From NCBI GenBank assembly GCA_029856105.1, contig JAHQWH010000016.1, forward strand, positions 1 through 61,892: a stretch of DNA of 61,892 nt. The letters run 5' to 3'. This stretch comes from Promethearchaeia archaeon (GTDB lineage: Archaea; Asgardarchaeota; Lokiarchaeia; Sigyniarchaeales; SOKP01). The position numbers were made by a program, and so were the translations under genes. The notes under the pieces were generated by a model. The model worked only from the letters and a program-made list of their open reading frames with translations, made no database searches and was not told where the DNA came from. This document shows positions 1 through 61,892 of the stretch, piece by piece. How positions within the stretch are numbered: the stretch's first letter is position 1; each line of letters begins with the position of its first letter.

Positions 1-325
1 TGCCTGAATCACTATTTAATATCCAAAGGATCATCTTTCAACCTTACCCTTTAATACACTTAAAATTTGAATAGATTTAATTCAATAATCATTCTTTTTG
101 TTTTCTCAATTAATGATATTATTAATTGAATAAATAAATACATGTCAACAAAAAATAATAATTTTCATAAAATTTTTTAAATCATTTAAATATTTTCCAA
201 TATTTCGTTATTTTCTTAAATGCACATTTCTTTTCAAGTTATTTAATTAATTTCTAAAACATTTATGGAAAAAGCACTAATCTGAGAGTGGAATAAAAAT
301 TAAATCAACTCTTTCCTACTATATT

Positions 326-706
326 TTAAGAGTTTTTTCCTTTTTCATTCTCTGTTAAACCACCAATTACGACACTAATAAATCCCATAATAAATAGAAT
401 GCCTATTATCCATGTAAAAGGTGCAAAAATCTCACTCATAAGAAAGAAAAAAACATCTAAAAAAAGAGCTCCAAAAATCAGTATTACCCCAATTAATACT
501 AACCAAGAACCTAGATCCTTTTTACCCATTAAACCCCCAATTAATACACTAATCATTCCCACAATAGTCAGAATGCTGACTATCCACAAATATGTTATGA
601 AAATACCTCCTAAAAAAATGAAAATATTAAATAAAAAATAAGCCCCGATAAATAAAATAAGACCAATAAATACTAACAAACCTTCTACTTCCTTCTTTTC
701 CATCAA
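326..706 (-). CDS. small 4-TM membrane protein made of two tandem copies of a 2-TM unit
   Basis: Hydrophobic 126-aa ORF; halves end in ISVLIGGL and ISVVIGGL. Confidence 0.75.
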   Translation of the reverse strand: MMEKKEVEGLLVFIGLILFIGAYFLFNIFIFLGGIFITYLWIVSILTIVGMISVLIGGLMGKKDLGSWLVLIGVILIFGALFLDVFFFLMSEIFAPFTWIIGILFIMGFISVVIGGLTENEKGKNS

Positions 707-909
707 AACTCCCTCTTTTTAGTTTTTTTCAAATCATTGAATGAAAGTCGTAAGATCATTTTCTTCACTTAAACTACCATAAAAAAAAATTATATATATT
801 GTGTAGTCTCCATATTCAAAAGACCACAGACTTACTTTTTAGACTCAATGAGCTTAAACTACGGCAACAATGACGCTTATACTACGCTCCTTTTTCGGGT
901 GTACAATTA

Positions 910-1512
910 CTATGTTATTAAACTCATGCATGCAACCAACTGTACCGCATCATCTGTCTTTAGCGTTGGAGCACATATCGTATATTCATTTCCTTCGATC
1001 CAGACCCTTACTAGGAGCGTATTTTCTCCATATTTATCCCTGAATTCCGAATCACCTCCTGAGTCTGCCTTCTCATTTACTTTCACTGGCCATCCGTTGA
1101 TCTCAAGTGCATATTCAAATTCAGAGTTTTCAACCTGAGATTCCAATTGGAGATATGTTGGGGTAGAATCTGGTGGTACGGGCTTTATCTGGATTCCTAG
1201 CTCAGCAGTTTTATAATCTTTATTGCCCTCTGCGCTATAGACAACTATGGCTAAGAAAGGAGATTTCATTAAATATATAGCGGTAAGCTCAAGATTGCTA
1301 GGAAACTCAGATGGCAGGGATAGTGATATATTATATTTATTAGCTACTTCAACCATCTCATTCAAGGAGACCTCCCTAGAGACAGCGTAAAAATCTGGAG
1401 GTTGAGAATAGTTACCAGGTTCCACCGTATTGAGGGCTAATGAAGCGAACATGGACAGTAATATTGCCAATGTCATGGCTATCATAAAAGATTTAGTATT
1501 TTTTCTCATCAT
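910..1512 (-). CDS. secreted or membrane-anchored hypothetical protein
   Basis: 200-aa ORF with N-terminal basic residues plus hydrophobic signal; more GC-rich than its flanks. Confidence 0.75.
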   Translation of the reverse strand: MMRKNTKSFMIAMTLAILLSMFASLALNTVEPGNYSQPPDFYAVSREVSLNEMVEVANKYNISLSLPSEFPSNLELTAIYLMKSPFLAIVVYSAEGNKDYKTAELGIQIKPVPPDSTPTYLQLESQVENSEFEYALEINGWPVKVNEKADSGGDSEFRDKYGENTLLVRVWIEGNEYTICAPTLKTDDAVQLVACMSLIT

Positions 1513-1806
1513 CTACCCACCTCCAGATGCATAAAACTCATAATCTGTTTCATAAGTCGTAGTATATGGTGGATATGGCCAAGGATACTTTTTGTTGTAA
1601 AGAAAAATAAAGACAATAATGTATATAAATATTTTGATCTATACCTTAAAAATCCCCTTATAAATCCCTGTAATAAGTATTTAAAAAACTTCACTAATGT
1701 GGGTTTTTCATACATAAAAGATATTGATTCATCATAAGGTTTTGTTAAAAATTATAATTAAGATGCTAAAAAGGGTTTTAATCTAAAACTCATACTTAGA
1801 TTTATA

Positions 1807-1905
1807 TAAAAAAAAATAAAAAAGGTTAATTATATCCTTTCTACTCTCCAGATTCTTCTTCAGCAGCTAAATCCTCTTCCAATTCTTCCAACGGAACTGG
1901 TGCTG
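1807..1905 (-). repeat. inverted, diverged copy of the 3' end and U-tract of the gene at 47375-47698
   Basis: Minus strand reads APVPLEELEEDLAAEEESGE* followed by the same downstream sequence as 47634-47732. Confidence 0.9.
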
Positions 1906-1984
1906 AAATATAATAATTAATCAAAAACATTTAAAAAATTTAACATCATATTTTTTATAAAGAAAATCTTATAGGTTTAATTAG

Positions 1985-2416
1985 ATGGAAAAAATAGAAA
2001 GACGGATATATGGGTTTCTTTTTCTGCTTGGAGGGGTTTTCTTATTTATTTTTGCGGGATTTAGCTTAATAGATTTATTTTCAAAAACAGTTTTCTATTT
2101 TCTTTTTACTTTTGCAATCATAGTAATGCTGTATAGTGTTATTTTGATTCTAATTGGGACTTTTATTATGTCCGTTAACGTGAGAGTAAAAAAAAGCGTT
2201 GCTCTTATTATATTTTTAATGGGGATATTAATCGTAATATTATCTATTACAGTGATAATTATATATTCCTTTAACAGCGCTATTATTTTTGAAATTTTTT
2301 CAGGTATAGGATTAATTTTTCTCGGAATTAAGTTGTTTTTTCATAAAATAAAGTTTAAAGATGAGAAGAAAAAAAAAAAAGAAAAAAAATATTTGGGATT
2401 TTATTATTCATATTAG
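1985..2416 (+). CDS. multi-pass membrane hypothetical protein
   Basis: Four hydrophobic segments; 3' end runs through an A12 tract. Confidence 0.65.
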   Translation: MEKIERRIYGFLFLLGGVFLFIFAGFSLIDLFSKTVFYFLFTFAIIVMLYSVILILIGTFIMSVNVRVKKSVALIIFLMGILIVILSITVIIIYSFNSAIIFEIFSGIGLIFLGIKLFFHKIKFKDEKKKKKEKKYLGFYYSY

Positions 2417-2679
2417 GGTTAATTATCTCACTTCCATATGGATTTTCACTCATCATGACAATGGTTTCATATAAACTTGAGGTTTTACTCCTTACATTTC
2501 CTTTTTTATTATTACCTTTTCTAATTGGAATTATTTTATCAATTTATGCTATATATTCGATAAAAGAGAGAAAAATTAAGGCTGTTTTACCAATTTTGAG
2601 TTTTATATTTATCTTATTAATCTTTTTATATATCTTAGTAATTATTTTTCTTACAAGATTTTCATTATGCAATTTGTAA
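2365..2679 (+). CDS. membrane protein whose true start is probably frameshifted at the poly-A tract
   Basis: The frame of ORF 2455-2679 stays open and hydrophobic (IFGILLFILGLIISLPYG) back to 2365; ATG at 2361 is one base out of frame. Confidence 0.5.
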   Translation, partial: EEKKKRKKIFGILLFILGLIISLPYGFSLIMTMVSYKLEVLLLTFPFLLLPFLIGIILSIYAIYSIKERKIKAVLPILSFIFILLIFLYILVIIFLTRFSLCNL

Positions 2680-2972
2680 CCTTTCATCGCAGCATACGCA
2701 GAAAACCTTTTAGCAATTGATACCCAATTTTTATTTTAATTTAAGAGATTAAAAATCTTAAAAATAAAATTACTATTGATACAGTTCAAAAAAACCGTTT
2801 TCAAATTTTCATTTTTTTTTTATATATACCTCTTGATTCTACACTTTAAAATTAATTTTAATACACATGAGGTGATGAAAAATTTATCGATTAATAATAT
2901 TAGAAAGAAATAGAAGTCTTTTTTGGCAAAAAAAATCCAATCATTTTTTGGAACTATGGGATGTGATTTAAT

Positions 2973-3305
2973 ATGGAGAGAAGCGATATTTATAGAAAAG
3001 TTATGCGTATTCTGGTCATTTTCGGTGGTGTAATCGGTTTTCTCTATGCTTTTTTGAGGATATATAACGTAGAGGATGTTAGTCAGTGGATACAATATAA
3101 AGGTATTGTTAGTGTTATTATTGTCAACTGTGGATTGTTAGTAGCCAGTTTTACGATCGTAACAGCTTTGAAACCTGGTAACCCCATTCCGTGGCATTGG
3201 ATAACGCTCGCGATATTGACAGCGCTTACCGCGATATCTATCCATCCTATACCAGCGTTCTTGATTTTTATAGCAGGCATATTAGAATTAGCAAAGGAGC
3301 TTTAG
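2973..3305 (+). CDS. small membrane protein
   Basis: 110-aa hydrophobic ORF; stop is 2 nt before the next ATG. Confidence 0.75.
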   Translation: MERSDIYRKVMRILVIFGGVIGFLYAFLRIYNVEDVSQWIQYKGIVSVIIVNCGLLVASFTIVTALKPGNPIPWHWITLAILTALTAISIHPIPAFLIFIAGILELAKEL

Positions 3306-3307
3306 CG

Positions 3308-6300
3308 ATGAAAATGAATAACATAAAGAAATTCATATTTTATAGTGGTCTTGCTGTTCTTGTTTTTTCTTCTATTTACACAGGAGCCCCATTTAACAAC
3401 GCTCTCATAAGCGATTCTGTTCAGATACAAAATCAACTTGAGGACACACAATATAACTATGATCAAGAACCAAATAGCTCTCCAACTAAAAATAATTATG
3501 AAACGATTGAAAGTATTTTTACTCAAAAACTAACAGACTACTCCCAATTAGGTTATTTTCCACAACATTACGAACCATCACTACAAGCTACTTATTACGC
3601 CTTATATATTCTTGAAGCAGTTGGGAAATTGGATCAAATCAATCAAACAAGCGTTTTAAATTACATATTATCTCATTATAACGAAGAAACAAGTACTTTC
3701 ATGGATACATACGCATATAGATATTTGGATTCTAGTTTCCCGTATTTTTATTATCATTTTACCTCAGTTCTACAAGTGAATTGTTACGCTTTATTATCTC
3801 TTGACATTCTAGGTAATTTAAGTGTGATAGATAAACAAGATTCAATTGATTTAATTTGGAGTTGCTTTAATCCAGAAGGAACAGAGAACGGGTTTATAGG
3901 CCAACCTTATAATCCAAATTTGTCTAGCGGATTTAGAACAGCTTCTATGGAAAATTCCTTTTACGCGATTACCACACTGGATTTATTGATGGACGACTGG
4001 AGCGGTTACAGTTCTGAAAGAGCAAAATTAGTTAATTTCATAAACGGATTACAAGAGGATAGTTCATTTAGCGATGATTTCGGAGGTTTTTACAACGATC
4101 ATAACATGAGTAGCGTTCCTCTGGTGTTTTTTAACGAAGTAAACCTGTTAGCTTCCTACTATAACTTAAAAAGCTTGAGTGCGTTTGATTTAGTTGATAC
4201 GATTCAAACAAGCAGTTTTCACCAATATTTAACAAATCTATATGACAACATTGAACATTCTTTTCAAATGTTTGACAACGCAGATAACTATGTAAATCTA
4301 GTAGGTACTGCGTTAGGACTTGAATTGGCAAATGTAACAGGATTTATCGGGATAGATAAGGATGAAGTTATCAATTATATCCTATCAAATCGAAACGCTC
4401 TTGGTAACTGGGATTCTTCTACTCAATACGCTTATCACGAATTAATCGACACGTTTCAAATAGTAAGGTGCTTAAAAGAATTAGGCCTTATTAATCAACT
4501 CGATTCGCAGGAAAAAAGTGAGGTCGCAAGTTCAATGGAGTTTTATCGCCAATTTGAGGGGTACTCCCTTCTTTCTAAAGACTATATATCTCTAAATCTT
4601 ATTTACTCCATTGTAAACTCTTTCAGTTTATTCGGTAGAATTTCTGATTTAGATATATCAGGGTTATACAATATGCTTACTACTAATTACAAGGGAGACC
4701 TCGAGATTTATGGCTTCTTAGCTTGCACTAATATGAATCAAGAATATGTTAGATTCAGGTCTCGACCAATTGAATACTTTACTTTAGGTCAACATATGTA
4801 CACTAATTCAACAGATACGATATTCAATCATAAATTAACTTATATGGCTCTAGACTCTTTACTTAAAATTTATAAGCTCGACGACTTCGAAGCTCAATAC
4901 GATTTAATGGATATTTATAACCAAATAATTGATTCTCAATATTTGGAGTATAATTACGATAATTTCGGTGCTTTCTTGTTATTTAAGAAATTTGGAACAC
5001 CAGAACATCAAAATAACTTTATATTTTTCGAGTATAGCTATTACGCGATTAAAACGCTGGAATTAATTGCGAACTACCTCGATTTAGGAGCGCTCGTTAA
5101 TATGTCTTTTAATCAAGTGGCATTACATGGATTTATCGAGAGAAACATAATCGAAACAGATTCTACTTTGTACTTCAAACCTCAATTCACAACTGACGCA
5201 CAAGTTACGCTGAAATACACTTATTACATGATTTACATTTTAAAAGCGCTTAACCTTTTTAATTTAGATACCCAAAAAATCACGCAATTCGTATTAGAAA
5301 ATATGGATTACGGAAACATACTAAAAATCTACTACTGCTACAAGATATCAGAGATTTTAGACCTAAACTTAGACTTCGACTTAATATCTACGCAGAATTT
5401 AGTACAAACGGTATTTTCCGACGATTTACACGAATTTTTTATCAGCTCTGATTTTCAAGAAATCGACCAAGAAGCTTTTCTATGGGTGTGCGACTTAGCG
5501 ATGAACAGTGAGTTCGAAGTTAATTACGACTACGAGGAATCCATTCTATTAGGGGATATAAATACCATAACTGCTTCGTTTTATAACATGATCTATCCCG
5601 AATATGGCTCAGATACAACAGTGAGATTTGAAAGTCCTACTTTAGTCGTTATAGAGCTCGATAGACAGTTCAATACAACGTTCCAAATTAATCTAATGGT
5701 GCCCGAAGAACCTAAGAATTTTCCTCACATAAACGGCTCTCTTAAAGTCTATAAAAATTCTAAGATGATCGGGGAGGCTCCTGTGTTCTTTTATACGAAT
5801 ATTAATCACGTTATAAACAATTCGTTTAAAAAAGATGGCAACAAAATCAGATTTGATGTCAACATTTCTAGAGCGCTACATTCGGGATATCAACCCGTCG
5901 ATAGCTCCCAAGTACACGCAGATGTATTTAGAAATAAAGTGTACATTGAAACCATAAATTTTAGCAAAATTGATTTCCCAGACTACTCTAAATTTACTTC
6001 ATACCACGAAATTAACGGTTCAGGGACTTACACTTACAACGCTTCATTACTTGACGAGTTTTATCCCGAGGGTTGCTGTTTATTTACAATTCAACACATC
6101 GTTTCACCTCCATTACCCCCTCCACCTGAAATTAACGGTCCCATCTTAGCCATCATAGGATTAGCTGGAAGCGTTACCGTCGTTGGTGCAACCATGAATA
6201 TAGGAAATAGAATAAAAAAAAGGGGGCGCAAAAGAGGTATAGAACCAGAACAAAAAAGAAGTGCTCGTGAAATTATAGAAGACGTAGAAAATGTTTCATT

Positions 6301-6316
6301 CGATAATTGGGACTAA
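3308..6316 (+). CDS. large surface protein with prenyltransferase/squalene-oxidase-type alpha-barrel repeats and a C-terminal TM anchor
   Basis: Repeated (S/T)YYA(L/I)xxLxL motifs; signal-like N-terminus from ATG 3308; Pro-rich linker, TM helix and basic tail. Confidence 0.75.
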   Translation: MKMNNIKKFIFYSGLAVLVFSSIYTGAPFNNALISDSVQIQNQLEDTQYNYDQEPNSSPTKNNYETIESIFTQKLTDYSQLGYFPQHYEPSLQATYYALYILEAVGKLDQINQTSVLNYILSHYNEETSTFMDTYAYRYLDSSFPYFYYHFTSVLQVNCYALLSLDILGNLSVIDKQDSIDLIWSCFNPEGTENGFIGQPYNPNLSSGFRTASMENSFYAITTLDLLMDDWSGYSSERAKLVNFINGLQEDSSFSDDFGGFYNDHNMSSVPLVFFNEVNLLASYYNLKSLSAFDLVDTIQTSSFHQYLTNLYDNIEHSFQMFDNADNYVNLVGTALGLELANVTGFIGIDKDEVINYILSNRNALGNWDSSTQYAYHELIDTFQIVRCLKELGLINQLDSQEKSEVASSMEFYRQFEGYSLLSKDYISLNLIYSIVNSFSLFGRISDLDISGLYNMLTTNYKGDLEIYGFLACTNMNQEYVRFRSRPIEYFTLGQHMYTNSTDTIFNHKLTYMALDSLLKIYKLDDFEAQYDLMDIYNQIIDSQYLEYNYDNFGAFLLFKKFGTPEHQNNFIFFEYSYYAIKTLELIANYLDLGALVNMSFNQVALHGFIERNIIETDSTLYFKPQFTTDAQVTLKYTYYMIYILKALNLFNLDTQKITQFVLENMDYGNILKIYYCYKISEILDLNLDFDLISTQNLVQTVFSDDLHEFFISSDFQEIDQEAFLWVCDLAMNSEFEVNYDYEESILLGDINTITASFYNMIYPEYGSDTTVRFESPTLVVIELDRQFNTTFQINLMVPEEPKNFPHINGSLKVYKNSKMIGEAPVFFYTNINHVINNSFKKDGNKIRFDVNISRALHSGYQPVDSSQVHADVFRNKVYIETINFSKIDFPDYSKFTSYHEINGSGTYTYNASLLDEFYPEGCCLFTIQHIVSPPLPPPPEINGPILAIIGLAGSVTVVGATMNIGNRIKKRGRKRGIEPEQKRSAREIIEDVENVSFDNWD

Positions 6317-6398
6317 TGTTATTTTATTTTTTTTTACTTATTGTAAGTTATATTTAAAAATATTTTTCTTTTAAATAGAATCGTTAGGAATAAAGTGT

Positions 6399-9300
6399 AT
6401 GATCGAAGATGATATCAATTCGCACCAATGCAGATTTTGCAACTCGTCATTCTCAGTCGAAATTCTCAAAAAGATCGAAGATAATAGAGATGATGTTTAC
6501 TGCGAAAATTGCGGAGATTTAATTAAAAGAGTTCAAAGTAAATATAATTTTAATCCTATTAAAATTATTGAAAACGCCTCTAATACCAATACTAAAGATA
6601 CACCTACTAAGCCTCAAAAAGATTTAGAAAGCAACCCTGACGCTTTACATTACCCAATTGGCCGAATTTTTTACGACACTGATTTCCCACTAATTTTTAA
6701 GAGCAATTTCATTATTGTATTTTCTCGCCTTACTTATTTTCATGCGCTACATTTAGAGAGTAAAGGGCAAATCGAACTTGGGGGTTTGGAAGTACCTGAA
6801 AATGCCATTAACAACCTCTTTATGTCTATAAGGCATATTCAGGAGAAGCGAATTAAGTCTGAATTCCTAAATAACCTCCATGAAATTTCTAAGGAGGAAT
6901 TTGAACGCAATCTAAAACAATTACAGGCTAAAATTCAATCCGACCATCAGTATCGGGAAGATTTTATCGTTTACTCCCGGTGGTTAATAAGTAAGGCGTA
7001 TCTTCTTATCTCTAACGAATCCAATAAGGACAACCTTTCAAAGTTTGATCTAACTATCTATAAGGATATAAAAAATCAAAAAGAATTATTCGAGAGTAAA
7101 CTAGAACAATTTGCAAATAAACCTACAAACACAACATTCGTGAAGAGAAGAAGTGAATCTAAGAGGATTAAAGAAGCGAGAATTAACTTTGAACGGAATA
7201 TACTTAATGAATTAAAGAGAATAGCTATTAACTATGAAGATCATGAATTATTATATAAAATAGCAAAGAAGATTGTAAAAAATGCAATTTCACAACCTAA
7301 TCAACTTTCAATTGACGATTTACCTAGTGGTCGGAAAATAAATCCCAAATACACGGCTTCAGCTTTTATATATTATGGATTAAGGCACACTGATTACAAC
7401 GATAAGTATGAAAAATACAAGCTATATGGAGTTATGGAATATATTAAGGAGTTTTATTCAGGAAATAAGACTATGTTAAGAGCTTTACAAAGTATAATTC
7501 CGTTAATATATAGGTTTCTTTTAGTAGAAAAGAGTAGTATTCTTTACTTTCCAAAATCAAAAAAGTATAACATCGAAGAAACGGTAAAGGAAAGGAGACA
7601 GAATCTTTGGATAGAAAATCGTTCAAAAATTTTTAAAAATGATCTAGAGAAACTTATAAATGAATTTAGTAAAGTTTTTGCTAAACAAACTCTTATTAAA
7701 AAAATCACTAAAGATCTTTTAAAAGATGCCATATCTGAGCCTAATTCTTTTTCAAAACAAGAAATTCTTGAATCACAGATTAGGTTAACAACACCAAAAT
7801 ATTATTGTGTTGCGCTTTTATTTTTAGCCTATAATCATGAAGATTACAATAAAGAAAAACTAGGAATTTCAAACTTCTCAAGAAAGTATTTTCCAAGCTA
7901 TATAAAGGAAAATAATTCGACCATTCCTTTTCTTTATAGATTTATTTCACCTGAAGTCAAGGGAAAAATTAACTATATTCCAATCATAAGGTATAAAGAT
8001 AAATACAAAAAATTTGATGAATTAAGACTTTGGGAAATAGTTAAAGAATTTCTACAAGCCTTTATTGATACAGGGATGAAAAAATATTTGAATCAGGCAA
8101 AAAGTCTTTTTTCCTCATCAAAAGAGGGTGGATTTGATCTACAAAATTTAGAAAGTAAGAATCCAAAATTTTTAGCTGCTACTTTAGTTTATTACAGCTT
8201 AATTCTCAGTGATAATTTTAATTTCATCTTAAAAGAGAGCTTCTTAAATCATATGAGGAATGCCGAATTTACAATTGGAAATAAGGTTTATAGATTAATT
8301 TCAGATTTTAATCCATATGTTCTTAAACATCTTGAAAAGCTTCGAATAAAAAAAAACAAAGAATTCGATGAAAATGAAATAGAAACAGATATAAACACTA
8401 CAGAGTTAAATACAGAAAAATCAAAAATAGTAATTAGTATCAAAAATCGATCCAATATCAAAAGAGAGTTCTTTCTTCATAAATTATTAGAAATTAGAGA
8501 AAAACATAAACAAAATGATAGAAACGATAATGTAATACTATGTGATTTAATTTTAAAATCTCTAGAATTCTACTAAGATTTTAATGCTTTTACTAAAGAT
8601 GCTCAATTTCTAAGATCATCTGGTTCTCCTAAACAAATTTTACTTCGGTTGAGTAAGAATAATTTATTGGGTAAAAAACAAGATTTAGATAGATTTATTG
8701 TAAAATATTTAAATTTTATAGATAGACTTGATACTAGTTTAGAAATTAAGAAATCATATACATCCCTTTTAACACATTATTATGAAGAAAGAAAAAATAG
8801 ATTCGATGAACATAACAAAGAAAAAAAAGTTAGGGAGAAACAGCGTAGGGCTAAATATGGTGATCTCTTTTTCTCACATGCTGTTAGGGTAGAAAGATTT
8901 CTCATAATGCTTGGATTTAGTCCTTTTGACGGGTATGATATTTGGGAAAATAGAGTAATAATTGATGATAAAATTCGTTTATATGCTAATTTTCATCATA
9001 TTAAGTATGTACCAGAAGAGAGATCAAAAAGAGAATTAGTATTCATCCCCCAAAAACCTCCTAAAAAATATCTAAAAAATACAGATAAATTTTTGTCGCA
9101 TTCAATGATTGCTGGAATGGAGGGGAATTTAAAAAGAAATGACATCTCTAATATTGTAAGACATAAAATAGAAAGAGAACTTAAGTCAATTCAAAATGTA
9201 ATCGAATTCAATTCAAAGATTTTAGAAAAAGCTGTTATAACTTTTAATCCAGAACTAATACTTAAATTAAAAGGATGGTCAAAGGAATGTATGAAGAGAG

Positions 9301-9461
9301 CAATTGATAGGATAAATGATCGAGAATTTTCTTGGGCAAAAGATGTTGAGAAAGGGGTCCCTACAGCCGGCGGTTATGAAAATGAAAGGATTGAACACAG
9401 TGAAGCTAAAAGGGTTATTCAAGAAATCTTAGATGAACGAGAAAGAAGAATTTTAGACTAG
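6399..9461 (+). pseudogene. Zn-ribbon / TFIIB-cyclin-like repeats / HNH-like protein interrupted by one in-frame TAA (8574-8576)
   Basis: ORFs 6399-8576 and 8649-9461 share a frame, with no other stop between them; N-terminal CRFC..CENC. Confidence 0.6.
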
Positions 9462-9696
9462 TTATTATCCCTCTATCACTTGTTCATAAAGTTTATTTGA
9501 AAAGATTAATTTTTAAACTTACTAAGTTCAAAATTAGTTTTTTGAAAGACTTAGAACGTAATAATAATACGGTTTCAATATACGAAAGATATTGGAATGA
9601 ATAAATTGGAAAAATTTAGCATTATTTTTATGTTTCTTAGCCTTTAAATGACTAGCTTTGAATTTTCAATTTAAATAAAAAATTTTGACGAGGAAA

Positions 9697-10255
9697 ATGA
9701 GTAAAACAAACAAAATCATTGTTAAGGCCCTTGTGACTGGAGGGAGAGAAAATTTATATTTTATAACTTTTCCCCTAATGCTTCAGGAGGGCCACCTATC
9801 GGCCCCGCTGTAGGTCCTACTGGCATAAAATGGAAATTGAATCGATTTCCTATGCAAACATCAAGGACGTAGTGGACGCCGTTAACGAAAGGACCATGCT
9901 TTTTAAGGGTTTAACGGTACCCATTAGAATCGAATGCGATCCTGCGACAAAACAGTTTGAGATATTCGTAGAGACGCCAAGTACAGCTTCACTACTTTTA
10001 AAAGAATTAGGAGCTGAAAAAGGGAGTTCGAATAGTTCTGAGGAGAAAATTGGAGATTTAACTCTTGAACAGGTAGTTAATGTTGCTACCGCTAAAAAGG
10101 ACATCTTTTTAGATAAAACCTTCAAAACTGCTGTAAAGACCGTAATTGGGACGGTTTTGTCAATTGGAGCCACAATAGAAGGTGAGGACCCGCGAGTAAT
10201 TCAGAAAAAGATTGAAAATGGAGAATATGCCGACATGATAAAGGGGGAGATGTAA
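9697..10255 (+). CDS. rpl11: 50S ribosomal protein uL11, split by two BHB introns; exons 9697-9746, 9779-9828 and 9858-10255
   Basis: Spliced product MSKTNKIIVKALVTGGSASGGPPIGPAVGPTGINIKDVVDAVNERT..., 165 aa; first gene of the L11-L1-L10-L12 operon. Confidence 0.93.
9747..9778 (+). other. putative mRNA intron 1 of rpl11 (32 nt, relaxed BHB)
   Basis: Central helix AGGG/CCCT, bulges AGA and AAT, inner stem GAAAA/TTTTC; removal restores frame. Confidence 0.88.
9829..9857 (+). other. putative mRNA intron 2 of rpl11 (29 nt, BHB)
   Basis: Central helix GCAT/ATGC, bulges AAA and AAA, inner stem GGAAAT/ATTTCC, exon stems TG/CA and GTCCT/AGGAC. Confidence 0.9.
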
Positions 10256-10258
10256 AAA

Positions 10259-10987
10259 ATGAAAATTGATGATAAGCTATTAAAAAAATCGTTAGATGCT
10301 GCAATTGAACATTCGACTATTAAAAAGGAAGGCTTTAAAGATAAAATCAGGAAATTTGACGAATCAATTGACCTCATTATGAATTTGAAAGACATTAACC
10401 TCAAAGATCCTAAACAGAGGATCGATAAGGAAATAATACTACCTAATAACATAATAACTAAAGATAGGCCTAGCATCTGCGTAATTGCATCAGACGAGAT
10501 ACTTCTTGAAGCTAAGAATCTTGGACTTGAAACGATGGATAAAGACGGTTTAATCAAACTAAATAACGAAGAAAAAAAGTATAAGAAAAAATTTGTAAAG
10601 AAATACAATTTCTTCGTAGTAGAAGACAAAATGATGCCAAATGTAGCTCGATATTTAGCGAGATTCCTTGGACCACTAGGTAAAATGCCGAAACCTTTCC
10701 CTAGCGGATATGGGATTATTTCCAATCCGAACGATTTAAACGTGGCAATTGAGAGATATTTAAAAGTTATTCGAATTCAATTAAAGAAGCAACCACTTAT
10801 TCAAGTGAAAGTAGGAAAAAAATCTATGGACAAGGATAAAATCTTTGAAAACATGAAAGCTATCGTTGAGTATATTGCTGATCAGATGCCTCATAAATAT
10901 AACAACATTAAATCTATATTTTTAAAAACTACAATGGGACATCCAATAAAAATTGATGAACAGTTTTTGAAGGGTATAGAGGTGTAA
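10259..10987 (+). CDS. rpl1: 50S ribosomal protein uL1
   Basis: RKFDESIDL, LGPLGKMPKP and KTTMG motifs; operon position. Confidence 0.95.
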   Translation: MKIDDKLLKKSLDAAIEHSTIKKEGFKDKIRKFDESIDLIMNLKDINLKDPKQRIDKEIILPNNIITKDRPSICVIASDEILLEAKNLGLETMDKDGLIKLNNEEKKYKKKFVKKYNFFVVEDKMMPNVARYLARFLGPLGKMPKPFPSGYGIISNPNDLNVAIERYLKVIRIQLKKQPLIQVKVGKKSMDKDKIFENMKAIVEYIADQMPHKYNNIKSIFLKTTMGHPIKIDEQFLKGIEV

Positions 10988-10991
10988 AAAA

Positions 10992-11957
10992 GTGATCAGA
11001 AAAAAAGAAATACATCAATGGAAATTGGATGAAGTCGTTCATTTAGTTGATTTGTTTAAAAACTATAAAACTGTTGCTGTAATAGAAGTTGCGAGATTAA
11101 ACGACAAACAAATTCAAGAGATGCGAAAAATCTTAAGAGGGAAAGCAGTAATAAGAATGTCAAAAAAGAAGCTTCAACTAAGAGCCGTAGAACAGTATAA
11201 AAACGAGTCTAAAAAAAAAAACTTAGAAGAACTCGCCGAAAAAATTCCAGGACAATCCGCATTATGTTTTATCAACATAGATATCTTTGAATTAATGAAA
11301 ATATTTAATGAAAATGAATGGATGGTCTCTGCTAAACCTAACGAGATAACACCAGTAGATATTTGGGTTACTGAGGGGGACACAGGATTGCCCACGGGAC
11401 AAGTTATCAGTGAATTGAACATGACGCTCCGACTTCCAACTAAAATCCAGAACGATACGATTTGGGTTAGAGAAGATACGCGAACGCACTCAGCGGGAGA
11501 TTACGTTGATGTAAAACAGGCAGCAGTCTTAAAGAAGTTAGGTGTAGCTCCAATTAAATCGCTTATTAAAATTTTTTACGCGTGGAGCGACGGTGAAATC
11601 ATTCCTGAGGAAATTCTATATATGGATATGGAACAATTCCAACAAGAGCTTGCATCTGCCTACTTCGGCGCACGAAGCTTAGCTTTAGAACTAGGTATTG
11701 TCGATAACGAAACGATTGAACCATTAATCCAAAAAGCACACCGAGAGGCTCTTGGAATCCTTTTTGAATTACCTGTTTATTTTGACGATATGAGGGATGA
11801 ATATATCCGAAAAGCCGTATCAAATGCTAGCACTATTAAGGCTATAGTACTTGGAGAAGACCTTCAGATTCCAACTAAGAAAGAAGAAGACAAAAAAGAA
11901 AAACCTGAAGAAGATGAGGAAGAAGAAGTTGGAATTGGAGGCTTATTTGGTAATTAA
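10992..11957 (+). CDS. rpl10: 50S ribosomal protein uL10/P0 (GTG start)
   Basis: QIQEMRKILRG and GDTGLPTG motifs; acidic tail ending GIGGLFG. Confidence 0.95.
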   Translation: MIRKKEIHQWKLDEVVHLVDLFKNYKTVAVIEVARLNDKQIQEMRKILRGKAVIRMSKKKLQLRAVEQYKNESKKKNLEELAEKIPGQSALCFINIDIFELMKIFNENEWMVSAKPNEITPVDIWVTEGDTGLPTGQVISELNMTLRLPTKIQNDTIWVREDTRTHSAGDYVDVKQAAVLKKLGVAPIKSLIKIFYAWSDGEIIPEEILYMDMEQFQQELASAYFGARSLALELGIVDNETIEPLIQKAHREALGILFELPVYFDDMRDEYIRKAVSNASTIKAIVLGEDLQIPTKKEEDKKEKPEEDEEEEVGIGGLFGN

Positions 11958-12031
11958 ATTAATTTTTTTAAATAAAATAAATAACCACAAATTTTAATTA
12001 TAATTGGATAAAAAAAAAGAGGTATAAAAAG

Positions 12032-12331
12032 ATGGAATCAATATATGCTGCGTTACTGCTTAATAAAGCAAATAAAAAGATTACAGAAGCAAACATCGAA
12101 AAAATCTTAAAAGCTGTAGATGTAACTGTTGACAAAGCTCAACTTACAAAAGTAGTAGCAGGGCTTAAGGAGGCTGACATTGAAACAATAATCAGTTCTG
12201 CCGCCGCAGCTCCAGTGATGGCTGCTCCGGTTGCTTCTTCAGCGTCTGCAAAAGCAGCCCCCAAGAAAAAGAAGGAAGAAAAGGAAGAAGAAGTTGAGGA
12301 AGAACCTACGGGAATTGGCTCGTTATTTTAA
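12032..12331 (+). CDS. rpl12: ribosomal stalk protein P1/P2 (archaeal L12)
   Basis: MESIYAALLL, Ala-rich hinge, acidic tail ending GIGSLF. Confidence 0.95.
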   Translation: MESIYAALLLNKANKKITEANIEKILKAVDVTVDKAQLTKVVAGLKEADIETIISSAAAAPVMAAPVASSASAKAAPKKKKEEKEEEVEEEPTGIGSLF

Positions 12332-12580
12332 ACGGGTTAAGACTCTTCAGCAAAACAAAGCAAAAATTATTTCAAAATTTTTTTAAATTATTTTTTTCTA
12401 CTATTTTTTAAACAATAATGTTTTCGAATTGTAAAGAAACAAAATATCTGCTTAAGTGAACTTATTAAATCAAAAAGTTTTTTTTAAATTCATTTTTTTT
12501 TAAGTTACATTTCTCAATTGAGAAACTTTTATTTTAATAAAAAAGGATTATAGTCACTAAAAGTTTTGTGTTGATAAACT

Positions 12581-14035
12581 ATGGCCGGAAAATTCCTCAA
12601 GTTCTTCTCTCCTTTTGTACGGGTAATGCCTGAACTCAAGCAGCCCCAGAGAGAGGTAAGTTTCAAAGAAAAGTTAATGTGGACAGGGCTTGCACTAATA
12701 ATCTATTTAATAATGTCAAATATTCCGCTTTATGGTGTAAATGCTGCCGCTACCACAGATTATTATTATTGGTTAAGAGTTATTTTAGCAAGTCAGAGAG
12801 GTACGCTTACAGAATTAGGTATAGGACCAATAGTAACGGCAGGATTAATAATGCAATTACTCTTAGGTTCCAAAATCATAAAAGTTGACATGAGCGATCC
12901 ATACGATAGGGCTATGTTTAGTGGTTCTCAAAAAGTATTCGCAATGTTTTTGACTGTGTTCAATATCGTCGCATATATAATCGGAGGTGCTTTTGGACCG
13001 TTAACCATTCAAAGTGGAACGTTTATCTTTTTGCAATTACTTTTTTCTGGAGTCATCATTATCTTACTTGATGAGTTACTACAAAAAGGTTGGGGAATTG
13101 GAAGCGGAGTCTCCTTGTTTATTGCTACTGGTGTTGCGGGACAAATATTTTGGAATTTATTTAGTTTTGTTGAAGTAAGTGTTAATGATGGTGCAAGAGG
13201 AATTGTTGTTGCTTTCTTTCAATCTTTGACGAATCCTAATATAAATACAGCTGAATTGTTTTGGAGGCACGACGCATTACCTTCTCTTTTTGGAGGAATT
13301 ACAACTTTAGCCATATTCCTAGTAGTTATTTGGTTCGAGTCTACTAGAGTCGAAATCCCGTTAGCCTATAAGGGATATAGAGGTTTTAAGGGGAAATATC
13401 CGATGAAGTTACTGTATGTTTCAAATATCCCCGTTATTTTAGTTAACGCCCTATACGCCAACTTTCTATTTTTTGGACAAATTATTGCTGGACCTAATTC
13501 TGGTTTTAGAAATGCCGATACTATATGGTTCCTTGATTTAATAGGCCAATTCGAAAATGTTTCAGGGGGAGGGGCTGGTGATTATTTAGTCCCCCTACCA
13601 GGGTGTTTACTTTATTACCTTACACCTCCTCAAGGATTGCTGCAATTAGTAGCTGACCCCTTTAGAGCAATAATATATCTAATAATATTTATATTTCTGT
13701 GTATCATGCTCGGCCGTGTTTGGGTCGACGTCTCAGGGCTTGCCCCGCGCGATATCGCCCAACAAATATTAGATTCTGGGATGCAAATTCCCGGATTTCG
13801 AAGTTCAGATAAAATCATTGAGAGAATATTAAAACGATACATCCCAACACTAATAATTTTAAACGGTATAATAATCGCAGTAATGAGTTTCTTCGCCGAT
13901 TCTCTAGGTGCATTGACTTCAGGCACGGGACTCTTGATAGCTATAGGCATCGTCCATCAATATAGCGAGTCTATCGCTAAGGAAATGGCAGCACAACAAT
14001 ATCCGGGCATGCGTGCGTTCTTAGGTATGGATTGA
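12581..14035 (+). CDS. secY: protein translocase SecY/Sec61alpha
   Basis: GTLTELGIGPIVTAG, GWGIGSGVSLFIA and YPMKLLYVSNIPVI motifs. Confidence 0.97.
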   Translation: MAGKFLKFFSPFVRVMPELKQPQREVSFKEKLMWTGLALIIYLIMSNIPLYGVNAAATTDYYYWLRVILASQRGTLTELGIGPIVTAGLIMQLLLGSKIIKVDMSDPYDRAMFSGSQKVFAMFLTVFNIVAYIIGGAFGPLTIQSGTFIFLQLLFSGVIIILLDELLQKGWGIGSGVSLFIATGVAGQIFWNLFSFVEVSVNDGARGIVVAFFQSLTNPNINTAELFWRHDALPSLFGGITTLAIFLVVIWFESTRVEIPLAYKGYRGFKGKYPMKLLYVSNIPVILVNALYANFLFFGQIIAGPNSGFRNADTIWFLDLIGQFENVSGGGAGDYLVPLPGCLLYYLTPPQGLLQLVADPFRAIIYLIIFIFLCIMLGRVWVDVSGLAPRDIAQQILDSGMQIPGFRSSDKIIERILKRYIPTLIILNGIIIAVMSFFADSLGALTSGTGLLIAIGIVHQYSESIAKEMAAQQYPGMRAFLGMD

Positions 14036-14132
14036 TGAGAATCTTATCCAAAAGAAATGGCAACATATTTTTTTAATAAAAAATTTTAATCTGAAAAGTT
14101 TAAAAAATTACTAAGATTACTTCATTATAATC

Positions 14133-14807
14133 ATGCTTTTATTAATTGCTCAAGAATCAAATGCTTTTTTAGATTGGATTAGCTTCCCGCCTGGGTCCAT
14201 GATATTTATATTATTAATGGCTTCTATTACATCATTAATTAGTGTTGGACTAACCAGATGGTTAATTGATACTGATGAAATTAATCGAAAACAAGTTATA
14301 TCAAAGGCTCACGACGAAGAAAAAGCGAAAATTATTGAATTAGCTGAAACGGACCCAGAAAAATATAACAAGTTAAGAAAAAGGTGGGAACGATTGGATT
14401 CGATGTTAAAACAATCACAGCAGAAAATGGCTTTGAGACGTATGTTGCCCAGTTGCATAACATTCGTTCCAATGATAGTCCTATTTACATTAGTAAGAGG
14501 AATATTCGGGAACAACCCCGTTGCGTTGTCTCCAATGAATGCTAACGATGTAGCGCTCATAGGGAACATGATGGCGGCTACTACGGGTTCTACAGTATAT
14601 TCATGGACCGCCCTTGTGTATGGCGTTGGTAGAACTCTTGGATTAGAAGCTGGTTGGATAAATTTTACTGCTTGGTATTTTCTATGTAGCTTTGGTGTGA
14701 ACACGCTTGTTCAGAGAATTTTTAAATTACAAACACAAGCATCGGGAGGAATGGGGCAGATGATGGGTGGTGGGAAAGCTAAATCTTTGGAATTTCCTAA
14801 AGTTTAA
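14133..14807 (+). CDS. DUF106 / EMC3-TMCO1 (Oxa1 superfamily) membrane insertase
   Basis: TM, coiled coil, TM architecture with WYFLCS motif; follows secY. Confidence 0.85.
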   Translation: MLLLIAQESNAFLDWISFPPGSMIFILLMASITSLISVGLTRWLIDTDEINRKQVISKAHDEEKAKIIELAETDPEKYNKLRKRWERLDSMLKQSQQKMALRRMLPSCITFVPMIVLFTLVRGIFGNNPVALSPMNANDVALIGNMMAATTGSTVYSWTALVYGVGRTLGLEAGWINFTAWYFLCSFGVNTLVQRIFKLQTQASGGMGQMMGGGKAKSLEFPKV

Positions 14808-14864
14808 ATTAATAAAAGATAATTTTTGATTCTATTACTTTCCTTATTTCTATAAGTAATAAAG

Positions 14865-14967
14865 CGCAGACAGAGGGATTCGAACCCTCGGATGCTTTCA
14901 CACACCGGCTTTCTGGGACCGTTTTTCCGCTCCAAGCCGGCGCCGTACCAGGCTAGGCAATGTCTGC
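14865..14967 (-). tRNA. tRNA-Ser(GGA) with a 19-nt canonical 37/38 intron (14911-14929)
   Basis: Acceptor GCAGACA/TGTCTGC, anticodon stem CCGGC/GCCGG, long variable arm, TTCGAAT T-loop, discriminator G. Confidence 0.9.
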
Positions 14968-15048
14968 AAAAAAAAATTAGCGCTAACGGCGCACAATGGC
15001 GACGCTCAGCAATATTTCTACTTGTATGGATTTTTAGAAGTTAAATAA

Positions 15049-15321
15049 TTATTTTGTAGGAATGGAAACTGTCTCTTTCATTTTTTTTTCTAATTTTGCT
15101 TTTTTAATAGCAGTTTCAACGTTCTCATGTGAAGCACCTTTTTTGATTTCAATCGTGTCTGCTATCGGTTCTATATGTCGGTAATTAACCCTTCTTCGGC
15201 GAATTCCCAAACCATCAACTAAAATATAATTTTTATCGATGATATCGACGACAACGCAATATTTTCCCGCTTCCCTTCCCATAGTTTTGACGCAAACGCG
15301 TCCTATGTCATATACACTCAT
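15049..15321 (-). CDS. rpl14e: 50S ribosomal protein eL14
   Basis: IGRVCVKTMGREAGKYCVVVDIID. Confidence 0.95.
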   Translation of the reverse strand: MSVYDIGRVCVKTMGREAGKYCVVVDIIDKNYILVDGLGIRRRRVNYRHIEPIADTIEIKKGASHENVETAIKKAKLEKKMKETVSIPTK

Positions 15322-15457
15322 TTAATTCGTCACCAAATTAATTTTAATAAATTTATCATCACTGAATTTTTTAATTTTCAGAAAAGATAAACGATCTATC
15401 GTAAATTAAGGAATAATTTCAATTATAAATTTTTTATGATTTTTACGAAGAAAAAGT

Positions 15458-16009
15458 TTAACTAAAATTTTTTAACTCAGATAGGATTTTCTCTAACACT
15501 TCTTCAATAGAAAAATTTTCTGTGTTAATAATTAAATCAAAAAGTTCGTTAATCGAATTCTTATCGCTTAAATCAATGTCATAGAGTTTTTTAAAGCGTT
15601 CCAATTCAGATTTTTCCCTTAAAGTTGTTTCTTTTAATTTCTCTTCGAAAGATGTTTTTTCTCTCTCTGACATTCTTTTAACACGTAATTCTAACGGACA
15701 AGTTAGGTGTATTCTAAAATCTGCTATGGATTTGAGAATATATCCGCTTAATTGGCTATCAATAATAATATTACCCTTCTTTGCCATGTTAACGACTTTA
15801 TTATCTAATTCATTGTCAATATCAGGATGAACTTCGACATAATTCGTATATTCTTCTAAAGACATGTTCTTTTCTTTTGCAAGATCTCGAAACGCTTGTC
15901 CCGTTGAATAGTAGACTATCCCGAGGCGTTCTGCCAGTAATCTAGCAATCGTAGATTTTCCCGTCCCATGGAGCCCAGATATCGCAATTATCATTTTTAC
16001 ATTTCTCAA
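15458..16009 (-). CDS. cmk: archaeal cytidylate kinase
   Basis: P-loop GLHGTGKST; lies between eL34 and eL14. Confidence 0.9.
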   Translation of the reverse strand: MRNVKMIIAISGLHGTGKSTIARLLAERLGIVYYSTGQAFRDLAKEKNMSLEEYTNYVEVHPDIDNELDNKVVNMAKKGNIIIDSQLSGYILKSIADFRIHLTCPLELRVKRMSEREKTSFEEKLKETTLREKSELERFKKLYDIDLSDKNSINELFDLIINTENFSIEEVLEKILSELKNFS

Positions 16010-16079
16010 AATTGAATTTAGCTATTAAAAGAAATTAAAACCAGAAAATATTTAATATTTTTGAAATTCCAAGATCGGA

Positions 16080-16355
16080 TTAACTTTCTGTTTGCCACAC
16101 AGATTCTTTTAGTAAAGTTTGCAAACATTTAGCACAGTACCTTCCGCTTTCAGGTCGATTTGCTCTTCTGGAAACCTTATTTGTTTTTTTCATTTTCGCT
16201 GGTCTTAATCTTGGTACAGCTTGAAGAGTTTTTTTGCAGATGGCACATTGAGCCTTACTAGGCTTTTTTCTCCAATAGTGAGAAACAGTCTGAGTTCCAG
16301 GAGTTTTCAGCTTTTTTCGTTTTTGAGCCTTAGATCTAAGTCCCGGTCTTGGCAA
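16080..16355 (-). CDS. rpl34e: 50S ribosomal protein eL34 (TTG start)
   Basis: PRPGLRS..KTPG, CAIC..CAKC zinc finger. Confidence 0.93.
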   Translation of the reverse strand: MPRPGLRSKAQKRKKLKTPGTQTVSHYWRKKPSKAQCAICKKTLQAVPRLRPAKMKKTNKVSRRANRPESGRYCAKCLQTLLKESVWQTES

Positions 16356-16449
16356 GATGCATTACCTTTAGTTTTCCAATTTATTCAATTTGAAGTGTTT
16401 ATTGATATGGTGTTAAAGCATGAAAACTTAATTAATTTTATTATTTTAG

Positions 16450-17076
16450 CTATTTCCCAAGATTCAATTTTTTTGCAAAATTAAGGTACAATACATACAA
16501 ATCTTCTGCTATGGAATCTCTATAATTTTTATTATTAACAATTTTTTCTTCGTTTTGTAAGACTTCTTCAAAGATTTTTTCCAATTTTATCTTGTCTAAT
16601 TCTAAACCGGGAAACCTATCAAAATTTTTCTTCAAATCTTTAAAAAGTCCAAAAGTTAGTTCGTTATTATCAAAACCATCTAATTTTAGCGCGTCTAATA
16701 GCGTTATAAAAGAAGCCGTAATTTCCGAACTAATCCCTGGAATTTCAAGAATAGAAGAACTAAGTGATTCCGAGAATTGGCTAGTAGAAAAGTTAAGAGA
16801 AGAGATTTTGTTGATAATGTCAATAGCTTTATAATAATCTTCAGTAAAATTCATGTGATTCAATAATTTCGAAAGGACTATATTGTGCTTATTTAACGAT
16901 ATGTTAAGCTCCAATAAATCGTTCGTAGCACTCTTGATCGATCTTTGAAAAAATATTTCTTTTAAAATACCTTTTTGATATTTTAGATTTAAATTAAGTA
17001 TTGTATTTACTATTGCAAATATTTCAGATTCAAGCTCAGGTTTATTTTCAATGGAGTTTTTTTTGCGATTTGTCAT
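16450..17076 (-). CDS. Vps28-like ESCRT-I subunit
   Basis: EIFAIVNT..L..KYQKG N-terminal segment and ITASFITLLDALKL, resembling the Vps28 C-terminal signature. Confidence 0.7.
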   Translation of the reverse strand: MTNRKKNSIENKPELESEIFAIVNTILNLNLKYQKGILKEIFFQRSIKSATNDLLELNISLNKHNIVLSKLLNHMNFTEDYYKAIDIINKISSLNFSTSQFSESLSSSILEIPGISSEITASFITLLDALKLDGFDNNELTFGLFKDLKKNFDRFPGLELDKIKLEKIFEEVLQNEEKIVNNKNYRDSIAEDLYVLYLNFAKKLNLGK

Positions 17077-17095
17077 TTCTCTAAAGCTAGTAATG

Positions 17096-18013
17096 CTATA
17101 TTATAAATGTAGGGCGTAAGAAATAATAAAATACTGCAATTATTATCCCAATTGCTAATGACGAGATGAACACGCGAAAAGTGGATGAGTTAGATAATTC
17201 TCTAATAGCAAGGGTTATTAATATAGGAACCCATACTGCAATCGTTAAGGCGTCAATAAGATGAAGCACCGTCCAAGTTGGGGACGCAAACATAGGATTG
17301 AGTAAATTTGGATCAAACGGAAAGAGACTAGGAAAAATAATATATGGGAAACCAATTAAAATTATTAAAATCTCAATACTATTTATTAATAAATAGGGGG
17401 CAAAAGCGCACAACATCATCTTAAATTTTGAAGCTTGTTGTTGGTGCAAAGTTCCTCCTTTATAGATGCTGAAAGGACTCATCTCAGCTTGACTGTATTT
17501 TTCTTTTCCTTCTTTTTTTTCTCCAAAACGCGCTTCTAACCTTTCTGAAAAATCGACAGCAACATTTGCGCCTTTAGTAAAAAACCATATCAATATGAAA
17601 CCAAAAATAAAATAAAACATAAATCCAAATGCAAAAAAGGCTATAAAAGCGGCTAAATCTATAAAAAACCTACCAAGGCTAAAAGGCGGTATCGTTTGAA
17701 TATTAATATGTGAAAAAAAGGCTAAACCCATGAGTCCATAAATGAGCGAATTAAATAGTAAAATTTTATATCCTGGGGCGCCTTTCCTCTTATGGTTTAT
17801 GTTCCAAAAAGCCCTATTTGGCTTAGTAAACAACCAAAGTATTGTAATATACCAAGGGGTAGGAGAAATGAATTCTTCCTCAATACGCTTAAATATAGAA
17901 AAATTTTCTATCCTTTCACTTCTAAGTCGTTTACCACAAAAAGCACACACGAACGAGTCGGTTCGATTATAGTTGCCACATCTAGGACATCTATTAGATA
18001 TGTTTGTTGACAT
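17096..18013 (-). CDS. Zn-ribbon plus Yip1-like multi-pass membrane protein
   Basis: CPRC..CAFC; LFTKPxxAF motif followed by five TM segments. Confidence 0.65.
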   Translation of the reverse strand: MSTNISNRCPRCGNYNRTDSFVCAFCGKRLRSERIENFSIFKRIEEEFISPTPWYITILWLFTKPNRAFWNINHKRKGAPGYKILLFNSLIYGLMGLAFFSHINIQTIPPFSLGRFFIDLAAFIAFFAFGFMFYFIFGFILIWFFTKGANVAVDFSERLEARFGEKKEGKEKYSQAEMSPFSIYKGGTLHQQQASKFKMMLCAFAPYLLINSIEILIILIGFPYIIFPSLFPFDPNLLNPMFASPTWTVLHLIDALTIAVWVPILITLAIRELSNSSTFRVFISSLAIGIIIAVFYYFLRPTFII

Positions 18014-18177
18014 GGTTATTTAGCACTTACTAATTTTTATATTTATCATATAATTGTAATCATTTAAAAATTTCTTTAAAGATAGCATTTTTTTTGAATT
18101 TAAAGGCACTAAAAAGTTAATATTAACTTAAAAATTATAGAATTTCGTAAAAGTATAAATACAGAATACAAATCTAA

Positions 18178-19245
18178 TTAACATTCAATTAAATAATGGT
18201 TCTCATATTTTAAAATTTTATAGCTTTTTTCTGTAAATAGTTTAATTAATTCTAAATTAGTTCGTGTGTGACTCGTAATTTCAAATACTTTTATACTTGA
18301 TGGGGCTTTAGCATAAGCCATTAATGGAATTAATTGATCACTAAGGTATTTATCAACAGGAATGTCGTTTTGAATGTATTTAATCATTTCTTTAGCAGCA
18401 ATATTACCTAATTTTTCTGATGAAAGTCTTTTTTCCCCTAAAATAGTACCTGTTGATACTATTGCTCCGGTGTTCGAATAAGCCCATAAACAAAGGCCAA
18501 CTCCAGGACTCAATGAATTTACCCAAACAACTTTGATGTCTGTCTCTATCCCTAAAGTTTTATTTATTTCCATGTTAATAGATTTCTTAATTCGATTCGC
18601 AATGTTGTTTCCATTACGTTTTAGATGATTTGTCAGGACAATTTCCCCTTTGATTAGATCGACATCCCCTAAATTAGTAAGATTAATAGGTTTAAGGTTA
18701 TTTTTTGGAGGAATTATCGTACAATTAGTCTGAGCTCCTCCCTTAGGATAAAATCCAAACTTTTTAATTTCTATATTAATTGTCAATCCAGATTTTTTAA
18801 ATATTTGATAGATAACATTAGTAAGGTAATTTAAGCTAGGTGCCCATTTACCAAAAGTACCTCCTCCTTCGAGTATAATATTAATTTTATCCTGTTGAAC
18901 TATTCTTAAACACGCAATTTGAATTGGTTGGAGTAATAGACCTATGCTTGCTGCTGTATTGATTTTTACATGTATTTTACTTTTTAAAGATTTAATATTT
19001 GGAATAAAAGTAATTTCTTCAGTTCCAACATTGCAATTGCTTAATTTACTATTGGTTAGATTAGCAAGGGTTTTAAGGCCGAGTAAGTGTTGTAATCTTA
19101 AACCGGGTTTAGGGCGATTGGCACGAATATTTCTTATTCTCAGTGGTTTGTTAAATAGAACGGAATATCCCGCGCTAAGACGTAGGATTGCTCCCCCTCC
19201 TTCTCCAAACGATCCATCAATTTCTAAAAAATCGCTTCCATTCAA
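18178..19245 (-). CDS. rtcA: RNA 3'-terminal phosphate cyclase
   Basis: IDGSFGEGGGAILR, IRANRPKPGL..QH, GFYPKGG, DQL and HTRTN motifs. Confidence 0.95.
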   Translation of the reverse strand: MNGSDFLEIDGSFGEGGGAILRLSAGYSVLFNKPLRIRNIRANRPKPGLRLQHLLGLKTLANLTNSKLSNCNVGTEEITFIPNIKSLKSKIHVKINTAASIGLLLQPIQIACLRIVQQDKINIILEGGGTFGKWAPSLNYLTNVIYQIFKKSGLTINIEIKKFGFYPKGGAQTNCTIIPPKNNLKPINLTNLGDVDLIKGEIVLTNHLKRNGNNIANRIKKSINMEINKTLGIETDIKVVWVNSLSPGVGLCLWAYSNTGAIVSTGTILGEKRLSSEKLGNIAAKEMIKYIQNDIPVDKYLSDQLIPLMAYAKAPSSIKVFEITSHTRTNLELIKLFTEKSYKILKYENHYLIEC

Positions 19246-20396
19246 AATCTATCTCCTTCATATAATGATTTTATACGTTGGATACCACCGTAACCTTCTA
19301 TTAAATTTACGACTTCCTTAGGCACTAATACCGTCCAATTTCTATTTTCTTTGCTTATTAATTTTCTTACATTTGTTGCGTTATATTTTTTCTTAAAAAT
19401 TTCTAATTTCTCTCCTACAATAAACCCCTTATTTTGAAAAAGTTGTCGAACCCAATCGCTATTGGAATATATCGTATCAAAATCGCCTACTATTGAAATA
19501 ACATGGTCCACCCATTTGTTTGCGTTAAAAATATCAGGAATTGCAAATATTTCGAATCTATCTGGGATAATATTTCTCACTTTTAAGGCAGAATTTATGA
19601 AACTTACTCTTTCTTCACTAGTAAAGGGATCTGTTTTAGTTTTAGATAATTGAGAACTTCCTATTCCTATTTTAATTTTTTTATAGCTTTTAAATATTTT
19701 ATTTAGCACATAAATATGACCGTGATGTAATGGTTGAAACCTTCCAATAAATAACGCAGTATTTCTTTTCGAACTTGTTAATTTAGCTTTATTATTGTTG
19801 ACCTTAAATTTTATAACTAAGTCCGTATTAAGTAGTTTTTTCCATATCGTTTTTGTATAATCAATTGTTTTTTCATTCTGTAGGAGTTTTGTCAAATCAG
19901 ATTGAGTGTAGAAACGACTTTCGCTGATTTGTAATTCGTTTGGATTGGGTTTTAGCTGCACATTATTTTTTACTAGTCCTAAAAATACATAGGCAATTTC
20001 AGTTGTATTCTTATTTTCCTTTGTATTTAAATCGTAAAATAATAGTTTGTCAATCGCTATCGGAGGTATACCAAACTCCTCTTCAAGCTCTCTCTTTGCT
20101 TCCTCTTCAATATCTCTCAGAGTTAAATTTCTTTTATATATAACGTGCCCCGAGGCTGAGTCTGTAAAATATTCGGGAAAAGTTTTTTTATTTTTACCGC
20201 GTTTTTGAACAAGGTAGAGTATTTTTTTGTCAGGAGTAATAGAAACTATAAAAACGCGTGTTATTAGATGACTAATTTTCTTTTCGTGAGCCTCTTCCCT
20301 TTCCAAGGGGAAGATGTATTTTGAAATTTGTCCTGAGTGCAAAAATCTAATATTATTCTCCGAGATACATGCCAAGATTTCTTTTTCCATATTCAA
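19242..20396 (-). CDS. fusion of an N-terminal Nudix (IDI-like) domain and a C-terminal NMN adenylyltransferase
   Basis: SGHV..AKRELEEEFGI Nudix box, then IGRFQPLHHGH and DPFTSEER. Confidence 0.85.
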   Translation of the reverse strand: MNMEKEILACISENNIRFLHSGQISKYIFPLEREEAHEKKISHLITRVFIVSITPDKKILYLVQKRGKNKKTFPEYFTDSASGHVIYKRNLTLRDIEEEAKRELEEEFGIPPIAIDKLLFYDLNTKENKNTTEIAYVFLGLVKNNVQLKPNPNELQISESRFYTQSDLTKLLQNEKTIDYTKTIWKKLLNTDLVIKFKVNNNKAKLTSSKRNTALFIGRFQPLHHGHIYVLNKIFKSYKKIKIGIGSSQLSKTKTDPFTSEERVSFINSALKVRNIIPDRFEIFAIPDIFNANKWVDHVISIVGDFDTIYSNSDWVRQLFQNKGFIVGEKLEIFKKKYNATNVRKLISKENRNWTVLVPKEVVNLIEGYGGIQRIKSLYEGDRF

Positions 20397-20404
20397 AGCC
20401 TTTT

Positions 20405-21238
20405 TTAAAAACTAAATAAAATTTCGTCTCCCAATTCAATTCCTATTTCTTTAGCTGCGTTCCCTAGATTTATCGAAACTTCGAGATAACCGGATGAACC
20501 TTTAACGAATAATATTGATTTTGGTGGCACTGATTCAAAATGAGATGTAAATTTCCCACGATATTCTTGATTTTTATATAACATGACAATTTCTTTACCG
20601 TGCTCTAAAACAATTGAAGTTCCCAATATTCTATTTTCTTGTAAGGGGATGTTTGTTGTTAAATTACCAAAAGTGTCTATATATTGAATAATACAAGTTA
20701 TTTTTTTATTTTTCGGAGAAATTTCGTACTTGAAAGGGTATTTCACAAATTTTGACGGATTAAAAGAAGGACCAAAATTATTCAATGGGACATTTTTAGT
20801 AATGTAGGCTCCGATTGGTGCCATTATGTCTCTTCCATGAAATATTTTTGAGATTGGTTTAAAGAAATAATTTTGATTTTCAACGGTTACACATTCAACA
20901 ATATCGTCTGGAGAAAATACATTACTAAATATACCATTATCAGGGCCGACAAAAAATTGATTATTAACGTTTTTAATTGCTACAATCTTTCGGGAACTAC
21001 CTACTCCCGGATCGACTACAACGATAAAAACAGTATCTTCAGGATAATATTTATGCGTTGTTTTAACAATATAGGAGGTTTCTATAATTGAGAATGGAGC
21101 GATATTATGAGAAATATCAATAATTTTTACTTTAGGATTAATTTTTAAGATTACTCCTTTCATACTAGCTACATAATGGTGCCCTTTCGCTCCAAAATCT
21201 GTAACTAATCCAATAATCTTTTTATCCAATTTTACCAT
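20405..21238 (-). CDS. SAM hydroxide adenosyltransferase (chlorinase/fluorinase family)
   Basis: TDFG, VVDPGVGS, GPDNG, FHGRDI and IDTFGN motifs. Confidence 0.92.
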   Translation of the reverse strand: MVKLDKKIIGLVTDFGAKGHHYVASMKGVILKINPKVKIIDISHNIAPFSIIETSYIVKTTHKYYPEDTVFIVVVDPGVGSSRKIVAIKNVNNQFFVGPDNGIFSNVFSPDDIVECVTVENQNYFFKPISKIFHGRDIMAPIGAYITKNVPLNNFGPSFNPSKFVKYPFKYEISPKNKKITCIIQYIDTFGNLTTNIPLQENRILGTSIVLEHGKEIVMLYKNQEYRGKFTSHFESVPPKSILFVKGSSGYLEVSINLGNAAKEIGIELGDEILFSF

Positions 21239-21273
21239 TTTATAGAAATTTTAGTGAAGAAATTGAAAAACGA

Positions 21274-22179
21274 TTAAATCATTTTTTTTTTATATTCCTC
21301 ATCAACTTTATAAAATTCCTCAAGAGCTTTTGATTTCAAACGATACTCTTCTTCTTTATTAAAATCAACTAATTTCTTAGAAAGTTCGCTAGCTTTTTTA
21401 TAAGAAATATATGCTGAATGAAAATTTTCGTTCCTGAGGAAATTTCTTGCCTCTTGAACAAGTTTATCCCTTGCTTTTGATACATCTGGAACATCTTCCG
21501 AAAAAGAAGCTTTCTCCTTTAAAGATTCAGCAATGTCAATAACATATAATTCTTCAGCAATTTCAGCAGCTCTTTTGAAGAATTTCGCGGCTTTTTCGTA
21601 TTCTAAAACCTTCAAGGCTTCATCCGCCGTATTATAATACTCCGAGACTTTTTCGTGTTCTCCGTCTTCAATTTTTTTTAATAATTCTTGAGCAATTTTT
21701 CTTTCTTGTTTCCCACCACTCAACATAAATTTAGTTATAGTAATAACGCTATCTTTTAAAGCATCTGGTTTTAGGATGTCGATTAATGGTTCGAGGTGTT
21801 CTAAATAAATATCTTTTAAGAGCGGTTCAAATTCTTCTGAACTCATTTTTAATAAGCTTAACCCTAAAACTTCAATTGCTTCGGCCCCTTCCTTAAGAGC
21901 AGATCTGAATTTCTCAGGTTTATCGTTTTCATTTAACAATAATCCAATAATAATCCCAGAAGCCTTTCGAGCTAATTTTCCTTTAAATTTATAAACATAA
22001 GAAAAAATTTGATTTTCTTTTAATTTCAACAAGTTGTACTCGTCTTTAGAATGATCTAAATTAAGCCTTAGAAATAAATCGTTTGTGATTTCAAAATCGG
22101 ATTTAGACTTATGATAGTAACCTAATACGCTGTAATCGGCGTCTAAAGGTAATAATATTACAAAACTTCCTGTTGGCAT
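21274..22179 (-). CDS. hypothetical protein, longin-like N-terminus and helical-repeat C-terminus
   Basis: Beta/alpha N-terminal half; AAKFFKRAAEIA and AYISYKKASELS repeats. Confidence 0.55.
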   Translation of the reverse strand: MPTGSFVILLPLDADYSVLGYYHKSKSDFEITNDLFLRLNLDHSKDEYNLLKLKENQIFSYVYKFKGKLARKASGIIIGLLLNENDKPEKFRSALKEGAEAIEVLGLSLLKMSSEEFEPLLKDIYLEHLEPLIDILKPDALKDSVITITKFMLSGGKQERKIAQELLKKIEDGEHEKVSEYYNTADEALKVLEYEKAAKFFKRAAEIAEELYVIDIAESLKEKASFSEDVPDVSKARDKLVQEARNFLRNENFHSAYISYKKASELSKKLVDFNKEEEYRLKSKALEEFYKVDEEYKKKMI

Positions 22180-22248
22180 TTTTAAAAACTCCTTTTTCTC
22201 TTTGTTGAGGATATAAATAAAGTTTTATCATAAAAAAAACTATATACT

Positions 22249-22689
22249 TTACGGTTCTTTAATGCTAATAATCCTATTAGTTTCTTCTCTTATAGATTGA
22301 ATAACATTTAATAATTGAGCGTAATATAAGTTATTAGAAACCGCTTTAGCAGCTTGTCTTATTATTTCAATAGCTTTCTTTTCTTCTTCAGTTATAGATT
22401 CAATTGATTTTTTTTCATATAGTTCTTTTATCTTAGCGTTAAAATCATCTGAAATCTCTTGCATGTTTTCACTAGATTTCATGCGAAATTGTTTAAGTAC
22501 TTCTACTATAAGTCGGATATTCTCGCTAACAGAAATTGTTTCTTCAGAAAATTTTTGTGACATATTCTGAATGGCGGTGCTCATTTGAGTGATTTGAGCG
22601 ATCGTACCATCTAGCGAAGTTGTAATCTGATTTATTTTAGTAATCATGTCATCCAATAATCTTTCTGTCATTTTTTTATCAACTCTCAA
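22249..22689 (-). CDS. coiled-coil hypothetical protein
   Basis: Heptad-patterned ORF. Confidence 0.75.
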   Translation of the reverse strand: MRVDKKMTERLLDDMITKINQITTSLDGTIAQITQMSTAIQNMSQKFSEETISVSENIRLIVEVLKQFRMKSSENMQEISDDFNAKIKELYEKKSIESITEEEKKAIEIIRQAAKAVSNNLYYAQLLNVIQSIREETNRIISIKEP

Positions 22690-22711
22690 TGATTATATTA
22701 CATTATTTATA

Positions 22712-23116
22712 CTATACATTATTTTGAGATATTTGTTTCATGGATTTTACTGAACTAATTGCTTCAGAAAGAAGTAAATTAACTGTATCTTGGTTAAGTA
22801 CTTCTCCAGACAATTTTGAGAATTCTTCTAAATTTTTTACGAGCGTTGCAAGAGCATCTAATCCTAATCCTTCCTGAATTTTCATCAATTCAAGTTTTGT
22901 AGTCTCTCCAATATCTTTTAAAACGTCAATATGTTTGCCCTTCGTTACTTCAATTTCCTCTGAAAATTCTTTTAACTTTTCATCTAGATTGGAGATTTTT
23001 TGGTCAATATTTTGATTTAACCCGTCTAAAGAAGTTTTCAATCCTTGAATTGCTTTACCAAGTTGGGCTATTCGCCCGTAAATTGAATTCAGAAGGTCAG
23101 TAAGCATTTCGGCCAC
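22712..23116 (-). CDS. coiled-coil hypothetical protein
   Basis: Heptad-patterned ORF, GTG start. Confidence 0.75.
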   Translation of the reverse strand: MAEMLTDLLNSIYGRIAQLGKAIQGLKTSLDGLNQNIDQKISNLDEKLKEFSEEIEVTKGKHIDVLKDIGETTKLELMKIQEGLGLDALATLVKNLEEFSKLSGEVLNQDTVNLLLSEAISSVKSMKQISQNNV

Positions 23117-23293
23117 TAATTTTTACACCCATTTGATTTTTTTTTTTAATATTATGTATAATATCATTTTTTGATTTTATAAATATAACAGAGCACACCA
23201 ATAAAAAAATTTTTATTATTTTGAGCTTTTTGACTTTATAATATAAGGAAAATAAAAAAATTATTTAAAAAAACAGTATATTAATTAAGCACA

Positions 23294-23443
23294 GGGCCAT
23301 TAGCTCAGCCTGGTTAACGGCAATTAGAGCAAGCTTGGCCAACAAGCGCAGGTCTTATAATTGACTCACGATCAGACAAAATTTATAAAATTGATCGTGA
23401 CAGTAGATGCCTGAGAGCCGGGGTTCAAATCCCCGATGGCCCA
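23294..23443 (+). tRNA. tRNA-Ile(TAT) with two non-canonical introns (23317-23343 and 23361-23408)
   Basis: Acceptor GGGCCAT/ATGGCCC, T arm CGGGG-TTCAAAT-CCCCG, spliced anticodon arm CAGGT-CT-TAT-AA-GCCTG, discriminator A. Confidence 0.8.
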
Positions 23444-23476
23444 CTCTTTTCCTTTTTTCAATATCTCAAAAGCAAA

Positions 23477-24332
23477 TTATTTGATATCTCCCGTTGCTTT
23501 CAAACCCTTAATTAACAAAGCAATTAATAATTCTAATCCTCGAATATTATCTTTAGTATGAACTTTAGAATCTGGTGTAAATTTTTCATGATATTTCAAG
23601 GTAATATACTTTAAAGAGGGGTTCTCATTGTACCATTTTAATATTGATTCTTTCGTATCAAAATGAAAAACTTCCATTTTATTTAAAGTTTCAAAAAAAT
23701 CGTCGTCTTTCCATACTCCAAAATGAGCTAAACAAACGGAATTAAACTCGCTTTTTAAACTTCTTAGCTTCTCAAAAGTTTTTAATATTTCAGATTCGAT
23801 AAAATCGGGCGGAACAAACTCGGGGATGGCAGTTTCTGGATCAAATCTATCAATTATTGCGTCTCCAACGAAGATATTTTTGTTTTTACGTTCTAATATT
23901 GCTATAGAATCCTGAGTATGACCAAAAAAGTTCATTATCTCGAGTTTTAAACCGTTAACATCAATTATATCTCCTTCTTTCAATGGAGTAACATTATCTA
24001 TAGGGTTCACATTGTATCCAAAGTCTTTATTTAACTTATCAGGATTTTTCAAGTTATCTATTGCTCTTTCGGAAGCTAATAAATTTTCCTACCCCTTGAA
24101 CATGATCAAAATGAGAATGAGTCAAAATTATTTTATGAATGGGGAACAACCCGAATTCTTTAATTTTTTTTACAAATCTCCTAGCCATTAAATCTGAAGG
24201 AGTATCAATCATTACTCGCATATTTTCATTTTCAATTATATAAATTGCGAGATTTCCATTCATTCTATACAGCTCGGCATCAATTAAATAAGTGTTTTCA
24301 TTAAATTTTCCATCAGAATTGATAAAGACCAT
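23477..24332 (-). pseudogene. metallo-beta-lactamase-fold hydrolase, frameshifted near 24085
   Basis: THSHFDH in the upstream part; GHT, FVGDA and AHFG in the downstream frame, which already reads LLASERAIDNLKNP across the junction. Confidence 0.8.
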
Positions 24333-24472
24333 TTAAGATTCCTCCAATTTACTAAAAATTCATGATCGTATAAATTAAATTTTAGTTAAAAGATAATTTA
24401 AATGTTATATTTTTTGAAAAAGAACAAGACTTACATAAACCAAATAAGTTTTACTAATTATAGAGCCATAGG

Positions 24473-25156
24473 CTATTTATCTAAATTAATAGATATTAAA
24501 TTCAGAACCCACTTTTTAATTTGCATTATATTTTTAAGTAAGCCCGCGACAAAACTATCTGGAAAAGGTTTTTCTTGGTCGAAAGTTTGAACTGTGCTCA
24601 TCCACTTATTTAAAGCTAATTGAACCAAACTGGCTCCTTCTGCCTCCATGAACATAGGTACAACTGCCGCGCTTTCCCGGGCATCTCCAATGGCAAAATA
24701 GACTTTTCGATTAATATCTTTTAACATAACGAAGTTTACGCATTCATCTAGTTTCCTTTCAACTAGAATAGTTTTAAGGATGTCAGTTTTCATTGAACTA
24801 TCTTTCGTTAAAAATTTTTCTTTTCTATTCTTTAGTTTAGGCTGAACACTGGTGATTAATTTATCCCCACTACTTCCTTCAGGGAAGTATTTTGTAATTC
24901 TCAAAGAATTCTCTAGAGTTTCGATCTTTATAAATTTCTTAGTGTTTGAATATAGTATAGCCTGAGAACCGCCTTTACTTTCAGAGGTAGATAGTTTTAT
25001 AAAAATATTTCGCATTGCAACAGTATTACTCGTATGATACGCTAATTCAAATAATTCTCGTAAAGTTACTGGTTCATTGTTTTCTTCGATTTGTTTAAAA
25101 GGCCATTGAGTTGATATGACATTATTAAATTGATTTAAGAGTAAATTTTCTACCAT
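24473..25156 (-). CDS. hypothetical protein
   Basis: 227-aa ORF; no family recognised. Confidence 0.75.
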   Translation of the reverse strand: MVENLLLNQFNNVISTQWPFKQIEENNEPVTLRELFELAYHTSNTVAMRNIFIKLSTSESKGGSQAILYSNTKKFIKIETLENSLRITKYFPEGSSGDKLITSVQPKLKNRKEKFLTKDSSMKTDILKTILVERKLDECVNFVMLKDINRKVYFAIGDARESAAVVPMFMEAEGASLVQLALNKWMSTVQTFDQEKPFPDSFVAGLLKNIMQIKKWVLNLISINLDK

Positions 25157-25301
25157 CGTTAATAACCCTAAATATTTAGTATAATATTGTTCTTCTAGTT
25201 TTTATTATTTAGTATTGAATAATTATTATGTCATCGTAATTTATTATTAAAAGCGGTATTATATCTTTCCTAACTTAAATTGAAATAATATTAGAAAATT
25301 A

Positions 25302-26669
25302 TTATTTTTGAGTTATTTGATCGTAAGCTTTTTCAAACCTCTCAACAGCAGATATAATATCTTCTGATGTTGCCCCAATAGCAGCGTTCAATACGATATA
25401 TGGCGTTATATATTCAGTACTACATGTCCCAAATATGCTTTCTTCGGGATTATATACTCGTGGACCAGTGACTCTTAAGTTATATAAAGCACCTCCTAAA
25501 GCGAATAACTGTTCTTTTTTCAAGTTATTTAAAGATACGGCAACAGCTACTGGATTAAACACATCGAGAATTTTTTCGTTGATTTTTTCGGCAACTCCTT
25601 TTAATTTACTTTCTAGTAATTTTCGATTATGTTGTTGTTCTTTTAAGAGTTTTTGGTACCCTTCTATTCCTAAAGATAACATTGATATAAGAAAGTTCAC
25701 AATTGGAGCCGCAGAAGCACGACCTGCGTAAGCTTGGCTGATTTTGGTTATAATTTCTTCGCTTGGAGATGCGATTATAGCTCCACCAACAGGAGTAAGA
25801 ACATTTTTATCAGTTGATTGAATAATTGCATCCACTTTTCCAGCGTCGATACCAACTCGGATTAATTTCATCCATTCCGGACTTTGTACACCATAGGCGT
25901 TAATAACTATATGAACCAGATCGTTTTTTTTAGCAAACTTGCTAATCTCTTTAATATTGTCGTGTTCTCGAGGAGGAAAAAAGCTTGTTAAAGATATTAC
26001 AGCAAAACAATCACTATCTAAACTAGCTTCAATGTCTTCGATCGGTATTCTAACTGCATCCCCAAAAATTTTCCCTTCAACGGTTTTTATTCTCATTCCC
26101 ATTAAATTAATTGCTTTTATTAGAGATTTGTGGTCAATTTGAGGAACAATTACAGTTCTTTTATTTATTAATTCTTTTTTATTCCAATTAGGTTTGAGAG
26201 CCCCTAGACATAAAGCTAAAGACATACCAGTGCATTGAGGGACGACTATTGCTTTCTTTATGTTTAACATTCCAAATTTTCTAAGGAAATTAAGAGCTAA
26301 ATAATTACTGAGTTCATACATTATAGAACCTCCAGGAGCTTTTGGTTGAGGGGCTGTTAAGAATCCACTTCGTCCTATCCCGTGACAAAATCCACTTGAA
26401 GATTTTAAGTGTAAACTCGATGCAATTCTTGCTTCACGCTCTCCTACTCGAGAAGCTTTATCATCTTTGTCTGTATCCATATTTGAAAGCATTTGAAGCA
26501 AAAATTCGATTTGACCTTCACTCCAAGGCTTTTGAGGGACAATTCTTTGCTCAAAAAGCGTTTTTATTGGTTTTAAGAAATTATTTAAAACTAACTGCCC
26601 TCTATCTAACATATTTTGTGGAATTGATGTGCTCTTAAAATAATCAATAATTTTATTAAAGTCAAACAT
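25302..26669 (-). CDS. spcS: O-phosphoseryl-tRNA(Sec) selenium transferase SepSecS
   Basis: GEREARI, HGIGRSG..APQPKAPG, QSTDKN (PLP lysine) and YAGRAS; directly downstream of tRNA-Sec. Confidence 0.95.
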   Translation of the reverse strand: MFDFNKIIDYFKSTSIPQNMLDRGQLVLNNFLKPIKTLFEQRIVPQKPWSEGQIEFLLQMLSNMDTDKDDKASRVGEREARIASSLHLKSSSGFCHGIGRSGFLTAPQPKAPGGSIMYELSNYLALNFLRKFGMLNIKKAIVVPQCTGMSLALCLGALKPNWNKKELINKRTVIVPQIDHKSLIKAINLMGMRIKTVEGKIFGDAVRIPIEDIEASLDSDCFAVISLTSFFPPREHDNIKEISKFAKKNDLVHIVINAYGVQSPEWMKLIRVGIDAGKVDAIIQSTDKNVLTPVGGAIIASPSEEIITKISQAYAGRASAAPIVNFLISMLSLGIEGYQKLLKEQQHNRKLLESKLKGVAEKINEKILDVFNPVAVAVSLNNLKKEQLFALGGALYNLRVTGPRVYNPEESIFGTCSTEYITPYIVLNAAIGATSEDIISAVERFEKAYDQITQK

Positions 26670-26702
26670 AAACTTCCCTTGAAATTACTTAAATTTTGAG
26701 TT

Positions 26703-26858
26703 TGGCGGCCCCCAGGGGGATTTTCTCGAAAAGAACAAATCTCTTTCCATATCGAACCCCTATCCCTCCGCAGGATAACTGGGTTTGAAGCCCAGCGTCA
26801 GAGACCACTTATCGTATGAGATCGAAATGATCAAATCAAATTCCGACCGCCGGGGGCC
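26703..26858 (-). tRNA. selC: tRNA-Sec(TCA), 9/4 fold, with a 33-nt D-arm intron (26809-26841) and a 30-nt T-loop intron (26721-26750)
   Basis: 9-bp acceptor GGCCCCCGG/CTGGGGGCC, anticodon arm GCTGGG-CT-TCA-AA-CCCAGT, long variable arm, 4-bp T stem, encoded GCCA end. Confidence 0.93.
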
Positions 26859-26942
26859 AAATTATTTATTATAGAGATTTACTGTTAATACTTAATATTT
26901 ATAGATTTAAATGAATTTTATGTTTATTTTAAATTTTCGATA

Positions 26943-27611
26943 TTATCCAATTATTCTATCTTTAATGTCTTCACAATTTATTCGTCGACATCCAGGTGTC
27001 ATTAATCCAAGATTATAGATTATGTCAATATAATTGACTATAATATGAGATGTCGCGCCAAATATGACGTATTTTTTATTTTCTGCGGATCTGTAATTAA
27101 ATTTACCTACTCCAATTAGGTCTCCTTTGAGATCGTAAGTCCTTTCTTTGTAGTTTTTTTTATTCGCAAAAAAAGTTATTGGTATTTTTACAATTTCTTG
27201 TACTTCGTTTTCTTCTTTTACCATTCTTACATCTTTGTCGATATAGGCTACAATAGCGGTAATAATGAATCCTTTAGGTGTAAGATGGTCGTCAATAGCG
27301 CCCAAAACATTGACATTTTTTTTCGAAACTCCTAGTTCTTCTTCGAGTTCTCTTAACGCCGTATCTAAATAAGATTTATCAAGTATTGGGTCGAATTTAC
27401 CTCCGGGAAATGACATTTCTCCCGAATGTTTATCTGTTTTACTTTTGGTTCTTCGAATTAAAACTAAATCATACGGTTTATCCTTGTATTGAAGAATTAG
27501 AAAAACGATGGCAGAATTAGTAAAATGTTCATGCGACATAGCCAAGCGATCTGAAGAGTTAAAGGCTTTCAGCTTCTTTCTAATAAAGGTGTCATCAAAA
27601 ATGAAATTCAT
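26943..27611 (-). CDS. CoA pyrophosphatase (Nudix)
   Basis: HSGEMSFPGGK..TALRELEEELG and IFGAT. Confidence 0.9.
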   Translation of the reverse strand: MNFIFDDTFIRKKLKAFNSSDRLAMSHEHFTNSAIVFLILQYKDKPYDLVLIRRTKSKTDKHSGEMSFPGGKFDPILDKSYLDTALRELEEELGVSKKNVNVLGAIDDHLTPKGFIITAIVAYIDKDVRMVKEENEVQEIVKIPITFFANKKNYKERTYDLKGDLIGVGKFNYRSAENKKYVIFGATSHIIVNYIDIIYNLGLMTPGCRRINCEDIKDRIIG

Positions 27612-27644
27612 AGGTATCAGTATTTTAGATAATGTATTAAATTA

Positions 27645-28355
27645 TTAAAATTTCTTAGTAATTTGGTTTCGATATTTGATATACTCTTTTAAATCTTTTA
27701 TTTTCTCAAGTTTAAATCGCTCCAATCCTAAATTTGAAAGAGAAAATCCATATAAGTCTTCTAGAAAAGTTACAATCATATAAGCTGTTGCTCCCCAAAT
27801 AGTATATTTTTTGCCATTTTCTTTATTGATGTAATTAAAGTAAAATATTGGGAACTTATTGCCATCAATGTCTACAGCTTGTTCTCGAAATTTTTTTTTG
27901 TTTAAGAAAAAATCGATAGGAATTTTTAATATTTTCTGAACCTCTCTATCCTCTTTAATTAATTTTTGATTTTGATCAATGATTGCTACAAATGGGGTGA
28001 TAATATACTTCGTCATTGTAGGAAAATCGTCAAGACAACCTAGAATTTTAATATTTTTCCTTGGTACACCAATTTCTTCTTCAGTTTCTCTTAAAGCAGT
28101 GTCTTTTAAGGATTTATCGTTATTATCTTCGAATTTCCCCCCTGGAAACGACATTTCACCTCTATGGCTTGTTCCTCTATTTGAACGATGAATTAATATT
28201 AATTCGTAGGGTTTTTCTTTGTATGGAACGATAGAAAAAAGCACTGCTGAACTTGTAAAAAAATTGTCTTTAAGAGATACTCTCAAAGGCGAATCGCAGT
28301 CATAAAGTTTGCTCTTAATAAGATTTTCATCGAAAATTAAGTTCAAAGAATCCAT
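27645..28355 (-). CDS. CoA pyrophosphatase (Nudix), tandem paralog
   Basis: HRGEMSFPGGK..TALRETEEEIG and IWGAT. Confidence 0.9.
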   Translation of the reverse strand: MDSLNLIFDENLIKSKLYDCDSPLRVSLKDNFFTSSAVLFSIVPYKEKPYELILIHRSNRGTSHRGEMSFPGGKFEDNNDKSLKDTALRETEEEIGVPRKNIKILGCLDDFPTMTKYIITPFVAIIDQNQKLIKEDREVQKILKIPIDFFLNKKKFREQAVDIDGNKFPIFYFNYINKENGKKYTIWGATAYMIVTFLEDLYGFSLSNLGLERFKLEKIKDLKEYIKYRNQITKKF

Positions 28356-28429
28356 GAATTTTAGGAAAAATTTTAAGATGGTAATTAATTTAAGATTATA
28401 ATATTGAATCCTAATAAAATTTTTAGTAA

Positions 28430-28741
28430 GTGTTAAAATTGAAGTTACCTAAAGAACTTAGAGAGAAAGGAGACCTTAGCGCTACAGCAAGTAAGGGAAA
28501 AAGTTGTTCAGTGAAAGGCTGTGGAGAACTCGCTATAAGATCGCTTTCAGAAAATAAATGGAAAACTTACATTGAGAAAGCAAATTTAAAAATTATTGAA
28601 AACAGGCAGCATAAAATTTACCTCTGTAAAAAACATTATAAAGACGCGAATAAATATAGAAAATCCCAAGAAAAAGTATACCAGAAGAAGGGTTTTTTAG
28701 AAAATTCCGCTGCTCTAGGTAAAGAGAAACGTTGGGATTAA
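28430..28741 (+). CDS. small zinc-finger protein (start uncertain)
   Basis: CSVKGC..AIRSL..YLCKKHYK. Confidence 0.7.
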   Translation: MLKLKLPKELREKGDLSATASKGKSCSVKGCGELAIRSLSENKWKTYIEKANLKIIENRQHKIYLCKKHYKDANKYRKSQEKVYQKKGFLENSAALGKEKRWD

Positions 28742-28766
28742 CTGATACTCTTAACCTAAAACGTTT

Positions 28767-28892
28767 TTATGTAAAAAAATTCATTTGCTCGTAAAGAGAA
28801 TTAATTCTAAGATAATCGTTATTTATGATTCCTAGTGTTAGTAGAGACAAAGCGATAATAAAAATTATAAGACCAATTAGTTTTTTTCTCAT
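28767..28892 (-). CDS. 41-aa single-TM microprotein (not in ORF track)
   Basis: MRKKLIGLIIFIIALSLLTLGIINNDYLRINSLYEQMNFFT*. Confidence 0.55.
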   Translation of the reverse strand: MRKKLIGLIIFIIALSLLTLGIINNDYLRINSLYEQMNFFT

Positions 28893-28942
28893 GTTAATCA
28901 AATATTATAATATTTGAAATAAATTAAAAATTTAGGTTTATA

Positions 28943-29818
28943 TTATTTAGTAAGATTTACTAGAGTCTTAATTTTTATATCAATTTTTTTAAGTTTTAAA
29001 TCAAAATCTTTGCTTTTAGCTTTAAAATCGTCTTCAGAAATTTCTTTTGCTGAAAATCGTCCTTTGTTTAAGTTTCTCTCCGATTGGAGTTCGGCTTTTT
29101 CCATTTTTAATTCCTTAATCCAAATTTTCATTCCTTCTGTCAAGTCTTTTTTCTCCGTTTCGAAGTCCTTTTTTTCTTGGTTGTACTTTTCTCGTAGATT
29201 TTCAAACGATTCTTTATCGACTTTGTGTAATTTAAATTCTTTTGAAAGGTTTTTTAATTGAAAGATTTTCTTTTCAATATCGTCTTGAATTCTCTGAACT
29301 ATAAATGGTTTCTCTACTTTTTGCTCTAATTCGCCTTCTTTTTGTTTTAGTTCAGTTATTAAAGTTTTAATCGCTTCGAGTTTTATATTAACAGTTTTCT
29401 TAAATTCTGGATCTACATCGTATCTTGGATCTTTTACAGATTTTTGAAGTTCTTTTAGTTTTTCAATCAATAATTGTTTATTTAATTGAGTATCATTATA
29501 TTCTATGTTCAAGATCATCTGCTCCTTAACTTCAAACGGGAGAGGTTTCTCTACAATTTCTTTTTCGTCTTTTTTATCCTTTTTCTTTTTGCCTTTTTCT
29601 TCTGGTTTTTCTGATAATTCTTCGACATCTTCTTCTTTAATAGTTTCCTCCGCGGGTTCTTCCCTAAATTTTTTCTTGTCTTTAATGAATTCTTTAGCTT
29701 TTTCGACCTCGGTTTTTTCTGGCTTTTTCACGCTTGCTAGAACTGGCTTCCCACAGATTATACAGAATTTGTCATTCTCCTTTAAGGGATTGCCGCAATA
29801 AACACAGTATTTAGCCAT
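28943..29818 (-). CDS. Zn-ribbon plus long coiled-coil protein
   Basis: YCVYCG..FCIICG, then charged helical repeats. Confidence 0.8.
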   Translation of the reverse strand: MAKYCVYCGNPLKENDKFCIICGKPVLASVKKPEKTEVEKAKEFIKDKKKFREEPAEETIKEEDVEELSEKPEEKGKKKKDKKDEKEIVEKPLPFEVKEQMILNIEYNDTQLNKQLLIEKLKELQKSVKDPRYDVDPEFKKTVNIKLEAIKTLITELKQKEGELEQKVEKPFIVQRIQDDIEKKIFQLKNLSKEFKLHKVDKESFENLREKYNQEKKDFETEKKDLTEGMKIWIKELKMEKAELQSERNLNKGRFSAKEISEDDFKAKSKDFDLKLKKIDIKIKTLVNLTK

Positions 29819-30030
29819 TTAACTTTTCATTTCTCGGTTTGTTTTAAAATAAGATATAATAAAATCATATTACATTTATAATTAAATTTTATTGGAGTCC
29901 AATAATTAAAATCGATACCAGCTTTAAAATTATGGTTTTATCTTTTAATATTTTTTACATTAAAAAAAATTAACTTTAAATAACTATTTAGTCGCACCAT
30001 AGATTTAATTGGTTTTTACTTGCTATTCAA

Positions 30031-30156
30031 ATGCTAGAAATTGAGCAATGGGTTAAAGAGAGTGAAGATAGATTTAAGTGTCCTCATTATTGAAAAGCAG
30101 TATCGGTATCAAGTAGAGTTTGTTATCATTGCGATGTTAAACTTTCAGGTTTATAA
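30031..30156 (+). pseudogene. decayed C-terminal zinc-ribbon fragment (DUF3795-like)
   Basis: EQWVKESEDRFKCPHY*KAVSVSSRVCYHC; looks like CPHCG degraded to CPHY-stop. Confidence 0.5.
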
Positions 30157-30214
30157 AAATAAAAAGATGTAGATGAAAAATCTCGGTTTCATGGATTTAG
30201 TTCAAATAAACATC

Positions 30215-30985
30215 TTAAGTTGGAAATAAGTGTTTCCTGCGACCTTCTGTTTTCACAAATATTAAATGATTTTTCAAAAGTTTGTCAACATGGTATTTTA
30301 CTGAGTTTCTCTTCAAATTTAATTGATGGGCAATTTTGCTTGAATAAATCCCTGGTTGAGATTCAATCAAATCTAAGATTTTTGTACTCTGTTTTGACTT
30401 AAGAAGAGACTTTATGGAATCTAAGTTTTGATCTTCATAATAAATTGGATAAAATATTGAATATTGTCCTAATTTTTCCTTTCTTATAATATTGAATTCA
30501 ATTAATAAAGATAAATGCCATTGCAATTGCCCTCTATGTATTTTGCATTTTCTAATGAGATCGTTATGGTGAATTCCGGGTTCTTTAAGAATAGTATCTA
30601 TTATTTTCTTACGAATTTCACTTTCAAAAATCTCATCAAACGATAAATTGTGGTTTTGGTAAATTTGAGCACTCTTTTTTTTACAATAATATTTGTAGTC
30701 ATTTAGAGAAAGAACAGCGTCAATAGAGGCGATATATATCAAGTATGACGATAGTATAATTATGAGAATTAGGATTAAATTTGGATTAAGTAATAAAAAT
30801 ATTATATCGAACTCATGTTGATCGTCTACAATTGGATAACCTAAATCTATTAAATTTTGACGTAGATTTATTAATATAACTAAAAATACAGATATAAATG
30901 TGATTGGAAATAATAGGGAGTATTTAATTTTGGAAATTAGATTGGGGTTACATTCATTTATTTTTTTTTTTTGATTCATCTTCAA
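30215..30985 (-). CDS. membrane-anchored double winged-HTH transcription regulator
   Basis: Two TM segments, then RKKIIDTILKEPGIHHNDL..LQWHL and PGIYSSKIA..VKYHV. Confidence 0.8.
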   Translation of the reverse strand: MKMNQKKKINECNPNLISKIKYSLLFPITFISVFLVILINLRQNLIDLGYPIVDDQHEFDIIFLLLNPNLILILIIILSSYLIYIASIDAVLSLNDYKYYCKKKSAQIYQNHNLSFDEIFESEIRKKIIDTILKEPGIHHNDLIRKCKIHRGQLQWHLSLLIEFNIIRKEKLGQYSIFYPIYYEDQNLDSIKSLLKSKQSTKILDLIESQPGIYSSKIAHQLNLKRNSVKYHVDKLLKNHLIFVKTEGRRKHLFPT

Positions 30986-31016
30986 TAATTTAATTTATTG
31001 ATATTTACATAAAACT

Positions 31017-31430
31017 TTAGGTATTAATCATTCTGAAAGGTAGTCCAAAAAAAGTGCTACTACCAATTAGTTTCAATATTTCTATTTGTTGATCAATTGT
31101 ACAATAGTATATAACTAATTCCCCCTTTCCTTCACACCTCTCTTCCAAGGATACATGAATACAATCAGGATGAATTTTTTCAATAGCATCAATAATATCC
31201 TGATGATCATCTACAATTTGACGTGCTGTTTCTATATCTGGAAGAGTTTCGCAAGTGTGATACCTACCATAAAAAAAAGTATTAAATATATTAGTAGCAA
31301 CAAAAGTTAGAGGAATTGCTAGAATAGAAATAATAAAGACTAGTATTATAATTAAACCAATTAACTTTTTTCCCTCTATGAGTCTTTTAGAGTCACCATT
31401 ATTTTGATAATTAAATGCACTTTTTCGCAT
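31017..31430 (-). CDS. membrane-anchored hypothetical protein
   Basis: One TM segment plus a Cys-containing external domain. Confidence 0.7.
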   Translation of the reverse strand: MRKSAFNYQNNGDSKRLIEGKKLIGLIIILVFIISILAIPLTFVATNIFNTFFYGRYHTCETLPDIETARQIVDDHQDIIDAIEKIHPDCIHVSLEERCEGKGELVIYYCTIDQQIEILKLIGSSTFFGLPFRMINT

Positions 31431-31708
31431 GGGTTCTGTTCATCTATTGCTATCTTATAAGAAGAAATAAACCTATGCAATTTTTAAATAAATTGGTCTA
31501 CCTTTAGAACAATCAGCAAGTAGTGTTTTACAAACCTATACAGTAAATAAATCTGCTTCTCTTCCAATAATGAATCAATGGGAACTCTTAAATAAAGAGC
31601 TTTAAAATTACATATTTATCTTTTAGTATTTTTTATATTAAAAGATATTAATTTTAAATAATTATTAAATTACATCATAGATTCATTTTATTTTTCCTTT
31701 TTATTTCA

Positions 31709-33151
31709 ATGTTAAAAATTGAGAAGAAAATTCCCGTCCACATTGGTCTTTTTGGCCATATAGATTCCGGCAAGACGGCAGTAGTCGCTGTTTTAAGTGA
31801 GTTTATTTCAACTGCAGGAATTGACGCTCATCCTCAGAGCAAGGAAAGGGGAATTACAATAGATTTAGGTTTTACGAGTTTAATTTTAGAGGAATATTTG
31901 ATCACCTTAGTAGATGGTCCTGGTCACGCCGATTTGATTAAAATTAGTGCTTCTTCAGTGGAGATTATTGATTGTGCTCTAATCGTAATTGATATAACTA
32001 AAGGCCCTCAGATTCAAACTGGAGAACATTTAATAATGATAGAATCGCTCGACATCAAAGATGTTATAGTAGTACTTAACAAAATTGACTTATTTAAAGG
32101 AGATTTAGATGCAGAAGTTAAGAAAATTAGAGAATTTTTTAAATCGACCTCATATGGTTCGGATATACCTATTTTTTCGGTTTCTGCAAAAAATCAACTC
32201 GGATTTGAAGATTTAAAGAAAGGAATTTTAGAGAAAATTAAAGCTTTAGATATTAAAAGAAATTACGAAGGAAGCGTTATTATCCCAATTGATCACCATT
32301 TTTTAATAAAGGGAAGAGGAGCGGTAATTACTGGTACGATATTGGAGGGGAGGTTAAAACCAAACCAGGATATAGATGTGATCCCGGTTAATACTTCAGG
32401 TAGAGTCAAAACTATTCAAATTTTTCATCAGAATGTTGATGAAGCTAAAGCAGGCGATAGAGTTGGAATAAATATAAAGGGATTAGATATTAAAAAGGTA
32501 TATCGAGGTTGTTACGCTACAAATAACAAGAAAGCATTCGATTTTTGCGACCTAATTGATATTCAAGTAAATCAAAGTAAATTATTCAAACCTAAGACTC
32601 AATTTGGAACCCAAGTGCATGTTACAATAGGGATGTTCACAGTTACGGGAAATTTATTTCCATATTATGAAAATAATGGGAAAAAGATTCAATTAGAAAG
32701 TTCGGGTGATTTAAATACATACAATGCCTTTTTATGGTTAAACGAAAAGGTTTTTATTAATAAGGAAAGGAATACAATGCTTTTAAGTCGATTGGACCTT
32801 CCACCGACAACCCTAAGGATACTCGGTGCAGCAAAATTGATCGCAGTAATTAAAGACCCTCCAAAATTGTATAAGTTTAAACTTAAGAAAGGATATGTTC
32901 AAAACCCTGAACAGACTCAAGGGATCGTTTGTAGTGGTTTAGCCCAAAGCTACGAAGGAGCTAAAAAAATCATTGGTCGCAAATTGGAGCCCCCATTTAC
33001 TAAAATTATTGATACTTTTGGAACGAAAGGATTAGTAATTGTAGGAATTGAAACAAAAGACCAAACCTTGAAAAAAGGAGACCCAATCGCTTTAAAAGAA
33101 TTACGGAGTTTCACATTGAAATCTAAAAAAGATTTAAATTTGCTGAATTAA
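31709..33151 (+). CDS. selB: selenocysteine-specific elongation factor SelB/eEFSec
   Basis: GHIDSGKT, PQSKERGITIDLGF, DGPGHADL, NKID, PIDHHF; archaeal/eukaryal-type C-terminal domain. Confidence 0.93.
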   Translation: MLKIEKKIPVHIGLFGHIDSGKTAVVAVLSEFISTAGIDAHPQSKERGITIDLGFTSLILEEYLITLVDGPGHADLIKISASSVEIIDCALIVIDITKGPQIQTGEHLIMIESLDIKDVIVVLNKIDLFKGDLDAEVKKIREFFKSTSYGSDIPIFSVSAKNQLGFEDLKKGILEKIKALDIKRNYEGSVIIPIDHHFLIKGRGAVITGTILEGRLKPNQDIDVIPVNTSGRVKTIQIFHQNVDEAKAGDRVGINIKGLDIKKVYRGCYATNNKKAFDFCDLIDIQVNQSKLFKPKTQFGTQVHVTIGMFTVTGNLFPYYENNGKKIQLESSGDLNTYNAFLWLNEKVFINKERNTMLLSRLDLPPTTLRILGAAKLIAVIKDPPKLYKFKLKKGYVQNPEQTQGIVCSGLAQSYEGAKKIIGRKLEPPFTKIIDTFGTKGLVIVGIETKDQTLKKGDPIALKELRSFTLKSKKDLNLLN

Positions 33152-33178
33152 TTAATAATATTAAGTGAGGTTGTTAAA

Positions 33179-33616
33179 ATGGAAAAAATTGAAACATCAG
33201 AAATTAATATCGATCCAGAAATATTAAGTCAAATTATGCAAAATTTAGAGAAGTTAGAAAGTTCTACAGACTTGGAGGGTTCTGCAATCGTATCAAAAAC
33301 GGGACTGAGAATAGCTAGCTCTGAAACTGCCGATATTGTAGCAGATATTTATAGTGCGAGCCCTGCCACATTAATTTCATTGGGAGAAAAAATTAGTCGG
33401 GGTTTGGGACAAGGAGATTTAAGAGAAATAGTAATTAGAGGGGTAAAAGGTTATACTATTATTTTAGTTGGAGATTCAGACAATAAATTCATGCTATTTA
33501 CGAATTGTAGTAAAGGCTATAAGCTTGGCTATTATTTCCATAAAATTCGTAAATCCTTTAAAGAAATGGAGCCCGTTCTTAAGAAAATTGAATCAAAAGG
33601 TTTACATACTTCATAA
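33179..33616 (+). CDS. roadblock/LC7 domain protein
   Basis: GSAIVSKTGLRIAS and LGQGDLREIVIRGVKG. Confidence 0.85.
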   Translation: MEKIETSEINIDPEILSQIMQNLEKLESSTDLEGSAIVSKTGLRIASSETADIVADIYSASPATLISLGEKISRGLGQGDLREIVIRGVKGYTIILVGDSDNKFMLFTNCSKGYKLGYYFHKIRKSFKEMEPVLKKIESKGLHTS

Positions 33617-33644
33617 ATTATAAGATTTGTAAGGTTACTTCTTT

Positions 33645-34034
33645 TTAAACGAGTTGCCATGTAACAAGATCACCAGATTTTAAGGGATATACTGATGCTC
33701 CTACACTGGGGCTAAAACTATTTATCATATATATCCAACTTCCACTAACACCGTCAATCGCTCTAACTATTATACCCCAACCGAAATCGTCATATATAAT
33801 AATACACCATTTCTCTAAGGCATCGAAGGCTGTAGTTTTACCATTATCAAGGGTAAAATTCGTTCTTGTTTTGATAGTTCCATTATTATAGTCTACAAAC
33901 AACGAGATATCCTCTACGCTCTCCAATGTCTCCAATGTCTCAGGTTTTTCATACAAAATAGTGAAAATTATCAAAGACGCAAAAGCTGAGATACCAACAA
34001 GAGCAATTATTATAAACTTGACTTTTTTTCTCAT
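33645..34034 (-). CDS. DUF4430 (transcobalamin C-terminal-like) membrane-anchored protein
   Basis: TAFDAL, VRAIDG, WIYMIN..SVGAS..LKSGD.VTW. Confidence 0.8.
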   Translation of the reverse strand: MRKKVKFIIIALVGISAFASLIIFTILYEKPETLETLESVEDISLFVDYNNGTIKTRTNFTLDNGKTTAFDALEKWCIIIYDDFGWGIIVRAIDGVSGSWIYMINSFSPSVGASVYPLKSGDLVTWQLV

Positions 34035-34065
34035 AAAATCTTCACGACAATATAAAAAATAATAA

Positions 34066-34899
34066 TTATTGAATACCTTTTTTTTTCCTACTTACTTTCC
34101 ACGTTATTAGTATTAAAGCACCAGTTAAAATTATTCCGAGAAATAAGGTTGGGAAAGAAGGTATCGTTTCATCGGGTGGTTCAGTCTTTTGAAAATTTAA
34201 TTCATAATCACTTAATTGTATCTCGAAATCAGGCCCAAAAATACTCTGGACTTTGCTATAGACAAGAATACCAGTTGTTCTATCATAAATCATTGTACTA
34301 TTTTGATTCTTATTATCTTGTTTAAAAGTAAATTCAATCATGTAATCATATTCCTTAAAAATGAATTCTCCTGGTAAGTATCCTGAATCTAATACCTGTT
34401 CTGCGGCTAAAGTTGTTAAGTTTCCTAAATTATTAATTTGAATTAGAAACCCAGAATGAAATGAATTATAACCAATAGCTAAGGATAATCCTGATTCGCT
34501 ATTAGATACATTGTAGAAGGTTGTGTTAGTAACCAACATTCCAGTGATATTTTCAATGAAAGAGATGTTGATGTAAGGAATCGGATTGTTAAAACATGAA
34601 GCTCCAAATGCTAAGGGATCATCATCATAAAACCCTGTAAAATTAACAACAATCTGGCCACTTGTATTTGTAATAGCATCACCACGCGGAACCCAATTTA
34701 AATCAAGCCACGTAAATTTTGAATCAAATTGCGAGACATTGTAAATATAAGTTCTGTCTAATTCTAACTGTTGGGAATATTTTTCGGGGATTTCTTGATT
34801 AGCTTTAGCATTTGGGGTTGAGACTAGAAAAAGTCCCTGAAATATCAGTGATAAGGCAAAAATACTTAGAAATGTAGTTTTTTTATTCATAATATCCAT
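34066..34899 (-). CDS. surface protein with signal peptide and C-terminal sorting/TM anchor
   Basis: YDRTTGIL motif; TIPSF, TM helix, RKKK tail. Confidence 0.75.
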   Translation of the reverse strand: MDIMNKKTTFLSIFALSLIFQGLFLVSTPNAKANQEIPEKYSQQLELDRTYIYNVSQFDSKFTWLDLNWVPRGDAITNTSGQIVVNFTGFYDDDPLAFGASCFNNPIPYINISFIENITGMLVTNTTFYNVSNSESGLSLAIGYNSFHSGFLIQINNLGNLTTLAAEQVLDSGYLPGEFIFKEYDYMIEFTFKQDNKNQNSTMIYDRTTGILVYSKVQSIFGPDFEIQLSDYELNFQKTEPPDETIPSFPTLFLGIILTGALILITWKVSRKKKGIQ

Positions 34900-35047
34900 T
34901 TTTTGTAATTATAGGTTATGGAGTATATAGTGAATGGAGATTTTTAAACATAAGGAAAGTTATCCTATTTTTTCCGAACTTTTAATACTCACCCTTCATA
35001 ATCTATACCTATCATATTAACCAAAAAAAGTTGAAGATAATAGAAAT

Positions 35048-35722
35048 ATGAACCTTAGTTCAGATACACCCAAGAACCATAATAAATCTCAAACTATAAT
35101 CACTAATAATGCTGAGAAGATAGAAACTGAAAGAGTTACTAGTTCAGTTTGGTTGGAAAGGAAAACCTTTCGGATTGCTCTTATTGGCACATTTACGGCT
35201 TTAGCTATTGTTTTAGGGTATCTATTGGTACACCTTCCCAATATCGAGGTGTTTACTATGATGATCTTCTTAGCAGGATTTATAATGAGCAAAAAGGAAG
35301 GAGCGATTATTGGACTATTAAGTGCATCTATTTTTACATTCTTTAATTTGGTAGGAACTTCCATAATTATTCCACAACTTTTCGTATACCAATTAATTCA
35401 CTATTCTATGACGGGAGCTTTAGGTGGACTTGCTAAGGATTTCCTACGTAAAAAAGAGTATTTTAAACCAACAGAGGACCTATATATTTTTCGGATAATG
35501 TTACTATTCGGATTTTTAGGAGCAATTATTACGTTTATATTTGATATTTTAAGCACGTATTTTTTTTTAAGCGGTTTTACGGTTTCTATTACATTAGATT
35601 ACTTTGTAGTTTCATACTTAATAAATATAGTTTTTACTACGGTCCACTTAATAGGAAACATTTTAGTTTTTGTATTCCTACTACCAGGATTAATTCAGGT
35701 AATAACGAGATTACTAGATTAA
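35048..35722 (+). CDS. ECF transporter S component
   Basis: RIALIGTFTALAIV..LPNIE; six TM segments. Confidence 0.8.
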   Translation: MNLSSDTPKNHNKSQTIITNNAEKIETERVTSSVWLERKTFRIALIGTFTALAIVLGYLLVHLPNIEVFTMMIFLAGFIMSKKEGAIIGLLSASIFTFFNLVGTSIIIPQLFVYQLIHYSMTGALGGLAKDFLRKKEYFKPTEDLYIFRIMLLFGFLGAIITFIFDILSTYFFLSGFTVSITLDYFVVSYLINIVFTTVHLIGNILVFVFLLPGLIQVITRLLD

Positions 35723-35773
35723 CCTTAACGATTAATAAATTAAGAAGTTAATTAAAAAATTAGTAAAATTTGG

Positions 35774-36253
35774 TTAATTTGCTTCCGAAAGGAGTGTAAC
35801 TTTACCACCAGCAGACTCAATTTTCTCAATGGCTCGTTTTGAAGCTTTGTCAACTGTTAGATTAATTTTTTTATTAATATCTCCACGACCTAAGATTTTT
35901 TGGATATTTATATCTTTTAAATTAATGGTGTAAGTATTTCCCGTCTTAGTGGCAACATTTTTTACTGTGAGATCTTCAATTTTTGAATCTAAATCTTTTA
36001 TGTTTAGAGCGTTTACGCGGTAGATTCTGTTAATGTCTTGTGGTCTTTTAAAACCTCGTTTTCCAAAATCCCAATCTGGGTCTGGGAACCCAAGTTCTTT
36101 TTGCTTGAGATAATAACTTTTTTTACTTTTCTTCCATTGAGTTGTTTTACCTTTTCCAGCTCTCTGACCTGCTTTTCTGTGTTGACCTACTCTCCCATAT
36201 CCATGTGTACGGGTCCCTCTCATTTTTCTAACTTTTTTTGGGAATTTTCGCAT
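35774..36253 (-). CDS. rpl15: 50S ribosomal protein uL15
   Basis: RKMRGTRTHGYG, FGKRGF, KILGRG, AIEKIESAGG. Confidence 0.96.
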   Translation of the reverse strand: MRKFPKKVRKMRGTRTHGYGRVGQHRKAGQRAGKGKTTQWKKSKKSYYLKQKELGFPDPDWDFGKRGFKRPQDINRIYRVNALNIKDLDSKIEDLTVKNVATKTGNTYTINLKDINIQKILGRGDINKKINLTVDKASKRAIEKIESAGGKVTLLSEAN

Positions 36254-36274
36254 AGTTTTATTTCACCTTTCTAA

Positions 36275-36820
36275 TTAAATCATTTTATGAATTATCTCAT
36301 TAATATATTGCTCTACATATCCCAAGGTGCCACCTTCATTATAATGCTTTTTAATCGTACCACGGTGCCCTTTCCTTGGAGGGTGCAATCGAAACACGGG
36401 TTTTATTTTATTTATATCATTCGTTTTGTACTGAATTTCTCCAGATATTAAAGCTTTTGTAAGTTCTTTTAAATCCTTATATTTAGTTAGATTTTTAACA
36501 TGCTCGTCGGTGAGTGGTTTATTTCCTTCTACTTTCCCTCTTGCTCTCAATAATCTCAACAGTGTTTTTTCATCGATTTCACCATAAGCTATATAATCTT
36601 TACATTTTTTAAGCATACCAACATAGCTTATTTCACCCCAAATAAGAACTCCATGGTTAACCCTGTGCATTCTCAACATTTTCAGTGTGTCTAAAATTAC
36701 TCGTTTCATTCCTGGTGCGCCTCTTATACGAACTGCGAAGTACAGGACAGGGGGTTTCGGTTTTTTTATTTTAGATTTTTTTCTAACTATAACATTATTT
36801 TCAGCCATCATATACACCAC
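36275..36820 (-). CDS. rpl30: 50S ribosomal protein uL30 (exact start uncertain)
   Basis: AVRIRG, TLKMLRM, FRLHPPRKG. Confidence 0.95.
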   Translation of the reverse strand: MVYMMAENNVIVRKKSKIKKPKPPVLYFAVRIRGAPGMKRVILDTLKMLRMHRVNHGVLIWGEISYVGMLKKCKDYIAYGEIDEKTLLRLLRARGKVEGNKPLTDEHVKNLTKYKDLKELTKALISGEIQYKTNDINKIKPVFRLHPPRKGHRGTIKKHYNEGGTLGYVEQYINEIIHKMI

Positions 36821-36827
36821 TCATCAT

Positions 36828-37481
36828 CTATAAATTGAAATTAAATTTGTGAGCATTTTTAAGCGCGGTAACAGTAGCTTTTACAAGATTTTCGCTTGTT
36901 CTAGTATCGCCGAAAGTTTTGCTCCAGATATCTTCGATACCTGCTAATTTTAATACTTGTTTAACTTTATCTGCACAAGCTAACCCCACTCCTTGTGGCG
37001 CCGGGATCAATCGTATTTTCACAGAACCACATTTTCCATCTACCTTAAATGGTACGCTGTGAGTATGACCACAACCACATTCTTTACTACCACACCCTCT
37101 AAGAACGGGTATAACAGAAAGCTTAGCTCTATCAATTGCCTTTCTTATTGCAGGTCCTACTTCTCGTGACTTTGCTGAGCCTACACCTATAAAACCATCA
37201 GTTCCGACAAGTACAACTGCTTTGAATCTAGATCGTTGACCGCTAGCAGTCATTTGTTGTACCATGGAGATAGAAACCACACTCTCATTTAATTGTGGGA
37301 GAAGAATGTCGATAATTTGTTTCTCCTTGACAATGAGATTATTAGCAAATATTTTTTCTAATGTGATTAGGCCTTCTTTGACCAATTCGCCCAAGCGTGT
37401 TTTTGGAACCCATCCTTCGGTAGGATTTCTTGGTTTTCTTTTTCCTTGATTTCTTTGTCTTTGATTTCTTTGTTGACTCAT
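36828..37481 (-). CDS. rps5: 30S ribosomal protein uS5
   Basis: WVPKTRLG, GQRSRF, HSVPFKVDGKCGSV. Confidence 0.96.
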   Translation of the reverse strand: MSQQRNQRQRNQGKRKPRNPTEGWVPKTRLGELVKEGLITLEKIFANNLIVKEKQIIDILLPQLNESVVSISMVQQMTASGQRSRFKAVVLVGTDGFIGVGSAKSREVGPAIRKAIDRAKLSVIPVLRGCGSKECGCGHTHSVPFKVDGKCGSVKIRLIPAPQGVGLACADKVKQVLKLAGIEDIWSKTFGDTRTSENLVKATVTALKNAHKFNFNL

Positions 37482-37495
37482 TTTAACTCACTTGT

Positions 37496-38089
37496 TTAAG
37501 CATTATTTTCAATTGTTTTGAATGTATTCGAAACAATTTGACTAATTTTTAATGGATTTATTTTATTTTTCTTTAGATAACCTGAGAAAATTTGATCGTA
37601 TTTTTCTGGATTCTCGTTTTTTAGAAGATTCGCAAATTTTTCTATTTGAGCCCCAGTGATTCGTTCGTCCAAATCGTCTGGAAAGAAGCTTTCCTTATAG
37701 GGTACCTCTAATTCTGATTTTAAAATACCTTTAAAAGCCGCGAGTACTCGAATTCTATGGTAAAAGATGCCTAAATCGAGAATGGCTTCATGAATATTTT
37801 GTTTTTTAGCCCTCAGACCTGCTAAAAAACCAGTTAAATATGCTGCTGGGACATTTCCAGTATTTGCTTTATATCCAAATTTTGAAGTTAATTCCGTAGA
37901 ATGGGCAGAGACTAAAACTTTATCGCCACCGAATTTAGATTGAATAATTTGGACAATAATATGATTGTTTGAAGCCCTAATTACAACTCTTAACTTTTTT
38001 GATTTTAGTAACCTTAATCTCCTATGGTAATTTGTTTTACCTTCTTCTCTCCTTCGATTAGATCGACGATATCTCGGTCCTTTTGCCAT
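37496..38089 (-). CDS. rpl18: 50S ribosomal protein uL18
   Basis: RRREEGKTNY..RLRLL and NVPAAYLTG. Confidence 0.96.
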   Translation of the reverse strand: MAKGPRYRRSNRRREEGKTNYHRRLRLLKSKKLRVVIRASNNHIIVQIIQSKFGGDKVLVSAHSTELTSKFGYKANTGNVPAAYLTGFLAGLRAKKQNIHEAILDLGIFYHRIRVLAAFKGILKSELEVPYKESFFPDDLDERITGAQIEKFANLLKNENPEKYDQIFSGYLKKNKINPLKISQIVSNTFKTIENNA

Positions 38090-38548
38090 TTACGACCTAC
38101 CTCTCTTGATTAAATCTTTTTCTTTAATATGACGGTTCATTTGAGCGACGCTATTAAACATTCCACCTTTAGCGTTTTTGTATAGCTTTCTATATGTTGC
38201 TGTAGTGATTAATTTTCTATCCCTCAACTTCTTCAATTCTCGTCTCTGAGGACGAATGCGTTTCATCCAAGCTTTTTTCTTGGGAGTTCTTGCGCCTTTA
38301 GTTCCCTTTCTTTTGCCTATTCCCCTAGCCCTGCCTTTTTTCTTTCTTTCGTGGCGGATATTTTTCCTAAATTTTGAGTTTCCTTTTTTATATTTTTTCT
38401 GAATTATTCCTTCTTTAATTAAATTTCGGATATCCTGTCGAGTAATTGCCATTTTAATCTCATCGATTAAATAGGGATCGCAATAAACTCGATTTTCCCC
38501 ACATTTTAAAATTTCTGCAGCCATTCTTTTTTGGGCTTTTAAACTCAT
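38090..38548 (-). CDS. rpl19e: 50S ribosomal protein eL19
   Basis: QKRMAAEILKCG and GKRKGTKGAR. Confidence 0.96.
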   Translation of the reverse strand: MSLKAQKRMAAEILKCGENRVYCDPYLIDEIKMAITRQDIRNLIKEGIIQKKYKKGNSKFRKNIRHERKKKGRARGIGKRKGTKGARTPKKKAWMKRIRPQRRELKKLRDRKLITTATYRKLYKNAKGGMFNSVAQMNRHIKEKDLIKRGRS

Positions 38549-38589
38549 TTTTTATCACACAAATCTATTATTAATTATAAATATTCTTT

Positions 38590-39054
38590 CTAATCCTCAT
38601 CGTCAAGCAAATCATCGTCGTCCAAATCTTCAATAGACGACTCCAACATTGCCTCTAATCCTTCTAATTCTTTTTGAGAGATTCCTGAATTAAGAACTTT
38701 AAATCCTCTACTTTGAGCGTAATCAATTAAAACGATCCTTTTTTTAACACCTAATTTACTTGATATTTTAAGCGCGTGTTTTTTGTTACTTAAGCCTTTA
38801 ATATCGTTAATATTGACAACTCTTACTTCTTCATATCCAGATGGATGAAGTCCTCTAACTTTTTTAGGTCCTCTATACCCTATGGATGGAGATTTAACAC
38901 CAGATTTTGATTTTATTCGAGTTCGTGAATCGATCCCTCTAGCCTTTCTCCAAGGATCTTTTACTCTCACATATCTCCACGATTCTACACGTCTAAAAGA
39001 TGGTCGTTTTTTATTGATTTTTTTCCTGAGTTCTATTAATCTTTTTTGTTCCAT
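38590..39054 (-). CDS. rpl32e: 50S ribosomal protein eL32
   Basis: WRKARGIDS and RGLHPSG. Confidence 0.96.
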   Translation of the reverse strand: MEQKRLIELRKKINKKRPSFRRVESWRYVRVKDPWRKARGIDSRTRIKSKSGVKSPSIGYRGPKKVRGLHPSGYEEVRVVNINDIKGLSNKKHALKISSKLGVKKRIVLIDYAQSRGFKVLNSGISQKELEGLEAMLESSIEDLDDDDLLDDED

Positions 39055-39069
39055 CGTTTTTACCTCAAT

Positions 39070-39648
39070 TTATTTTATTTCCCAAGTAACTTCTTCTCCA
39101 ATCTGTCTTTTGTAGAGGTATACTCCATCTTGAAAAACTCTTGGATCTTTCTTCCTAATTCTGCAGCATTTTTGTATATTTGCTGCAGTTTGTCCCAATG
39201 TTTCTTTATCGGGTCCAGTCAAAATAACATCTTCGCCTTTAACTTTAACTTCTACATTATCTAAATAATGTGTAACTCTTGGAGCTCTTTCTCCAAGAAA
39301 ATTGACTACATGTATTTCTTTTTTGTCAGGCTTCACTTCCACCGTACATGGAAAATGACTGTAGCACACTTTACAAATATATTTATAATTTGTTTGAACC
39401 CCAACTATTAAATTTTTAATTAAATTGATAATTGTCTTAGTTAAGGCGAGAGTTCCGCTTTTTGGGAAGTTTGTAGAAAACATTATTTTATTCCCTTCAA
39501 TTGAGACCTTTATACCCCTCACATGAGAGAAATCTTTTGTTATTTTTCCATTGGGCCCATTTACAGTAATATGATGATTTCCATCAAGGGTAACTTTCAC
39601 TCCTTCCGGAATTTCCAATTCTTCCTTATAAAATGCTACTTTTACCAT
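39070..39648 (-). CDS. rpl6: 50S ribosomal protein uL6
   Basis: IPEGVKV, NFLGE, DPRVFQDGVY. Confidence 0.96.
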   Translation of the reverse strand: MVKVAFYKEELEIPEGVKVTLDGNHHITVNGPNGKITKDFSHVRGIKVSIEGNKIMFSTNFPKSGTLALTKTIINLIKNLIVGVQTNYKYICKVCYSHFPCTVEVKPDKKEIHVVNFLGERAPRVTHYLDNVEVKVKGEDVILTGPDKETLGQTAANIQKCCRIRKKDPRVFQDGVYLYKRQIGEEVTWEIK

Positions 39649-39670
39649 TTACTATTACCTTCTTTCAATA

Positions 39671-40054
39671 TTAATAAATATAACATAAAGTCATGCCGCC
39701 AACATGTTTTTCTTCTGCCTCTTTCATGGTCATTATACCTTGGTTAGTGGTTAATACAATTATTCCTAACCCTGGCGCGGGAAGCAACCTTCTTTCGAGT
39801 GATTCAAATTGATTAGTCGTATAGTTAAGCCTCAATAAACCCGCACATTGGTTTATTTTACCTAATAGGGCAATTTTAAACTTTCCTTGCCTTCCATCGT
39901 CATATCTCTCAAATTCTCCAATATATGCGTGCTGCTGGAAGATGCGAAGAATTTTTTGTGTTAATTTCGAAGCAGGGTTAATTATTACTTCTTTTTTTCT
40001 TGCTCTTTCTGCGTTCTTGAGATTGTTGCACATATCGGTAAGTGTGTTTGTTAT
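39671..40054 (-). CDS. rps8: 30S ribosomal protein uS8; similarity extends upstream of ATG 40033 to an ATA codon at 40054
   Basis: YIGEFE..DDGRQG and LTTNQGIMT; NTLTDMCNNLKNAE matches the uS8 N-terminal helix. Confidence 0.9.
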   Translation of the reverse strand: MTNTLTDMCNNLKNAERARKKEVIINPASKLTQKILRIFQQHAYIGEFERYDDGRQGKFKIALLGKINQCAGLLRLNYTTNQFESLERRLLPAPGLGIIVLTTNQGIMTMKEAEEKHVGGMTLCYIY

Positions 40055-40076
40055 TTTTTACACCTCATTCCTAATT

Positions 40077-40223
40077 TTAATCGTACCTATAAAATCCAAT
40101 TTCTTTTCCAATTTCATAAAAACAACGACGACATATATATAAACCATACCTTCTTATAACGCCTCTATGGGTATGGCAGCGCCTACATTCTCTCTGACCC
40201 TTACCTATCTTACCTTGTGGCAT
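40077..40223 (-). CDS. rps14: 30S ribosomal protein uS14 (48 aa, below the ORF-track cutoff)
   Basis: MPQGKIGKGQRECRRCHTHRGVIRRYGLYICRRCFYEIGKEIGFYRYD*. Confidence 0.96.
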   Translation of the reverse strand: MPQGKIGKGQRECRRCHTHRGVIRRYGLYICRRCFYEIGKEIGFYRYD

Positions 40224-40248
40224 AATTATCAAAATTATTTTTTTTTCT

Positions 40249-40866
40249 TTACATATATTCTAATTCTAATTTCTCTACTATTTCGATTCCAAAATTTTTT
40301 TCTAAAAAATATTGAGCTTCTGAACGAGAAACATAATGGTGTTTAGGAACTTTAGTTCGACTTTTTCTTCTGTACTTAACTCTCATACCAGGTCTAACTA
40401 TTCGACCAACAACATCAAGGCCCCAGATGCCAATCGCGTTATCATATTCTATTCCTGGAATGGTGATATGTTCAGTAATACCAAAACCAAAATTACCATA
40501 ATTATCAAAACTTTTTCTTAACATTTTATCGTTATTTACAACAAAAAGCCTTTTTAGCAATTTTTCAGCTTCTTTTCTCCGTATAGTTACCATCGTTCCA
40601 ATTGGGCGTCCTATCCGTAAGTTGAATTCTTTTACATTTTTCTTAGAAAGAGTTTTTATAGGAGTTTTACCAGAGATCGTTTGTAATACCGTAAAGGCTC
40701 TTTCTAATTCTTCACCCCCAGCACCTACTCCAATATTTAGAACCACTTTGTCTAAGTAAGGTTTTTTCATTGGATGAGTCCACATCTCTTCAAATATCTT
40801 TTCTTGCTCTTTTCGTGATTTTTTCTGAGTTTTTTTTGCTGCTTTGACTGACATAATTGAATTCAC
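40249..40866 (-). CDS. rpl5: 50S ribosomal protein uL5 (start probably ATG 40854)
   Basis: KVVLNIGVG and FDNYGNFGFGITEHI. Confidence 0.96.
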   Translation of the reverse strand: MNSIMSVKAAKKTQKKSRKEQEKIFEEMWTHPMKKPYLDKVVLNIGVGAGGEELERAFTVLQTISGKTPIKTLSKKNVKEFNLRIGRPIGTMVTIRRKEAEKLLKRLFVVNNDKMLRKSFDNYGNFGFGITEHITIPGIEYDNAIGIWGLDVVGRIVRPGMRVKYRRKSRTKVPKHHYVSRSEAQYFLEKNFGIEIVEKLELEYM

Positions 40867-40875
40867 TTCTTTATT

Positions 40876-41628
40876 TTATTCTATTTTTGGTAAACTAATT
40901 TCGGATTGATCCTCTCCTATAATAAAAGTATAATCGTAAAGAGTTTCTGTATGTTCAGAATTATGTTGTATAGATACCGTACTTGCTTTCGGACCAAACC
41001 GCTTTAATATATTTATAACTTTTCCTAATTGTCCGATGTTTTTCCCGGACATGATAATCGCTAAATTTCCTTCTTTAAATTTTAAAACTTTAAGAATTTC
41101 TTGTTCTGGGATTGAAATTTTTAAAACATCCATTCTTTTGTAAATATCCTCTTTAGTGTTACTTGGGTCTTTAACTCGTATTAGAATGTTCTTTCCATCG
41201 TGTAAGTTTAATTGAATATGTCCTCCCTTTATCGTGGTTTTTTGGGTTATTCTACATAATTTAAAGGTACTTTCTGCTTCATTTATTTCATGTAGTATTA
41301 ATCCGTAGTGAGAATCTGGTAGAATTCGATAATGTTTGTTTATTTTTTCTATACTTAGCACATCCATTAAACCAACTGGATATGTTGTATCTTTTACTAT
41401 CCTTCCATCTACCTTAAATTTACCGAGTCCTATTAATTTTTTCGCTTCTCTATGGTTATCGACTATCTTCAGAAGATCCCTGACAATATGGAGTAAAGGC
41501 AAGCAGAATCTGATTGGATGAGGGCCAGATGATGCCTTCATAAAGAACTTGCCGTGCTTTCTTTTTATTTGTAGAAATTTAGGCGTGTTGAGTCTTTTTA
41601 ACGCTCTAGAACCACCATGTCTAGTCAT
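40876..41628 (-). CDS. rps4e: 30S ribosomal protein eS4
   Basis: SGPH, YPVGLMDV, QLNLHDG. Confidence 0.96.
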   Translation of the reverse strand: MTRHGGSRALKRLNTPKFLQIKRKHGKFFMKASSGPHPIRFCLPLLHIVRDLLKIVDNHREAKKLIGLGKFKVDGRIVKDTTYPVGLMDVLSIEKINKHYRILPDSHYGLILHEINEAESTFKLCRITQKTTIKGGHIQLNLHDGKNILIRVKDPSNTKEDIYKRMDVLKISIPEQEILKVLKFKEGNLAIIMSGKNIGQLGKVINILKRFGPKASTVSIQHNSEHTETLYDYTFIIGEDQSEISLPKIE

Positions 41629-42060
41629 CTATTTCTCCTCCTCCTCTTTTTGTTTTTTTGGAGCTCTTAACTCATCTTCCCTTAATCCAAAAACGGCTTT
41701 CCTGTCAATCATACCTGCCCGCCAAGGGTCCATTTTTTTTTCTTTAGCGAATTTTGTTATTATCAAATTCGATATATGAATGGCTGGATGAAACTGAGTT
41801 CCATCTGCTTTATCAAAAGTTGCTTCCTTAATTTTTGCCCTCTGTTCTTTCGTGATCTCCATAACTTCTCCCTCAAAATTTTTGAATTCACCCGTCACAA
41901 CTTTAACTCCATCACCAACTCTAAGGGGAAGTGTTCTAATCCCATACTCATCTCTTACAAAATCGGCAACTCTTGTTGATAATAGTTTTGACCTTTGATG
42001 ATTCTTATAAGTAAATAACGCTTTCCGCTGCTTTTTAGGCTGTTTTGATTTTGCTTTCAT
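41629..42060 (-). CDS. rpl24: 50S ribosomal protein uL24
   Basis: SKQPKKQRK, LPLRVGDGVKV, IHISNL. Confidence 0.95.
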   Translation of the reverse strand: MKAKSKQPKKQRKALFTYKNHQRSKLLSTRVADFVRDEYGIRTLPLRVGDGVKVVTGEFKNFEGEVMEITKEQRAKIKEATFDKADGTQFHPAIHISNLIITKFAKEKKMDPWRAGMIDRKAVFGLREDELRAPKKQKEEEEK

Positions 42061-42083
42061 ACTTTTTAACCTTATGATCTTAA

Positions 42084-42509
42084 TTATATAATTAATGAAG
42101 AAATGGATGCTAAACGTGGAAATAATTCAGCAGCTTCCCTCGCAATTGGACCCCGAATTTCTGTACCTTTAGGGTCGCCTTCCCGGGTTATTAAAACTCC
42201 TGCATTATCTTCAAAAGATAATCTTGTGCCGTCTACTCGCTTATATATCATCTTTTGTCTAACAATTACAGCTTTTAATATCGTTCCGCGTAAATCTGGG
42301 CGACCTTTTTTAACAGTTACTGTGCAGACTGACCCTACAGAAGCTTGTGGCAGCCTTCTTAAACGGGTTTTTGCATGGTCGACATTAATTATTTGGGCAA
42401 TTTTTGCGCCAGAATTATCAGTAATAAAAATTTTTGAACCATTTTGTACACCGTAACTAGTTCTTGATTTCATCTGCGTTTTTCTTCCCATTTTTCTTCT
42501 GGTTCCCAT
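42084..42509 (-). CDS. rpl14: 50S ribosomal protein uL14
   Basis: DNSGAK, FEDNAGV, GPIAREAAE. Confidence 0.96.
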   Translation of the reverse strand: MGTRRKMGRKTQMKSRTSYGVQNGSKIFITDNSGAKIAQIINVDHAKTRLRRLPQASVGSVCTVTVKKGRPDLRGTILKAVIVRQKMIYKRVDGTRLSFEDNAGVLITREGDPKGTEIRGPIAREAAELFPRLASISSLII

Positions 42510-42860
42510 CTACATCGCCCCACTCTTTATTTTATCTAATACTATGAACGCTTTTGTCTTTGAGAGTTTTCTGCTTTCTCCTACACGCACTAAATCTCCT
42601 ACTTGAATTTCTGGAGTTAAACATTCGGGTAAATGACATGCAAGGCGCGAATTACGCCTTTCATATCGTTGATACTTCTTAACAAATTGAACATAATCTT
42701 GTCTAATAACTACAGTGTTTTTTGATTTTTTATTAACTACTACTCCTTGAGTAATCTTACCTCTTATTCGTGTATTTCCGTGAAATGGACAATCCTTATC
42801 GCTACATTCACGCATTTTTGGAGGATTTACTCCAGGAATACCGATATTTCGAACGCTCAT
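42510..42860 (-). CDS. rps17: 30S ribosomal protein uS17
   Basis: DKDCPFHG, KYQRYERR, ESRKLSKTK. Confidence 0.96.
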   Translation of the reverse strand: MSVRNIGIPGVNPPKMRECSDKDCPFHGNTRIRGKITQGVVVNKKSKNTVVIRQDYVQFVKKYQRYERRNSRLACHLPECLTPEIQVGDLVRVGESRKLSKTKAFIVLDKIKSGAM

Positions 42861-42861
42861 T

Positions 42862-43155
42862 TTATTTTCTCAACCACTTCTTTTTTTTTAAACTTCTTAA
42901 TCTGTTTTCAGGAACGCCAACAATTTTAGATCCATTTAATTCTAACGTTCCTTCTTCAAGCTTGAATCTAAAAATATAATCTTTTTTGATGTACTTTTTT
43001 AGTGAATTATTTTTTTCTGATATCAACATATTTCGGGTATCGTCAATTATCGTACCAATATCCGAGAATGTGGTACTATTTGATTTTGATTTAAGTTTAG
43101 CATACGCCTTAAAGCCAATTAAATCGTGGTAAATCAAATATTTTGAACTTATCAT
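42862..43155 (-). CDS. rnp1: RNase P protein subunit Rpp29/POP4
   Basis: HDLIG, GTIIDDTRN, IVGVPENRL; canonical position between uL29 and uS17. Confidence 0.9.
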   Translation of the reverse strand: MISSKYLIYHDLIGFKAYAKLKSKSNSTTFSDIGTIIDDTRNMLISEKNNSLKKYIKKDYIFRFKLEEGTLELNGSKIVGVPENRLRSLKKKKWLRK

Positions 43156-43367
43156 TATACATTCAACTTTTTAATTTCATTTTTTACTGTTAGAACTCTT
43201 GCTATTTGTTTCCTTAAAATTTTTGCCTTTGCGGGATTATCAGCGATACCACCACCCGTTTGTTGGCTATATAACATCATTAATTCTTCTCTTAACGTTA
43301 ATAGGGTCCGCTCCCTTTCTCGTTCGTCCATTTCTCGGACTTTTGCCACGGTAATAATATCCATCAT
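43155..43367 (-). CDS. rpl29: 50S ribosomal protein uL29
   Basis: VREM..LREEL..NP..LRKQIARVLT. Confidence 0.95.
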   Translation of the reverse strand: MMDIITVAKVREMDERERERTLLTLREELMMLYSQQTGGGIADNPAKAKILRKQIARVLTVKNEIKKLNV

Positions 43368-43379
43368 TTACACTCTTTT

Positions 43380-44192
43380 TTACTTTTTAACTTTTTTTTC
43401 CTTTACAGTATCTTTTTCTTCTTCTTCTTTTTCTGGCTCTAGCGAAATTTCAGAAATATCTTCTTCTTCTACTTCTTCAAATAATTCTTTTTCTACTTCG
43501 GTGAGCTCTCCTTCTTCTACGGTAATTTCGTAATCTTTCTCTGCTCTCGTTTTGGTAAATTCTGCTTCCTTTTTTACTTGCACTTTTGCTAGTGCTTCAT
43601 GATTAATTTTAACTGTGTCTCCCAATCTTATGTCCGCTTGCATAATTTTTACTATGATACCTAAAGTGCCACTTTTTTGGACGCACTGCGCCACGCCTTT
43701 GTCCACTCCTTCTTGAGCAGGTTGGCCCGATTTTTTCATTGTACCCGCGCGAAACACGGTCGTTCTGGCACGTTGGCTCGTGACCTTACCTGAAACTATA
43801 ATCTCTGTACCTCTTGCGCCAGAATCCATTATTTTGCGTAAGATGTAATAACCAGCCCTTCTATAATGCCGGCCTCTATCGAGACTATACGCTAACCTCT
43901 CAGCCATAATTTGGGCGTTTAAATCGGGGTTAGCGACCTCTTCGACCTCGATCTGGGGTAATTCCAGGTCAAATTTCTGCTGTAAGATGTCCGTAATCTC
44001 TTGAATGCGCTTGCCACCTTTGCCTATCACGAGGCCCGGACGGGAGGTTCTTAGAGTGATTCTAACGCCGAGTGGTGTCTGTTGCATATCAATACCTGCA
44101 AATCCAGCTCTAACAAACTCTTTACGCAAAAATTCGTTTATTTGCATCAACTTGATGCCTTGTTCGATGAAATGTTTTGCTAAGGGACTCAT
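43380..44192 (-). CDS. rps3: 30S ribosomal protein uS3 with acidic C-terminal tail
   Basis: RPGLVIGKGG KH motif and GTEIIVSGK. Confidence 0.96.
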   Translation of the reverse strand: MSPLAKHFIEQGIKLMQINEFLRKEFVRAGFAGIDMQQTPLGVRITLRTSRPGLVIGKGGKRIQEITDILQQKFDLELPQIEVEEVANPDLNAQIMAERLAYSLDRGRHYRRAGYYILRKIMDSGARGTEIIVSGKVTSQRARTTVFRAGTMKKSGQPAQEGVDKGVAQCVQKSGTLGIIVKIMQADIRLGDTVKINHEALAKVQVKKEAEFTKTRAEKDYEITVEEGELTEVEKELFEEVEEEDISEISLEPEKEEEEKDTVKEKKVKK

Positions 44193-44229
44193 TATCTTTA
44201 ATATTTAATTTTTTTTTAATTTGTTTTCA

Positions 44230-44709
44230 TTAACTTGGAAATTCGTAAATTACAATTTCTACATGACTTAAATGCCTAAATTTTGCGGTCGATCTACCTT
44301 GAGCGCGTTCAATGTAGCGCTTTATGATTCGACCCCTATGTGTAGCAGCGTGAATAATCCTGCATTGATCGACATCTAAGCCTTTATACTCTGCGTTGGA
44401 TTCGACGGAAGTGAGAAGTTCATAGATTCTTGCGGCAGCTTTTTGAGGATATCTACCGGCATACCAATTGAATTGCTTTAAATCTTTTCTATGAGCTTGT
44501 TTTTTTTTATGTCTTCTGAAAGGTACTGATTGTTTTAACTGAATAACTTTTTCAAGATACCTTTTAGCTTGGTCCAATTTCATACCATTTATCACGGCAC
44601 AAATTTCTCTTGAGGGTTTTGGCTTTATCCGTAAATCTCTCCCTGAAGCTTTAGCCAATCTATCTACATCGTATTTTTCTTCGCTAAAGGAATAACCCCA
44701 GTTAGGCAT
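44230..44709 (-). CDS. rpl22: 50S ribosomal protein uL22
   Basis: GRYPQKAA, NAEYKGLD, RAQGR. Confidence 0.96.
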   Translation of the reverse strand: MPNWGYSFSEEKYDVDRLAKASGRDLRIKPKPSREICAVINGMKLDQAKRYLEKVIQLKQSVPFRRHKKKQAHRKDLKQFNWYAGRYPQKAAARIYELLTSVESNAEYKGLDVDQCRIIHAATHRGRIIKRYIERAQGRSTAKFRHLSHVEIVIYEFPS

Positions 44710-44751
44710 TTTGTATCATCTCAATTATTTATTTTATTATTATAATATTGA

Positions 44752-45285
44752 TTATTTTAAAGGAACATATTTACTTGAACGTGTAGCTCCAATTCCGGGA
44801 GAACCATGTTGAACGCGTCTTCTAGTGAGTGAAAACTCTCCTAAGTAATGTCCAATCATTTCAGGTTTTACATCAACAACTTCATATTGTTTTCCGTTAT
44901 AAACGCCTATTCTCAAACCTACCATCTCAGGAAAAATCAACATATCTCTCACATGTGTTCGCGTAAGAAGATCTTTTCCTCTTTTTTTGGCTCTGTAAGC
45001 TCGTCTTAGTCTTTCAAGAAGTTTTCTCTGTCTAGGAGGTAACCCTCTCTTTAGAGATCTTCGCGCTCGTGCTGGTAACAATTGAATAAACTCGTCCATA
45101 TTCATTCTCTTTAATTGGTCTAATGTATGGCCTCTATAATGAAATTTAAGACGATCTCTTTCTTTTGCAAGATCTAATTCTTTGGTATCTTCTACTTCTT
45201 CAGATTCTTTAGAAGATTCTTTTGCAGCATCTTCTGTTATCGTTTCTTTTTGTTTTCCATCGTTCTGTTCTTCATTTGGAGCCAT
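44752..45285 (-). CDS. rps19: 30S ribosomal protein uS19 with acidic N-terminal extension
   Basis: [29 protein letters not shown]. Confidence 0.96.
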
Positions 45286-45518
45286 TTTTCCACCAATCTA
45301 CTTGTTCCATTTAATTTATAATGTTTTTTTTTACACTTTTATTACTTCGTGTAATGATAGAAGTTATCTATCAAATTTTAATTTTATTAAAACAAAGGAA
45401 CTAAAAACACAAAATTTAAAAGGTTGGAATGTGACCTCCAAGGAAAACTATATCATCTCAAAATCTCATATTTTATCGGATCAAATGAGTTCTAAATTCT
45501 TACTTTCGTGAATTATAT

Positions 45519-46226
45519 TTAATGATAATTATTGGGGTTAAACGCTCTTATTATGTCTTCTTCGTCGAATTCACCGCTCCATTTTTCTTCAATTAAAACA
45601 AATCGTTCAGGATTGTTGTTTGGATTTATAACGGAGTGGTAAGTCCTTTTTGCGTTTAAGAACTCTGTTTCATTTTCAACAAAATAATGTACTTTATTCC
45701 CGTTAATTATTATTGGTTTACCTTTCAATATTTTCCACGATTCACTCCTAAATTTATGAGTTTGGATGGAGATTCCTATCTTTGGTTTAATAAATATTAA
45801 ATTATAATCAGGGTATGTGAATTTAATACTGTACCACTTAGCTAAAGTGTCAATGTATCCATCTGGAACTTTATATTTCTTGCAAAATCGAATTGGGTCA
45901 AATATTTCTTTTTTAGACGATTCGTACACATAAGGTTCATAAATTACTATATGACTAGAAATATCGCTACTATATTTTAGATTAATTTCCCCATCTCCTT
46001 TATTAATTACCATGTAATAATCGTTTGGTTTGACAATTAGATTAGATGCGCTTAAATTTTGAGTAAAAAAAGTGGTCCCATTTATAAGATATATTTTTTT
46101 TAGAGCATTAGAATCTATTAGAATTGTTAGTTCTTCTTGTCCATTTTTTCTAAGATTTGTGCCTTTCTCAGGTTGAATTATCTCTTCTAACATCCTTTTA
46201 ACACCTACATCCTCTATATCACACAA
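45519..46226 (-). CDS. cupin-domain protein (type II mannose-6-phosphate isomerase-like C-terminus)
   Basis: ISIQTHKFRSESW..G, YHSVIN, EEDIIR. Confidence 0.7.
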   Translation of the reverse strand: MCDIEDVGVKRMLEEIIQPEKGTNLRKNGQEELTILIDSNALKKIYLINGTTFFTQNLSASNLIVKPNDYYMVINKGDGEINLKYSSDISSHIVIYEPYVYESSKKEIFDPIRFCKKYKVPDGYIDTLAKWYSIKFTYPDYNLIFIKPKIGISIQTHKFRSESWKILKGKPIIINGNKVHYFVENETEFLNAKRTYHSVINPNNNPERFVLIEEKWSGEFDEEDIIRAFNPNNYH

Positions 46227-47185
46227 ATATCTTTATATTTTTTGAAGTGTCTTTCAATTTCATCAATAAATGGCATTGATTCTTGCGCTCCTTTCCTCGT
46301 CACTGCTATTGAGGCGGCTACTGTTGCGTACTTTACCGAAGTGATTAAATCTTCGCCTTGGTTTAATTTGCTTGCTAAAACTCCGTTAAAGCAATCTCCA
46401 GCGCCTACTGTATCGACTGGCTTAACCTTAAAAGCGGGTATTTCAATAATTTTTTCTTCTGCAGCGTTATATATCATACATCCTTTACTACCTAATGTAG
46501 TTACGATTGTTTTAACTCCTATTTTTGAAATATCTTTTGAAGCTTGAATAATTTTACCTTTAGATTCGCCAACTAACTCTTTAAGATTTAAAAGAGAATG
46601 TAATCGTAGTAATTCTCCCTCGTTGGGGATTAATACATCAATATTTCTCAAAATTGATAAACTAATTGGTTTTAACGGCGCAGGATTAAGAATTTTAACA
46701 GCCTTCCCTTGAACTGCTATTTTAAAAATTTCTTCAATTGAATCAATGGGAATCTCCATCTGAACGATCAAAGCGTTAGCGTTTTTTATGACTTCGGAAT
46801 TTATTCGGATGTCTTCTGGCGTTAAATTGAAGTTTGCTCCGGGCGCTACACTAATCATATTCTCTCCGTTCTCGTCTATCATTATAAAAGCGATCCCGCT
46901 CGATTCGTAAGGATCCCTTATAATATGTTCTATGTCCACGCCTTCATTGTTTAATTGAGAAGTCATTTGATCTCCATACGAGTCTATGCCGACCTTACCA
47001 ATAAAAATAGTATTAGATCCAGATCTCACAGAAGCCACCGCTTGATTCGCGCCTTTTCCTCCCAGGAATTGCTTAAATGTGCCCCCAGTTACAGTTTCAC
47101 CTGGTTCCGGTAACCGTTGCGAGTATATGTTTAAATCCATATTACTCGAACCAATAATTAGAACGTATTGGTTGCTATTTGACAT
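46214..47185 (-). CDS. rbsK: ribokinase
   Basis: GSSNMD, GGKGANQAVA, NPAP, PNEGE, DTVGAGDCF. Confidence 0.93.
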   Translation of the reverse strand: MSNSNQYVLIIGSSNMDLNIYSQRLPEPGETVTGGTFKQFLGGKGANQAVASVRSGSNTIFIGKVGIDSYGDQMTSQLNNEGVDIEHIIRDPYESSGIAFIMIDENGENMISVAPGANFNLTPEDIRINSEVIKNANALIVQMEIPIDSIEEIFKIAVQGKAVKILNPAPLKPISLSILRNIDVLIPNEGELLRLHSLLNLKELVGESKGKIIQASKDISKIGVKTIVTTLGSKGCMIYNAAEEKIIEIPAFKVKPVDTVGAGDCFNGVLASKLNQGEDLITSVKYATVAASIAVTRKGAQESMPFIDEIERHFKKYKDICVI

Positions 47186-47374
47186 AATTTTACCACTTTA
47201 AAATCGCGATTTTTAGAACTCTCTTCGCTTTATATTATCAATTTATGAAACATCACAATTAAAACCAAGTGATTCTTAACGAATGGTTTTAATTTAATAT
47301 AATTTTAAAAATAATATTAAGCAATGTAAATATGCTTGAAAAAATATACTAAAAACTTAATATAAACAAAGGTA

Positions 47375-47698
47375 TTGATAATGGCAAAAGATAAGATAAT
47401 TGGCCTAATCGTAATGCTCCTTGGTATCCTTATCGCGGTAGTTTATACCATGGGAAGCGTCGTTGATTTATGGTTTGGCACTCTTGGTGCAAACCCAAAT
47501 TGGGACGTTGCCTTCCGATTATTTGGTATCGATTGGCTCGATTGGAGATTATTCACTGTTCTACCACTCTGGATTATGGTTCTTCTAATAGCAATTATTG
47601 CTATATGGATAGGATATTCGATGCTCACGACTCCAGCACCAGTTCCGCTCGAAGAATTGGAAGAGGAGTTAGCTGCTGAAGAAGAATCGGGAGAGTAG
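47375..47698 (+). CDS. small 2-TM membrane protein with acidic tail (start may be ATG 47381)
   Basis: WIGYSMLTTPAP motif. Confidence 0.8.
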   Translation: MIMAKDKIIGLIVMLLGILIAVVYTMGSVVDLWFGTLGANPNWDVAFRLFGIDWLDWRLFTVLPLWIMVLLIAIIAIWIGYSMLTTPAPVPLEELEEELAAEEESGE

Positions 47699-47753
47699 AA
47701 AGGATATAATTAACCTTTTTTATTTTTTTTTATTTAAAATTATATATTTATAC

Positions 47754-48494
47754 CTAAAATTCTAGTTTCATCGCATTCAGGTTTAGGTTATTTAAATCAA
47801 TTTGAATTAAAGAGTAATTAGGAATTTCTTTCGCATTCTCAGTTAAGGGAGTAGTGCTTACAAGGATTTCTTTTTGTTTTTTACTTAAAAATAAGGTGTG
47901 GTGCCTGCCGTTAAAATTAGTTTTATGATTAGTGATGACATTGCATGTGTGCGAATTAAATAGAAATGCGTTCGCGCCAGCACCTATCTCAATCTCTTTA
48001 AAAAGGGATTCCAAGGTATTCTTTAAATTTTTACCATCTTGTAGTTCGTCTATAATAGCACATAGATATTTTCGAGTGTCCAAGTTAGTATTACTATAAA
48101 TACTTTCCAATTTTGGGTTTTTTAATTTTTTATCTGGAAAACCTTTTATGATTCCATTATGAGTTATGATATATTTCTCACCAATATCGATAGGATGTAC
48201 GTCTCTAAAGGTCTTTTTCCAAGGGAGAGTTTTTCTCGCGTGGACTAAAAGGAAACGAGTTTTAATCTTAGTGAGGTTTTTCCAGTCCGCGTGGTAAATT
48301 TGAGTTATATCTCGCTTTATTACGAGTTTGTTGTCATCTTCAGAGATATAAGCGAAACCCCAACCCAATCCATGGTGCCCAAAAAGGTTATACTTCCTTA
48401 AATAATGCCAATGGCACGAGGTTACAAATTTTTTTAAAATTTTAAAATCAATTTGAAAGGGTTCAAGCGAACACTGAAAAAACATACGACACAT
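47754..48494 (-). CDS. class II glutamine amidotransferase (Ntn)
   Basis: N-terminal MCRM, GWG, HARK, HP, HNG. Confidence 0.88.
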   Translation of the reverse strand: MCRMFFQCSLEPFQIDFKILKKFVTSCHWHYLRKYNLFGHHGLGWGFAYISEDDNKLVIKRDITQIYHADWKNLTKIKTRFLLVHARKTLPWKKTFRDVHPIDIGEKYIITHNGIIKGFPDKKLKNPKLESIYSNTNLDTRKYLCAIIDELQDGKNLKNTLESLFKEIEIGAGANAFLFNSHTCNVITNHKTNFNGRHHTLFLSKKQKEILVSTTPLTENAKEIPNYSLIQIDLNNLNLNAMKLEF

Positions 48495-48532
48495 AGTTAT
48501 TCGTTTAAAAAAATTTTATTCAAATATCAAAG

Positions 48533-49654
48533 TTAAGACTCCGCTAAAAAGTAAGCGAATATTGAACCGTTATCGTGACAGGCAATTAAAATATTTGAGT
48601 TAAAATCATATTTTAGGTCGTTTAAACACGATTTTTTTTGAATTTTAGTAATAATTTTGCCAGAAACTTCGTCAATAATCAACAATTTCCCCTTAGTCGT
48701 TCCTAAAACAATATAACTATTCGAACCTATTTTAGTTTGAATCAAGCATTCCGTATTTATATGTGTTATGTCCCATTTTTTTTCTAATTTTTGGTTCAAA
48801 CACATAAGTTTTGAGCTGAATTCGATATCTTCGATGTTAACAGACTCGTCAAAATATTCAAACGAATAGGTACTTACTAATAAATAACTTTCGTCATTAT
48901 GAAGGAACGAAAGGCATTTCCAGACATAATCGTCGAATTGAATTGATTTAATTTCTTCTTGAGTAAGTTTATCGATTAAGTGAAGTTTTTTATCGTCTCC
49001 CCCACAAACAATCAATTCTCTATTTTTTGATTTGAAAATCGAAACGCAACGAATTTTATCTTTAAATCGTTTAAACCAAACTAAAGCTCCATCTTTTCCC
49101 TTAAAAACTCTGATTGATCCATCGTTTCCACATGCAATTACTTCTTTTGTTCCAAAGTCAGCAGAATCTCTATAAGTTATTGCTTCACCTATTCCATCTT
49201 CAAAAATCTGCCCCCAGATTAAAGAACCATCAATAGGGTTTAAAACTCTTAAGCTTTTATCTATCGAATACGCGATAATTTCGTCTATGTTATCGTGGTT
49301 TATGTCCTCAAACAAAAATCCGCTAATAGACGCACCAAATTGATGTGCCCAAAATGGTTTCAATTCATAGGAGAGATTGCATTTAAACACTCTTAATAAG
49401 CCATCTAAACCCCCCAAGATAACTTCGTTTTTTCTATCGCTATCTATATCGCATATCTTTCCGTTCCAAATCGAAGATTCTTTTGCGATTTCTAATTCAG
49501 ATATTAACTTACCTTTCATAGAAAGTATAAGAAGTCTCCCGGATTTAGAGAATGCTATAATTTCATAGCTTCCGTTATTGTTAATATCTCCTACTTCAAT
49601 CCCAAGAATTGACTCGCTATTAAGGAAATCCCATCGTTCTTTAATATACATCAT
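48533..49654 (-). CDS. beta-propeller (WD40/FG-GAP-like) protein
   Basis: Repeated DIxxDxxxEII and GxDGxxRVF units. Confidence 0.8.
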   Translation of the reverse strand: MMYIKERWDFLNSESILGIEVGDINNNGSYEIIAFSKSGRLLILSMKGKLISELEIAKESSIWNGKICDIDSDRKNEVILGGLDGLLRVFKCNLSYELKPFWAHQFGASISGFLFEDINHDNIDEIIAYSIDKSLRVLNPIDGSLIWGQIFEDGIGEAITYRDSADFGTKEVIACGNDGSIRVFKGKDGALVWFKRFKDKIRCVSIFKSKNRELIVCGGDDKKLHLIDKLTQEEIKSIQFDDYVWKCLSFLHNDESYLLVSTYSFEYFDESVNIEDIEFSSKLMCLNQKLEKKWDITHINTECLIQTKIGSNSYIVLGTTKGKLLIIDEVSGKIITKIQKKSCLNDLKYDFNSNILIACHDNGSIFAYFLAES

Positions 49655-49796
49655 TATTACTATTGCTAAACTGTTATTTCAATATAGGAAAATGTTTTTT
49701 GAAACATCAATAATTTTTTATAAAATATAATTATAAATAAAATTAAAATCAAATTTCTTTTTAATTAATAAAATTTTTAATAAAGAGGAATAAAAA

Positions 49797-50261
49797 ATGT
49801 CTAACGAGAGAAGTGAAGTTCCAACATCGATTTTTTTCATGGGGGCATTAATCACCAGCGCTATTGGTGGAATTTTGCTCTTAGCCTTAGATTTCGGTGG
49901 ATGGGACGGTTCAAATTATTACCTTGGAGTTTATATATTTGGAGGAATAGATGCGTGGAACAGTATTTATAGTATTCCAATAGTGATCTCAGGATTCTTG
50001 CTCTTATACTGTATGGGTATTTCAATACTTGTACTTAGATTTCCTGATAAAATCCCTGATAAGAAATATGTTAAATACGGGCTTTATATGTCAACAATGG
50101 TATTTTTTCTTAGCTTAATTGGAGGTATTATTTTTGCCGTGGCGATGGAATTAGAGGATGTTTGGTGGTGGTTTGATGCAGGTTTTTATGGTGGAATAAT
50201 TGGTGGGTTCTTAACGGCTATATTGTATTACCTAGGTTTAAAAAATCTTGATTTACCTTAA
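49797..50261 (+). CDS. 4-TM membrane protein
   Basis: Hydrophobic ORF with WWFDAGFYGG. Confidence 0.75.
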   Translation: MSNERSEVPTSIFFMGALITSAIGGILLLALDFGGWDGSNYYLGVYIFGGIDAWNSIYSIPIVISGFLLLYCMGISILVLRFPDKIPDKKYVKYGLYMSTMVFFLSLIGGIIFAVAMELEDVWWWFDAGFYGGIIGGFLTAILYYLGLKNLDLP

Positions 50262-50432
50262 ATTTATAATATCTTTTTTTTTTAAAGAAAAAAATTTTCT
50301 ATCAATTATTTCCCAAAATAAGAAAGAAATTTAAATTTTTTACGCAATTCTCAATATCAAAGATAATTAATTTATCTATATTCAGAAAAAAAAACTTCGA
50401 AAAGAAACAAAAACAACAAAAAGGTATTAATT

Positions 50433-50630
50433 ATGGGATTCGGAATCAAAATTGATATGGATGCTTGCACTGGATGTGGAACATGCTATGAAGTCTGCCC
50501 AAGCGAGTGCTTTGGCGAACCAGAGGGTGGAAAAGTGCATGTACTCGAAGATAATAGAGACGATTGCGTTGGTTGCATGGCATGTGAAACACAATGCCCT
50601 GAAGAAGCCATAACAATAACTGAGGATTAA
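50433..50630 (+). CDS. 2x[4Fe-4S] ferredoxin
   Basis: Two CxxCxxCxxxCP motifs. Confidence 0.95.
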   Translation: MGFGIKIDMDACTGCGTCYEVCPSECFGEPEGGKVHVLEDNRDDCVGCMACETQCPEEAITITED

Positions 50631-50825
50631 AATTCAATAAATTCCTCTTAGATTTTTTAGAAAACTCTTTTTTTTTTTATTTTTAAATTAAATTTTATTA
50701 TTTTCAGATCGTGAAACACACCTTTCACGAAAATTTGTATGTATTACCGAAATATGCTAAGATATATCGGTGTAATACAATTTATAAAAACATAAGAAGA
50801 ATAAAAAAATTTGTTGAGTTATCGA

Positions 50826-52112
50826 TTACAAATCCGCGCAGAGAAAAACAATGAGCTCCTTTATATAAGTTTTAACTTCTTTTAATTTAACATTTTCGTT
50901 TACTGCGTGGTCATTAGAACCAGGATTTCCTACTCCATGAAGGATAATATCTTTAGTTTTTAGAATTTCAGAGACGTAACCCATATCAGTACTTCCAGCG
51001 TTTCCAATCACCATAATTCTATTTTCTGGTACTTTTTGGACCTCCATCATAACTTTTTTCATCCTAGTTATATCGGGAGCGTTTGGATCTGCGACCATAG
51101 GTGGGTAATCGTAAACAAAAGTAGTTTTAACATCTAGTAATTTGCTTTTTGCTTTTCCTCTTTCTATTGCTTCAGAGATTTCTTTCTTAACATCCTCGAG
51201 ATTTTCGTCAGGGATTACTCTTCGGTTAATAGTTAAAGTACATAAATCCGGCACTATATTCGTTTTTGTTCCCGAATGTATAATGTCTAGGTTGAACATG
51301 GGGGTCATATTTCGTTTTTCGCCCGTTCCAAATCTAGGTAACCCCGGAATGTTTTTACTTTCGCGAACTTCAACGATTTTTTTTAATTTCATTAATTCTA
51401 CTAAGATTGGAACAGTTTCTTCTAAGGCATTTATTCCTAAAAAGTTCATTCCTGAATGGCAACTTTTTCCAAAAGATTCGACTATAACATTTAACGCCCC
51501 CGCCGTTCCTATAGGAATTATGGGGTTAATTACGCCTTCCATACAGAACACCGTTCCTTTAATGTATCCTTTTTCTGCAAGATAACGTATTCCGGGCCAT
51601 ATACCAATTTCTTCGTCAGTACAATTCATTACATTGATGTTATATTTTGGAGTTAATTTTAGTTCTTCAATTATTTGGAGGGCTAAAATCAGACAGACCA
51701 TAGCACCTTTCATGTCAGAAGTTCCCCGACCATATATCTTTCCACTTCCAATCATAGTTGCTTCAAATGGTGGGAACCGCCATTTTTTTTCTCCATCATT
51801 CGGAGCTGGTACAACATCCATGTGTCCATAAAAACTGACATCTTTATCTCGTCCGAAACTTTTTGTAGCAACAAGATTAATTCGAGGTCCTTCTAAAGAA
51901 TATGGTATCTGTTTTACCAATTCTTCTGGCACAACAACTTCTTCCAAAGAGTACCCTAAATTTCTGAAAAAGGGGATTAAAGCATCCACATATTGGCGAT
52001 ATGCATTTCCAGGAGGGACTGTAGTATCAATATTGATAAAGGTTCTCATAACGCTCATTACTTTTTCCCTATCTAAATTATCTACAACATTATAAATTTG
52101 CTCTAAACTCAT
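50826..52112 (-). CDS. M20 family metallopeptidase (ArgE/DapE-like)
   Basis: GHMDVVP, GRGTSDMKG, DEE, HAVNE. Confidence 0.9.
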   Translation of the reverse strand: MSLEQIYNVVDNLDREKVMSVMRTFINIDTTVPPGNAYRQYVDALIPFFRNLGYSLEEVVVPEELVKQIPYSLEGPRINLVATKSFGRDKDVSFYGHMDVVPAPNDGEKKWRFPPFEATMIGSGKIYGRGTSDMKGAMVCLILALQIIEELKLTPKYNINVMNCTDEEIGIWPGIRYLAEKGYIKGTVFCMEGVINPIIPIGTAGALNVIVESFGKSCHSGMNFLGINALEETVPILVELMKLKKIVEVRESKNIPGLPRFGTGEKRNMTPMFNLDIIHSGTKTNIVPDLCTLTINRRVIPDENLEDVKKEISEAIERGKAKSKLLDVKTTFVYDYPPMVADPNAPDITRMKKVMMEVQKVPENRIMVIGNAGSTDMGYVSEILKTKDIILHGVGNPGSNDHAVNENVKLKEVKTYIKELIVFLCADL

Positions 52113-52202
52113 AATCTTAAATCACCTTAAATTAGAATATATATTGAAAAATAAGTAATGTAATAAAATATTTCTGAAAGGAGATCTATTTTATATCACA
52201 AA

Positions 52203-53315
52203 TTACCACAGCAATATTTTGCCGCAATTCTTACAAGTTCCTTCATTAATCTGCATATTAAGACAGTTTTCGTGGTAATTTGTACCACATGCTTGGCACA
52301 TGTATATTTTACCTGTGTAATCACCAAAGTCATAGCCGCAATAACTGCATTTGTTTGCAAAAGAAAAATTACTACTATTTACATCCACTTCAACTATTTG
52401 CGAAGTCCCTGTTAACCCTGTATTTGTACTAGAAGGGGTTAAAAACGAACTATCTTGAGAAGGTGTAACCGTTTGTTGTTGCTGAGAATAAGGCTGAGGT
52501 TGTTCCCAGTTTGAAATGTATCCTTGAGCAGGTTTTTTAGATATTCCCATCTTTAAAGAAACTTTCTCGTCTAAAATATTTGTTAATATTAAAGCTGAGG
52601 CGTATTTACCTTTTGCCCCGCCTTTTTGTAGGTGCGTATGAGAAATTAAATGAATAACGCGCCCTCCAGTTTTACCATGATCAAAATAACATAAAACGGG
52701 AGCTTCGCCCCACTTTTGCTGAATTCGCAAAGAAGAGATTAATACTCGTACGGATGGATTAAGAACTTGAATTGGAAAAGATCTATTTTCAAGCCACCAC
52801 TTAAATTCGGTTTTTTTGGTGTTTTTTGACGATCCTTTTTGCCATTTTGCTTGTTGTATTTCACTTATTACTCCATCTAAGAAAGGATGATTTGGCTCAA
52901 GTATTTGACACGCAACAACAGCGTCGGCAGTTCTTTCTTTGTTCCATCGGATATAACCCGGGAATATTGGTTCCACAATATGTTTTATAGCCCAGTCTGT
53001 TGTTATTATCCACCCTCCTTTTAGCGAAACATATTCACTAATTTTAGGGAAAGCCGAATGTGGTATTTTATCTCCTGGACACCCAATCAACACGACATCG
53101 TAATCACTTAAATTATACTTCATGATATCGGTAGGTTTAATAGTTATATGTTTTGCCGCATACATATGATCTATTACTTTTTTAGGTTTTTCATAGCGAC
53201 CTTCGACCGCGAGTATTCTGCCGTGCTTCTCGACTGCTTTTACAACATCTTTTTTATCGAGCGCTTCCATTTTACGCTGTTTAACTTCAGAATAAAGATC
53301 CTTCCAACTACTCAT
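52203..53315 (-). CDS. hypothetical protein with C-terminal C4HC3 (PHD/RING-variant) zinc finger
   Basis: CSYC..CQAC..YHENC..CKNC after a Q/S/T-rich linker. Confidence 0.75.
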   Translation of the reverse strand: MSSWKDLYSEVKQRKMEALDKKDVVKAVEKHGRILAVEGRYEKPKKVIDHMYAAKHITIKPTDIMKYNLSDYDVVLIGCPGDKIPHSAFPKISEYVSLKGGWIITTDWAIKHIVEPIFPGYIRWNKERTADAVVACQILEPNHPFLDGVISEIQQAKWQKGSSKNTKKTEFKWWLENRSFPIQVLNPSVRVLISSLRIQQKWGEAPVLCYFDHGKTGGRVIHLISHTHLQKGGAKGKYASALILTNILDEKVSLKMGISKKPAQGYISNWEQPQPYSQQQQTVTPSQDSSFLTPSSTNTGLTGTSQIVEVDVNSSNFSFANKCSYCGYDFGDYTGKIYMCQACGTNYHENCLNMQINEGTCKNCGKILLW

Positions 53316-53414
53316 TAAATAACCTCTTTTATTAATATTATAAGGTATTAAATATTATTTTTACTAAGTAATAAAAAATAATTCATATTTATATTTTCAT
53401 TGGAAGCGAGAATT

Positions 53415-54920
53415 ATGGAAAATTTTAAAAAACTTGGAGAGCCTTTAGAGTTTTGGCAATATTTTTTTCAAATCACTAAAATTCCTCGATGTTCAGCTCA
53501 CGAAGATCAGATGAGAGAATATATTAAGAAAGAAGCGGAGAAATTAGGTTTTCAAACTGAGGTTGACCAAATAAAAAATATTGTTGTGCGAATTCCATCC
53601 AAAATAGGGTATAATTCAGGGATTTTAGGAGTAGTTTTGCAGAGTCACATGGATATGGTGTGTGAAAAGAATGAAGATGTTATTCACGATTTCTCAAAAG
53701 ATCCATTAAAATTAAAGATCGTTGAAATTGAAGGTGAAAGATGGCTAACTGCGGAAGGGACAACATTGGGAGCAGATAACGGCGTGGGAATCGCGTATCA
53801 GCTCGCTATTATGAAGAAAATCCACGATGGTAGTTTAAACTTTGATTCAATTAATTTAGACTTATTATTTACTGTAGATGAAGAGAGAGCCCTTACGGGT
53901 GCGAGACAAATAAGTAAAAACTTGATTAAAGGAAAATATCTATTAAACCTTGATTCGGAAGAAGATGACCGTTTCACAATTGGTTGTGCAGGAGGGAGAA
54001 CATTTACTGTAAAGATAAAAAGAGAAAAAATAAAGAAAAATAGTATTGATACAAATTTAACACCAATTAAAATTTCCGCAACTGGTTTAGTTGGGGGGCA
54101 TTCAGGCGGAGATATTCATAAAGGTCGGGGTAATGCGCTAAAAATTATTGCCCAAATTTTATGGAAATTGAATAAAAAATATAAAGTTTATATCAGTTCT
54201 TTAAAAGGGGGTAATCTATCGAATGCTATTCCAAGAGAATGTCATGCTATTATTTTTATAAATAAAAATCAGTTTATAGAAATTGGTTCTTATATAAAAA
54301 AGTTGGAATTAAATATTCAAATGTTGTATAATGAAATCGAGCCAAATTTTAAGATTTCTTTCGAAAAATTAGACGCATTTACAGAAGATCTCACATTGAC
54401 TAAAGAAATTCAAGATAAATTGTTAAACTTGTTATATTTGATGCCTAACGGCCCTATTTCTCTACATCCAACGAGTAAAGGATTAGTTCATACGTCTTCT
54501 AATTTGGCGTCTATAAAAACACATGAAGATTTTATTGAATTTCAAATAAGTCAAAGGAGTTTGACCCAGTATGACAAAGATGTTATCCATGAAAAATTTA
54601 CAACTTTAATGAAGATGTCTGGCTTAGAATTCAATAAAACTATTGATACGGAATATCCTAGTTGGCCGCCGGATTTTGATTCAAAAATTACGAGCATATC
54701 TAAATCGGTATATAAAGAACTATTTGGCGAAGAAGTTATAATTCAAGCAATTCACGCGGGATTAGAATGCTCCTATTTTGGACACCATTTTCCAGAGATG
54801 GAAATGATATCTTTTGGCCCTGATGTTTTGGGAGGCCATTCTCCTGACGAAAGGCTGAAAATAAGAAGCGTAGAAAAAGTCTGGAAATTTTTAGTAACTT
54901 TACTTAAAAATTTAGGTTAA
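53415..54920 (+). CDS. pepD: aminoacyl-histidine dipeptidase (M20C)
   Basis: QSHMDMVCEKN, TTLGADNGVG, NLDSEE, IHAGLEC, HSPDE. Confidence 0.93.
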   Translation: MENFKKLGEPLEFWQYFFQITKIPRCSAHEDQMREYIKKEAEKLGFQTEVDQIKNIVVRIPSKIGYNSGILGVVLQSHMDMVCEKNEDVIHDFSKDPLKLKIVEIEGERWLTAEGTTLGADNGVGIAYQLAIMKKIHDGSLNFDSINLDLLFTVDEERALTGARQISKNLIKGKYLLNLDSEEDDRFTIGCAGGRTFTVKIKREKIKKNSIDTNLTPIKISATGLVGGHSGGDIHKGRGNALKIIAQILWKLNKKYKVYISSLKGGNLSNAIPRECHAIIFINKNQFIEIGSYIKKLELNIQMLYNEIEPNFKISFEKLDAFTEDLTLTKEIQDKLLNLLYLMPNGPISLHPTSKGLVHTSSNLASIKTHEDFIEFQISQRSLTQYDKDVIHEKFTTLMKMSGLEFNKTIDTEYPSWPPDFDSKITSISKSVYKELFGEEVIIQAIHAGLECSYFGHHFPEMEMISFGPDVLGGHSPDERLKIRSVEKVWKFLVTLLKNLG

Positions 54921-55006
54921 ATAACTTGAATAATTATTTCTTTTTTAAAAAAATTTTAATTCAAAAGAAATTTATAAAACAAAGAAAATAAAATTCTAAG
55001 ATTATA

Positions 55007-55537
55007 ATGCAAAAAGAAAGAAGCACCAAAACAAAGCTTGTTAAAGAAGAAGTTATTGGTTCAGAGACGGTTTTTGAAAAAATCAAAGATAAAACTCCTT
55101 GGGTCTTTGGTAAAACACTAAGAAAACCTAAATTATTGTTTCCTGACATAAAAAGGCCTAGAATGGATATGCCTCTTCCAGGAAAATCATTGGCTGCGAT
55201 AGTGGTTTATATTGTTTTGTTCCTTTTACAAACTGGAATTGTATATTTAATAATTAGAAACCCTCCAGCTTTGGGATCTAATCCACAAACAGGTGCACCT
55301 ATGTTTCTTTATCCTAACATTAATGAATCGTTTATAATTGAAGGAATTGTCGCTTCAATATTTATTTTTTTGTGTTCTTTAGGCTTTATTTTTTTATATC
55401 AAGCATCTCAATATGTTTATAATAAGAATACTGCAATAAGGTATTTAATTGTAGGGATTATTTTAATTGTAATTGCTTTTGCTACATTACAAGCAATGAT
55501 TACGATTAAACTTGGTGACACATTATTTAATGTGTAA
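55007..55537 (+). CDS. oligosaccharyltransferase accessory subunit-like protein (OSTC/DC2, Ost3/Ost6 family)
   Basis: Three TM segments; IIRNPPALG and FIIEGIVAS..LGFIFL. Confidence 0.65.
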   Translation: MQKERSTKTKLVKEEVIGSETVFEKIKDKTPWVFGKTLRKPKLLFPDIKRPRMDMPLPGKSLAAIVVYIVLFLLQTGIVYLIIRNPPALGSNPQTGAPMFLYPNINESFIIEGIVASIFIFLCSLGFIFLYQASQYVYNKNTAIRYLIVGIILIVIAFATLQAMITIKLGDTLFNV

Positions 55538-55762
55538 TATTGACCTTACCGGTAATTGCCCTAAATAGGATAAAACTCTTTATATTTATTATAATAAGCT
55601 TAAAATAGTTAAATCTCAGATGCCATTGAGGATAGACACTAATTTTTTGAATCCAGTCCATTAATACTCAAGTTGAACTTATTGAAGTAGTTTAAAAGTT
55701 TTCACGGAAAAAGAAAAAAAAGAAAAAATTATAAATTTTCTAAGTAAGACTAAAAACTTGAT

Positions 55763-56164
55763 TTATTTAAGCGAATCTGTAAACGCGTTATAGGCGGCTT
55801 CGTCTAATAAATTACCTTTTTCTGCGTCCCAATTTGAGGCATCGATCTTATATAACCAAGCTGAGAAGCCATCTTCGTTAATTTTCTCAGGCTCGTCCAT
55901 CAAATCGCCATTTACTTCTTTAACTGTTCCAGAGACCGGACTATATACATCTCCAACAGCTTTACTTGACTCAACTGTGGCGTCAATTGGATCCGAAGTT
56001 GGTTCATCTCCATCCATTGTTAGCTGAGTAAGTTCAGCACCTTCAAGTGCATCAACATCAACAAAAGAGATCTCTCCTAATTGCTCAGCTGCAAAAGGAG
56101 TAAGTCCTACTTCGCCATTTGCATCATTATACCATTGGTGGGTTTTAGTATACCAAATCGTCAT
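55763..56164 (-). CDS. gcvH: glycine cleavage system H protein
   Basis: YTKTHQW, AAEQLGEI, VESSKAVGDVYSPVSG (lipoyl lysine). Confidence 0.93.
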   Translation of the reverse strand: MTIWYTKTHQWYNDANGEVGLTPFAAEQLGEISFVDVDALEGAELTQLTMDGDEPTSDPIDATVESSKAVGDVYSPVSGTVKEVNGDLMDEPEKINEDGFSAWLYKIDASNWDAEKGNLLDEAAYNAFTDSLK

Positions 56165-56301
56165 GTTATATTCAACTTTTTGTTTAAAATTTTTTAAATT
56201 TTTATAATATCGAATTTAAGTGTATGATAAGACTAATTATATAATAGATTTAAAATTTTTTTATTCCAGAAAAAAATTTTTAAAATAAAACAACGGTATA
56301 A

Positions 56302-57141
56302 ATGAAACATTCACTTAAGAAACAGATAGATTCGTTTGTTGAATTTAAACAGTGGTATATTAAGATACTGCAAGATTTTAATTTTGATCTTCAAAAAGAT
56401 CGAGAAGCAAGGGATTTATTATCTCGTATTTTAGAAGAAAAACACTATTCGTATAACCTTGAGGAGATTTTGCTTTCTTTTAAGGAAATTATACAAAAAA
56501 AAGCGTATATCTGTGTTTTTGGATGTGGTCCTTCATTAGAAGAATCAGTTGATTATATACTAAGAAATTTAGGAAAAAACTTTTTTAATAACTGTGTGAA
56601 TTTAGCTGCTGATGGAGCTGCTCAATTGTTGAATGAGAGAATCATACCGATTGATGGTATTATAACTGATTTAGATGGTATCAATAAAAGAGATTTCCTC
56701 AAGGCGAATTATGTAATCGTCCATGCACATGGAGATAATATTAGTCTTTTAGAGTATTTTAAAAACACAATTATAGACTTCACAAATGTAATCGGAACAA
56801 CTCAAGCAGAATCAGCTTACAATCTAATTAATCCTGGTGGCTTTACTGATGGCGATAGGATTCTATCTTTTATATCGTCTTTACTTTTACCTAAGCACGA
56901 ATTATATCTTATAGGTATGGACTTTAACGACATTATTGGCAAATATAGTAAACCAGAAATACAAAAAAATCATAAAGCTAACCCAATCAAGCTGAAAAAA
57001 TTACAATATGCTTTACAAATTATTGAATGGTTATTGAACAGAATCAAAAACCCCGTGTACATAATCAATTCGAAAATTGTCTCAGATAATCTTAAAAATC
57101 TAACATTGGAAATGTTTAAAGAAAAAATTCTACAGAATTAA
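56302..57141 (+). CDS. 6-hydroxymethyl-7,8-dihydropterin pyrophosphokinase, MptE-like
   Basis: GCGPSL, AADGA, TDLDG, VHAHGDN, GGFTDGDR. Confidence 0.88.
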   Translation: MKHSLKKQIDSFVEFKQWYIKILQDFNFDLQKDREARDLLSRILEEKHYSYNLEEILLSFKEIIQKKAYICVFGCGPSLEESVDYILRNLGKNFFNNCVNLAADGAAQLLNERIIPIDGIITDLDGINKRDFLKANYVIVHAHGDNISLLEYFKNTIIDFTNVIGTTQAESAYNLINPGGFTDGDRILSFISSLLLPKHELYLIGMDFNDIIGKYSKPEIQKNHKANPIKLKKLQYALQIIEWLLNRIKNPVYIINSKIVSDNLKNLTLEMFKEKILQN

Positions 57142-57144
57142 ATT

Positions 57145-57942
57145 TCAGATTCTGTATTCTTCTATTCCGTTATTCGTAATCATATAGCGTGTTTTCTTTT
57201 CAGGAAATTGATGAGAATTTATTAAATGGAGATAACCCGTCTCGCTTTCTTTACGATTTAAATATATAACTTCAGAGAAATAGTGATTCAAATATCGCAA
57301 TCCTACGGGGAGTTCCCTTACAATCGAGTTTTCAATAAAATTTGGAGCAACTTGAGCTGTTAAAATTGTAATTAAATTATATTTACGAGTAAGAGTATTA
57401 ATTTTTTCCAAAATCTTCAAAAATCTTGTTTTAGCTCGAAAAGATGAAATTTCTTTATCACTAAGCTCAAATCTATAATAGTTATTGATAGAGTCAATGA
57501 TAAGAATTTTTGCATTATTTTGTTTGATTACATCTTCTATCTCGTTTAATTTTAGTAAAAAAGCGGGATTACTCATGATTTTAGATACTAAAATATTCTT
57601 TAGAATCTTTTCGCTTTCAAGTTTTTGGGTTATTGCTAATACACTTATCCTTTCGGGGCGAAATGTGTTTTCTGTGTCTAAATAGATCAACTTAAAGGAT
57701 TTGTGATAAGCTTGAACAGATAATTGATGACATAATTGAGTTTTTCCAGTTTTGTTCGCCCCAAAAATTATATAGGTTTTGTTTGAATGAAACCCACCGC
57801 CAATAACATCGTCAATATTTTTTGAACCAGTTGAAATGCTAAATTTTTCTCGTTTATTTCTTTCGATTTCGCTAACAATCTTTTTTGTACTAATAATCAA
57901 TGATTTTTTTAGATTTACCGTGCTCGATTTGTTTGATTTCAT
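57145..57942 (-). CDS. RadA paralog lacking the N-terminal HhH domain
   Basis: ISTGS..DDVIGGG, GANKTGKTQLCHQL, DTENTFRPERI. Confidence 0.85.
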   Translation of the reverse strand: MKSNKSSTVNLKKSLIISTKKIVSEIERNKREKFSISTGSKNIDDVIGGGFHSNKTYIIFGANKTGKTQLCHQLSVQAYHKSFKLIYLDTENTFRPERISVLAITQKLESEKILKNILVSKIMSNPAFLLKLNEIEDVIKQNNAKILIIDSINNYYRFELSDKEISSFRAKTRFLKILEKINTLTRKYNLITILTAQVAPNFIENSIVRELPVGLRYLNHYFSEVIYLNRKESETGYLHLINSHQFPEKKTRYMITNNGIEEYRI

Positions 57943-58141
57943 CTTTTAGCTGACTAAATTGTGTAATTACTATTAATTTATAAATTCAGAAAAACTTGAT
58001 TTTGATAATTATTAATAATTTTAGCAATAATTAAATCGTAAATTTAATTTTTGATTAAACATAAACTATTAAATATATTAACTTTAAGATTTGTTTTTAT
58101 ATAATTTATTATAAAATATATTAAGTTCGTTTAAAATTACG

Positions 58142-58750
58142 ATGGCAAAAAAAAAAGAAGTTTGTCCGTACTGTGGGAATAGTTTCGCTTATTTAAGCCG
58201 TCACAAATGCAAAGTAAAGGAGAGGCTCGAGGGGTCAGAAGAATCCGATAAGTCTGATGTTGAAAGAAGGTTAGAAAGGATCGAAGATAGAAAGAAAGAA
58301 GGGTCGCGCAGTTTAAGAAAAGATGAGAAAGCGGTTCTTAGAATTATTAGCCGAGAAAAAGATGTGTTTTTTTTTAGGTTATTAGAGCTTACAAACAAAA
58401 AGCGAATTGAACTCGATAAAATTGTAAATACTCTATATTTACAATCTAAAATTAATATAAATCGCGAATTATTGGAAGCTTCTTGGGTAAAGCATATTAC
58501 TATAATTGAAAAAATCGATGTAGAAGTTAAGGATATTCAAGTTAAAAGAGAGGAAAATGATTTCATTTTAGATATTTTTTCACATCAACCATGTTTAACT
58601 TGTCCATTTACGGGTAAGTGTAATAAAACAAATCTCGACCAATTTAATCCTTTACATTGTCCTTGGTTAACTCAATGGGTTAAAGCGTCCTTAGAGGGGC
58701 AAATTTACGTAACCAATTTTGAAGAAATTCAATCAGAAGCGCCAGAATGA
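58142..58750 (+). CDS. RPC34/TFE-beta-like protein with N-terminal zinc finger, wHTH and C-terminal Cys cluster
   Basis: CPYC..HKC; PCLTCP..C..NPLHCPWLTQW. Confidence 0.7.
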   Translation: MAKKKEVCPYCGNSFAYLSRHKCKVKERLEGSEESDKSDVERRLERIEDRKKEGSRSLRKDEKAVLRIISREKDVFFFRLLELTNKKRIELDKIVNTLYLQSKININRELLEASWVKHITIIEKIDVEVKDIQVKREENDFILDIFSHQPCLTCPFTGKCNKTNLDQFNPLHCPWLTQWVKASLEGQIYVTNFEEIQSEAPE

Positions 58751-59386
58751 TTATTTTTTCCTTAACCCAATTAAATAAATTTCATTGCTCTTTTTGTTAC
58801 TTGATTTTGGTTTTAGGCTTTTTACAATCGTAAAGTTTTGCTTCATTTTTTTGTAAAAATCTTCATAATCTAGTCCTTGAAATACTTTAATTACGAAGTT
58901 TCCCTTAAATTTTAAAAATTTTGTAAGTTCAAGAATTTTAAAACAGAGTTTTACTTGCATGGCTTGATCACTAAATTTATTTCCTGATTTTTTGATACTG
59001 GCATCAGATAAGATAAGATCTAGTTTTTCTCCTTCGAAGTATTTTTCAACTTCAATTTGAAACTCAGGCGTAGTAAAATCCATTCGAACTGTGTTAATAT
59101 TTTCAATAGGCGTTATGCGTTTTATATCTATACCCATAATTTTATAATGATCTCGGTGATAATAATTATCGTTATATTTCGATAAATTTTCTTCAGCAAA
59201 TTTCTTCGCAACTTGAAGCCATGAACCTGGAGTGCTACCCAAATCCAATATATAAAAGGCTCTTTTAAAAATGGTGAATCTTCTTTGTATATCAAGTAAT
59301 TTAAATGCTGAGCGGGCCCTATATCCTTTACGTTTAGCTTGTTTATACGCTGCGTCTTTCTTATGTTCTTCTGCTGCCTTTGGCAT
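58751..59386 (-). CDS. rlmE: 23S rRNA 2'-O-methyltransferase RlmE/FtsJ
   Basis: YRARSAFKL, LDLGSTPGSWLQ, KVFQG, SNEIY. Confidence 0.93.
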   Translation of the reverse strand: MPKAAEEHKKDAAYKQAKRKGYRARSAFKLLDIQRRFTIFKRAFYILDLGSTPGSWLQVAKKFAEENLSKYNDNYYHRDHYKIMGIDIKRITPIENINTVRMDFTTPEFQIEVEKYFEGEKLDLILSDASIKKSGNKFSDQAMQVKLCFKILELTKFLKFKGNFVIKVFQGLDYEDFYKKMKQNFTIVKSLKPKSSNKKSNEIYLIGLRKK

Positions 59387-59401
59387 GGTCCATATTCCTT
59401 T

Positions 59402-60652
59402 TTAATTTGTTATATTTTTTAGTATATTTTTTAACGCATTAATTCCCATATCTGTTTTAATTGATATAAAATCAAAATGAGTTCTTGATGCCGAATAACC
59501 GCTTTTGCCAATTGCTTCAATTAATTTTTCGATTTTGGGAATTGATGGGAGCTTTAATTGTTGACATAATTTATGTATGTTATAGTAAGAAACGGGCATG
59601 CCTATTTCATCTAATGCGTATTTAATAATTTTTTCTATTCTGTTTTTACTCTTGAAATTGAATTTTTCATTTAAATGAATTATATCTTCAAGAAAATATC
59701 TTTTATGTAATTCCTTAATCCAAAGTGGGCCAGAATACGATAATTGTTCTTCCTTAAGGCATGATGGGCATTTTTGAGGAATCGTTAAAATATCGTTTAA
59801 AACGGACGAGCGATACCCGCAATTGTTGCAATGAATAATATATCCATAACTCTTTGATAAGTCCTTAAAAATCTTCGCTTTACTTTTGTACGTAAGGGCA
59901 AAAATTCTTATGAAATGATTTGAATAAAAAGTTAACAACGGAATTATACCTAAATTGTTAACATTAGCAATTCTTGAAATATAATATATTAGTATCCTTG
60001 CTCCAATTTCTTTACAATATTTCGTGTGCAGTGGTTTAGACATGTATTTTCTAATGCAAGCTTTTGGTTTTACACCAAATAATACTGCGGTATCCGTGGC
60101 CGTTATACATAACAATCCATTTTCTTTCTTAATCGATTTAAATGCAGAATCAATATATATGTTTGGAGTGCCAAAAGGATCAATTGAGATTACATCGGGG
60201 CTTTCAATCATTTTTTCTTCCATTAAGCAAGATCTTTGCGCGATTTCTATGCATAATAAATTGGCATCTTTTTGTGAAGAGATGATTTGAGTATTTTTTT
60301 CTAAATCGTTTAGCTTTAAATTTTTTTTAATAAGCTTTGTAGCTATCGGGTTAATATCGTTAATAAATATTTTTTTGAAATTATTGGAAGCTTTTAACAA
60401 TCTAATAGGCCCTATGCCCGAAGCGGCCATACAATCTACCATTACCAACGAATCTCGATTAATCAGTTTATTGTACGTTAGTATAGCTAAAATTGAAATA
60501 TCTCGGTTTATTTCCATTTTTTCATTATAAAAAACATCCATTGATTTGGAAGGTATACTATAGTTGTCATTCTTATATAAATAGAATTCTACAGACCCTT
60601 CTTGTTTTTTGACATATTTTTTATTATTTAGGTTGAGATTTCCAATCTTCAT
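59402..60652 (-). CDS. trm1: tRNA (guanine26-N2)-dimethyltransferase
   Basis: VFYN..M..NRDIS, IDPFGTP, TATDTA, GPLW. Confidence 0.93.
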   Translation of the reverse strand: MKIGNLNLNNKKYVKKQEGSVEFYLYKNDNYSIPSKSMDVFYNEKMEINRDISILAILTYNKLINRDSLVMVDCMAASGIGPIRLLKASNNFKKIFINDINPIATKLIKKNLKLNDLEKNTQIISSQKDANLLCIEIAQRSCLMEEKMIESPDVISIDPFGTPNIYIDSAFKSIKKENGLLCITATDTAVLFGVKPKACIRKYMSKPLHTKYCKEIGARILIYYISRIANVNNLGIIPLLTFYSNHFIRIFALTYKSKAKIFKDLSKSYGYIIHCNNCGYRSSVLNDILTIPQKCPSCLKEEQLSYSGPLWIKELHKRYFLEDIIHLNEKFNFKSKNRIEKIIKYALDEIGMPVSYYNIHKLCQQLKLPSIPKIEKLIEAIGKSGYSASRTHFDFISIKTDMGINALKNILKNITN

Positions 60653-60709
60653 ATTAAGTTAATCATTTTGTTCAAGTTAATTAATAATTTAGACAAAATT
60701 ATATCTCTT

Positions 60710-61708
60710 TTAGAGCGATAAAAAGAGGTTAACGGGTATAGCGCTCCCTAATAAACCACCAGATGTCTCATCATGTATCTTGTCCACATTAGCCTTAGTT
60801 AAGGGCTCAATATGTTCAATTTTTTTTACTTTGTTAGGGTCTTCAGTACTACCAATAATTAAAAATTCTCCGTTTAAAGTTTTGATGATAAAGGCTAACG
60901 GGAGCCACTCATAATAAATGCGAATTTTTGGTTTTGGTGAAGGAAAGTATGAATAAATTCCACCATAAGTTATTATAGCATGGAAATCACCAACAAAGCT
61001 TCCGCTGTAGCGATTTTTAAAATGATGATTAATTAATACTTGTTCATAAGCCCTACATTTATCTGACCATTCCGTAGAATCCCCTCCAAGACATCTGATG
61101 CCACCCTCTTCTTTGTTAGGCAATGTCTTTAATTCTTGAAAGACATAATGATAAAAAGTCATGCTGTATGGAGATGTGTCCAGAATGAATTCAGCAACTT
61201 GTCCATTAAGCGCTAATATTAAGTTTGTATAAATCCCATAAAGTACATAAAAACTACATACAATAAGTCCCGCTTCGTCATAAATCCCCACAATCGTCCC
61301 AACAGTTCTATTTACTATTACATTTGAAGAGCCATCAACAGGATCTATCGTTATACCAAACTTTCCATCGCTTAAAACGGGTTCTGCTTCTTCAGAAGCA
61401 ACAAAAAGAAAATCTGTATCGCTTTCTTGAAGCGCTTTTAATATAATGCTGTGCGTTAATATGTCTTCGTGAATTTGGGATTCACCGTAAATATTTATGG
61501 TCTTATCTTTTACCTTTTCAATGTTCATTCTCTGCTCAATTTCACGAGAAGTGATGCCCCTTTCTAATAACCCGCGAATAGGGATTGTTGCTTCAGCAAT
61601 TATTTCTATAATTTCTATTAAATCGCCTTTATTTGAAAAATAATGAGGGATGTTTTTATCCAACCATTTTGACAATTTCATTGTCAAAATTTCATTATAT
61701 CGACTCAT
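60710..61708 (-). CDS. fbp: class 1 fructose-1,6-bisphosphatase-like protein
   Basis: ASEE, DPVDGSSN, RYSGSFVGDFH, KIRIYYE..PLAFI. Confidence 0.8.
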   Translation of the reverse strand: MSRYNEILTMKLSKWLDKNIPHYFSNKGDLIEIIEIIAEATIPIRGLLERGITSREIEQRMNIEKVKDKTINIYGESQIHEDILTHSIILKALQESDTDFLFVASEEAEPVLSDGKFGITIDPVDGSSNVIVNRTVGTIVGIYDEAGLIVCSFYVLYGIYTNLILALNGQVAEFILDTSPYSMTFYHYVFQELKTLPNKEEGGIRCLGGDSTEWSDKCRAYEQVLINHHFKNRYSGSFVGDFHAIITYGGIYSYFPSPKPKIRIYYEWLPLAFIIKTLNGEFLIIGSTEDPNKVKKIEHIEPLTKANVDKIHDETSGGLLGSAIPVNLFLSL

Positions 61709-61892
61709 TTGGGGTCTTCTTTAAAACCTTGTTTATTTAATATAGTATAAAATACAAGAGAATTATTACTTTTTCTTTTCATTAACAAAAACTTAAGGTG
61801 GTTTATTTTATCCGTTCGTTCAATTTTGATAGAATTTTTTACCCAATATTCCATAACATTACCTCCGCGTTCCACTTCATAAGTTTGGCCCT
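61705..61892 (-). CDS. 3' end of a RadB/RecA-family-like gene truncated by the window edge
   Basis: ..ERGGNVMEYWVKNSIKIER..*; its TGA overlaps the fbp ATG. Confidence 0.5.
   Translation of the reverse strand, partial: GQTYEVERGGNVMEYWVKNSIKIERTDKINHLKFLLMKRKSNNSLVFYTILNKQGFKEDPK

What the first reader, a model, noticed from the sequence alone, without database searches (positions are those of the whole stretch)
9741..9779. rpl11 intron 1: 32-nt AT-rich hairpin with a relaxed BHB motif, inside a Ser codon
Seen: AGGG(9741-44) pairs with CCCT(9773-76); bulges are AGA(9745-47) and AAT(9777-79); the inner stem is GAAAA/TTTTC plus a TATA/TATA arm. Cuts at AG|A and AA|T rebuild AGT (Ser) in GG-S-A. 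The outer exon helix is weak. Inference: this needs a broad-specificity endonuclease and may be the slower, rate-limiting splice.
Basis: partly seen in the sequence, partly recalled or inferred. Interest (0 to 1): 0.8.

Follow-up and report, generated by a model that had tools for sequence, protein, structure and literature searches.

The report
tRNA-type mini-intron in Asgard rpl11 mRNA
The only ribosomal protein L11 gene of this Asgard (Lokiarchaeia-type) archaeon is broken by a 32-base hairpin shaped like an archaeal tRNA intron, so its mRNA very probably has to be cut and rejoined by the tRNA-splicing enzymes; the papers I could search report this inside the coding sequence of only one other archaeal gene (cbf5).

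Summary
Bases 9747-9778 interrupt rpl11 inside a Ser codon and sit in a bulge-helix-bulge-like fold at the stated coordinates.

Cutting by the standard rule (after the 2nd base of each bulge) rebuilds AGT. Together with removal of intron 2, this gives a 165-aa L11 that is 93% identical, without gaps, to intron-free homologues.

The bare motif is common by chance in this AT-rich DNA. The weight is comparative:
- 11 of 50 distinct Lokiarchaeial rpl11 loci carry an insert at exactly this site (28-38 nt, five unrelated sequence families).
- All 11 keep the 4-bp helix, the AGA/AGU and AAU bulges, and an inner stem with compensatory changes.
- The other 39 loci read GG-(S/A/K)-A there.
- Five independent assemblies carry the identical sequence.

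The genome encodes a two-subunit EndA with the Crenarchaea-type specificity loop, and RtcB.

The adjacent outer helix is indeed weak.

No spliced RNA was found. The "rate-limiting" idea is untestable here.

This scan has already found similar mRNA mini-introns in other Lokiarchaeial genomes. The papers I could search report only cbf5.

The parts
9697..9746 (+). rpl11 exon 1 (M-S-K-T-N-K-I-I-V-K-A-L-V-T-G-G plus the first two bases, AG, of the Ser codon)
   Evidence: The reading frame from ATG 9697 matches the N-terminus of 165-aa Lokiarchaeial L11 proteins.
9747..9778 (+). Intron 1, 32 nt, the finding. It breaks the frame; the unspliced reading stops at TAG 9811 after 38 codons.
   Evidence: The same site is occupied in 11 of 50 relatives and empty in 39.
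9741..9744 (+). Central helix H, 5' strand (AGGG, exon 1). It pairs with 9773-9776.
   Evidence: Pair probability is 0.81-0.85. The helix is 100% paired in 11 alleles, with A-U / U-G / U-A covariation at the first pair.
9745..9747 (+). 5' bulge AGA; predicted cut after 9746
   Evidence: AGA or AGU in all 11 alleles. The cut rule (between 2nd and 3rd bulge residue) is as stated for cbf5 in PMC2738675.
9748..9772 (+). Inner helix h' (9748-52 / 9768-72) and apical arm (9754-58 / 9762-66) with a UUU loop
   Evidence: At least 3 terminal base pairs are present in all 11 alleles. They start with G-C, and the 2nd and 3rd pairs switch between A-U, U-A and G-U across families.
9773..9776 (+). Central helix H, 3' strand (CCCT, intron)
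9777..9779 (+). 3' splice-site 'bulge' AAT; predicted cut after 9778. It lies in a 4 x 6 nt internal loop, not a clean 3-nt bulge.
   Evidence: AAU is invariant in the 11 alleles.
9726..9736 (+). 5' strand of the distal exon-exon helix (GGCCCTT 9726-32; TGA 9734-36)
   Evidence: Pair probability is above 0.99. Pairing is 9-10/10 in intron-bearing alleles and 2-8/10 in intron-free ones. 8 of 8 independent contrasts go the same way.
9783..9793 (+). 3' strand of the distal exon-exon helix (TCA 9783-85; GAGGGCC 9787-93)
9779..9828 (+). rpl11 exon 2 (third base of the Ser codon, then A-S-G-G-P-P-I-G-P-A-V-G-P-T-G-I and the first two bases of the Asn codon)
9829..9857 (+). Intron 2, 29 nt.
   Evidence: This site is occupied in about 11 relatives.
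9858..10255 (+). rpl11 exon 3, including the stop codon
   Evidence: Pfam Ribosomal_L11 1.4e-17 and Ribosomal_L11_N. This is the only match in the genome.

Best explanation
Bases 9747-9778 are an archaeal endonuclease-type (bulge-helix-bulge) intron in the pre-mRNA of the single rpl11 gene of a Lokiarchaeia-type Asgard archaeon.

Proposed fold of the transcript:
- Exon bases AGGG pair with intron bases CCCU, forming the 4-bp central helix.
- A 3-nt bulge (AGA) and the intron's own hairpin lie on one side.
- The 3' site (AA|U) lies in an internal loop on the other side.
- That loop is closed by a 10-bp exon-exon helix made from the Lys-Ala-Leu-Val-Thr and Ser-Gly-Gly-Pro codons.

Proposed reaction:
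- RtcB joins the exons and recreates the Ser codon AGT.
- With intron 2 also removed, the message encodes a normal 165-aa L11.

What is shown: the sequence, the fold, conservation and covariation of the fold, presence or absence at one exact site, the matching empty-site sequence, and the enzymes' genes.

What is inferred: that cutting and joining happen in the cell, and at these bonds.
For: 1. The gene is essential, single-copy and otherwise intact. There is one rpl11 match in a 92%-complete genome. Joining 9697-9746, 9779-9828 and 9858-10255 gives 498 nt. The 165-aa product is 92.7% identical, ungapped, to P0001 and P0003.
2. It is not an assembly error. Five other assemblies (2 JGI, 2 Logan, 1 ENA) match the window at 9697-9860 with 0 mismatches.
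3. 11 of 50 distinct Lokiarchaeial loci have an insert at exactly this site. Lengths are 28, 32, 36, 37 and 38 nt, so the frames differ, and the 36-nt form carries an in-frame TAA. The interiors fall into five unrelated sequence families.
4. All 11 keep H, both bulges, and an inner stem of at least 3 bp, with changes on both sides of pairs. 93.8% of cells are paired, against 43-62% when the partner strand is slid.
5. The junction is right. The 39 intron-free loci have Ser (22), Ala (14) or Lys (3) at this position. Only the BHB-rule cut gives Ser; other shifts give Asn or Arg. Two metagenome contigs carry the predicted empty-site sequence GGxGGGAG|TGCxTCAGGAGG.
6. The exon-exon helix is tied to intron presence. 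The distributions do not overlap, and 8 of 8 independent contrasts agree, p = 0.008.
7. The machinery is encoded: EndA alpha with the triad, R/W and loop K/R residues, a His-less second subunit, and RtcB at E = 9e-168 (residue roles from PMC3241643).
8. Published work places the (alpha-beta)2 EndA with this loop in Asgard archaea (PMC5829648). It also describes heavily interrupted Asgard tRNA genes (PMC11291895; bioRxiv 10.64898/2026.10.13.758758).
Against: - No spliced RNA, circular intron or cDNA was found for this or any intron-bearing allele.
- The 3' site is not in a clean 3-nt bulge.
- In this allele the free-RNA minimum-energy fold prefers a 1-nt bulge at the 5' site, by 1.0 kcal/mol.
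- The bare motif is common by chance.
- The contrasts use a tree of exon 3 + L1. If the intron and its flanks move together as one cassette, those contrasts are not fully independent.
Confidence: 0.85

Rival explanations
1. The insert is removed from the RNA, but not by the EndA/RtcB pathway or not at the predicted bonds. The agent would be another, unknown processing activity, or EndA acting on the alternative 1-nt-bulge register.
For: The window's own minimum-energy fold uses the other register. The 3' site is in a loop rather than a bulge. No biochemical data exist for any Asgard EndA.
Against: The alternative register cannot form in four of the five intron families. Only the BHB-rule junction gives a residue seen in relatives. 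Loop-type 3' sites are cut by EndA enzymes that carry the specificity loop (PMC3241643).
Confidence: 0.06
2. Ribosomes skip the insert (translational bypass or programmed frameshift), so no RNA splicing is needed.
For: GGAGGG occurs on both sides of the insert (9739-44 and 9786-91), which loosely resembles take-off and landing sites. cbf5 introns were once mistaken for frameshifts (PMC2738675).
Against: Hopping from one GGAGGG to the other would delete the conserved S-A-S residues. The insert lengths (28/32/36/37/38 nt) need different frame changes. What is conserved is a BHB-like RNA fold with covariation, not codons.
Confidence: 0.03
3. The gene is a pseudogene, a mis-assembly, or is expressed only as an N-terminally truncated L11 from ATG 9830. 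The insert is then a neutral insertion.
For: Gene callers annotate only 127-156-aa truncated products for such alleles.
Against: The sequence is identical in five further assemblies. It is the only rpl11 in the genome. The exons upstream of the insert are conserved, in frame once spliced, and code for the invariant N-terminal domain motif. The same architecture occurs in 11 species.
Confidence: 0.03

Closest known systems
cbf5 pre-mRNA intron of Crenarchaeota (Desulfurococcales, Sulfolobales; Watanabe 2002, Yokobori 2009 = PMC2738675)
   Same: Both are short introns inside a coding sequence with an unconventional BHB-like structure. The predicted cuts lie between the 2nd and 3rd bulge residues. 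The host has a hetero-oligomeric EndA. Distribution among relatives is patchy, with gain and loss.
   Different: The gene (rpl11), phylum (Asgard/Promethearchaeota) and sequence all differ. Here there are two introns in one gene, four alternative sites within 90 nt among relatives, and a distal exon-exon helix. cbf5 splicing was shown by cDNA and in vitro cleavage; this one was not.
Non-canonical (relaxed, HBh' / BHL) tRNA introns of Thermoproteota and Asgard archaea, cut by (alpha-beta)2 EndA with the Crenarchaea-specific loop (PMC3241643, PMC5829648, PMC11291895)
   Same: The motif type, size range (about 20-50 nt) and enzyme type are the same. The same genome has many interrupted tRNA genes.
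   Different: [quoted passage not shown]
BHB intron in the 5' UTR of Haloferax volcanii HVO_1309 (PMC7714728)
   Same: It is an mRNA substrate of the archaeal splicing endonuclease.
   Different: It lies in the untranslated leader, not the coding sequence. It is 46 nt long and is cut by an alpha'2-type EndA. That case was shown by circRNA-seq and in vitro cleavage.

Membership tests
Archaeal endonuclease-spliced (BHB) intron | 4-bp central helix between the two cleavage sites | tested here: met
   AGGG 9741-44 / CCCU 9773-76. The helix is 100% paired in 11 alleles, with one pair changing on both sides.
Archaeal endonuclease-spliced (BHB) intron | 3-nt bulge at the 5' site, flanked by H and an inner helix h' | tested here: met
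   AGA or AGU, followed by at least 3 bp, in all 11 alleles. In the window a 1-nt-bulge register is 1 kcal/mol more stable in isolation.
Archaeal endonuclease-spliced (BHB) intron | 3-nt bulge at the 3' site, flanked by H and an adjacent outer helix h (strict hBHBh') | tested here: not met
   AAU is followed by G.G, G-C, U.U. The site lies in a 4 x 6 nt internal loop closed by a distal 10-bp helix. It therefore fits the relaxed HBh'/BHL class, not the strict motif.
Archaeal endonuclease-spliced (BHB) intron | Cuts after the 2nd bulge base give a functional product | tested here: met
   The cuts restore AGT (Ser) and, with intron 2 removed, a 165-aa L11. Other shifts give residues that no relative has.
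Archaeal endonuclease-spliced (BHB) intron | Host encodes an EndA able to cut relaxed motifs, and an RNA ligase | tested here: met
   By sequence only: alpha subunit with triad and specificity-loop K/R, a His-less second subunit, and RtcB.
Archaeal endonuclease-spliced (BHB) intron | Excision and exon ligation observed in RNA | not testable with these tools
   No transcript data were reachable. Searches for spliced contigs found only genomic intron-free alleles of other species.
Group I / group II self-splicing intron | Catalytic RNA core (hundreds of nt) recognisable by covariance models | tested here: not met
   The insert is 32 nt. The Rfam scan of the window at gathering threshold found only one tRNA.
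Programmed translational bypass / frameshift site | Fixed frame change or matched take-off and landing codons conserved among relatives | tested here: not met
   Insert lengths of 28-38 nt imply three different frame changes. It is the fold that is conserved, not the codons.

The most novel reading that the evidence does not exclude
The rpl11 mini-introns of Lokiarchaeia are mobile at the DNA level. Intron 1, together with about 100-180 nt of flanking exon, has been copied between species by gene conversion, a homing-like spread with no endonuclease gene in the intron. Gly/Pro-rich coding stretches (GGN pairs with CCN) are hot spots because they supply the G+C-rich complementary exon strands that the splicing motif needs in a 32% G+C genome. 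This would make an essential, highly expressed mRNA of the closest prokaryotic relatives of eukaryotes routinely dependent on splicing, with rapid intron turnover.
Probability: 0.4. Interest if true: 0.85.

Novelty: new member of a known kind. Interest (0 to 1): 0.74.

Why it matters
In the papers I could search, splicing of an archaeal coding sequence by the tRNA endonuclease is documented for one gene only, cbf5. A 2020 paper still calls cbf5 the only example, apart from its own 5' UTR case.

Here an essential ribosomal-protein mRNA of an Asgard archaeon needs two such splices. Its relatives show rapid gain and loss at four sites within 90 nt.

If splicing is confirmed on RNA, three things follow:
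- mRNA splicing would be a routine part of gene expression in the archaeal lineage nearest to eukaryotes.
- Gene callers would be shown to truncate such genes systematically (127-156-aa 'L11' entries).
- A compact natural substrate would be available for testing how the exon context, including a distal exon-exon clamp, defines an EndA site.

Tried and rejected
1. Spliced-transcript evidence.
- The protein search with exon 3 gave no hit above 93% identity.
- The full-length 165-aa hits I fetched (L113-L115) are genomic intron-free alleles of other species, with different codons at the junction.
- A scan of metagenome contigs for the exact spliced junction found two contigs. Both are genomic, with upstream intergenic DNA, and come from other species. 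They serve as 'empty site' examples, not as cDNA.
- Cluster members of the nearest proteins included the window's own truncated gene call, but no spliced form among those listed.

2. A second copy of the intron elsewhere in the genome, as a possible donor or tRNA origin. blastn-short found only 12-23-nt A+T-rich chance matches.

3. Rfam at gathering threshold found nothing at this locus.

4. The bare BHB pattern as evidence was rejected, because it is as common in shuffled sequence.

5. The full-length spliced protein was not sent to the exact-match look-up tools, because it has no reference and may not be typed. It was built and compared only inside scripts.

6. Default ARAGORN found no tRNA in the window, although Rfam and ARAGORN with its intron option did.

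Full report
**Where we are.** The window is contig C16 of a 3.66-Mb, 31.9% G+C, 238-contig assembly. Its closest relatives carry NCBI titles naming Promethearchaeota/Promethearchaeia, that is Lokiarchaeia-type Asgard archaea. The finding lies at the 5' end of the rpl11-rpl1-rpl10 cluster. Pfam recognises L11 in 9857-10255, L1 in 10259-10987 and L10/P0 in 10980-11957.

**The observation.**
- Reading from ATG 9697 gives M-S-K-T-N-K-I-I-V-K-A-L-V-T-G-G, then runs into unrelated sequence and stops at TAG 9811.
- The conserved continuation A-S-G-G-P-P-I-G-P-A-V-G-P-T-G-I is in a second frame, and the rest of L11 is in a third.
- The 71 nt around the insert fold at -27.5 kcal/mol (z = -4.35).
- AGGG 9741-44 pairs with CCCU 9773-76. 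An inner stem and a small apical arm follow.
- Outside these lies a 7-bp G+C-rich helix (9726-32 with 9787-93) plus UGA/UCA (9734-36 with 9783-85).
- Between that distal helix and the central helix lies a 4 x 6 nt internal loop, which contains the 3' site AA|U.

One caveat applies: in this allele the ensemble prefers a 1-nt bulge at the 5' site (G9746-C9772, probability 0.72) over the 3-nt bulge (0.15), a difference of 1.0 kcal/mol.

**Is it more than chance?** The motif alone is not. A 4-bp helix with 3-nt offsets and a 3-bp inner stem occurs 2688 times on the + strand of the window, against about 2370 in shuffled sequence. With a G+C-rich central helix the counts are 39 against about 14. The case rests on context and comparison.

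**Context.** rpl11 is found once in this 92%-complete genome. Joining 9697-9746, 9779-9828 and 9858-10255 gives 498 nt. The 165-aa protein aligns without gaps at 92.7% identity to 165-aa L11 proteins of intron-free relatives. The 164 nt from the start codon through both inserts are identical in five other assemblies from JGI, Logan and ENA, so this is not an assembly artefact.

**Comparison.** Two searches gave 50 distinct Lokiarchaeial rpl11 loci.
- 39 loci have no insert here and read G-G-(S/A/K)-A-S-G-G: Ser 22, Ala 14, Lys 3.
- 11 loci have an insert at exactly this position. Lengths are 28, 32, 36, 37 or 38 nt, and the interiors fall into five families with no resemblance to each other.
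- The lengths imply different frame changes, and the 36-nt form has an in-frame TAA. This rules out frameshifting or read-through.
- All 11 keep the 4-bp central helix. It is AGGG/CCCU, UGGG/CCCG, UGGG/CCCA or AGGG/CUCU, so the wobble base of a Gly codon covaries with an intron base.
- All 11 keep a 5' bulge of AGA or AGU and a 3' AAU.
- All 11 keep an inner stem of at least 3 bp. It starts with G-C, and its next pairs switch among A-U, U-A and G-U.
- On the alignment, 93.8% of cells are paired, against 43-62% when the 3' strand is slid by 1-3 columns.
- Only the 3-nt-bulge register can form in all families, which settles the register question raised.

**The junction.** Cutting after the second base of each bulge is the rule stated for cbf5 (PMC2738675). 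It gives AG|T = Ser. Moving the cut by 1 or 2 nt gives Asn or Arg, which no relative has. Two metagenome contigs of other species carry the predicted empty site within otherwise similar flanks.

**The exon clamp.** The ten distal exon-exon pairs are formed at 9-10 positions in all 11 intron-bearing alleles and at 2-8 in the 39 intron-free ones. On a tree of exon 3 + rpl1, 8 of 8 independent contrasts go the same way (p = 0.008). The strands are built from Lys-Ala-Leu and Gly-Gly-Pro codons. I infer, but have not shown, that Gly/Pro-rich stretches are favoured intron sites in this A+T-rich genome because GGN and CCN codons are mutually complementary.

**The enzymes.** The genome has two EndA paralogues.
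- One aligns without gaps to the catalytic alpha subunit of Aeropyrum pernix EndA (3p1z_B, E = 3e-34). It keeps the equivalents of Y125, H133 and K164, of R157 and W183, and of K44 and R46 in the Crenarchaea-specific loop. In that enzyme the loop confers cleavage of non-canonical and loop-type sites (PMC3241643).
- The other lacks the catalytic His, as expected of a structural beta subunit.
- RtcB is present.

This agrees with the published assignment of an (alpha-beta)2 EndA with that loop to Asgard archaea (PMC5829648). It also agrees with their heavily interrupted tRNA genes. In this genome ARAGORN finds about 20 tRNAs, most of them with introns.

**What is not shown.** No spliced RNA was found. 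All full-length intron-free sequences I could fetch are genomic alleles of other species.

**Dynamics (beyond the finding).** Intron 1 needs 9 changes on a 49-tip tree and is no more clustered than shuffled labels.
- The 77 nt of intron plus flanks are 97-99% identical among the window, L079, L039 and L109, whose exon 3 is only 76-79% identical.
- Conversely, the window's closest relatives by exon 3 (L031, L080, L032; 94-95% protein identity over exon 3) lack intron 1. They also differ at many synonymous sites in just this patch.
- The gene is thus a mosaic, which points to transfer of an intron-bearing 5' cassette by recombination.
- Relatives also carry similar hairpin inserts at three other sites in the same 90 nt: P-P-I|G-P, A-V|G-P, and G-I|N-I (the window's intron 2).

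**Comparison with what is known.** The mechanism proposed is that of the cbf5 pre-mRNA intron of Crenarchaeota. The motif class is that of relaxed tRNA introns. A 2020 paper still names cbf5 as the only other BHB intron in an archaeal mRNA, besides its own 5' UTR case (PMC7714728). My searches for Asgard or Lokiarchaeota together with BHB or protein-coding introns found no report of mRNA introns. Notes of this scan describe similar mini-introns in other genes of other Lokiarchaeial genomes. I took those as leads only.

**Verdict.** This is a real feature. It is very probably an EndA/RtcB-spliced mRNA intron: a new member of a kind known from one gene. It is unproven at the RNA level.

Noticed in passing
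Relatives' rpl11 loci: L031, L041, L081, L017 (site P-P-I|G-P); L048, L054, L057, L055, L056, L064 (site A-V|G-P); about 11 loci at G-I|N-I (window 9829-9857): Hairpin inserts of 28-36 nt occupy four different sites within about 90 nt of the rpl11 N-terminal domain across Lokiarchaeial species, in varying combinations (0 to 2 per gene). The folds show exon-exon helices around each hairpin.
   Followed up: partly
window 9697-9880, compared with L109, L039, L079, L031, L080, L032: rpl11 is a mosaic. Its 5' 180 nt, with both introns, are 92-100% identical to L109, whose downstream part is only 60-85% identical. Its 3' part is closest to L031/L080/L032, which lack intron 1 and differ at many synonymous sites around the empty site. 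This suggests gene conversion of an intron-bearing cassette.
   Followed up: partly
window 14865-14967 (-): A tRNA (Rfam 42.5 bits; ARAGORN with its intron option calls it tRNA-Ser GGA with a 19-nt intron). Default ARAGORN missed it. Genome-wide, only about 20 tRNAs are found, most with introns, so many are probably hidden by non-canonical introns.
   Followed up: no
window 6375-9461 (+): Two long open frames (733 and 294 codons) lie in the same frame, separated by a single stop at 8574-8576. Neither has a Pfam match. They lie directly upstream of rpl11.
   Followed up: no
whole window, both strands: BHB-like patterns with a G+C-rich central helix are about 2-3 times more frequent than in shuffled sequence (39 and 28 against about 14). 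This may reflect further real introns or simply hairpins.
   Followed up: no
L045, L110, L038, L046, L048, L049, L054, L037 (record titles): Several records whose rpl11 falls inside this Lokiarchaeial genus-level clade are titled as Nanopelagicaceae bacterium, Odin-, Hod-, Thor- or Hermodarchaeota. One distant hit, L110, is titled Bacillota bacterium. The labels look unreliable, or the bins are contaminated.
   Followed up: no
proteins P0005, P0017, P0019, P0033, P0084, P0128 (public gene calls): Public annotations of intron-bearing rpl11 alleles are N-terminally truncated, or start inside an intron (127-156 aa, for example one that begins M-F-H-N-F-S-P-N-A-S-G-G). Automatic gene calling therefore systematically mis-annotates these genes.
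   Followed up: partly

Follow-up and report, generated by a model that had tools for sequence, protein, structure and literature searches.

A predicted bulge-helix-bulge intron in the ribosomal protein uL11 gene of a Lokiarchaeal genome and its lineage-specific in-frame ATG

In the literature searched, cbf5 is the only archaeal coding sequence reported to carry a bulge-helix-bulge (BHB) intron (PMC7714728, PMC2738675), and one BHB intron is described in a 5' UTR, that of the HVO_1309 mRNA of Haloferax volcanii (Schwarz et al. 2020, PMC7714728). For Asgard archaea, a 2026 preprint (bioRxiv 10.64898/2026.10.13.758758) considers tRNA introns only, and no BHB intron in an Asgard protein-coding gene is described in the literature searched, a coverage outside which most subscription journals lie.

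The cbf5 pre-mRNA of Crenarchaeota (Watanabe 2002; Yoshinari 2006; Yokobori 2009, PMC2738675) resembles the uL11 gene analysed here in having a short BHB intron within the coding sequence (CDS), with a patchy distribution among relatives. Its intron is removed by the heteromeric tRNA splicing endonuclease, and the same type of enzyme is proposed for uL11. The two cases differ in their host, which is here a ribosomal protein gene of Lokiarchaeia (Asgard), and in their density, as uL11 has two introns in one gene, exons of 50 nt, a total of four sites in a stretch of about 34 codons when the whole genus is considered, and intron presence varying at 1-2% divergence. Splicing of cbf5 was demonstrated experimentally, whereas that of uL11 is predicted from sequence. 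The HVO_1309 transcript is likewise an mRNA substrate of the archaeal splicing endonuclease, being neither tRNA nor rRNA, but its intron lies in the untranslated leader and leaves the frame untouched, whereas the uL11 intron breaks the frame of an essential-type gene. The non-canonical tRNA introns of Asgard and TACK archaea (Marck & Grosjean 2003; bioRxiv 10.64898/2026.10.13.758758), in which the lineage is reported to be rich, with repeated gains, share the motif, size range and enzymes with the uL11 introns. Unlike in the tRNA introns, the exon half of the uL11 motif consists of codons, so that synonymous sites are constrained and the unspliced transcript can be translated.

In the splicing of HAC1/XBP1 (IRE1 with RtcB or Trl1), a short frame-shifting intron is cut out at stem-loops by a protein endonuclease, the exons are religated (in metazoa by RtcB), and the protein is changed. 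This resembles a switch that had been proposed for uL11, as a functional analogy only and not as membership of the same system: the HAC1/XBP1 intron and its alternative product are conserved and regulated, whereas the uL11 intron and its ATG are not conserved and have no known sensor.

The uL11 locus and its gene model

The window, i.e. the whole stretch of DNA that was analysed, is a 61,892-nt contig from a Lokiarchaeal metagenome-assembled genome (MAG) of low GC content (about 31%). The stalk operon uL11-uL1-uL10-P1 occupies positions 9697-12331 (+), and its uL11 locus is the single match in the whole genome. The following features are referred to below:

9690-9693 (+): GAGG Shine-Dalgarno-like motif, 3 nt before the uL11 start ATG 9697
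9697-10255 (+): uL11 (rpl11), first gene of the operon, in three exons (spliced CDS compared with orthologue L119)
9697-9746 (+): exon 1, comprising codons 1-16 (from M1) and the opening two bases of the Ser17 codon
9747-9778 (+): intron 1, 32 nt, predicted relaxed BHB with central helix AGGG 9741-44 / CCCT 9773-76
9779-9828 (+): exon 2, which begins with the third base of the Ser17 codon and ends with the first of the Asn34 codon
9811-9813 (+): TAG stop of the reading frame in fully unspliced mRNA (38-aa product)
9814-9868 (+): whole BHB motif of intron 2 (sequence, folding, covariation)
9829-9857 (+): intron 2, 29 nt, predicted from the BHB and from comparison with orthologues
9830-9832 (+): ATG within intron 2, in the frame of exon 3; this lineage has T in place of the C of ACG
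9858-10255 (+): exon 3, which begins with the second base of the Asn34 codon and ends with the stop TAA 10253-55
10259-10987 (+): uL1-like gene, starting 3 nt past the uL11 stop and named from operon order and ORF

The uL11 gene is spread over three reading frames and no single ORF spans it. The frame of ATG 9697 runs for 38 codons to TAG 9811, the second frame holds the conserved GGPPIGPAVGPTG segment of uL11, and the third holds the remainder (IKDVVDAVNE…). Removal of both introns yields a 498-nt CDS encoding a 165-aa uL11, which aligns without gaps to the intron-less orthologue L119:918-1412 with 153 of 165 residues identical, residues 10-45 being identical throughout; both Pfam domains, L11_N and L11, are present in this orthologue. 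The cuts for intron 1 are placed at AG|A and AA|T, the joined AG and T restoring the Ser codon, and intron-less orthologues read GG-S-A-S-GG at this junction. Retention of both introns gives a 38-aa product, and retention of intron 2 only gives one of 47 aa ending in …GPTGIKWKLNRFPMQTSRT. As either retained intron breaks the frame and leaves a dead-end peptide of 38 or 47 aa, splicing would be obligatory for the only uL11 gene of this genome.

Just upstream of the operon, two large ORFs (725 and 270 aa) lie in the same frame with a stop between them (6399-9461, +), and the first of the pair has a Zn-ribbon N-terminus. The search for tRNAs in the window gave 0 with ARAGORN and one 103-nt match with Rfam (14865-14967, -), which presumably contains an intron.

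Structure and comparative evidence for intron 2

All the BHB elements that the preliminary description had located were found in the sequence: a central helix GCAT 9823-9826 / ATGC 9852-9855, the bulges AAA 9827-9829 and AAA 9856-9858, an inner stem of 8 bp (GGAAATTG 9832-9839 / CGATTTCC 9843-9850), and pairing between the exons (TG 9821-22 / CA 9859-60 and, further out, GTCCT 9814-18 / AGGAC 9864-68). The exon helix is weak, with 2 bp adjoining the central helix, an internal loop and then 5 bp. For the 55-nt segment 9814-9868 the folding energy is -14.7 kcal/mol (z = -3.47), and an equally good fold is obtained in 1 of 200 shuffles. The minimum-energy fold is slid by one pair, with a 5-bp helix GCAUA/UAUGC in which A9827 pairs with U9851, a 4-nt 5' bulge and an open 3' loop. 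The canonical 3-4-3 register requires a one-base bulge (U9831) or an unpaired U9851 at the junction of the central helix and the inner stem, and at -11.5 to -12.3 kcal/mol it is 2.4-3.2 kcal/mol less stable than the minimum-energy fold. The motif had been called near-textbook, a description to which the energy of its canonical register is a caveat. The A-AAA-U run located 2 nt before the 8-bp hairpin (9827-9850) could permit -1 slippage to the exon-3 frame on unspliced RNA; it is not conserved in the 28-nt variants of the insert and is probably meaningless.

The cut has four equivalent positions in the A runs, all leading to an identical product; the canonical placement, past the second base of each bulge (AA|A and AA|A), yields the junction of the intron-less orthologues. 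Removal of 9829-9857 gives GGC AUA AAC AUC (G-I-N-I), with a predicted spliced junction …GGCATAA|ACATCAAGGACGTAGTGGACGCC and the spliced peptide GPTGINIKDVVDAVNER. Intron-less orthologues have GGC ATA AAC ATC at this precise junction, in agreement with the one initially proposed. An alternative register, CAUA/UAUG, adds one Lys; it was rejected, and is disfavoured only because this residue is missing from the 62 intron-less orthologues. Searches of the 3.66-Mb genome for other copies of intron 1 or 2 (blastn-short) returned only matches of 11-19 nt at chance level (best non-self E = 0.36), so that intron 2 is not a repeated element at detectable similarity.

Orthologous loci were drawn from 40 related genomes, GTDB species representatives and JGI metagenomes, and yielded 102 distinct N-terminal regions. 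An insert of 28 or 29 nt at the exact site of intron 2 was found in 31 of these, and 62 have no insert and read G-I-N-I. The other 9 were unscored at first, eight having an insert at another site and one (L163) a divergent peptide missed by the anchors. Covariation was scored on the 29 distinct aligned copies among these 31. Pairing in the central helix is complete (100% of cells) and includes a single double change from C-G to U-A in addition to G-U variants; the inner stem is paired in 90% of cells, with G-C replaced by A-U in 8 copies. Overall pairing reaches 91%, compared with 29-45% when the partners are slid by 1-3 columns. The exonic side behaves likewise: the third base of GGC (Gly32, central helix) is C in 30/31 carriers and 15/62 non-carriers, the sole carrier without C having a compensating change, and the third base of ACT (Thr31, exon helix) is T in 27/31 carriers and 8/62 non-carriers. 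These contrasts at synonymous sites are inflated by relatedness, and their direction is the one that a functional BHB predicts.

The locus has a 4-bp central helix, two 3-nt bulges on opposite strands, flanking helices h and h', and an insert whose removal restores the product, in a genome that encodes both EndA and RtcB. The presence of a 29-nt BHB intron truly interrupting the uL11 gene, as predicted from its sequence, is confirmed. The domain tRNA_int_endo (PF01974) is found in two paralogues, each on its own contig, with scores of 98.5 and 72.3 bits. Their ORFs (L191:1171-1773 and L192:1210-1815) encode 200 and 201 aa, and one has a catalytic-type His in an …EHSAF… context where the other reads …DSAKF…; these motifs suggest that they are the catalytic alpha and structural beta subunits, respectively. 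RtcB is present with 558.8 bits. Asgard EndA has been reported to be of the broad-specificity (alpha-beta)2 type with an L1 insert (PMC5829648).

From the structure, its covariation, the exact junction and the enzyme genes, we infer that cleavage and ligation take place in vivo. The operon pre-mRNA would fold locally, the exonic GCAU of the Gly32-Ile33 codons pairing with the AUGC at the 3' end of the intron. The heteromeric EndA (alpha + beta) would cleave within the two AAA bulges, and RtcB would ligate A|AC, rebuilding Asn34 and, with intron 1 also removed, giving the normal 165-aa uL11. Intron 2 is very probably a BHB intron of the ordinary archaeal type that is spliced constitutively and is unusual in its host, the uL11 CDS, and ATG 9830 is very probably an accident of its sequence. 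When exon 3 was searched against 5.8 billion proteins, all matches were cluster representatives of at most 93% identity, and none was a full-length product identical to that of the window; this outcome speaks neither for nor against splicing.

The intronic ATG and the alternative readings

As had been described, ATG 9830 is in frame with exon 3 and lies 16 nt past the TAG at 9811-9813; its ORF (9830-10255, MEIESISYANIK…) encodes 141 aa. Across the 31 distinct copies the triplet at this site is ATG in 9, ACG in 11, AGG in 4, AAG in 3, ACT in 2, and ATT and CCG in 1 each, which gives T10, C14, G4 and A3 at the middle base. This base stands opposite U9851 and is mismatched or bulged in most copies, while the A of the triplet forms the edge between bulge and helix and the G makes the first G-C pair of the inner stem. 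On the evidence of the alignment, A and G are structural and ATG simply appears where the nearly free middle base is T. A tree was built from exon 3 and uL1 (90 sequences), on which the presence of ATG among carriers requires at least 5 changes. Within the window's well-supported clade of 17 sequences, ATG is found in the window only and ACG in all 10 other intron-2 carriers, including L111, the 97%-identical sister of the window, so that the window's ATG is a recent C-to-T change. The other ATG carriers are all without intron 1, which makes the succession of TAG, 16 nt and ATG unique to the examined genome.

The preliminary description had taken this succession as a device by which unspliced mRNA would be translated to TAG 9811 and reinitiation at ATG 9830 would produce the 141-aa uL11, without the start of its N-terminal domain and with coupling to uL1 kept, the spliced fraction acting as a switch on the stalk operon. 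Such an intron-encoded alternative start would have been the first switch of its kind for archaea. The frame is indeed open to the normal stop, the TAG is placed 16 nt upstream, the RNA-binding C-terminal domain would stay intact, and an in-frame ATG also occurs in eight relatives from several clades. The comparative data nevertheless argue against it. Conservation of the ATG in relatives, the check named at the time, fails: 22 of the 31 copies have no ATG, including every intron-2 carrier of the window's clade except the window itself, the middle position varies among all four bases, and an open-frame ATG exists in 8/31 copies, the ninth ATG copy (L128) meeting an in-frame TAG after three codons. 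Nor is the stop-then-ATG arrangement common to the other ATG carriers, which have no intron 1. Upstream G content around starts peaks genome-wide at -12 to -7, and the four operon starts are preceded by GAGG, GGAG or GAGGT, whose last base lies between -4 and -10; ATG 9830 has no Shine-Dalgarno motif at this spacing, the nearest being an AGGT at -18 to -15. The N-terminal domain of the 141-aa product would be reduced to profile positions 26-58 of 58 (1-25 lost), scoring 23.8 bits against a cut-off of 32.9 bits, with the C-terminal RNA-binding domain intact. The uL1-like gene has its own Shine-Dalgarno motif, GGGGGAG, 9 nt upstream, so that the postulated coupling to uL11 is not needed. Finally, intron 2 is missing in close sisters of carriers (e.g. 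L114 vs L032, L162 vs L070) and is therefore not a conserved regulatory device, a finding that fits poorly with a conserved switch. As judged from the compared sequences, ATG 9830 is not under selection, and we regard regulated reinitiation as highly improbable; some initiation at 9830 on unspliced RNA may occur in the examined strain, as this is compatible with non-conservation.

Even less credence can be given to the reading in which the insert is decoded by recoding, through a -1 slip of tRNA-Lys on A-AAA (9827-9830), or in which the gene is a pseudogene or an assembly error. Recoding would lengthen uL11 by about 10 residues (…GIK-MEIESISYA-NIK…; peptide …GIKMEIESISYANIK…), and it can draw on an A-rich slippery run placed 2 nt ahead of a stable 8-bp hairpin and on a frame that is open after the -1 shift. 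However, the 28-nt variants, in many of which the AAAA run is missing, would need a different shift, and a second, independent recoding event would be needed for intron 1. The conservation is that of a BHB: the central helix covaries, and each strand has an A-rich bulge of 3 nt. In the orthologues the insert is precisely absent from a segment that is highly conserved, which is not the pattern of a tolerated insertion. A pseudogene or an assembly error is difficult to reconcile with an insert present in 31 distinct sequences from independent assemblies, and with this being the only uL11 gene.

Intron-bearing relatives are represented in public databases by truncated 'L11' calls (127-142 aa), one of them beginning with MEIESISYANIK. 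The MEIESISYANIK… ORF is a gene-caller artefact and not a designed isoform, and short L11 calls are a systematic annotation artefact in Promethearchaeota MAGs. By leading gene callers to such short L11 proteins, BHB introns distort marker-gene sets and completeness estimates. Short calls starting just past an intron site were noted for proteins P0006, P0020, P0054, P0086 and P0087, and the starts observed for short calls are MDAVNE…, MGPTGIN…, MGPAVGPTG… and MEIESISY….

Turnover of insert sites and biological meaning

Across the genus, four insert sites are found in uL11 within codons 16-34, namely in the Ser17 codon, at Ile24/Gly25, at Val28/Gly29 and in the Asn34 codon. The insert at Val28/Gly29 is BHB-like (…GCTGTA|30-33 nt|GGTCC…) and is carried by L047, L053, L055, L056, L057, L065, L171 and L178. 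The sites are occupied in many combinations, even between sequences 1-2% apart, and on the tree of exon 3 and uL1 sites 1, 2 and 4 require at least 12, 13 and 20 changes, respectively. An interpretation of these counts as pure gain and loss was rejected, given that the operon's 5' end, set against that tree, is a mosaic. Haplotypes were compared over the 260 nt upstream of exon 3 (L001, L113, L109, L138, L136, L156, L011, L010, L144): promoter/5'-UTR and intron haplotypes are common to different clades of the exon 3 and uL1 tree and vary within clades, and L109 has the intron 1 and intron 2 sequences of the window's clade on the backbone of another clade. These sequence patterns indicate recombination at the operon 5' end, which is a mosaic with respect to the exon 3 and uL1 tree, so that intron turnover is partly allele exchange and not all de novo gain or loss.

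It is conceivable, and we put it forward tentatively at a little below even confidence, that the four BHB introns of uL11 are swapped, lost or gained as quickly as strains diverge, tRNA-type introns in essential mRNAs then being a population polymorphism that moves fast. If so, the closest prokaryotic relatives of eukaryotes would have an active mechanism by which introns are precisely lost or gained (copy-back from spliced RNA, or short-tract recombination), and translation would routinely have to await splicing.

With an intron in this gene, tRNA-splicing enzymes must process the highly expressed uL11 mRNA, and uL11 translation must tolerate or avoid unspliced transcripts. The uL11 intron thus bears on the origin of introns and on the separation of transcription and translation on the line leading to eukaryotes.

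What the first reader, a model, noticed from the sequence alone, without database searches (positions are those of the whole stretch)
9697..26858. Seven BHB micro-introns in 17 kb: intron proliferation across tRNAs and mRNA
Seen: 2 introns in rpl11, 1 in tRNA-Ser, 2 in tRNA-Ile and 2 in tRNA-Sec (19-48 nt). Every tRNA in the window is interrupted and only one intron is at the canonical 37/38 site. By eye they share architecture but not sequence. Inference: an intron-gain process, such as reverse splicing into structured, abundant RNAs, has spread from tRNAs into mRNA in this lineage.
Basis: inference. Interest (0 to 1): 0.72.

Follow-up and report, generated by a model that had tools for sequence, protein, structure and literature searches.

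The report
tRNA-type mini-introns in tRNAs and uL11
In 17 kb of a Loki-type Asgard archaeon, three tRNA genes and the gene for ribosomal protein uL11 are broken by seven tiny inserts shaped like tRNA introns; relatives show that the uL11 inserts come and go between near-identical strains, although no spliced RNA was seen.

Summary
All seven introns are real, and I fixed their borders to the base. They lie in rpl11 (32 and 29 nt), tRNA-Ser (19), tRNA-Ile(UAU) (27 and 48) and tRNA-Sec (33 and 30). Each sits on a 4-bp helix flanked by bulges. Cutting after the second bulge base gives an unbroken 165-aa uL11 and three tRNAs that ARAGORN then recognises; it finds none before.

Intron-less orthologs confirm the rpl11 and tRNA-Sec borders. 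The genome encodes a two-subunit EndA and RtcB.

In this GTDB family rpl11 carries introns at four sites within 55 nt. They are absent in 10 genomes of other families. Their distribution is very patchy: near-identical strains carry different sets, while divergent genomes share identical intron-plus-flank segments. That fits allele exchange by recombination, or chimeric assembly.

I found no support for reverse splicing. No intron has a second copy in the genome, and no reverse transcriptase was detected. A weak hairpin motif is shared by rpl11 and tRNA-Sec introns.

The 17-kb cluster reflects genome-wide density, not a local process.

This scan had already noted BHB introns in other protein genes of this genome on other DNA; I re-verified elf1 and a histone. 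Published archaeal mRNA cases are cbf5 and HVO_1309. No RNA evidence was available.

The parts
9697..9746 (+). rpl11 (uL11) exon 1, MSKTNKIIVKALVTGG + first 2 nt of the Ser codon
   Evidence: Reading frame and ortholog alignment; spliced CDS translated.
9747..9778 (+). rpl11 intron A, 32 nt. Central helix AGGG/CCCT, bulges AG|A and AA|T, inner helix GAAAA/TTTTC. The outer helix is weak (relaxed BHB).
   Evidence: Geometry. Intron-less orthologs read GG-S-ASGGPP at this point. The same site is occupied in 11 other alleles, with compensatory changes A-T / T-A / T.G in the first central pair.
9779..9828 (+). rpl11 exon 2 (…ASGGPPIGPAVGPTGI + 1 nt)
9829..9857 (+). rpl11 intron C, 29 nt. Central helix GCAT/ATGC, bulges AA|A and AA|A, inner hairpin GGAAAT..ATTTCC.
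   Evidence: Intron-less orthologs read GIN-IKD here. 11 other alleles carry a homologous intron; some have GCAT/GTGC.
9858..10255 (+). rpl11 exon 3 (Ribosomal_L11_N C-terminal part + Ribosomal_L11 domain)
   Evidence: Pfam PF03946 and PF00298.
14865..14967 (-). tRNA-Ser(GGA) gene, type II, 84 nt after splicing
   Evidence: Rfam RF00005, 42.5 bits; ARAGORN after splicing.
14911..14929 (-). tRNA-Ser intron, 19 nt, canonical 37/38, strict hBHBh' (central UUGG/CCAG, 8 outer pairs)
23294..23443 (+). tRNA-Ile(UAU) gene, 75 nt after splicing (exons 23294-23316, 23344-23360, 23409-23443)
   Evidence: Comparison of about 30 orthologs; ARAGORN after splicing.
23317..23343 (+). tRNA-Ile intron 1, 27 nt, position 21/22 (D loop / D stem). 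Central helix TGGT/GCCA.
   Evidence: In the sister genus the helix is TGGT/GTCA, with outer GCT/AGC and inner CAAG/CTTG (read from the sequences). The D-stem 3' strand AAGC pairs with GCTT in orthologs.
23361..23408 (+). tRNA-Ile intron 2, 48 nt, position 38/39. Central helix UUAU(33-36)/GUAG. Irregular 3' side (C32 unpaired).
   Evidence: The two purine positions of the 3' strand vary A<->G among orthologs and keep pairing with U.
26706..26858 (-). tRNA-Sec(UCA) gene: 9-bp acceptor stem, 7-bp D stem, 90 nt after splicing. CCA is encoded at 26705-26703.
   Evidence: Rfam RF01852, 28 bits, below threshold when unspliced. Intron-less orthologs. ARAGORN calls SeC after splicing.
26809..26841 (-). 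tRNA-Sec intron 1, 33 nt, in the 5' strand of the D stem. Central helix GUCG/CGAU, bulges GA|A and AA|G.
   Evidence: Intron-less orthologs read GGTTGGAGTGGTC at this point.
26721..26750 (-). tRNA-Sec intron 2, 30 nt, T loop 59/60. Central helix 3 of 4 pairs, the T stem as outer helix, 9-bp inner helix.
   Evidence: Intron-less orthologs read GGGGTTCGATTCCCC. A 31-nt T-loop intron in Lokiarchaeum tRNA-Sec is published (PMC4989117).
25302..26669 (-). SepSecS gene next to tRNA-Sec (context only, not part of the introns)
   Evidence: Pfam PF05889, E 7e-115.

Best explanation
The seven inserts are genuine archaeal bulge-helix-bulge (BHB) introns.

How they most likely work:
- Each pre-RNA folds so that a 4-bp helix is flanked by two bulges on opposite strands.
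- RtcB joins the exons.
- For the tRNAs this rebuilds the cloverleaf. For the rpl11 mRNA it restores the reading frame of an essential ribosomal protein (inferred).

What the cluster means:
- It is not a local event. It samples a state shared by this Lokiarchaeial (Promethearchaeota) family.
- Most tRNA genes in the family are interrupted, and BHB introns also sit in several mRNAs.
- Insertion sites are limited to places where the exon itself can supply part of the helix. Examples are the GC-rich GGxxSGGPPIGPAVGPTG segment of rpl11 and the tRNA stems.

How the rpl11 introns spread:
- They behave as allele-specific cassettes of intron plus co-adapted flanks.
- Presence and absence are reshuffled between close strains, most likely by homologous recombination.
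- How an intron first enters a site remains unknown.

Shown: the anatomy, the borders, the intron-less orthologs, the enzymes encoded and the patchy, mosaic distribution. Inferred: that splicing really happens, and that recombination rather than in-place gain or loss causes the patchiness.
For: Borders and geometry for all seven are. Six have 4 of 4 central pairs; tRNA-Sec 59/60 has 3 of 4.

Functional products appear only after removal. ARAGORN finds 0 tRNAs before and Ser, Ile and SeC after, and uL11 becomes 165 aa.

rpl11 orthologs without inserts read straight through at exactly the predicted junctions. Every interrupted allele (about 35 introns at four sites, in genera g1, g16 and g32) is resolved by the same cut rule. 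There are compensatory changes in the central helices (AGGG/CCCT, TGGG/CCCA, TGGG/CCCG; GCAT/ATGC, GCAT/GTGC).

Intron-less tRNA-Sec orthologs exist in the same family. tRNA-Ile orthologs carry 2-4 introns with conserved helices.

The enzymes are encoded. There are two EndA paralogs of 200 and 201 aa, only one of which keeps the His (my reading of the-52 sequences). This matches the (alpha-beta)2 type with broad specificity reported for Asgard (PMC5829648). RtcB is present.

Two further mRNA introns in the same genome were checked here. elf1 has a strict hBHBh' that restores the CPNCG zinc knuckle. A histone has central helix GCGC/GTGC, and its product aligns without gaps to two paralogs.

On the patchiness: on a tree of the adjacent 1450 nt, site A has 11 carriers and at least 9 changes, B 5 and 5, C 11 and 9, D 6 and 2. 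Introns are 97-100% identical between genomes whose adjacent coding DNA is 77-79% identical. There is a sharp mosaic breakpoint about 35-60 nt into exon 3.
Against: - No RNA data: splicing of none of these seven has been observed.
- Only tRNA-Ser has a strict hBHBh' motif. rpl11-A has no outer helix next to the 3' bulge. tRNA-Ile 38/39 has an irregular 3' bulge. tRNA-Sec 59/60 has a mismatch in the central helix. Cleavage therefore depends on a broad-specificity EndA whose range is untested in Asgard.
- All genomes are metagenome bins. The mosaics could be chimeric assemblies of co-occurring strains rather than natural recombination.
- The tree is a locus tree of 1450 nt, not a species tree.
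- My genome-wide ORF-plus-BHB scans gave no excess over frame-shifted decoys, so I cannot give my own count of mRNA introns.
Confidence: 0.8

Rival explanations
1. An active gain process, in which excised introns reverse-splice into abundant structured RNAs and are then copied back into DNA, is spreading introns from tRNAs into mRNAs in this lineage now.
For: Four different insertion sites lie within 55 nt of one highly expressed mRNA, and several unrelated sequence families occupy site A. Introns are restricted to this family and absent in 10 genomes of other families. rpl11-C, rpl11-D and tRNA-Sec D-arm introns share a hairpin of the form ATC-NNNTC-GAT more often than structure-preserving shuffles: 2 of 300, 0 of 300, and 0 of 300 for C versus B. 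For example, GAAATC-ACCTC-GATTT in an rpl11 intron matches GAAATC-AACTC-GATTTC in a tRNA-Sec intron.
Against: None of the seven introns has a second copy in the genome above shuffled controls. No RVT_1 reverse transcriptase was found in a 92%-complete genome. Only 3 of 45 between-site comparisons beat simple shuffles, which is close to chance. The shared motif could be a selected loop rather than common descent. A published census of Asgard tRNA introns also found no copying, mobile-element or reverse-transcription route (bioRxiv 10.64898/2026.10.13.758758). No intron-less allele keeps the intron-type flanks, either in about 50 loci or in a metagenome scan for the spliced junction.
Confidence: 0.15
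2. No ongoing gain. The introns entered rpl11 and the tRNAs once each in an ancestor of the family. Today's patchwork comes only from repeated precise loss and from sorting or recombination of old alleles.
For: Sites A and D are occupied in more than one genus (g1, g16, g32). Introns at one site are recognisably homologous across species, with compensatory stem changes. Mosaic alleles show that exchange happens.
Against: Site A holds at least four sequence families that cannot be aligned with one another. L044/L213 carry an intron shifted by one base (GAGG/CCTC), which suggests more than one insertion. Most sampled genomes of the family, and all sampled outgroups, lack each intron.
Confidence: 0.3
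3. The inserts are not removed from the RNA. On this view rpl11 is a pseudogene or a mis-assembly, or the ribosome bypasses the inserts by frameshifting or hopping, and the odd 'tRNAs' are decayed copies.
For: No RNA evidence was available. One neighbouring gene (an MBL-fold hydrolase, 23477-24332, minus strand) really is broken by a 32-nt deletion relative to two close relatives.
Against: rpl11 matches at only one place in the genome and sits in the conserved rpl11-rpl1-rpl10-rpl12 operon. The same inserts recur in many independent assemblies and always obey the BHB cut rule to the base. The exons stay under protein-level constraint. The spliced tRNAs are canonical, including the 9/4 tRNA-Sec with a 7-bp D stem beside SepSecS. 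The MBL deletion has no BHB geometry (my reading of the sequences), so the scan does distinguish the two cases.
Confidence: 0.04

Closest known systems
cbf5 pre-mRNA intron of Desulfurococcales and Sulfolobales (Watanabe 2002; Yoshinari 2006; Yokobori 2009, PMC2738675)
   Same: A small BHB-type intron sits inside a protein-coding sequence. It occurs in archaea with a heteromeric (alpha-beta)2 EndA, has a relaxed motif, and has been gained and lost among related species.
   Different: Here the gene is different (uL11) and carries two introns at once. There are four alternative sites within 55 nt, and presence or absence is polymorphic between near-identical strains. The lineage is Asgard, not Crenarchaeota. 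cbf5 splicing was shown by experiment; this case was not.
HVO_1309 mRNA intron of Haloferax volcanii (PMC7714728; review PMC10485636)
   Same: An mRNA cut by the tRNA splicing endonuclease at a BHB, with the spliced RNA as the main product. The review counts it and cbf5 as the two known archaeal cases.
   Different: That is a single gene in a euryarchaeon with an alpha2-type enzyme. No family-wide polymorphism or multi-site hot spot has been described for it.
[quoted passage not shown]
   Same: Most tRNA genes are interrupted, many with several introns at non-canonical positions (the D arm especially). There have been repeated gains, the introns sit at BHB-capable sites, no arrival route has been found, and two EndA paralogs are present.
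   Different: Those papers treat Atabeyarchaeia and Jordiarchaeia/Freyarchaeia and tRNAs only. A search of the preprint text found no mention of mRNA and only one of protein-coding genes, used there to match loci, and no mention of Lokiarchaeia by that name.
tRNA intron transposition in Thermoproteales (Sugahara 2008; Fujishima 2010, as cited)
   Same: Many non-canonical BHB introns, and a broad-specificity heteromeric EndA.
   Different: In Thermoproteales about 28% of introns fall into families of at least 80% identity spanning different tRNAs. Here no intron has a paralog in the genome; only a short shared hairpin motif was seen.
31-nt T-loop intron of Lokiarchaeum tRNA-Sec (Mariotti 2016, PMC4989117)
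   Same: The same gene, the same T-loop location and almost the same size (30 nt here).
   Different: The window's tRNA-Sec has a second, 33-nt intron in the D stem, which the passage of that paper that I read does not mention. Within the family the gene occurs with 0, 1 or 2 introns.

Membership tests
Archaeal BHB (EndA-spliced) introns | A 4-bp central helix flanked by two 3-nt bulges on opposite strands | tested here: met
   4 of 4 central pairs for rpl11-A, rpl11-C, Ser, Ile 21/22, Ile 38/39 (two G.U) and Sec D. Sec 59/60 has 3 of 4. The 3' bulge is irregular in Ile 38/39.
Archaeal BHB (EndA-spliced) introns | Cutting after the second bulge base at both sites yields a functional product | tested here: met
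   The spliced products are a 165-aa uL11 and three tRNAs recognised by ARAGORN. The junctions equal those of intron-less orthologs.
Archaeal BHB (EndA-spliced) introns | Flanking helices h (exon-exon) and h' (intron) of the strict hBHBh' form | tested here: inconclusive
   Strict only for tRNA-Ser (8 outer pairs). rpl11-A has no outer pair next to the bulge. The others have 2-4 outer pairs or interrupted inner helices. These are relaxed forms, as described for broad-specificity EndA (PMC5829648).
Archaeal BHB (EndA-spliced) introns | The genome encodes a splicing endonuclease able to cut relaxed motifs, and an RNA ligase | tested here: met
   Two tRNA_int_endo paralogs of 200 and 201 aa. RtcB at E 9e-168. 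The substrate range was not tested.
Archaeal BHB (EndA-spliced) introns | Excision and exon ligation observed in RNA | not testable with these tools
   No transcriptome was at hand. A scan of metagenome contigs for the spliced rpl11-A junction found nothing.
BHB introns in archaeal mRNA (cbf5 type) | The intron lies inside a CDS, breaks the frame or carries a stop, and its removal restores a conserved protein | tested here: met
   Unspliced reading from the ATG at 9697 runs into a stop ending at 9813, after 38 codons. Both introns have lengths of 2 mod 3. The spliced protein matches intron-less orthologs across both junctions.
Group I / group II self-splicing introns | A ribozyme core of hundreds of nt | tested here: not met
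   The inserts are 19-48 nt. No Rfam intron family matched in the window.
Transposing tRNA introns (Thermoproteales type) | Closely similar intron sequences at different sites or genes within one genome | tested here: not met
   The best non-self matches of all seven introns in the genome equal those of shuffled controls. Between-site comparisons are mostly at chance, except for a short hairpin motif.

The most novel reading that the evidence does not exclude
A family of about 30-nt hairpin introns is, or recently was, mobile between tRNA genes and mRNAs in Lokiarchaeial Asgard archaea. The introns settle wherever the host RNA can complete a BHB. They then spread through populations as intron-plus-flank cassettes by homologous recombination, without reverse transcriptase. 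That would be an active, protein-enzyme-dependent route of mRNA intron gain in the closest prokaryotic relatives of eukaryotes. It would make uL11 the first essential archaeal gene known to need two splicing events.
Probability: 0.25. Interest if true: 0.9.

Novelty: new member of a known kind. Interest (0 to 1): 0.75.

Why it matters
The papers I could search report EndA-type splicing of archaeal messenger RNA for two genes only, cbf5 and HVO_1309.

- **An essential gene depends on it.** An essential ribosomal protein gene of an Asgard archaeon needs two such splicing events.
- **The introns are a live polymorphism.** There are four alternative sites, different sets in strains that are about 97% identical nearby, and identical cassettes in genomes only 77% identical nearby.
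- **It makes an open question testable.** How new introns arise and spread in protein genes can be examined with population metagenomes and simple enzyme assays, in the lineage nearest to eukaryotes.
- **It warns annotators.** Standard tools find none of the three tRNAs and only a truncated uL11 here.

Tried and rejected
1. **Genome-wide scan for CDS introns.** I combined BHB geometry with joining of open frames, and used decoys with the 3' junction shifted by 1 or 2 nt. There was no excess at any stringency. Adding a codon-usage score and a 'no start codon' filter did not help. The top strict candidates were gene junctions, such as the start of the L14e-like gene at 15321. The scan is uninformative rather than negative: it missed elf1, the histone and rpl11 because their exons are short.

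2. **Scan for C-NNNTC-G hairpins inside BHB geometry.** Against five control loops I saw only a mild excess (0.48 against 0.35-0.46) and no excess of frame-restoring cases.

3. **An eighth intron in the split MBL-fold gene (23477-24332, minus strand).** Rejected. Relatives carry 32 more coding bases there, and the borders have no BHB. It is a frameshifting deletion.

4. **'GAGC' as the 3' strand of the tRNA-Ile D stem, with two tiny inserts of 10 and 17 nt.** Rejected after comparing orthologs. The strand is AAGC and there is one 27-nt intron.

5. **Canonical 37/38 placement of the tRNA-Ile anticodon intron.** Rejected. No central helix forms in that register, whereas 38/39 gives UUAU/RUAR with consistent purine variation.

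6. **Tandem duplication as the origin of the tRNA-Ile 21/22 intron.** The direct repeat GCTTGGTTAAC / GCTTGGTCAAC is explained by the near-palindromic exon, so no inference was drawn.

7. **Exact search for the spliced rpl11-A junction in metagenome contigs.** No hit.

8. **Rfam on syntenic loci of relatives.** It found only tRNA-Ser.

Full report
**What is there.**

The window is contig C16 of a 3.66-Mb metagenome bin (92% complete, 6% contamination, 32% G+C). Records of its close relatives are titled Promethearchaeota or Promethearchaeia, that is, Loki-type Asgard archaea.

Unaided tools see almost nothing in 9697-26858:
- ARAGORN finds no tRNA in the whole window.
- Rfam finds one tRNA above threshold (14865-14967, minus strand) and a sub-threshold tRNA-Sec.
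- The ORF list shows only an N-terminally truncated uL11 (9830-10255).

**rpl11.**

The ATG at 9697 opens MSKTNKIIVKALVTGG, and the frame runs into a stop ending at 9813. The rest of the conserved N-terminus (ASGGPPIGPAVGPTGI, then NIKDVV...) lies in the two other frames.

Orthologs from 24 congeners and 16 genomes of other families of the order gave the decisive comparison. Many congeners, and all other-family loci that I read (L021-L030), read straight through (...TGGSASGGPPIGPAVGPTGINIKD...). The window has 32 extra bases between GG-AG and T-GCT, and 29 extra between GGC-ATA-A and AC-ATC.

With the rule 'cut after the second base of each 3-nt bulge flanking a 4-bp helix', the borders are 9747-9778 and 9829-9857:
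- Intron A: central helix AGGG/CCCT, inner helix GAAAA/TTTTC.
- Intron C: central helix GCAT/ATGC, inner hairpin GGAAAT..ATTTCC.

Removal gives a 498-nt CDS of 165 aa. Intron A lacks an outer helix next to its 3' bulge, so it is a relaxed form.

**tRNA-Ser.**

This is a type II tRNA with anticodon GGA. It has a 19-nt intron at 37/38 in a strict hBHBh' motif (central UUGG/CCAG, eight outer pairs).

**tRNA-Sec.**

The true 5' end is GGCCCCCGG at 26858, which pairs with CUGGGGGCC in a 9-bp acceptor stem. A 33-nt insert splits the 5' strand of the D stem, and a 30-nt insert sits in the T loop.

Orthologs in the same family settle the borders:
- Six have no insert and read ...CGGTTGGAGTGGTCTCTGAC... 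and ...GGGGTTCGATTCCCC...
- Three have only the D-stem intron.
- The window and about a dozen others have both.

The spliced RNA has the archaeal 9/4 form with a 7-bp D stem and a UGGU loop, and ARAGORN calls it SeC. SepSecS lies next door. A 31-nt T-loop intron in Lokiarchaeum tRNA-Sec is already published (PMC4989117). That passage does not mention a D-stem intron.

**tRNA-Ile.**

This gene (23294-23443) was the hardest. My first readings were wrong: two tiny D-loop inserts around a 'GAGC', and a 37/38 anticodon intron.

About 30 orthologs from two genera corrected them:
- The D-stem 3' strand is AAGC. It pairs perfectly with GCTT in many orthologs.
- There is one 27-nt intron at 21/22 (23317-23343), with central helix TGGT/GCCA. 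In the sister genus this is TGGT/GTCA, with outer GCT/AGC and inner CAAG/CTTG.
- The 48-nt intron lies at 38/39 (23361-23408), on the helix UUAU(33-36)/RUAR. Its two purine positions vary A<->G among orthologs and keep pairing with U.
- The 3' side of the 48-nt intron is irregular, with C32 unpaired.

The spliced 75-nt RNA is a canonical tRNA-Ile with anticodon UAU. Orthologs carry two to four introns. The extra ones are a 31-nt intron in the D loop (present in the two closest relatives) and an intron of about 30 nt before the T stem.

No other T-loop motif occurs in the window.

**Machinery.**

The genome has two EndA paralogs of 200 and 201 aa. By my reading of their sequences, only one keeps the His. 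This is the (alpha-beta)2 type that Kaneta et al. report for Asgard, with the loop that gives broad specificity (PMC5829648). It is also the type linked to cbf5 mRNA splicing. RtcB is present. RVT_1 is not detected.

**Is this a local cluster?**

No, on three counts.
- Of the roughly 46 tRNAs to be expected (my own figure), Rfam sees 20 above its cut-off. Seven are 71-74 nt, two are 85 nt and eleven are 95 nt or longer. The rest are presumably too broken to detect.
- The same crude proxy gives 16-31 detectable tRNAs in all but one congener, 23-33 in a sister family and 11-39 in other Asgard. This genome is therefore typical of its kin.
- Earlier notes of this scan list BHB introns in other protein genes of the same genome. 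I treated these as leads and re-tested two.

The two re-tests:
- elf1 on C191 has a 32-nt intron in a strict motif (CCAA/TTGG, five outer and five inner pairs). Its removal restores the zinc knuckle CPNCG.
- A histone on C136 has a 29-nt intron (GCGC/GTGC). Its removal gives a C-terminus that aligns without gaps to the two intact histone paralogs.

My own genome-wide scans could not count such introns. Gene junctions swamp the signal, and the true cases have short exons.

**Dynamics of the rpl11 introns.**

I examined about 52 distinct alleles with at least 68% protein identity and 17 more loci with known genus. Introns occupy four sites within 55 nt:

| Site | Position in the protein | Carriers on the tree of 52 alleles | Minimum changes |
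|---|---|---|---|
| A | after GG | 11 | 9 |
| B | PPI\|GP | 5 | 5 |
| D | PAV\|GP | 6 | 2 |
| C | GI\|N | 11 | 9 |

- Every interrupted allele is resolved by the same cut rule, with compensatory changes in the central helices.
- Sites A and D occur in more than one genus (g1, g16, g32).
- The carrier and change counts come from a maximum-likelihood tree of the adjacent 1450 nt.
- Sequences about 3.5% apart in the adjacent 1450 nt differ completely in their introns: L042 has A+C and L041 has B. In the window's own clade, some members have A+C, one has B+C and three have none.

Conversely, introns are 97-100% identical between genomes whose adjacent coding DNA is only 77-79% identical.

Window-by-window identity shows sharp mosaics:
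- L109 is 96-98% identical to the window over the 5' 250 nt, including both introns. It then drops to about 75%.
- L109's sister L012 is 90-98% identical to it downstream but only 32-68% upstream.

Intron-bearing alleles also carry their own synonymous codons in the flanks (GACTGGAGGGAG...TGCTTCAGGAGGGCC). No intron-less allele keeps those flanks (metagenome scan).

The simplest reading is that intron plus co-adapted flanks move between strains as a unit by homologous recombination. Chimeric assembly of co-occurring strains is the alternative, and I cannot exclude it.

**Origin.**

- None of the seven introns has a second copy in the genome.
- Comparisons between sites are mostly at chance (3 of 45 above simple shuffles).
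- One signal stands out. The introns at rpl11 sites B, C and D, some at site A, the tRNA-Sec D-stem intron and the histone intron share an inner hairpin closed by C-G with a five-base loop NNNTC (...ATC NNNTC GAT...).
- Against shuffles that keep each hairpin's structure, rpl11-C versus Sec-D, rpl11-D versus Sec-D and rpl11-C versus rpl11-B exceed the null (2, 0 and 0 of 300). B versus Sec-D and C versus D do not.
It may equally be a selected loop. It is a lead, not a result.

The hot spot itself has a plain explanation. The GGxxSGGPPIGPAVGPTG segment is the most G+C-rich, self-complementary stretch of the gene (for example GGACC...GGTCC gives seven outer pairs at site D). It can supply the exon half of the motif. 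The 2026 preprint draws the same conclusion for Asgard tRNAs, and it also found no general arrival route.

**Comparison with what is known.**

- Interrupted Asgard tRNAs are published (PMC11291895 and the 2026 preprint), as is the tRNA-Sec T-loop intron.
- For mRNA, a 2023 review counts two archaeal genes, cbf5 and HVO_1309, and expects more (PMC10485636).
- My searches found no report of BHB introns in Asgard protein genes.
- The rpl11 case is thus a new member of a known kind.
- Three traits have not been described: two introns in one essential mRNA, a four-site hot spot, and strain-level polymorphism with mosaic alleles.

**Verdict.**

- The main weakness is the lack of any RNA data.

Noticed in passing
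window 188-9505: About 9.3 kb directly upstream of rpl11 is absent at the syntenic place in the two closest relatives (G017, G005). Their sequence joins window 1-187 (1-173 in G005) to about 9473-9506. The segment holds mostly ORFs with no Pfam match, plus a 1041-aa protein with a prenyltransferase alpha-alpha toroid domain. It may be an inserted element or a deletion in the relatives.
   Followed up: partly
window 23477-24332 (-): An MBL-fold (Lactamase_B) gene is split into ORFs of 92 and 191 aa. G017 and G005 have 32 more coding bases after window position 24081 and an intact frame. This is a frameshifting deletion (pseudogene or assembly error) without BHB geometry, not an intron.
   Followed up: yes
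window 23294-23443 (+): The tRNA-Ile has anticodon UAU rather than the CAU (agmatidine) type usual in archaea. It is conserved with that anticodon in two genera. I did not check whether the genome also has TiaS or a tRNA-Ile(CAU).
   Followed up: no
L111, L112, L150, L157, L163, L164 (tRNA-Ile orthologs): Relatives carry up to four introns in this one tRNA. The extra ones are a 31-nt intron in the D loop after AG and an intron of about 30 nt between the variable region and the T stem. The two closest relatives have the extra D-loop intron that the window lacks.
   Followed up: partly
rpl11, tRNA-Sec and histone introns (window 9829-9857, 26809-26841; G000 C136 about 28800-28830; loci L004, L042, L186, L189): A recurrent inner hairpin closed by C-G with a pentaloop NNNTC (...ATC NNNTC GAT...) is shared by introns in different genes. 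Examples: GAAATC-ACCTC-GATTT (rpl11, L042) against GAAATC-AACTC-GATTTC (tRNA-Sec, L186), and AATC-GGTTC-GATT against GATC-GGTTC-GATC.
   Followed up: partly
window 26703-26705 (-) and 25302-26669 (-): tRNA-Sec has its CCA end encoded in the DNA and lies directly upstream of SepSecS on the same strand, so the genome has a selenocysteine system.
   Followed up: no
window 12581-14807 (+): SecY is followed by a gene with an EMC3/TMCO1-like domain (PF01956), a family best known from the eukaryotic membrane-insertion machinery.
   Followed up: no
table, genus g12: In the sister genus g12, at least 18 of the 32 sampled genomes show an rpl11 exon-3 open frame of only 139-150 aa. This suggests an intron near site C or D there too. 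The four g12 loci I read (open frames 171-172 aa) had none.
   Followed up: no
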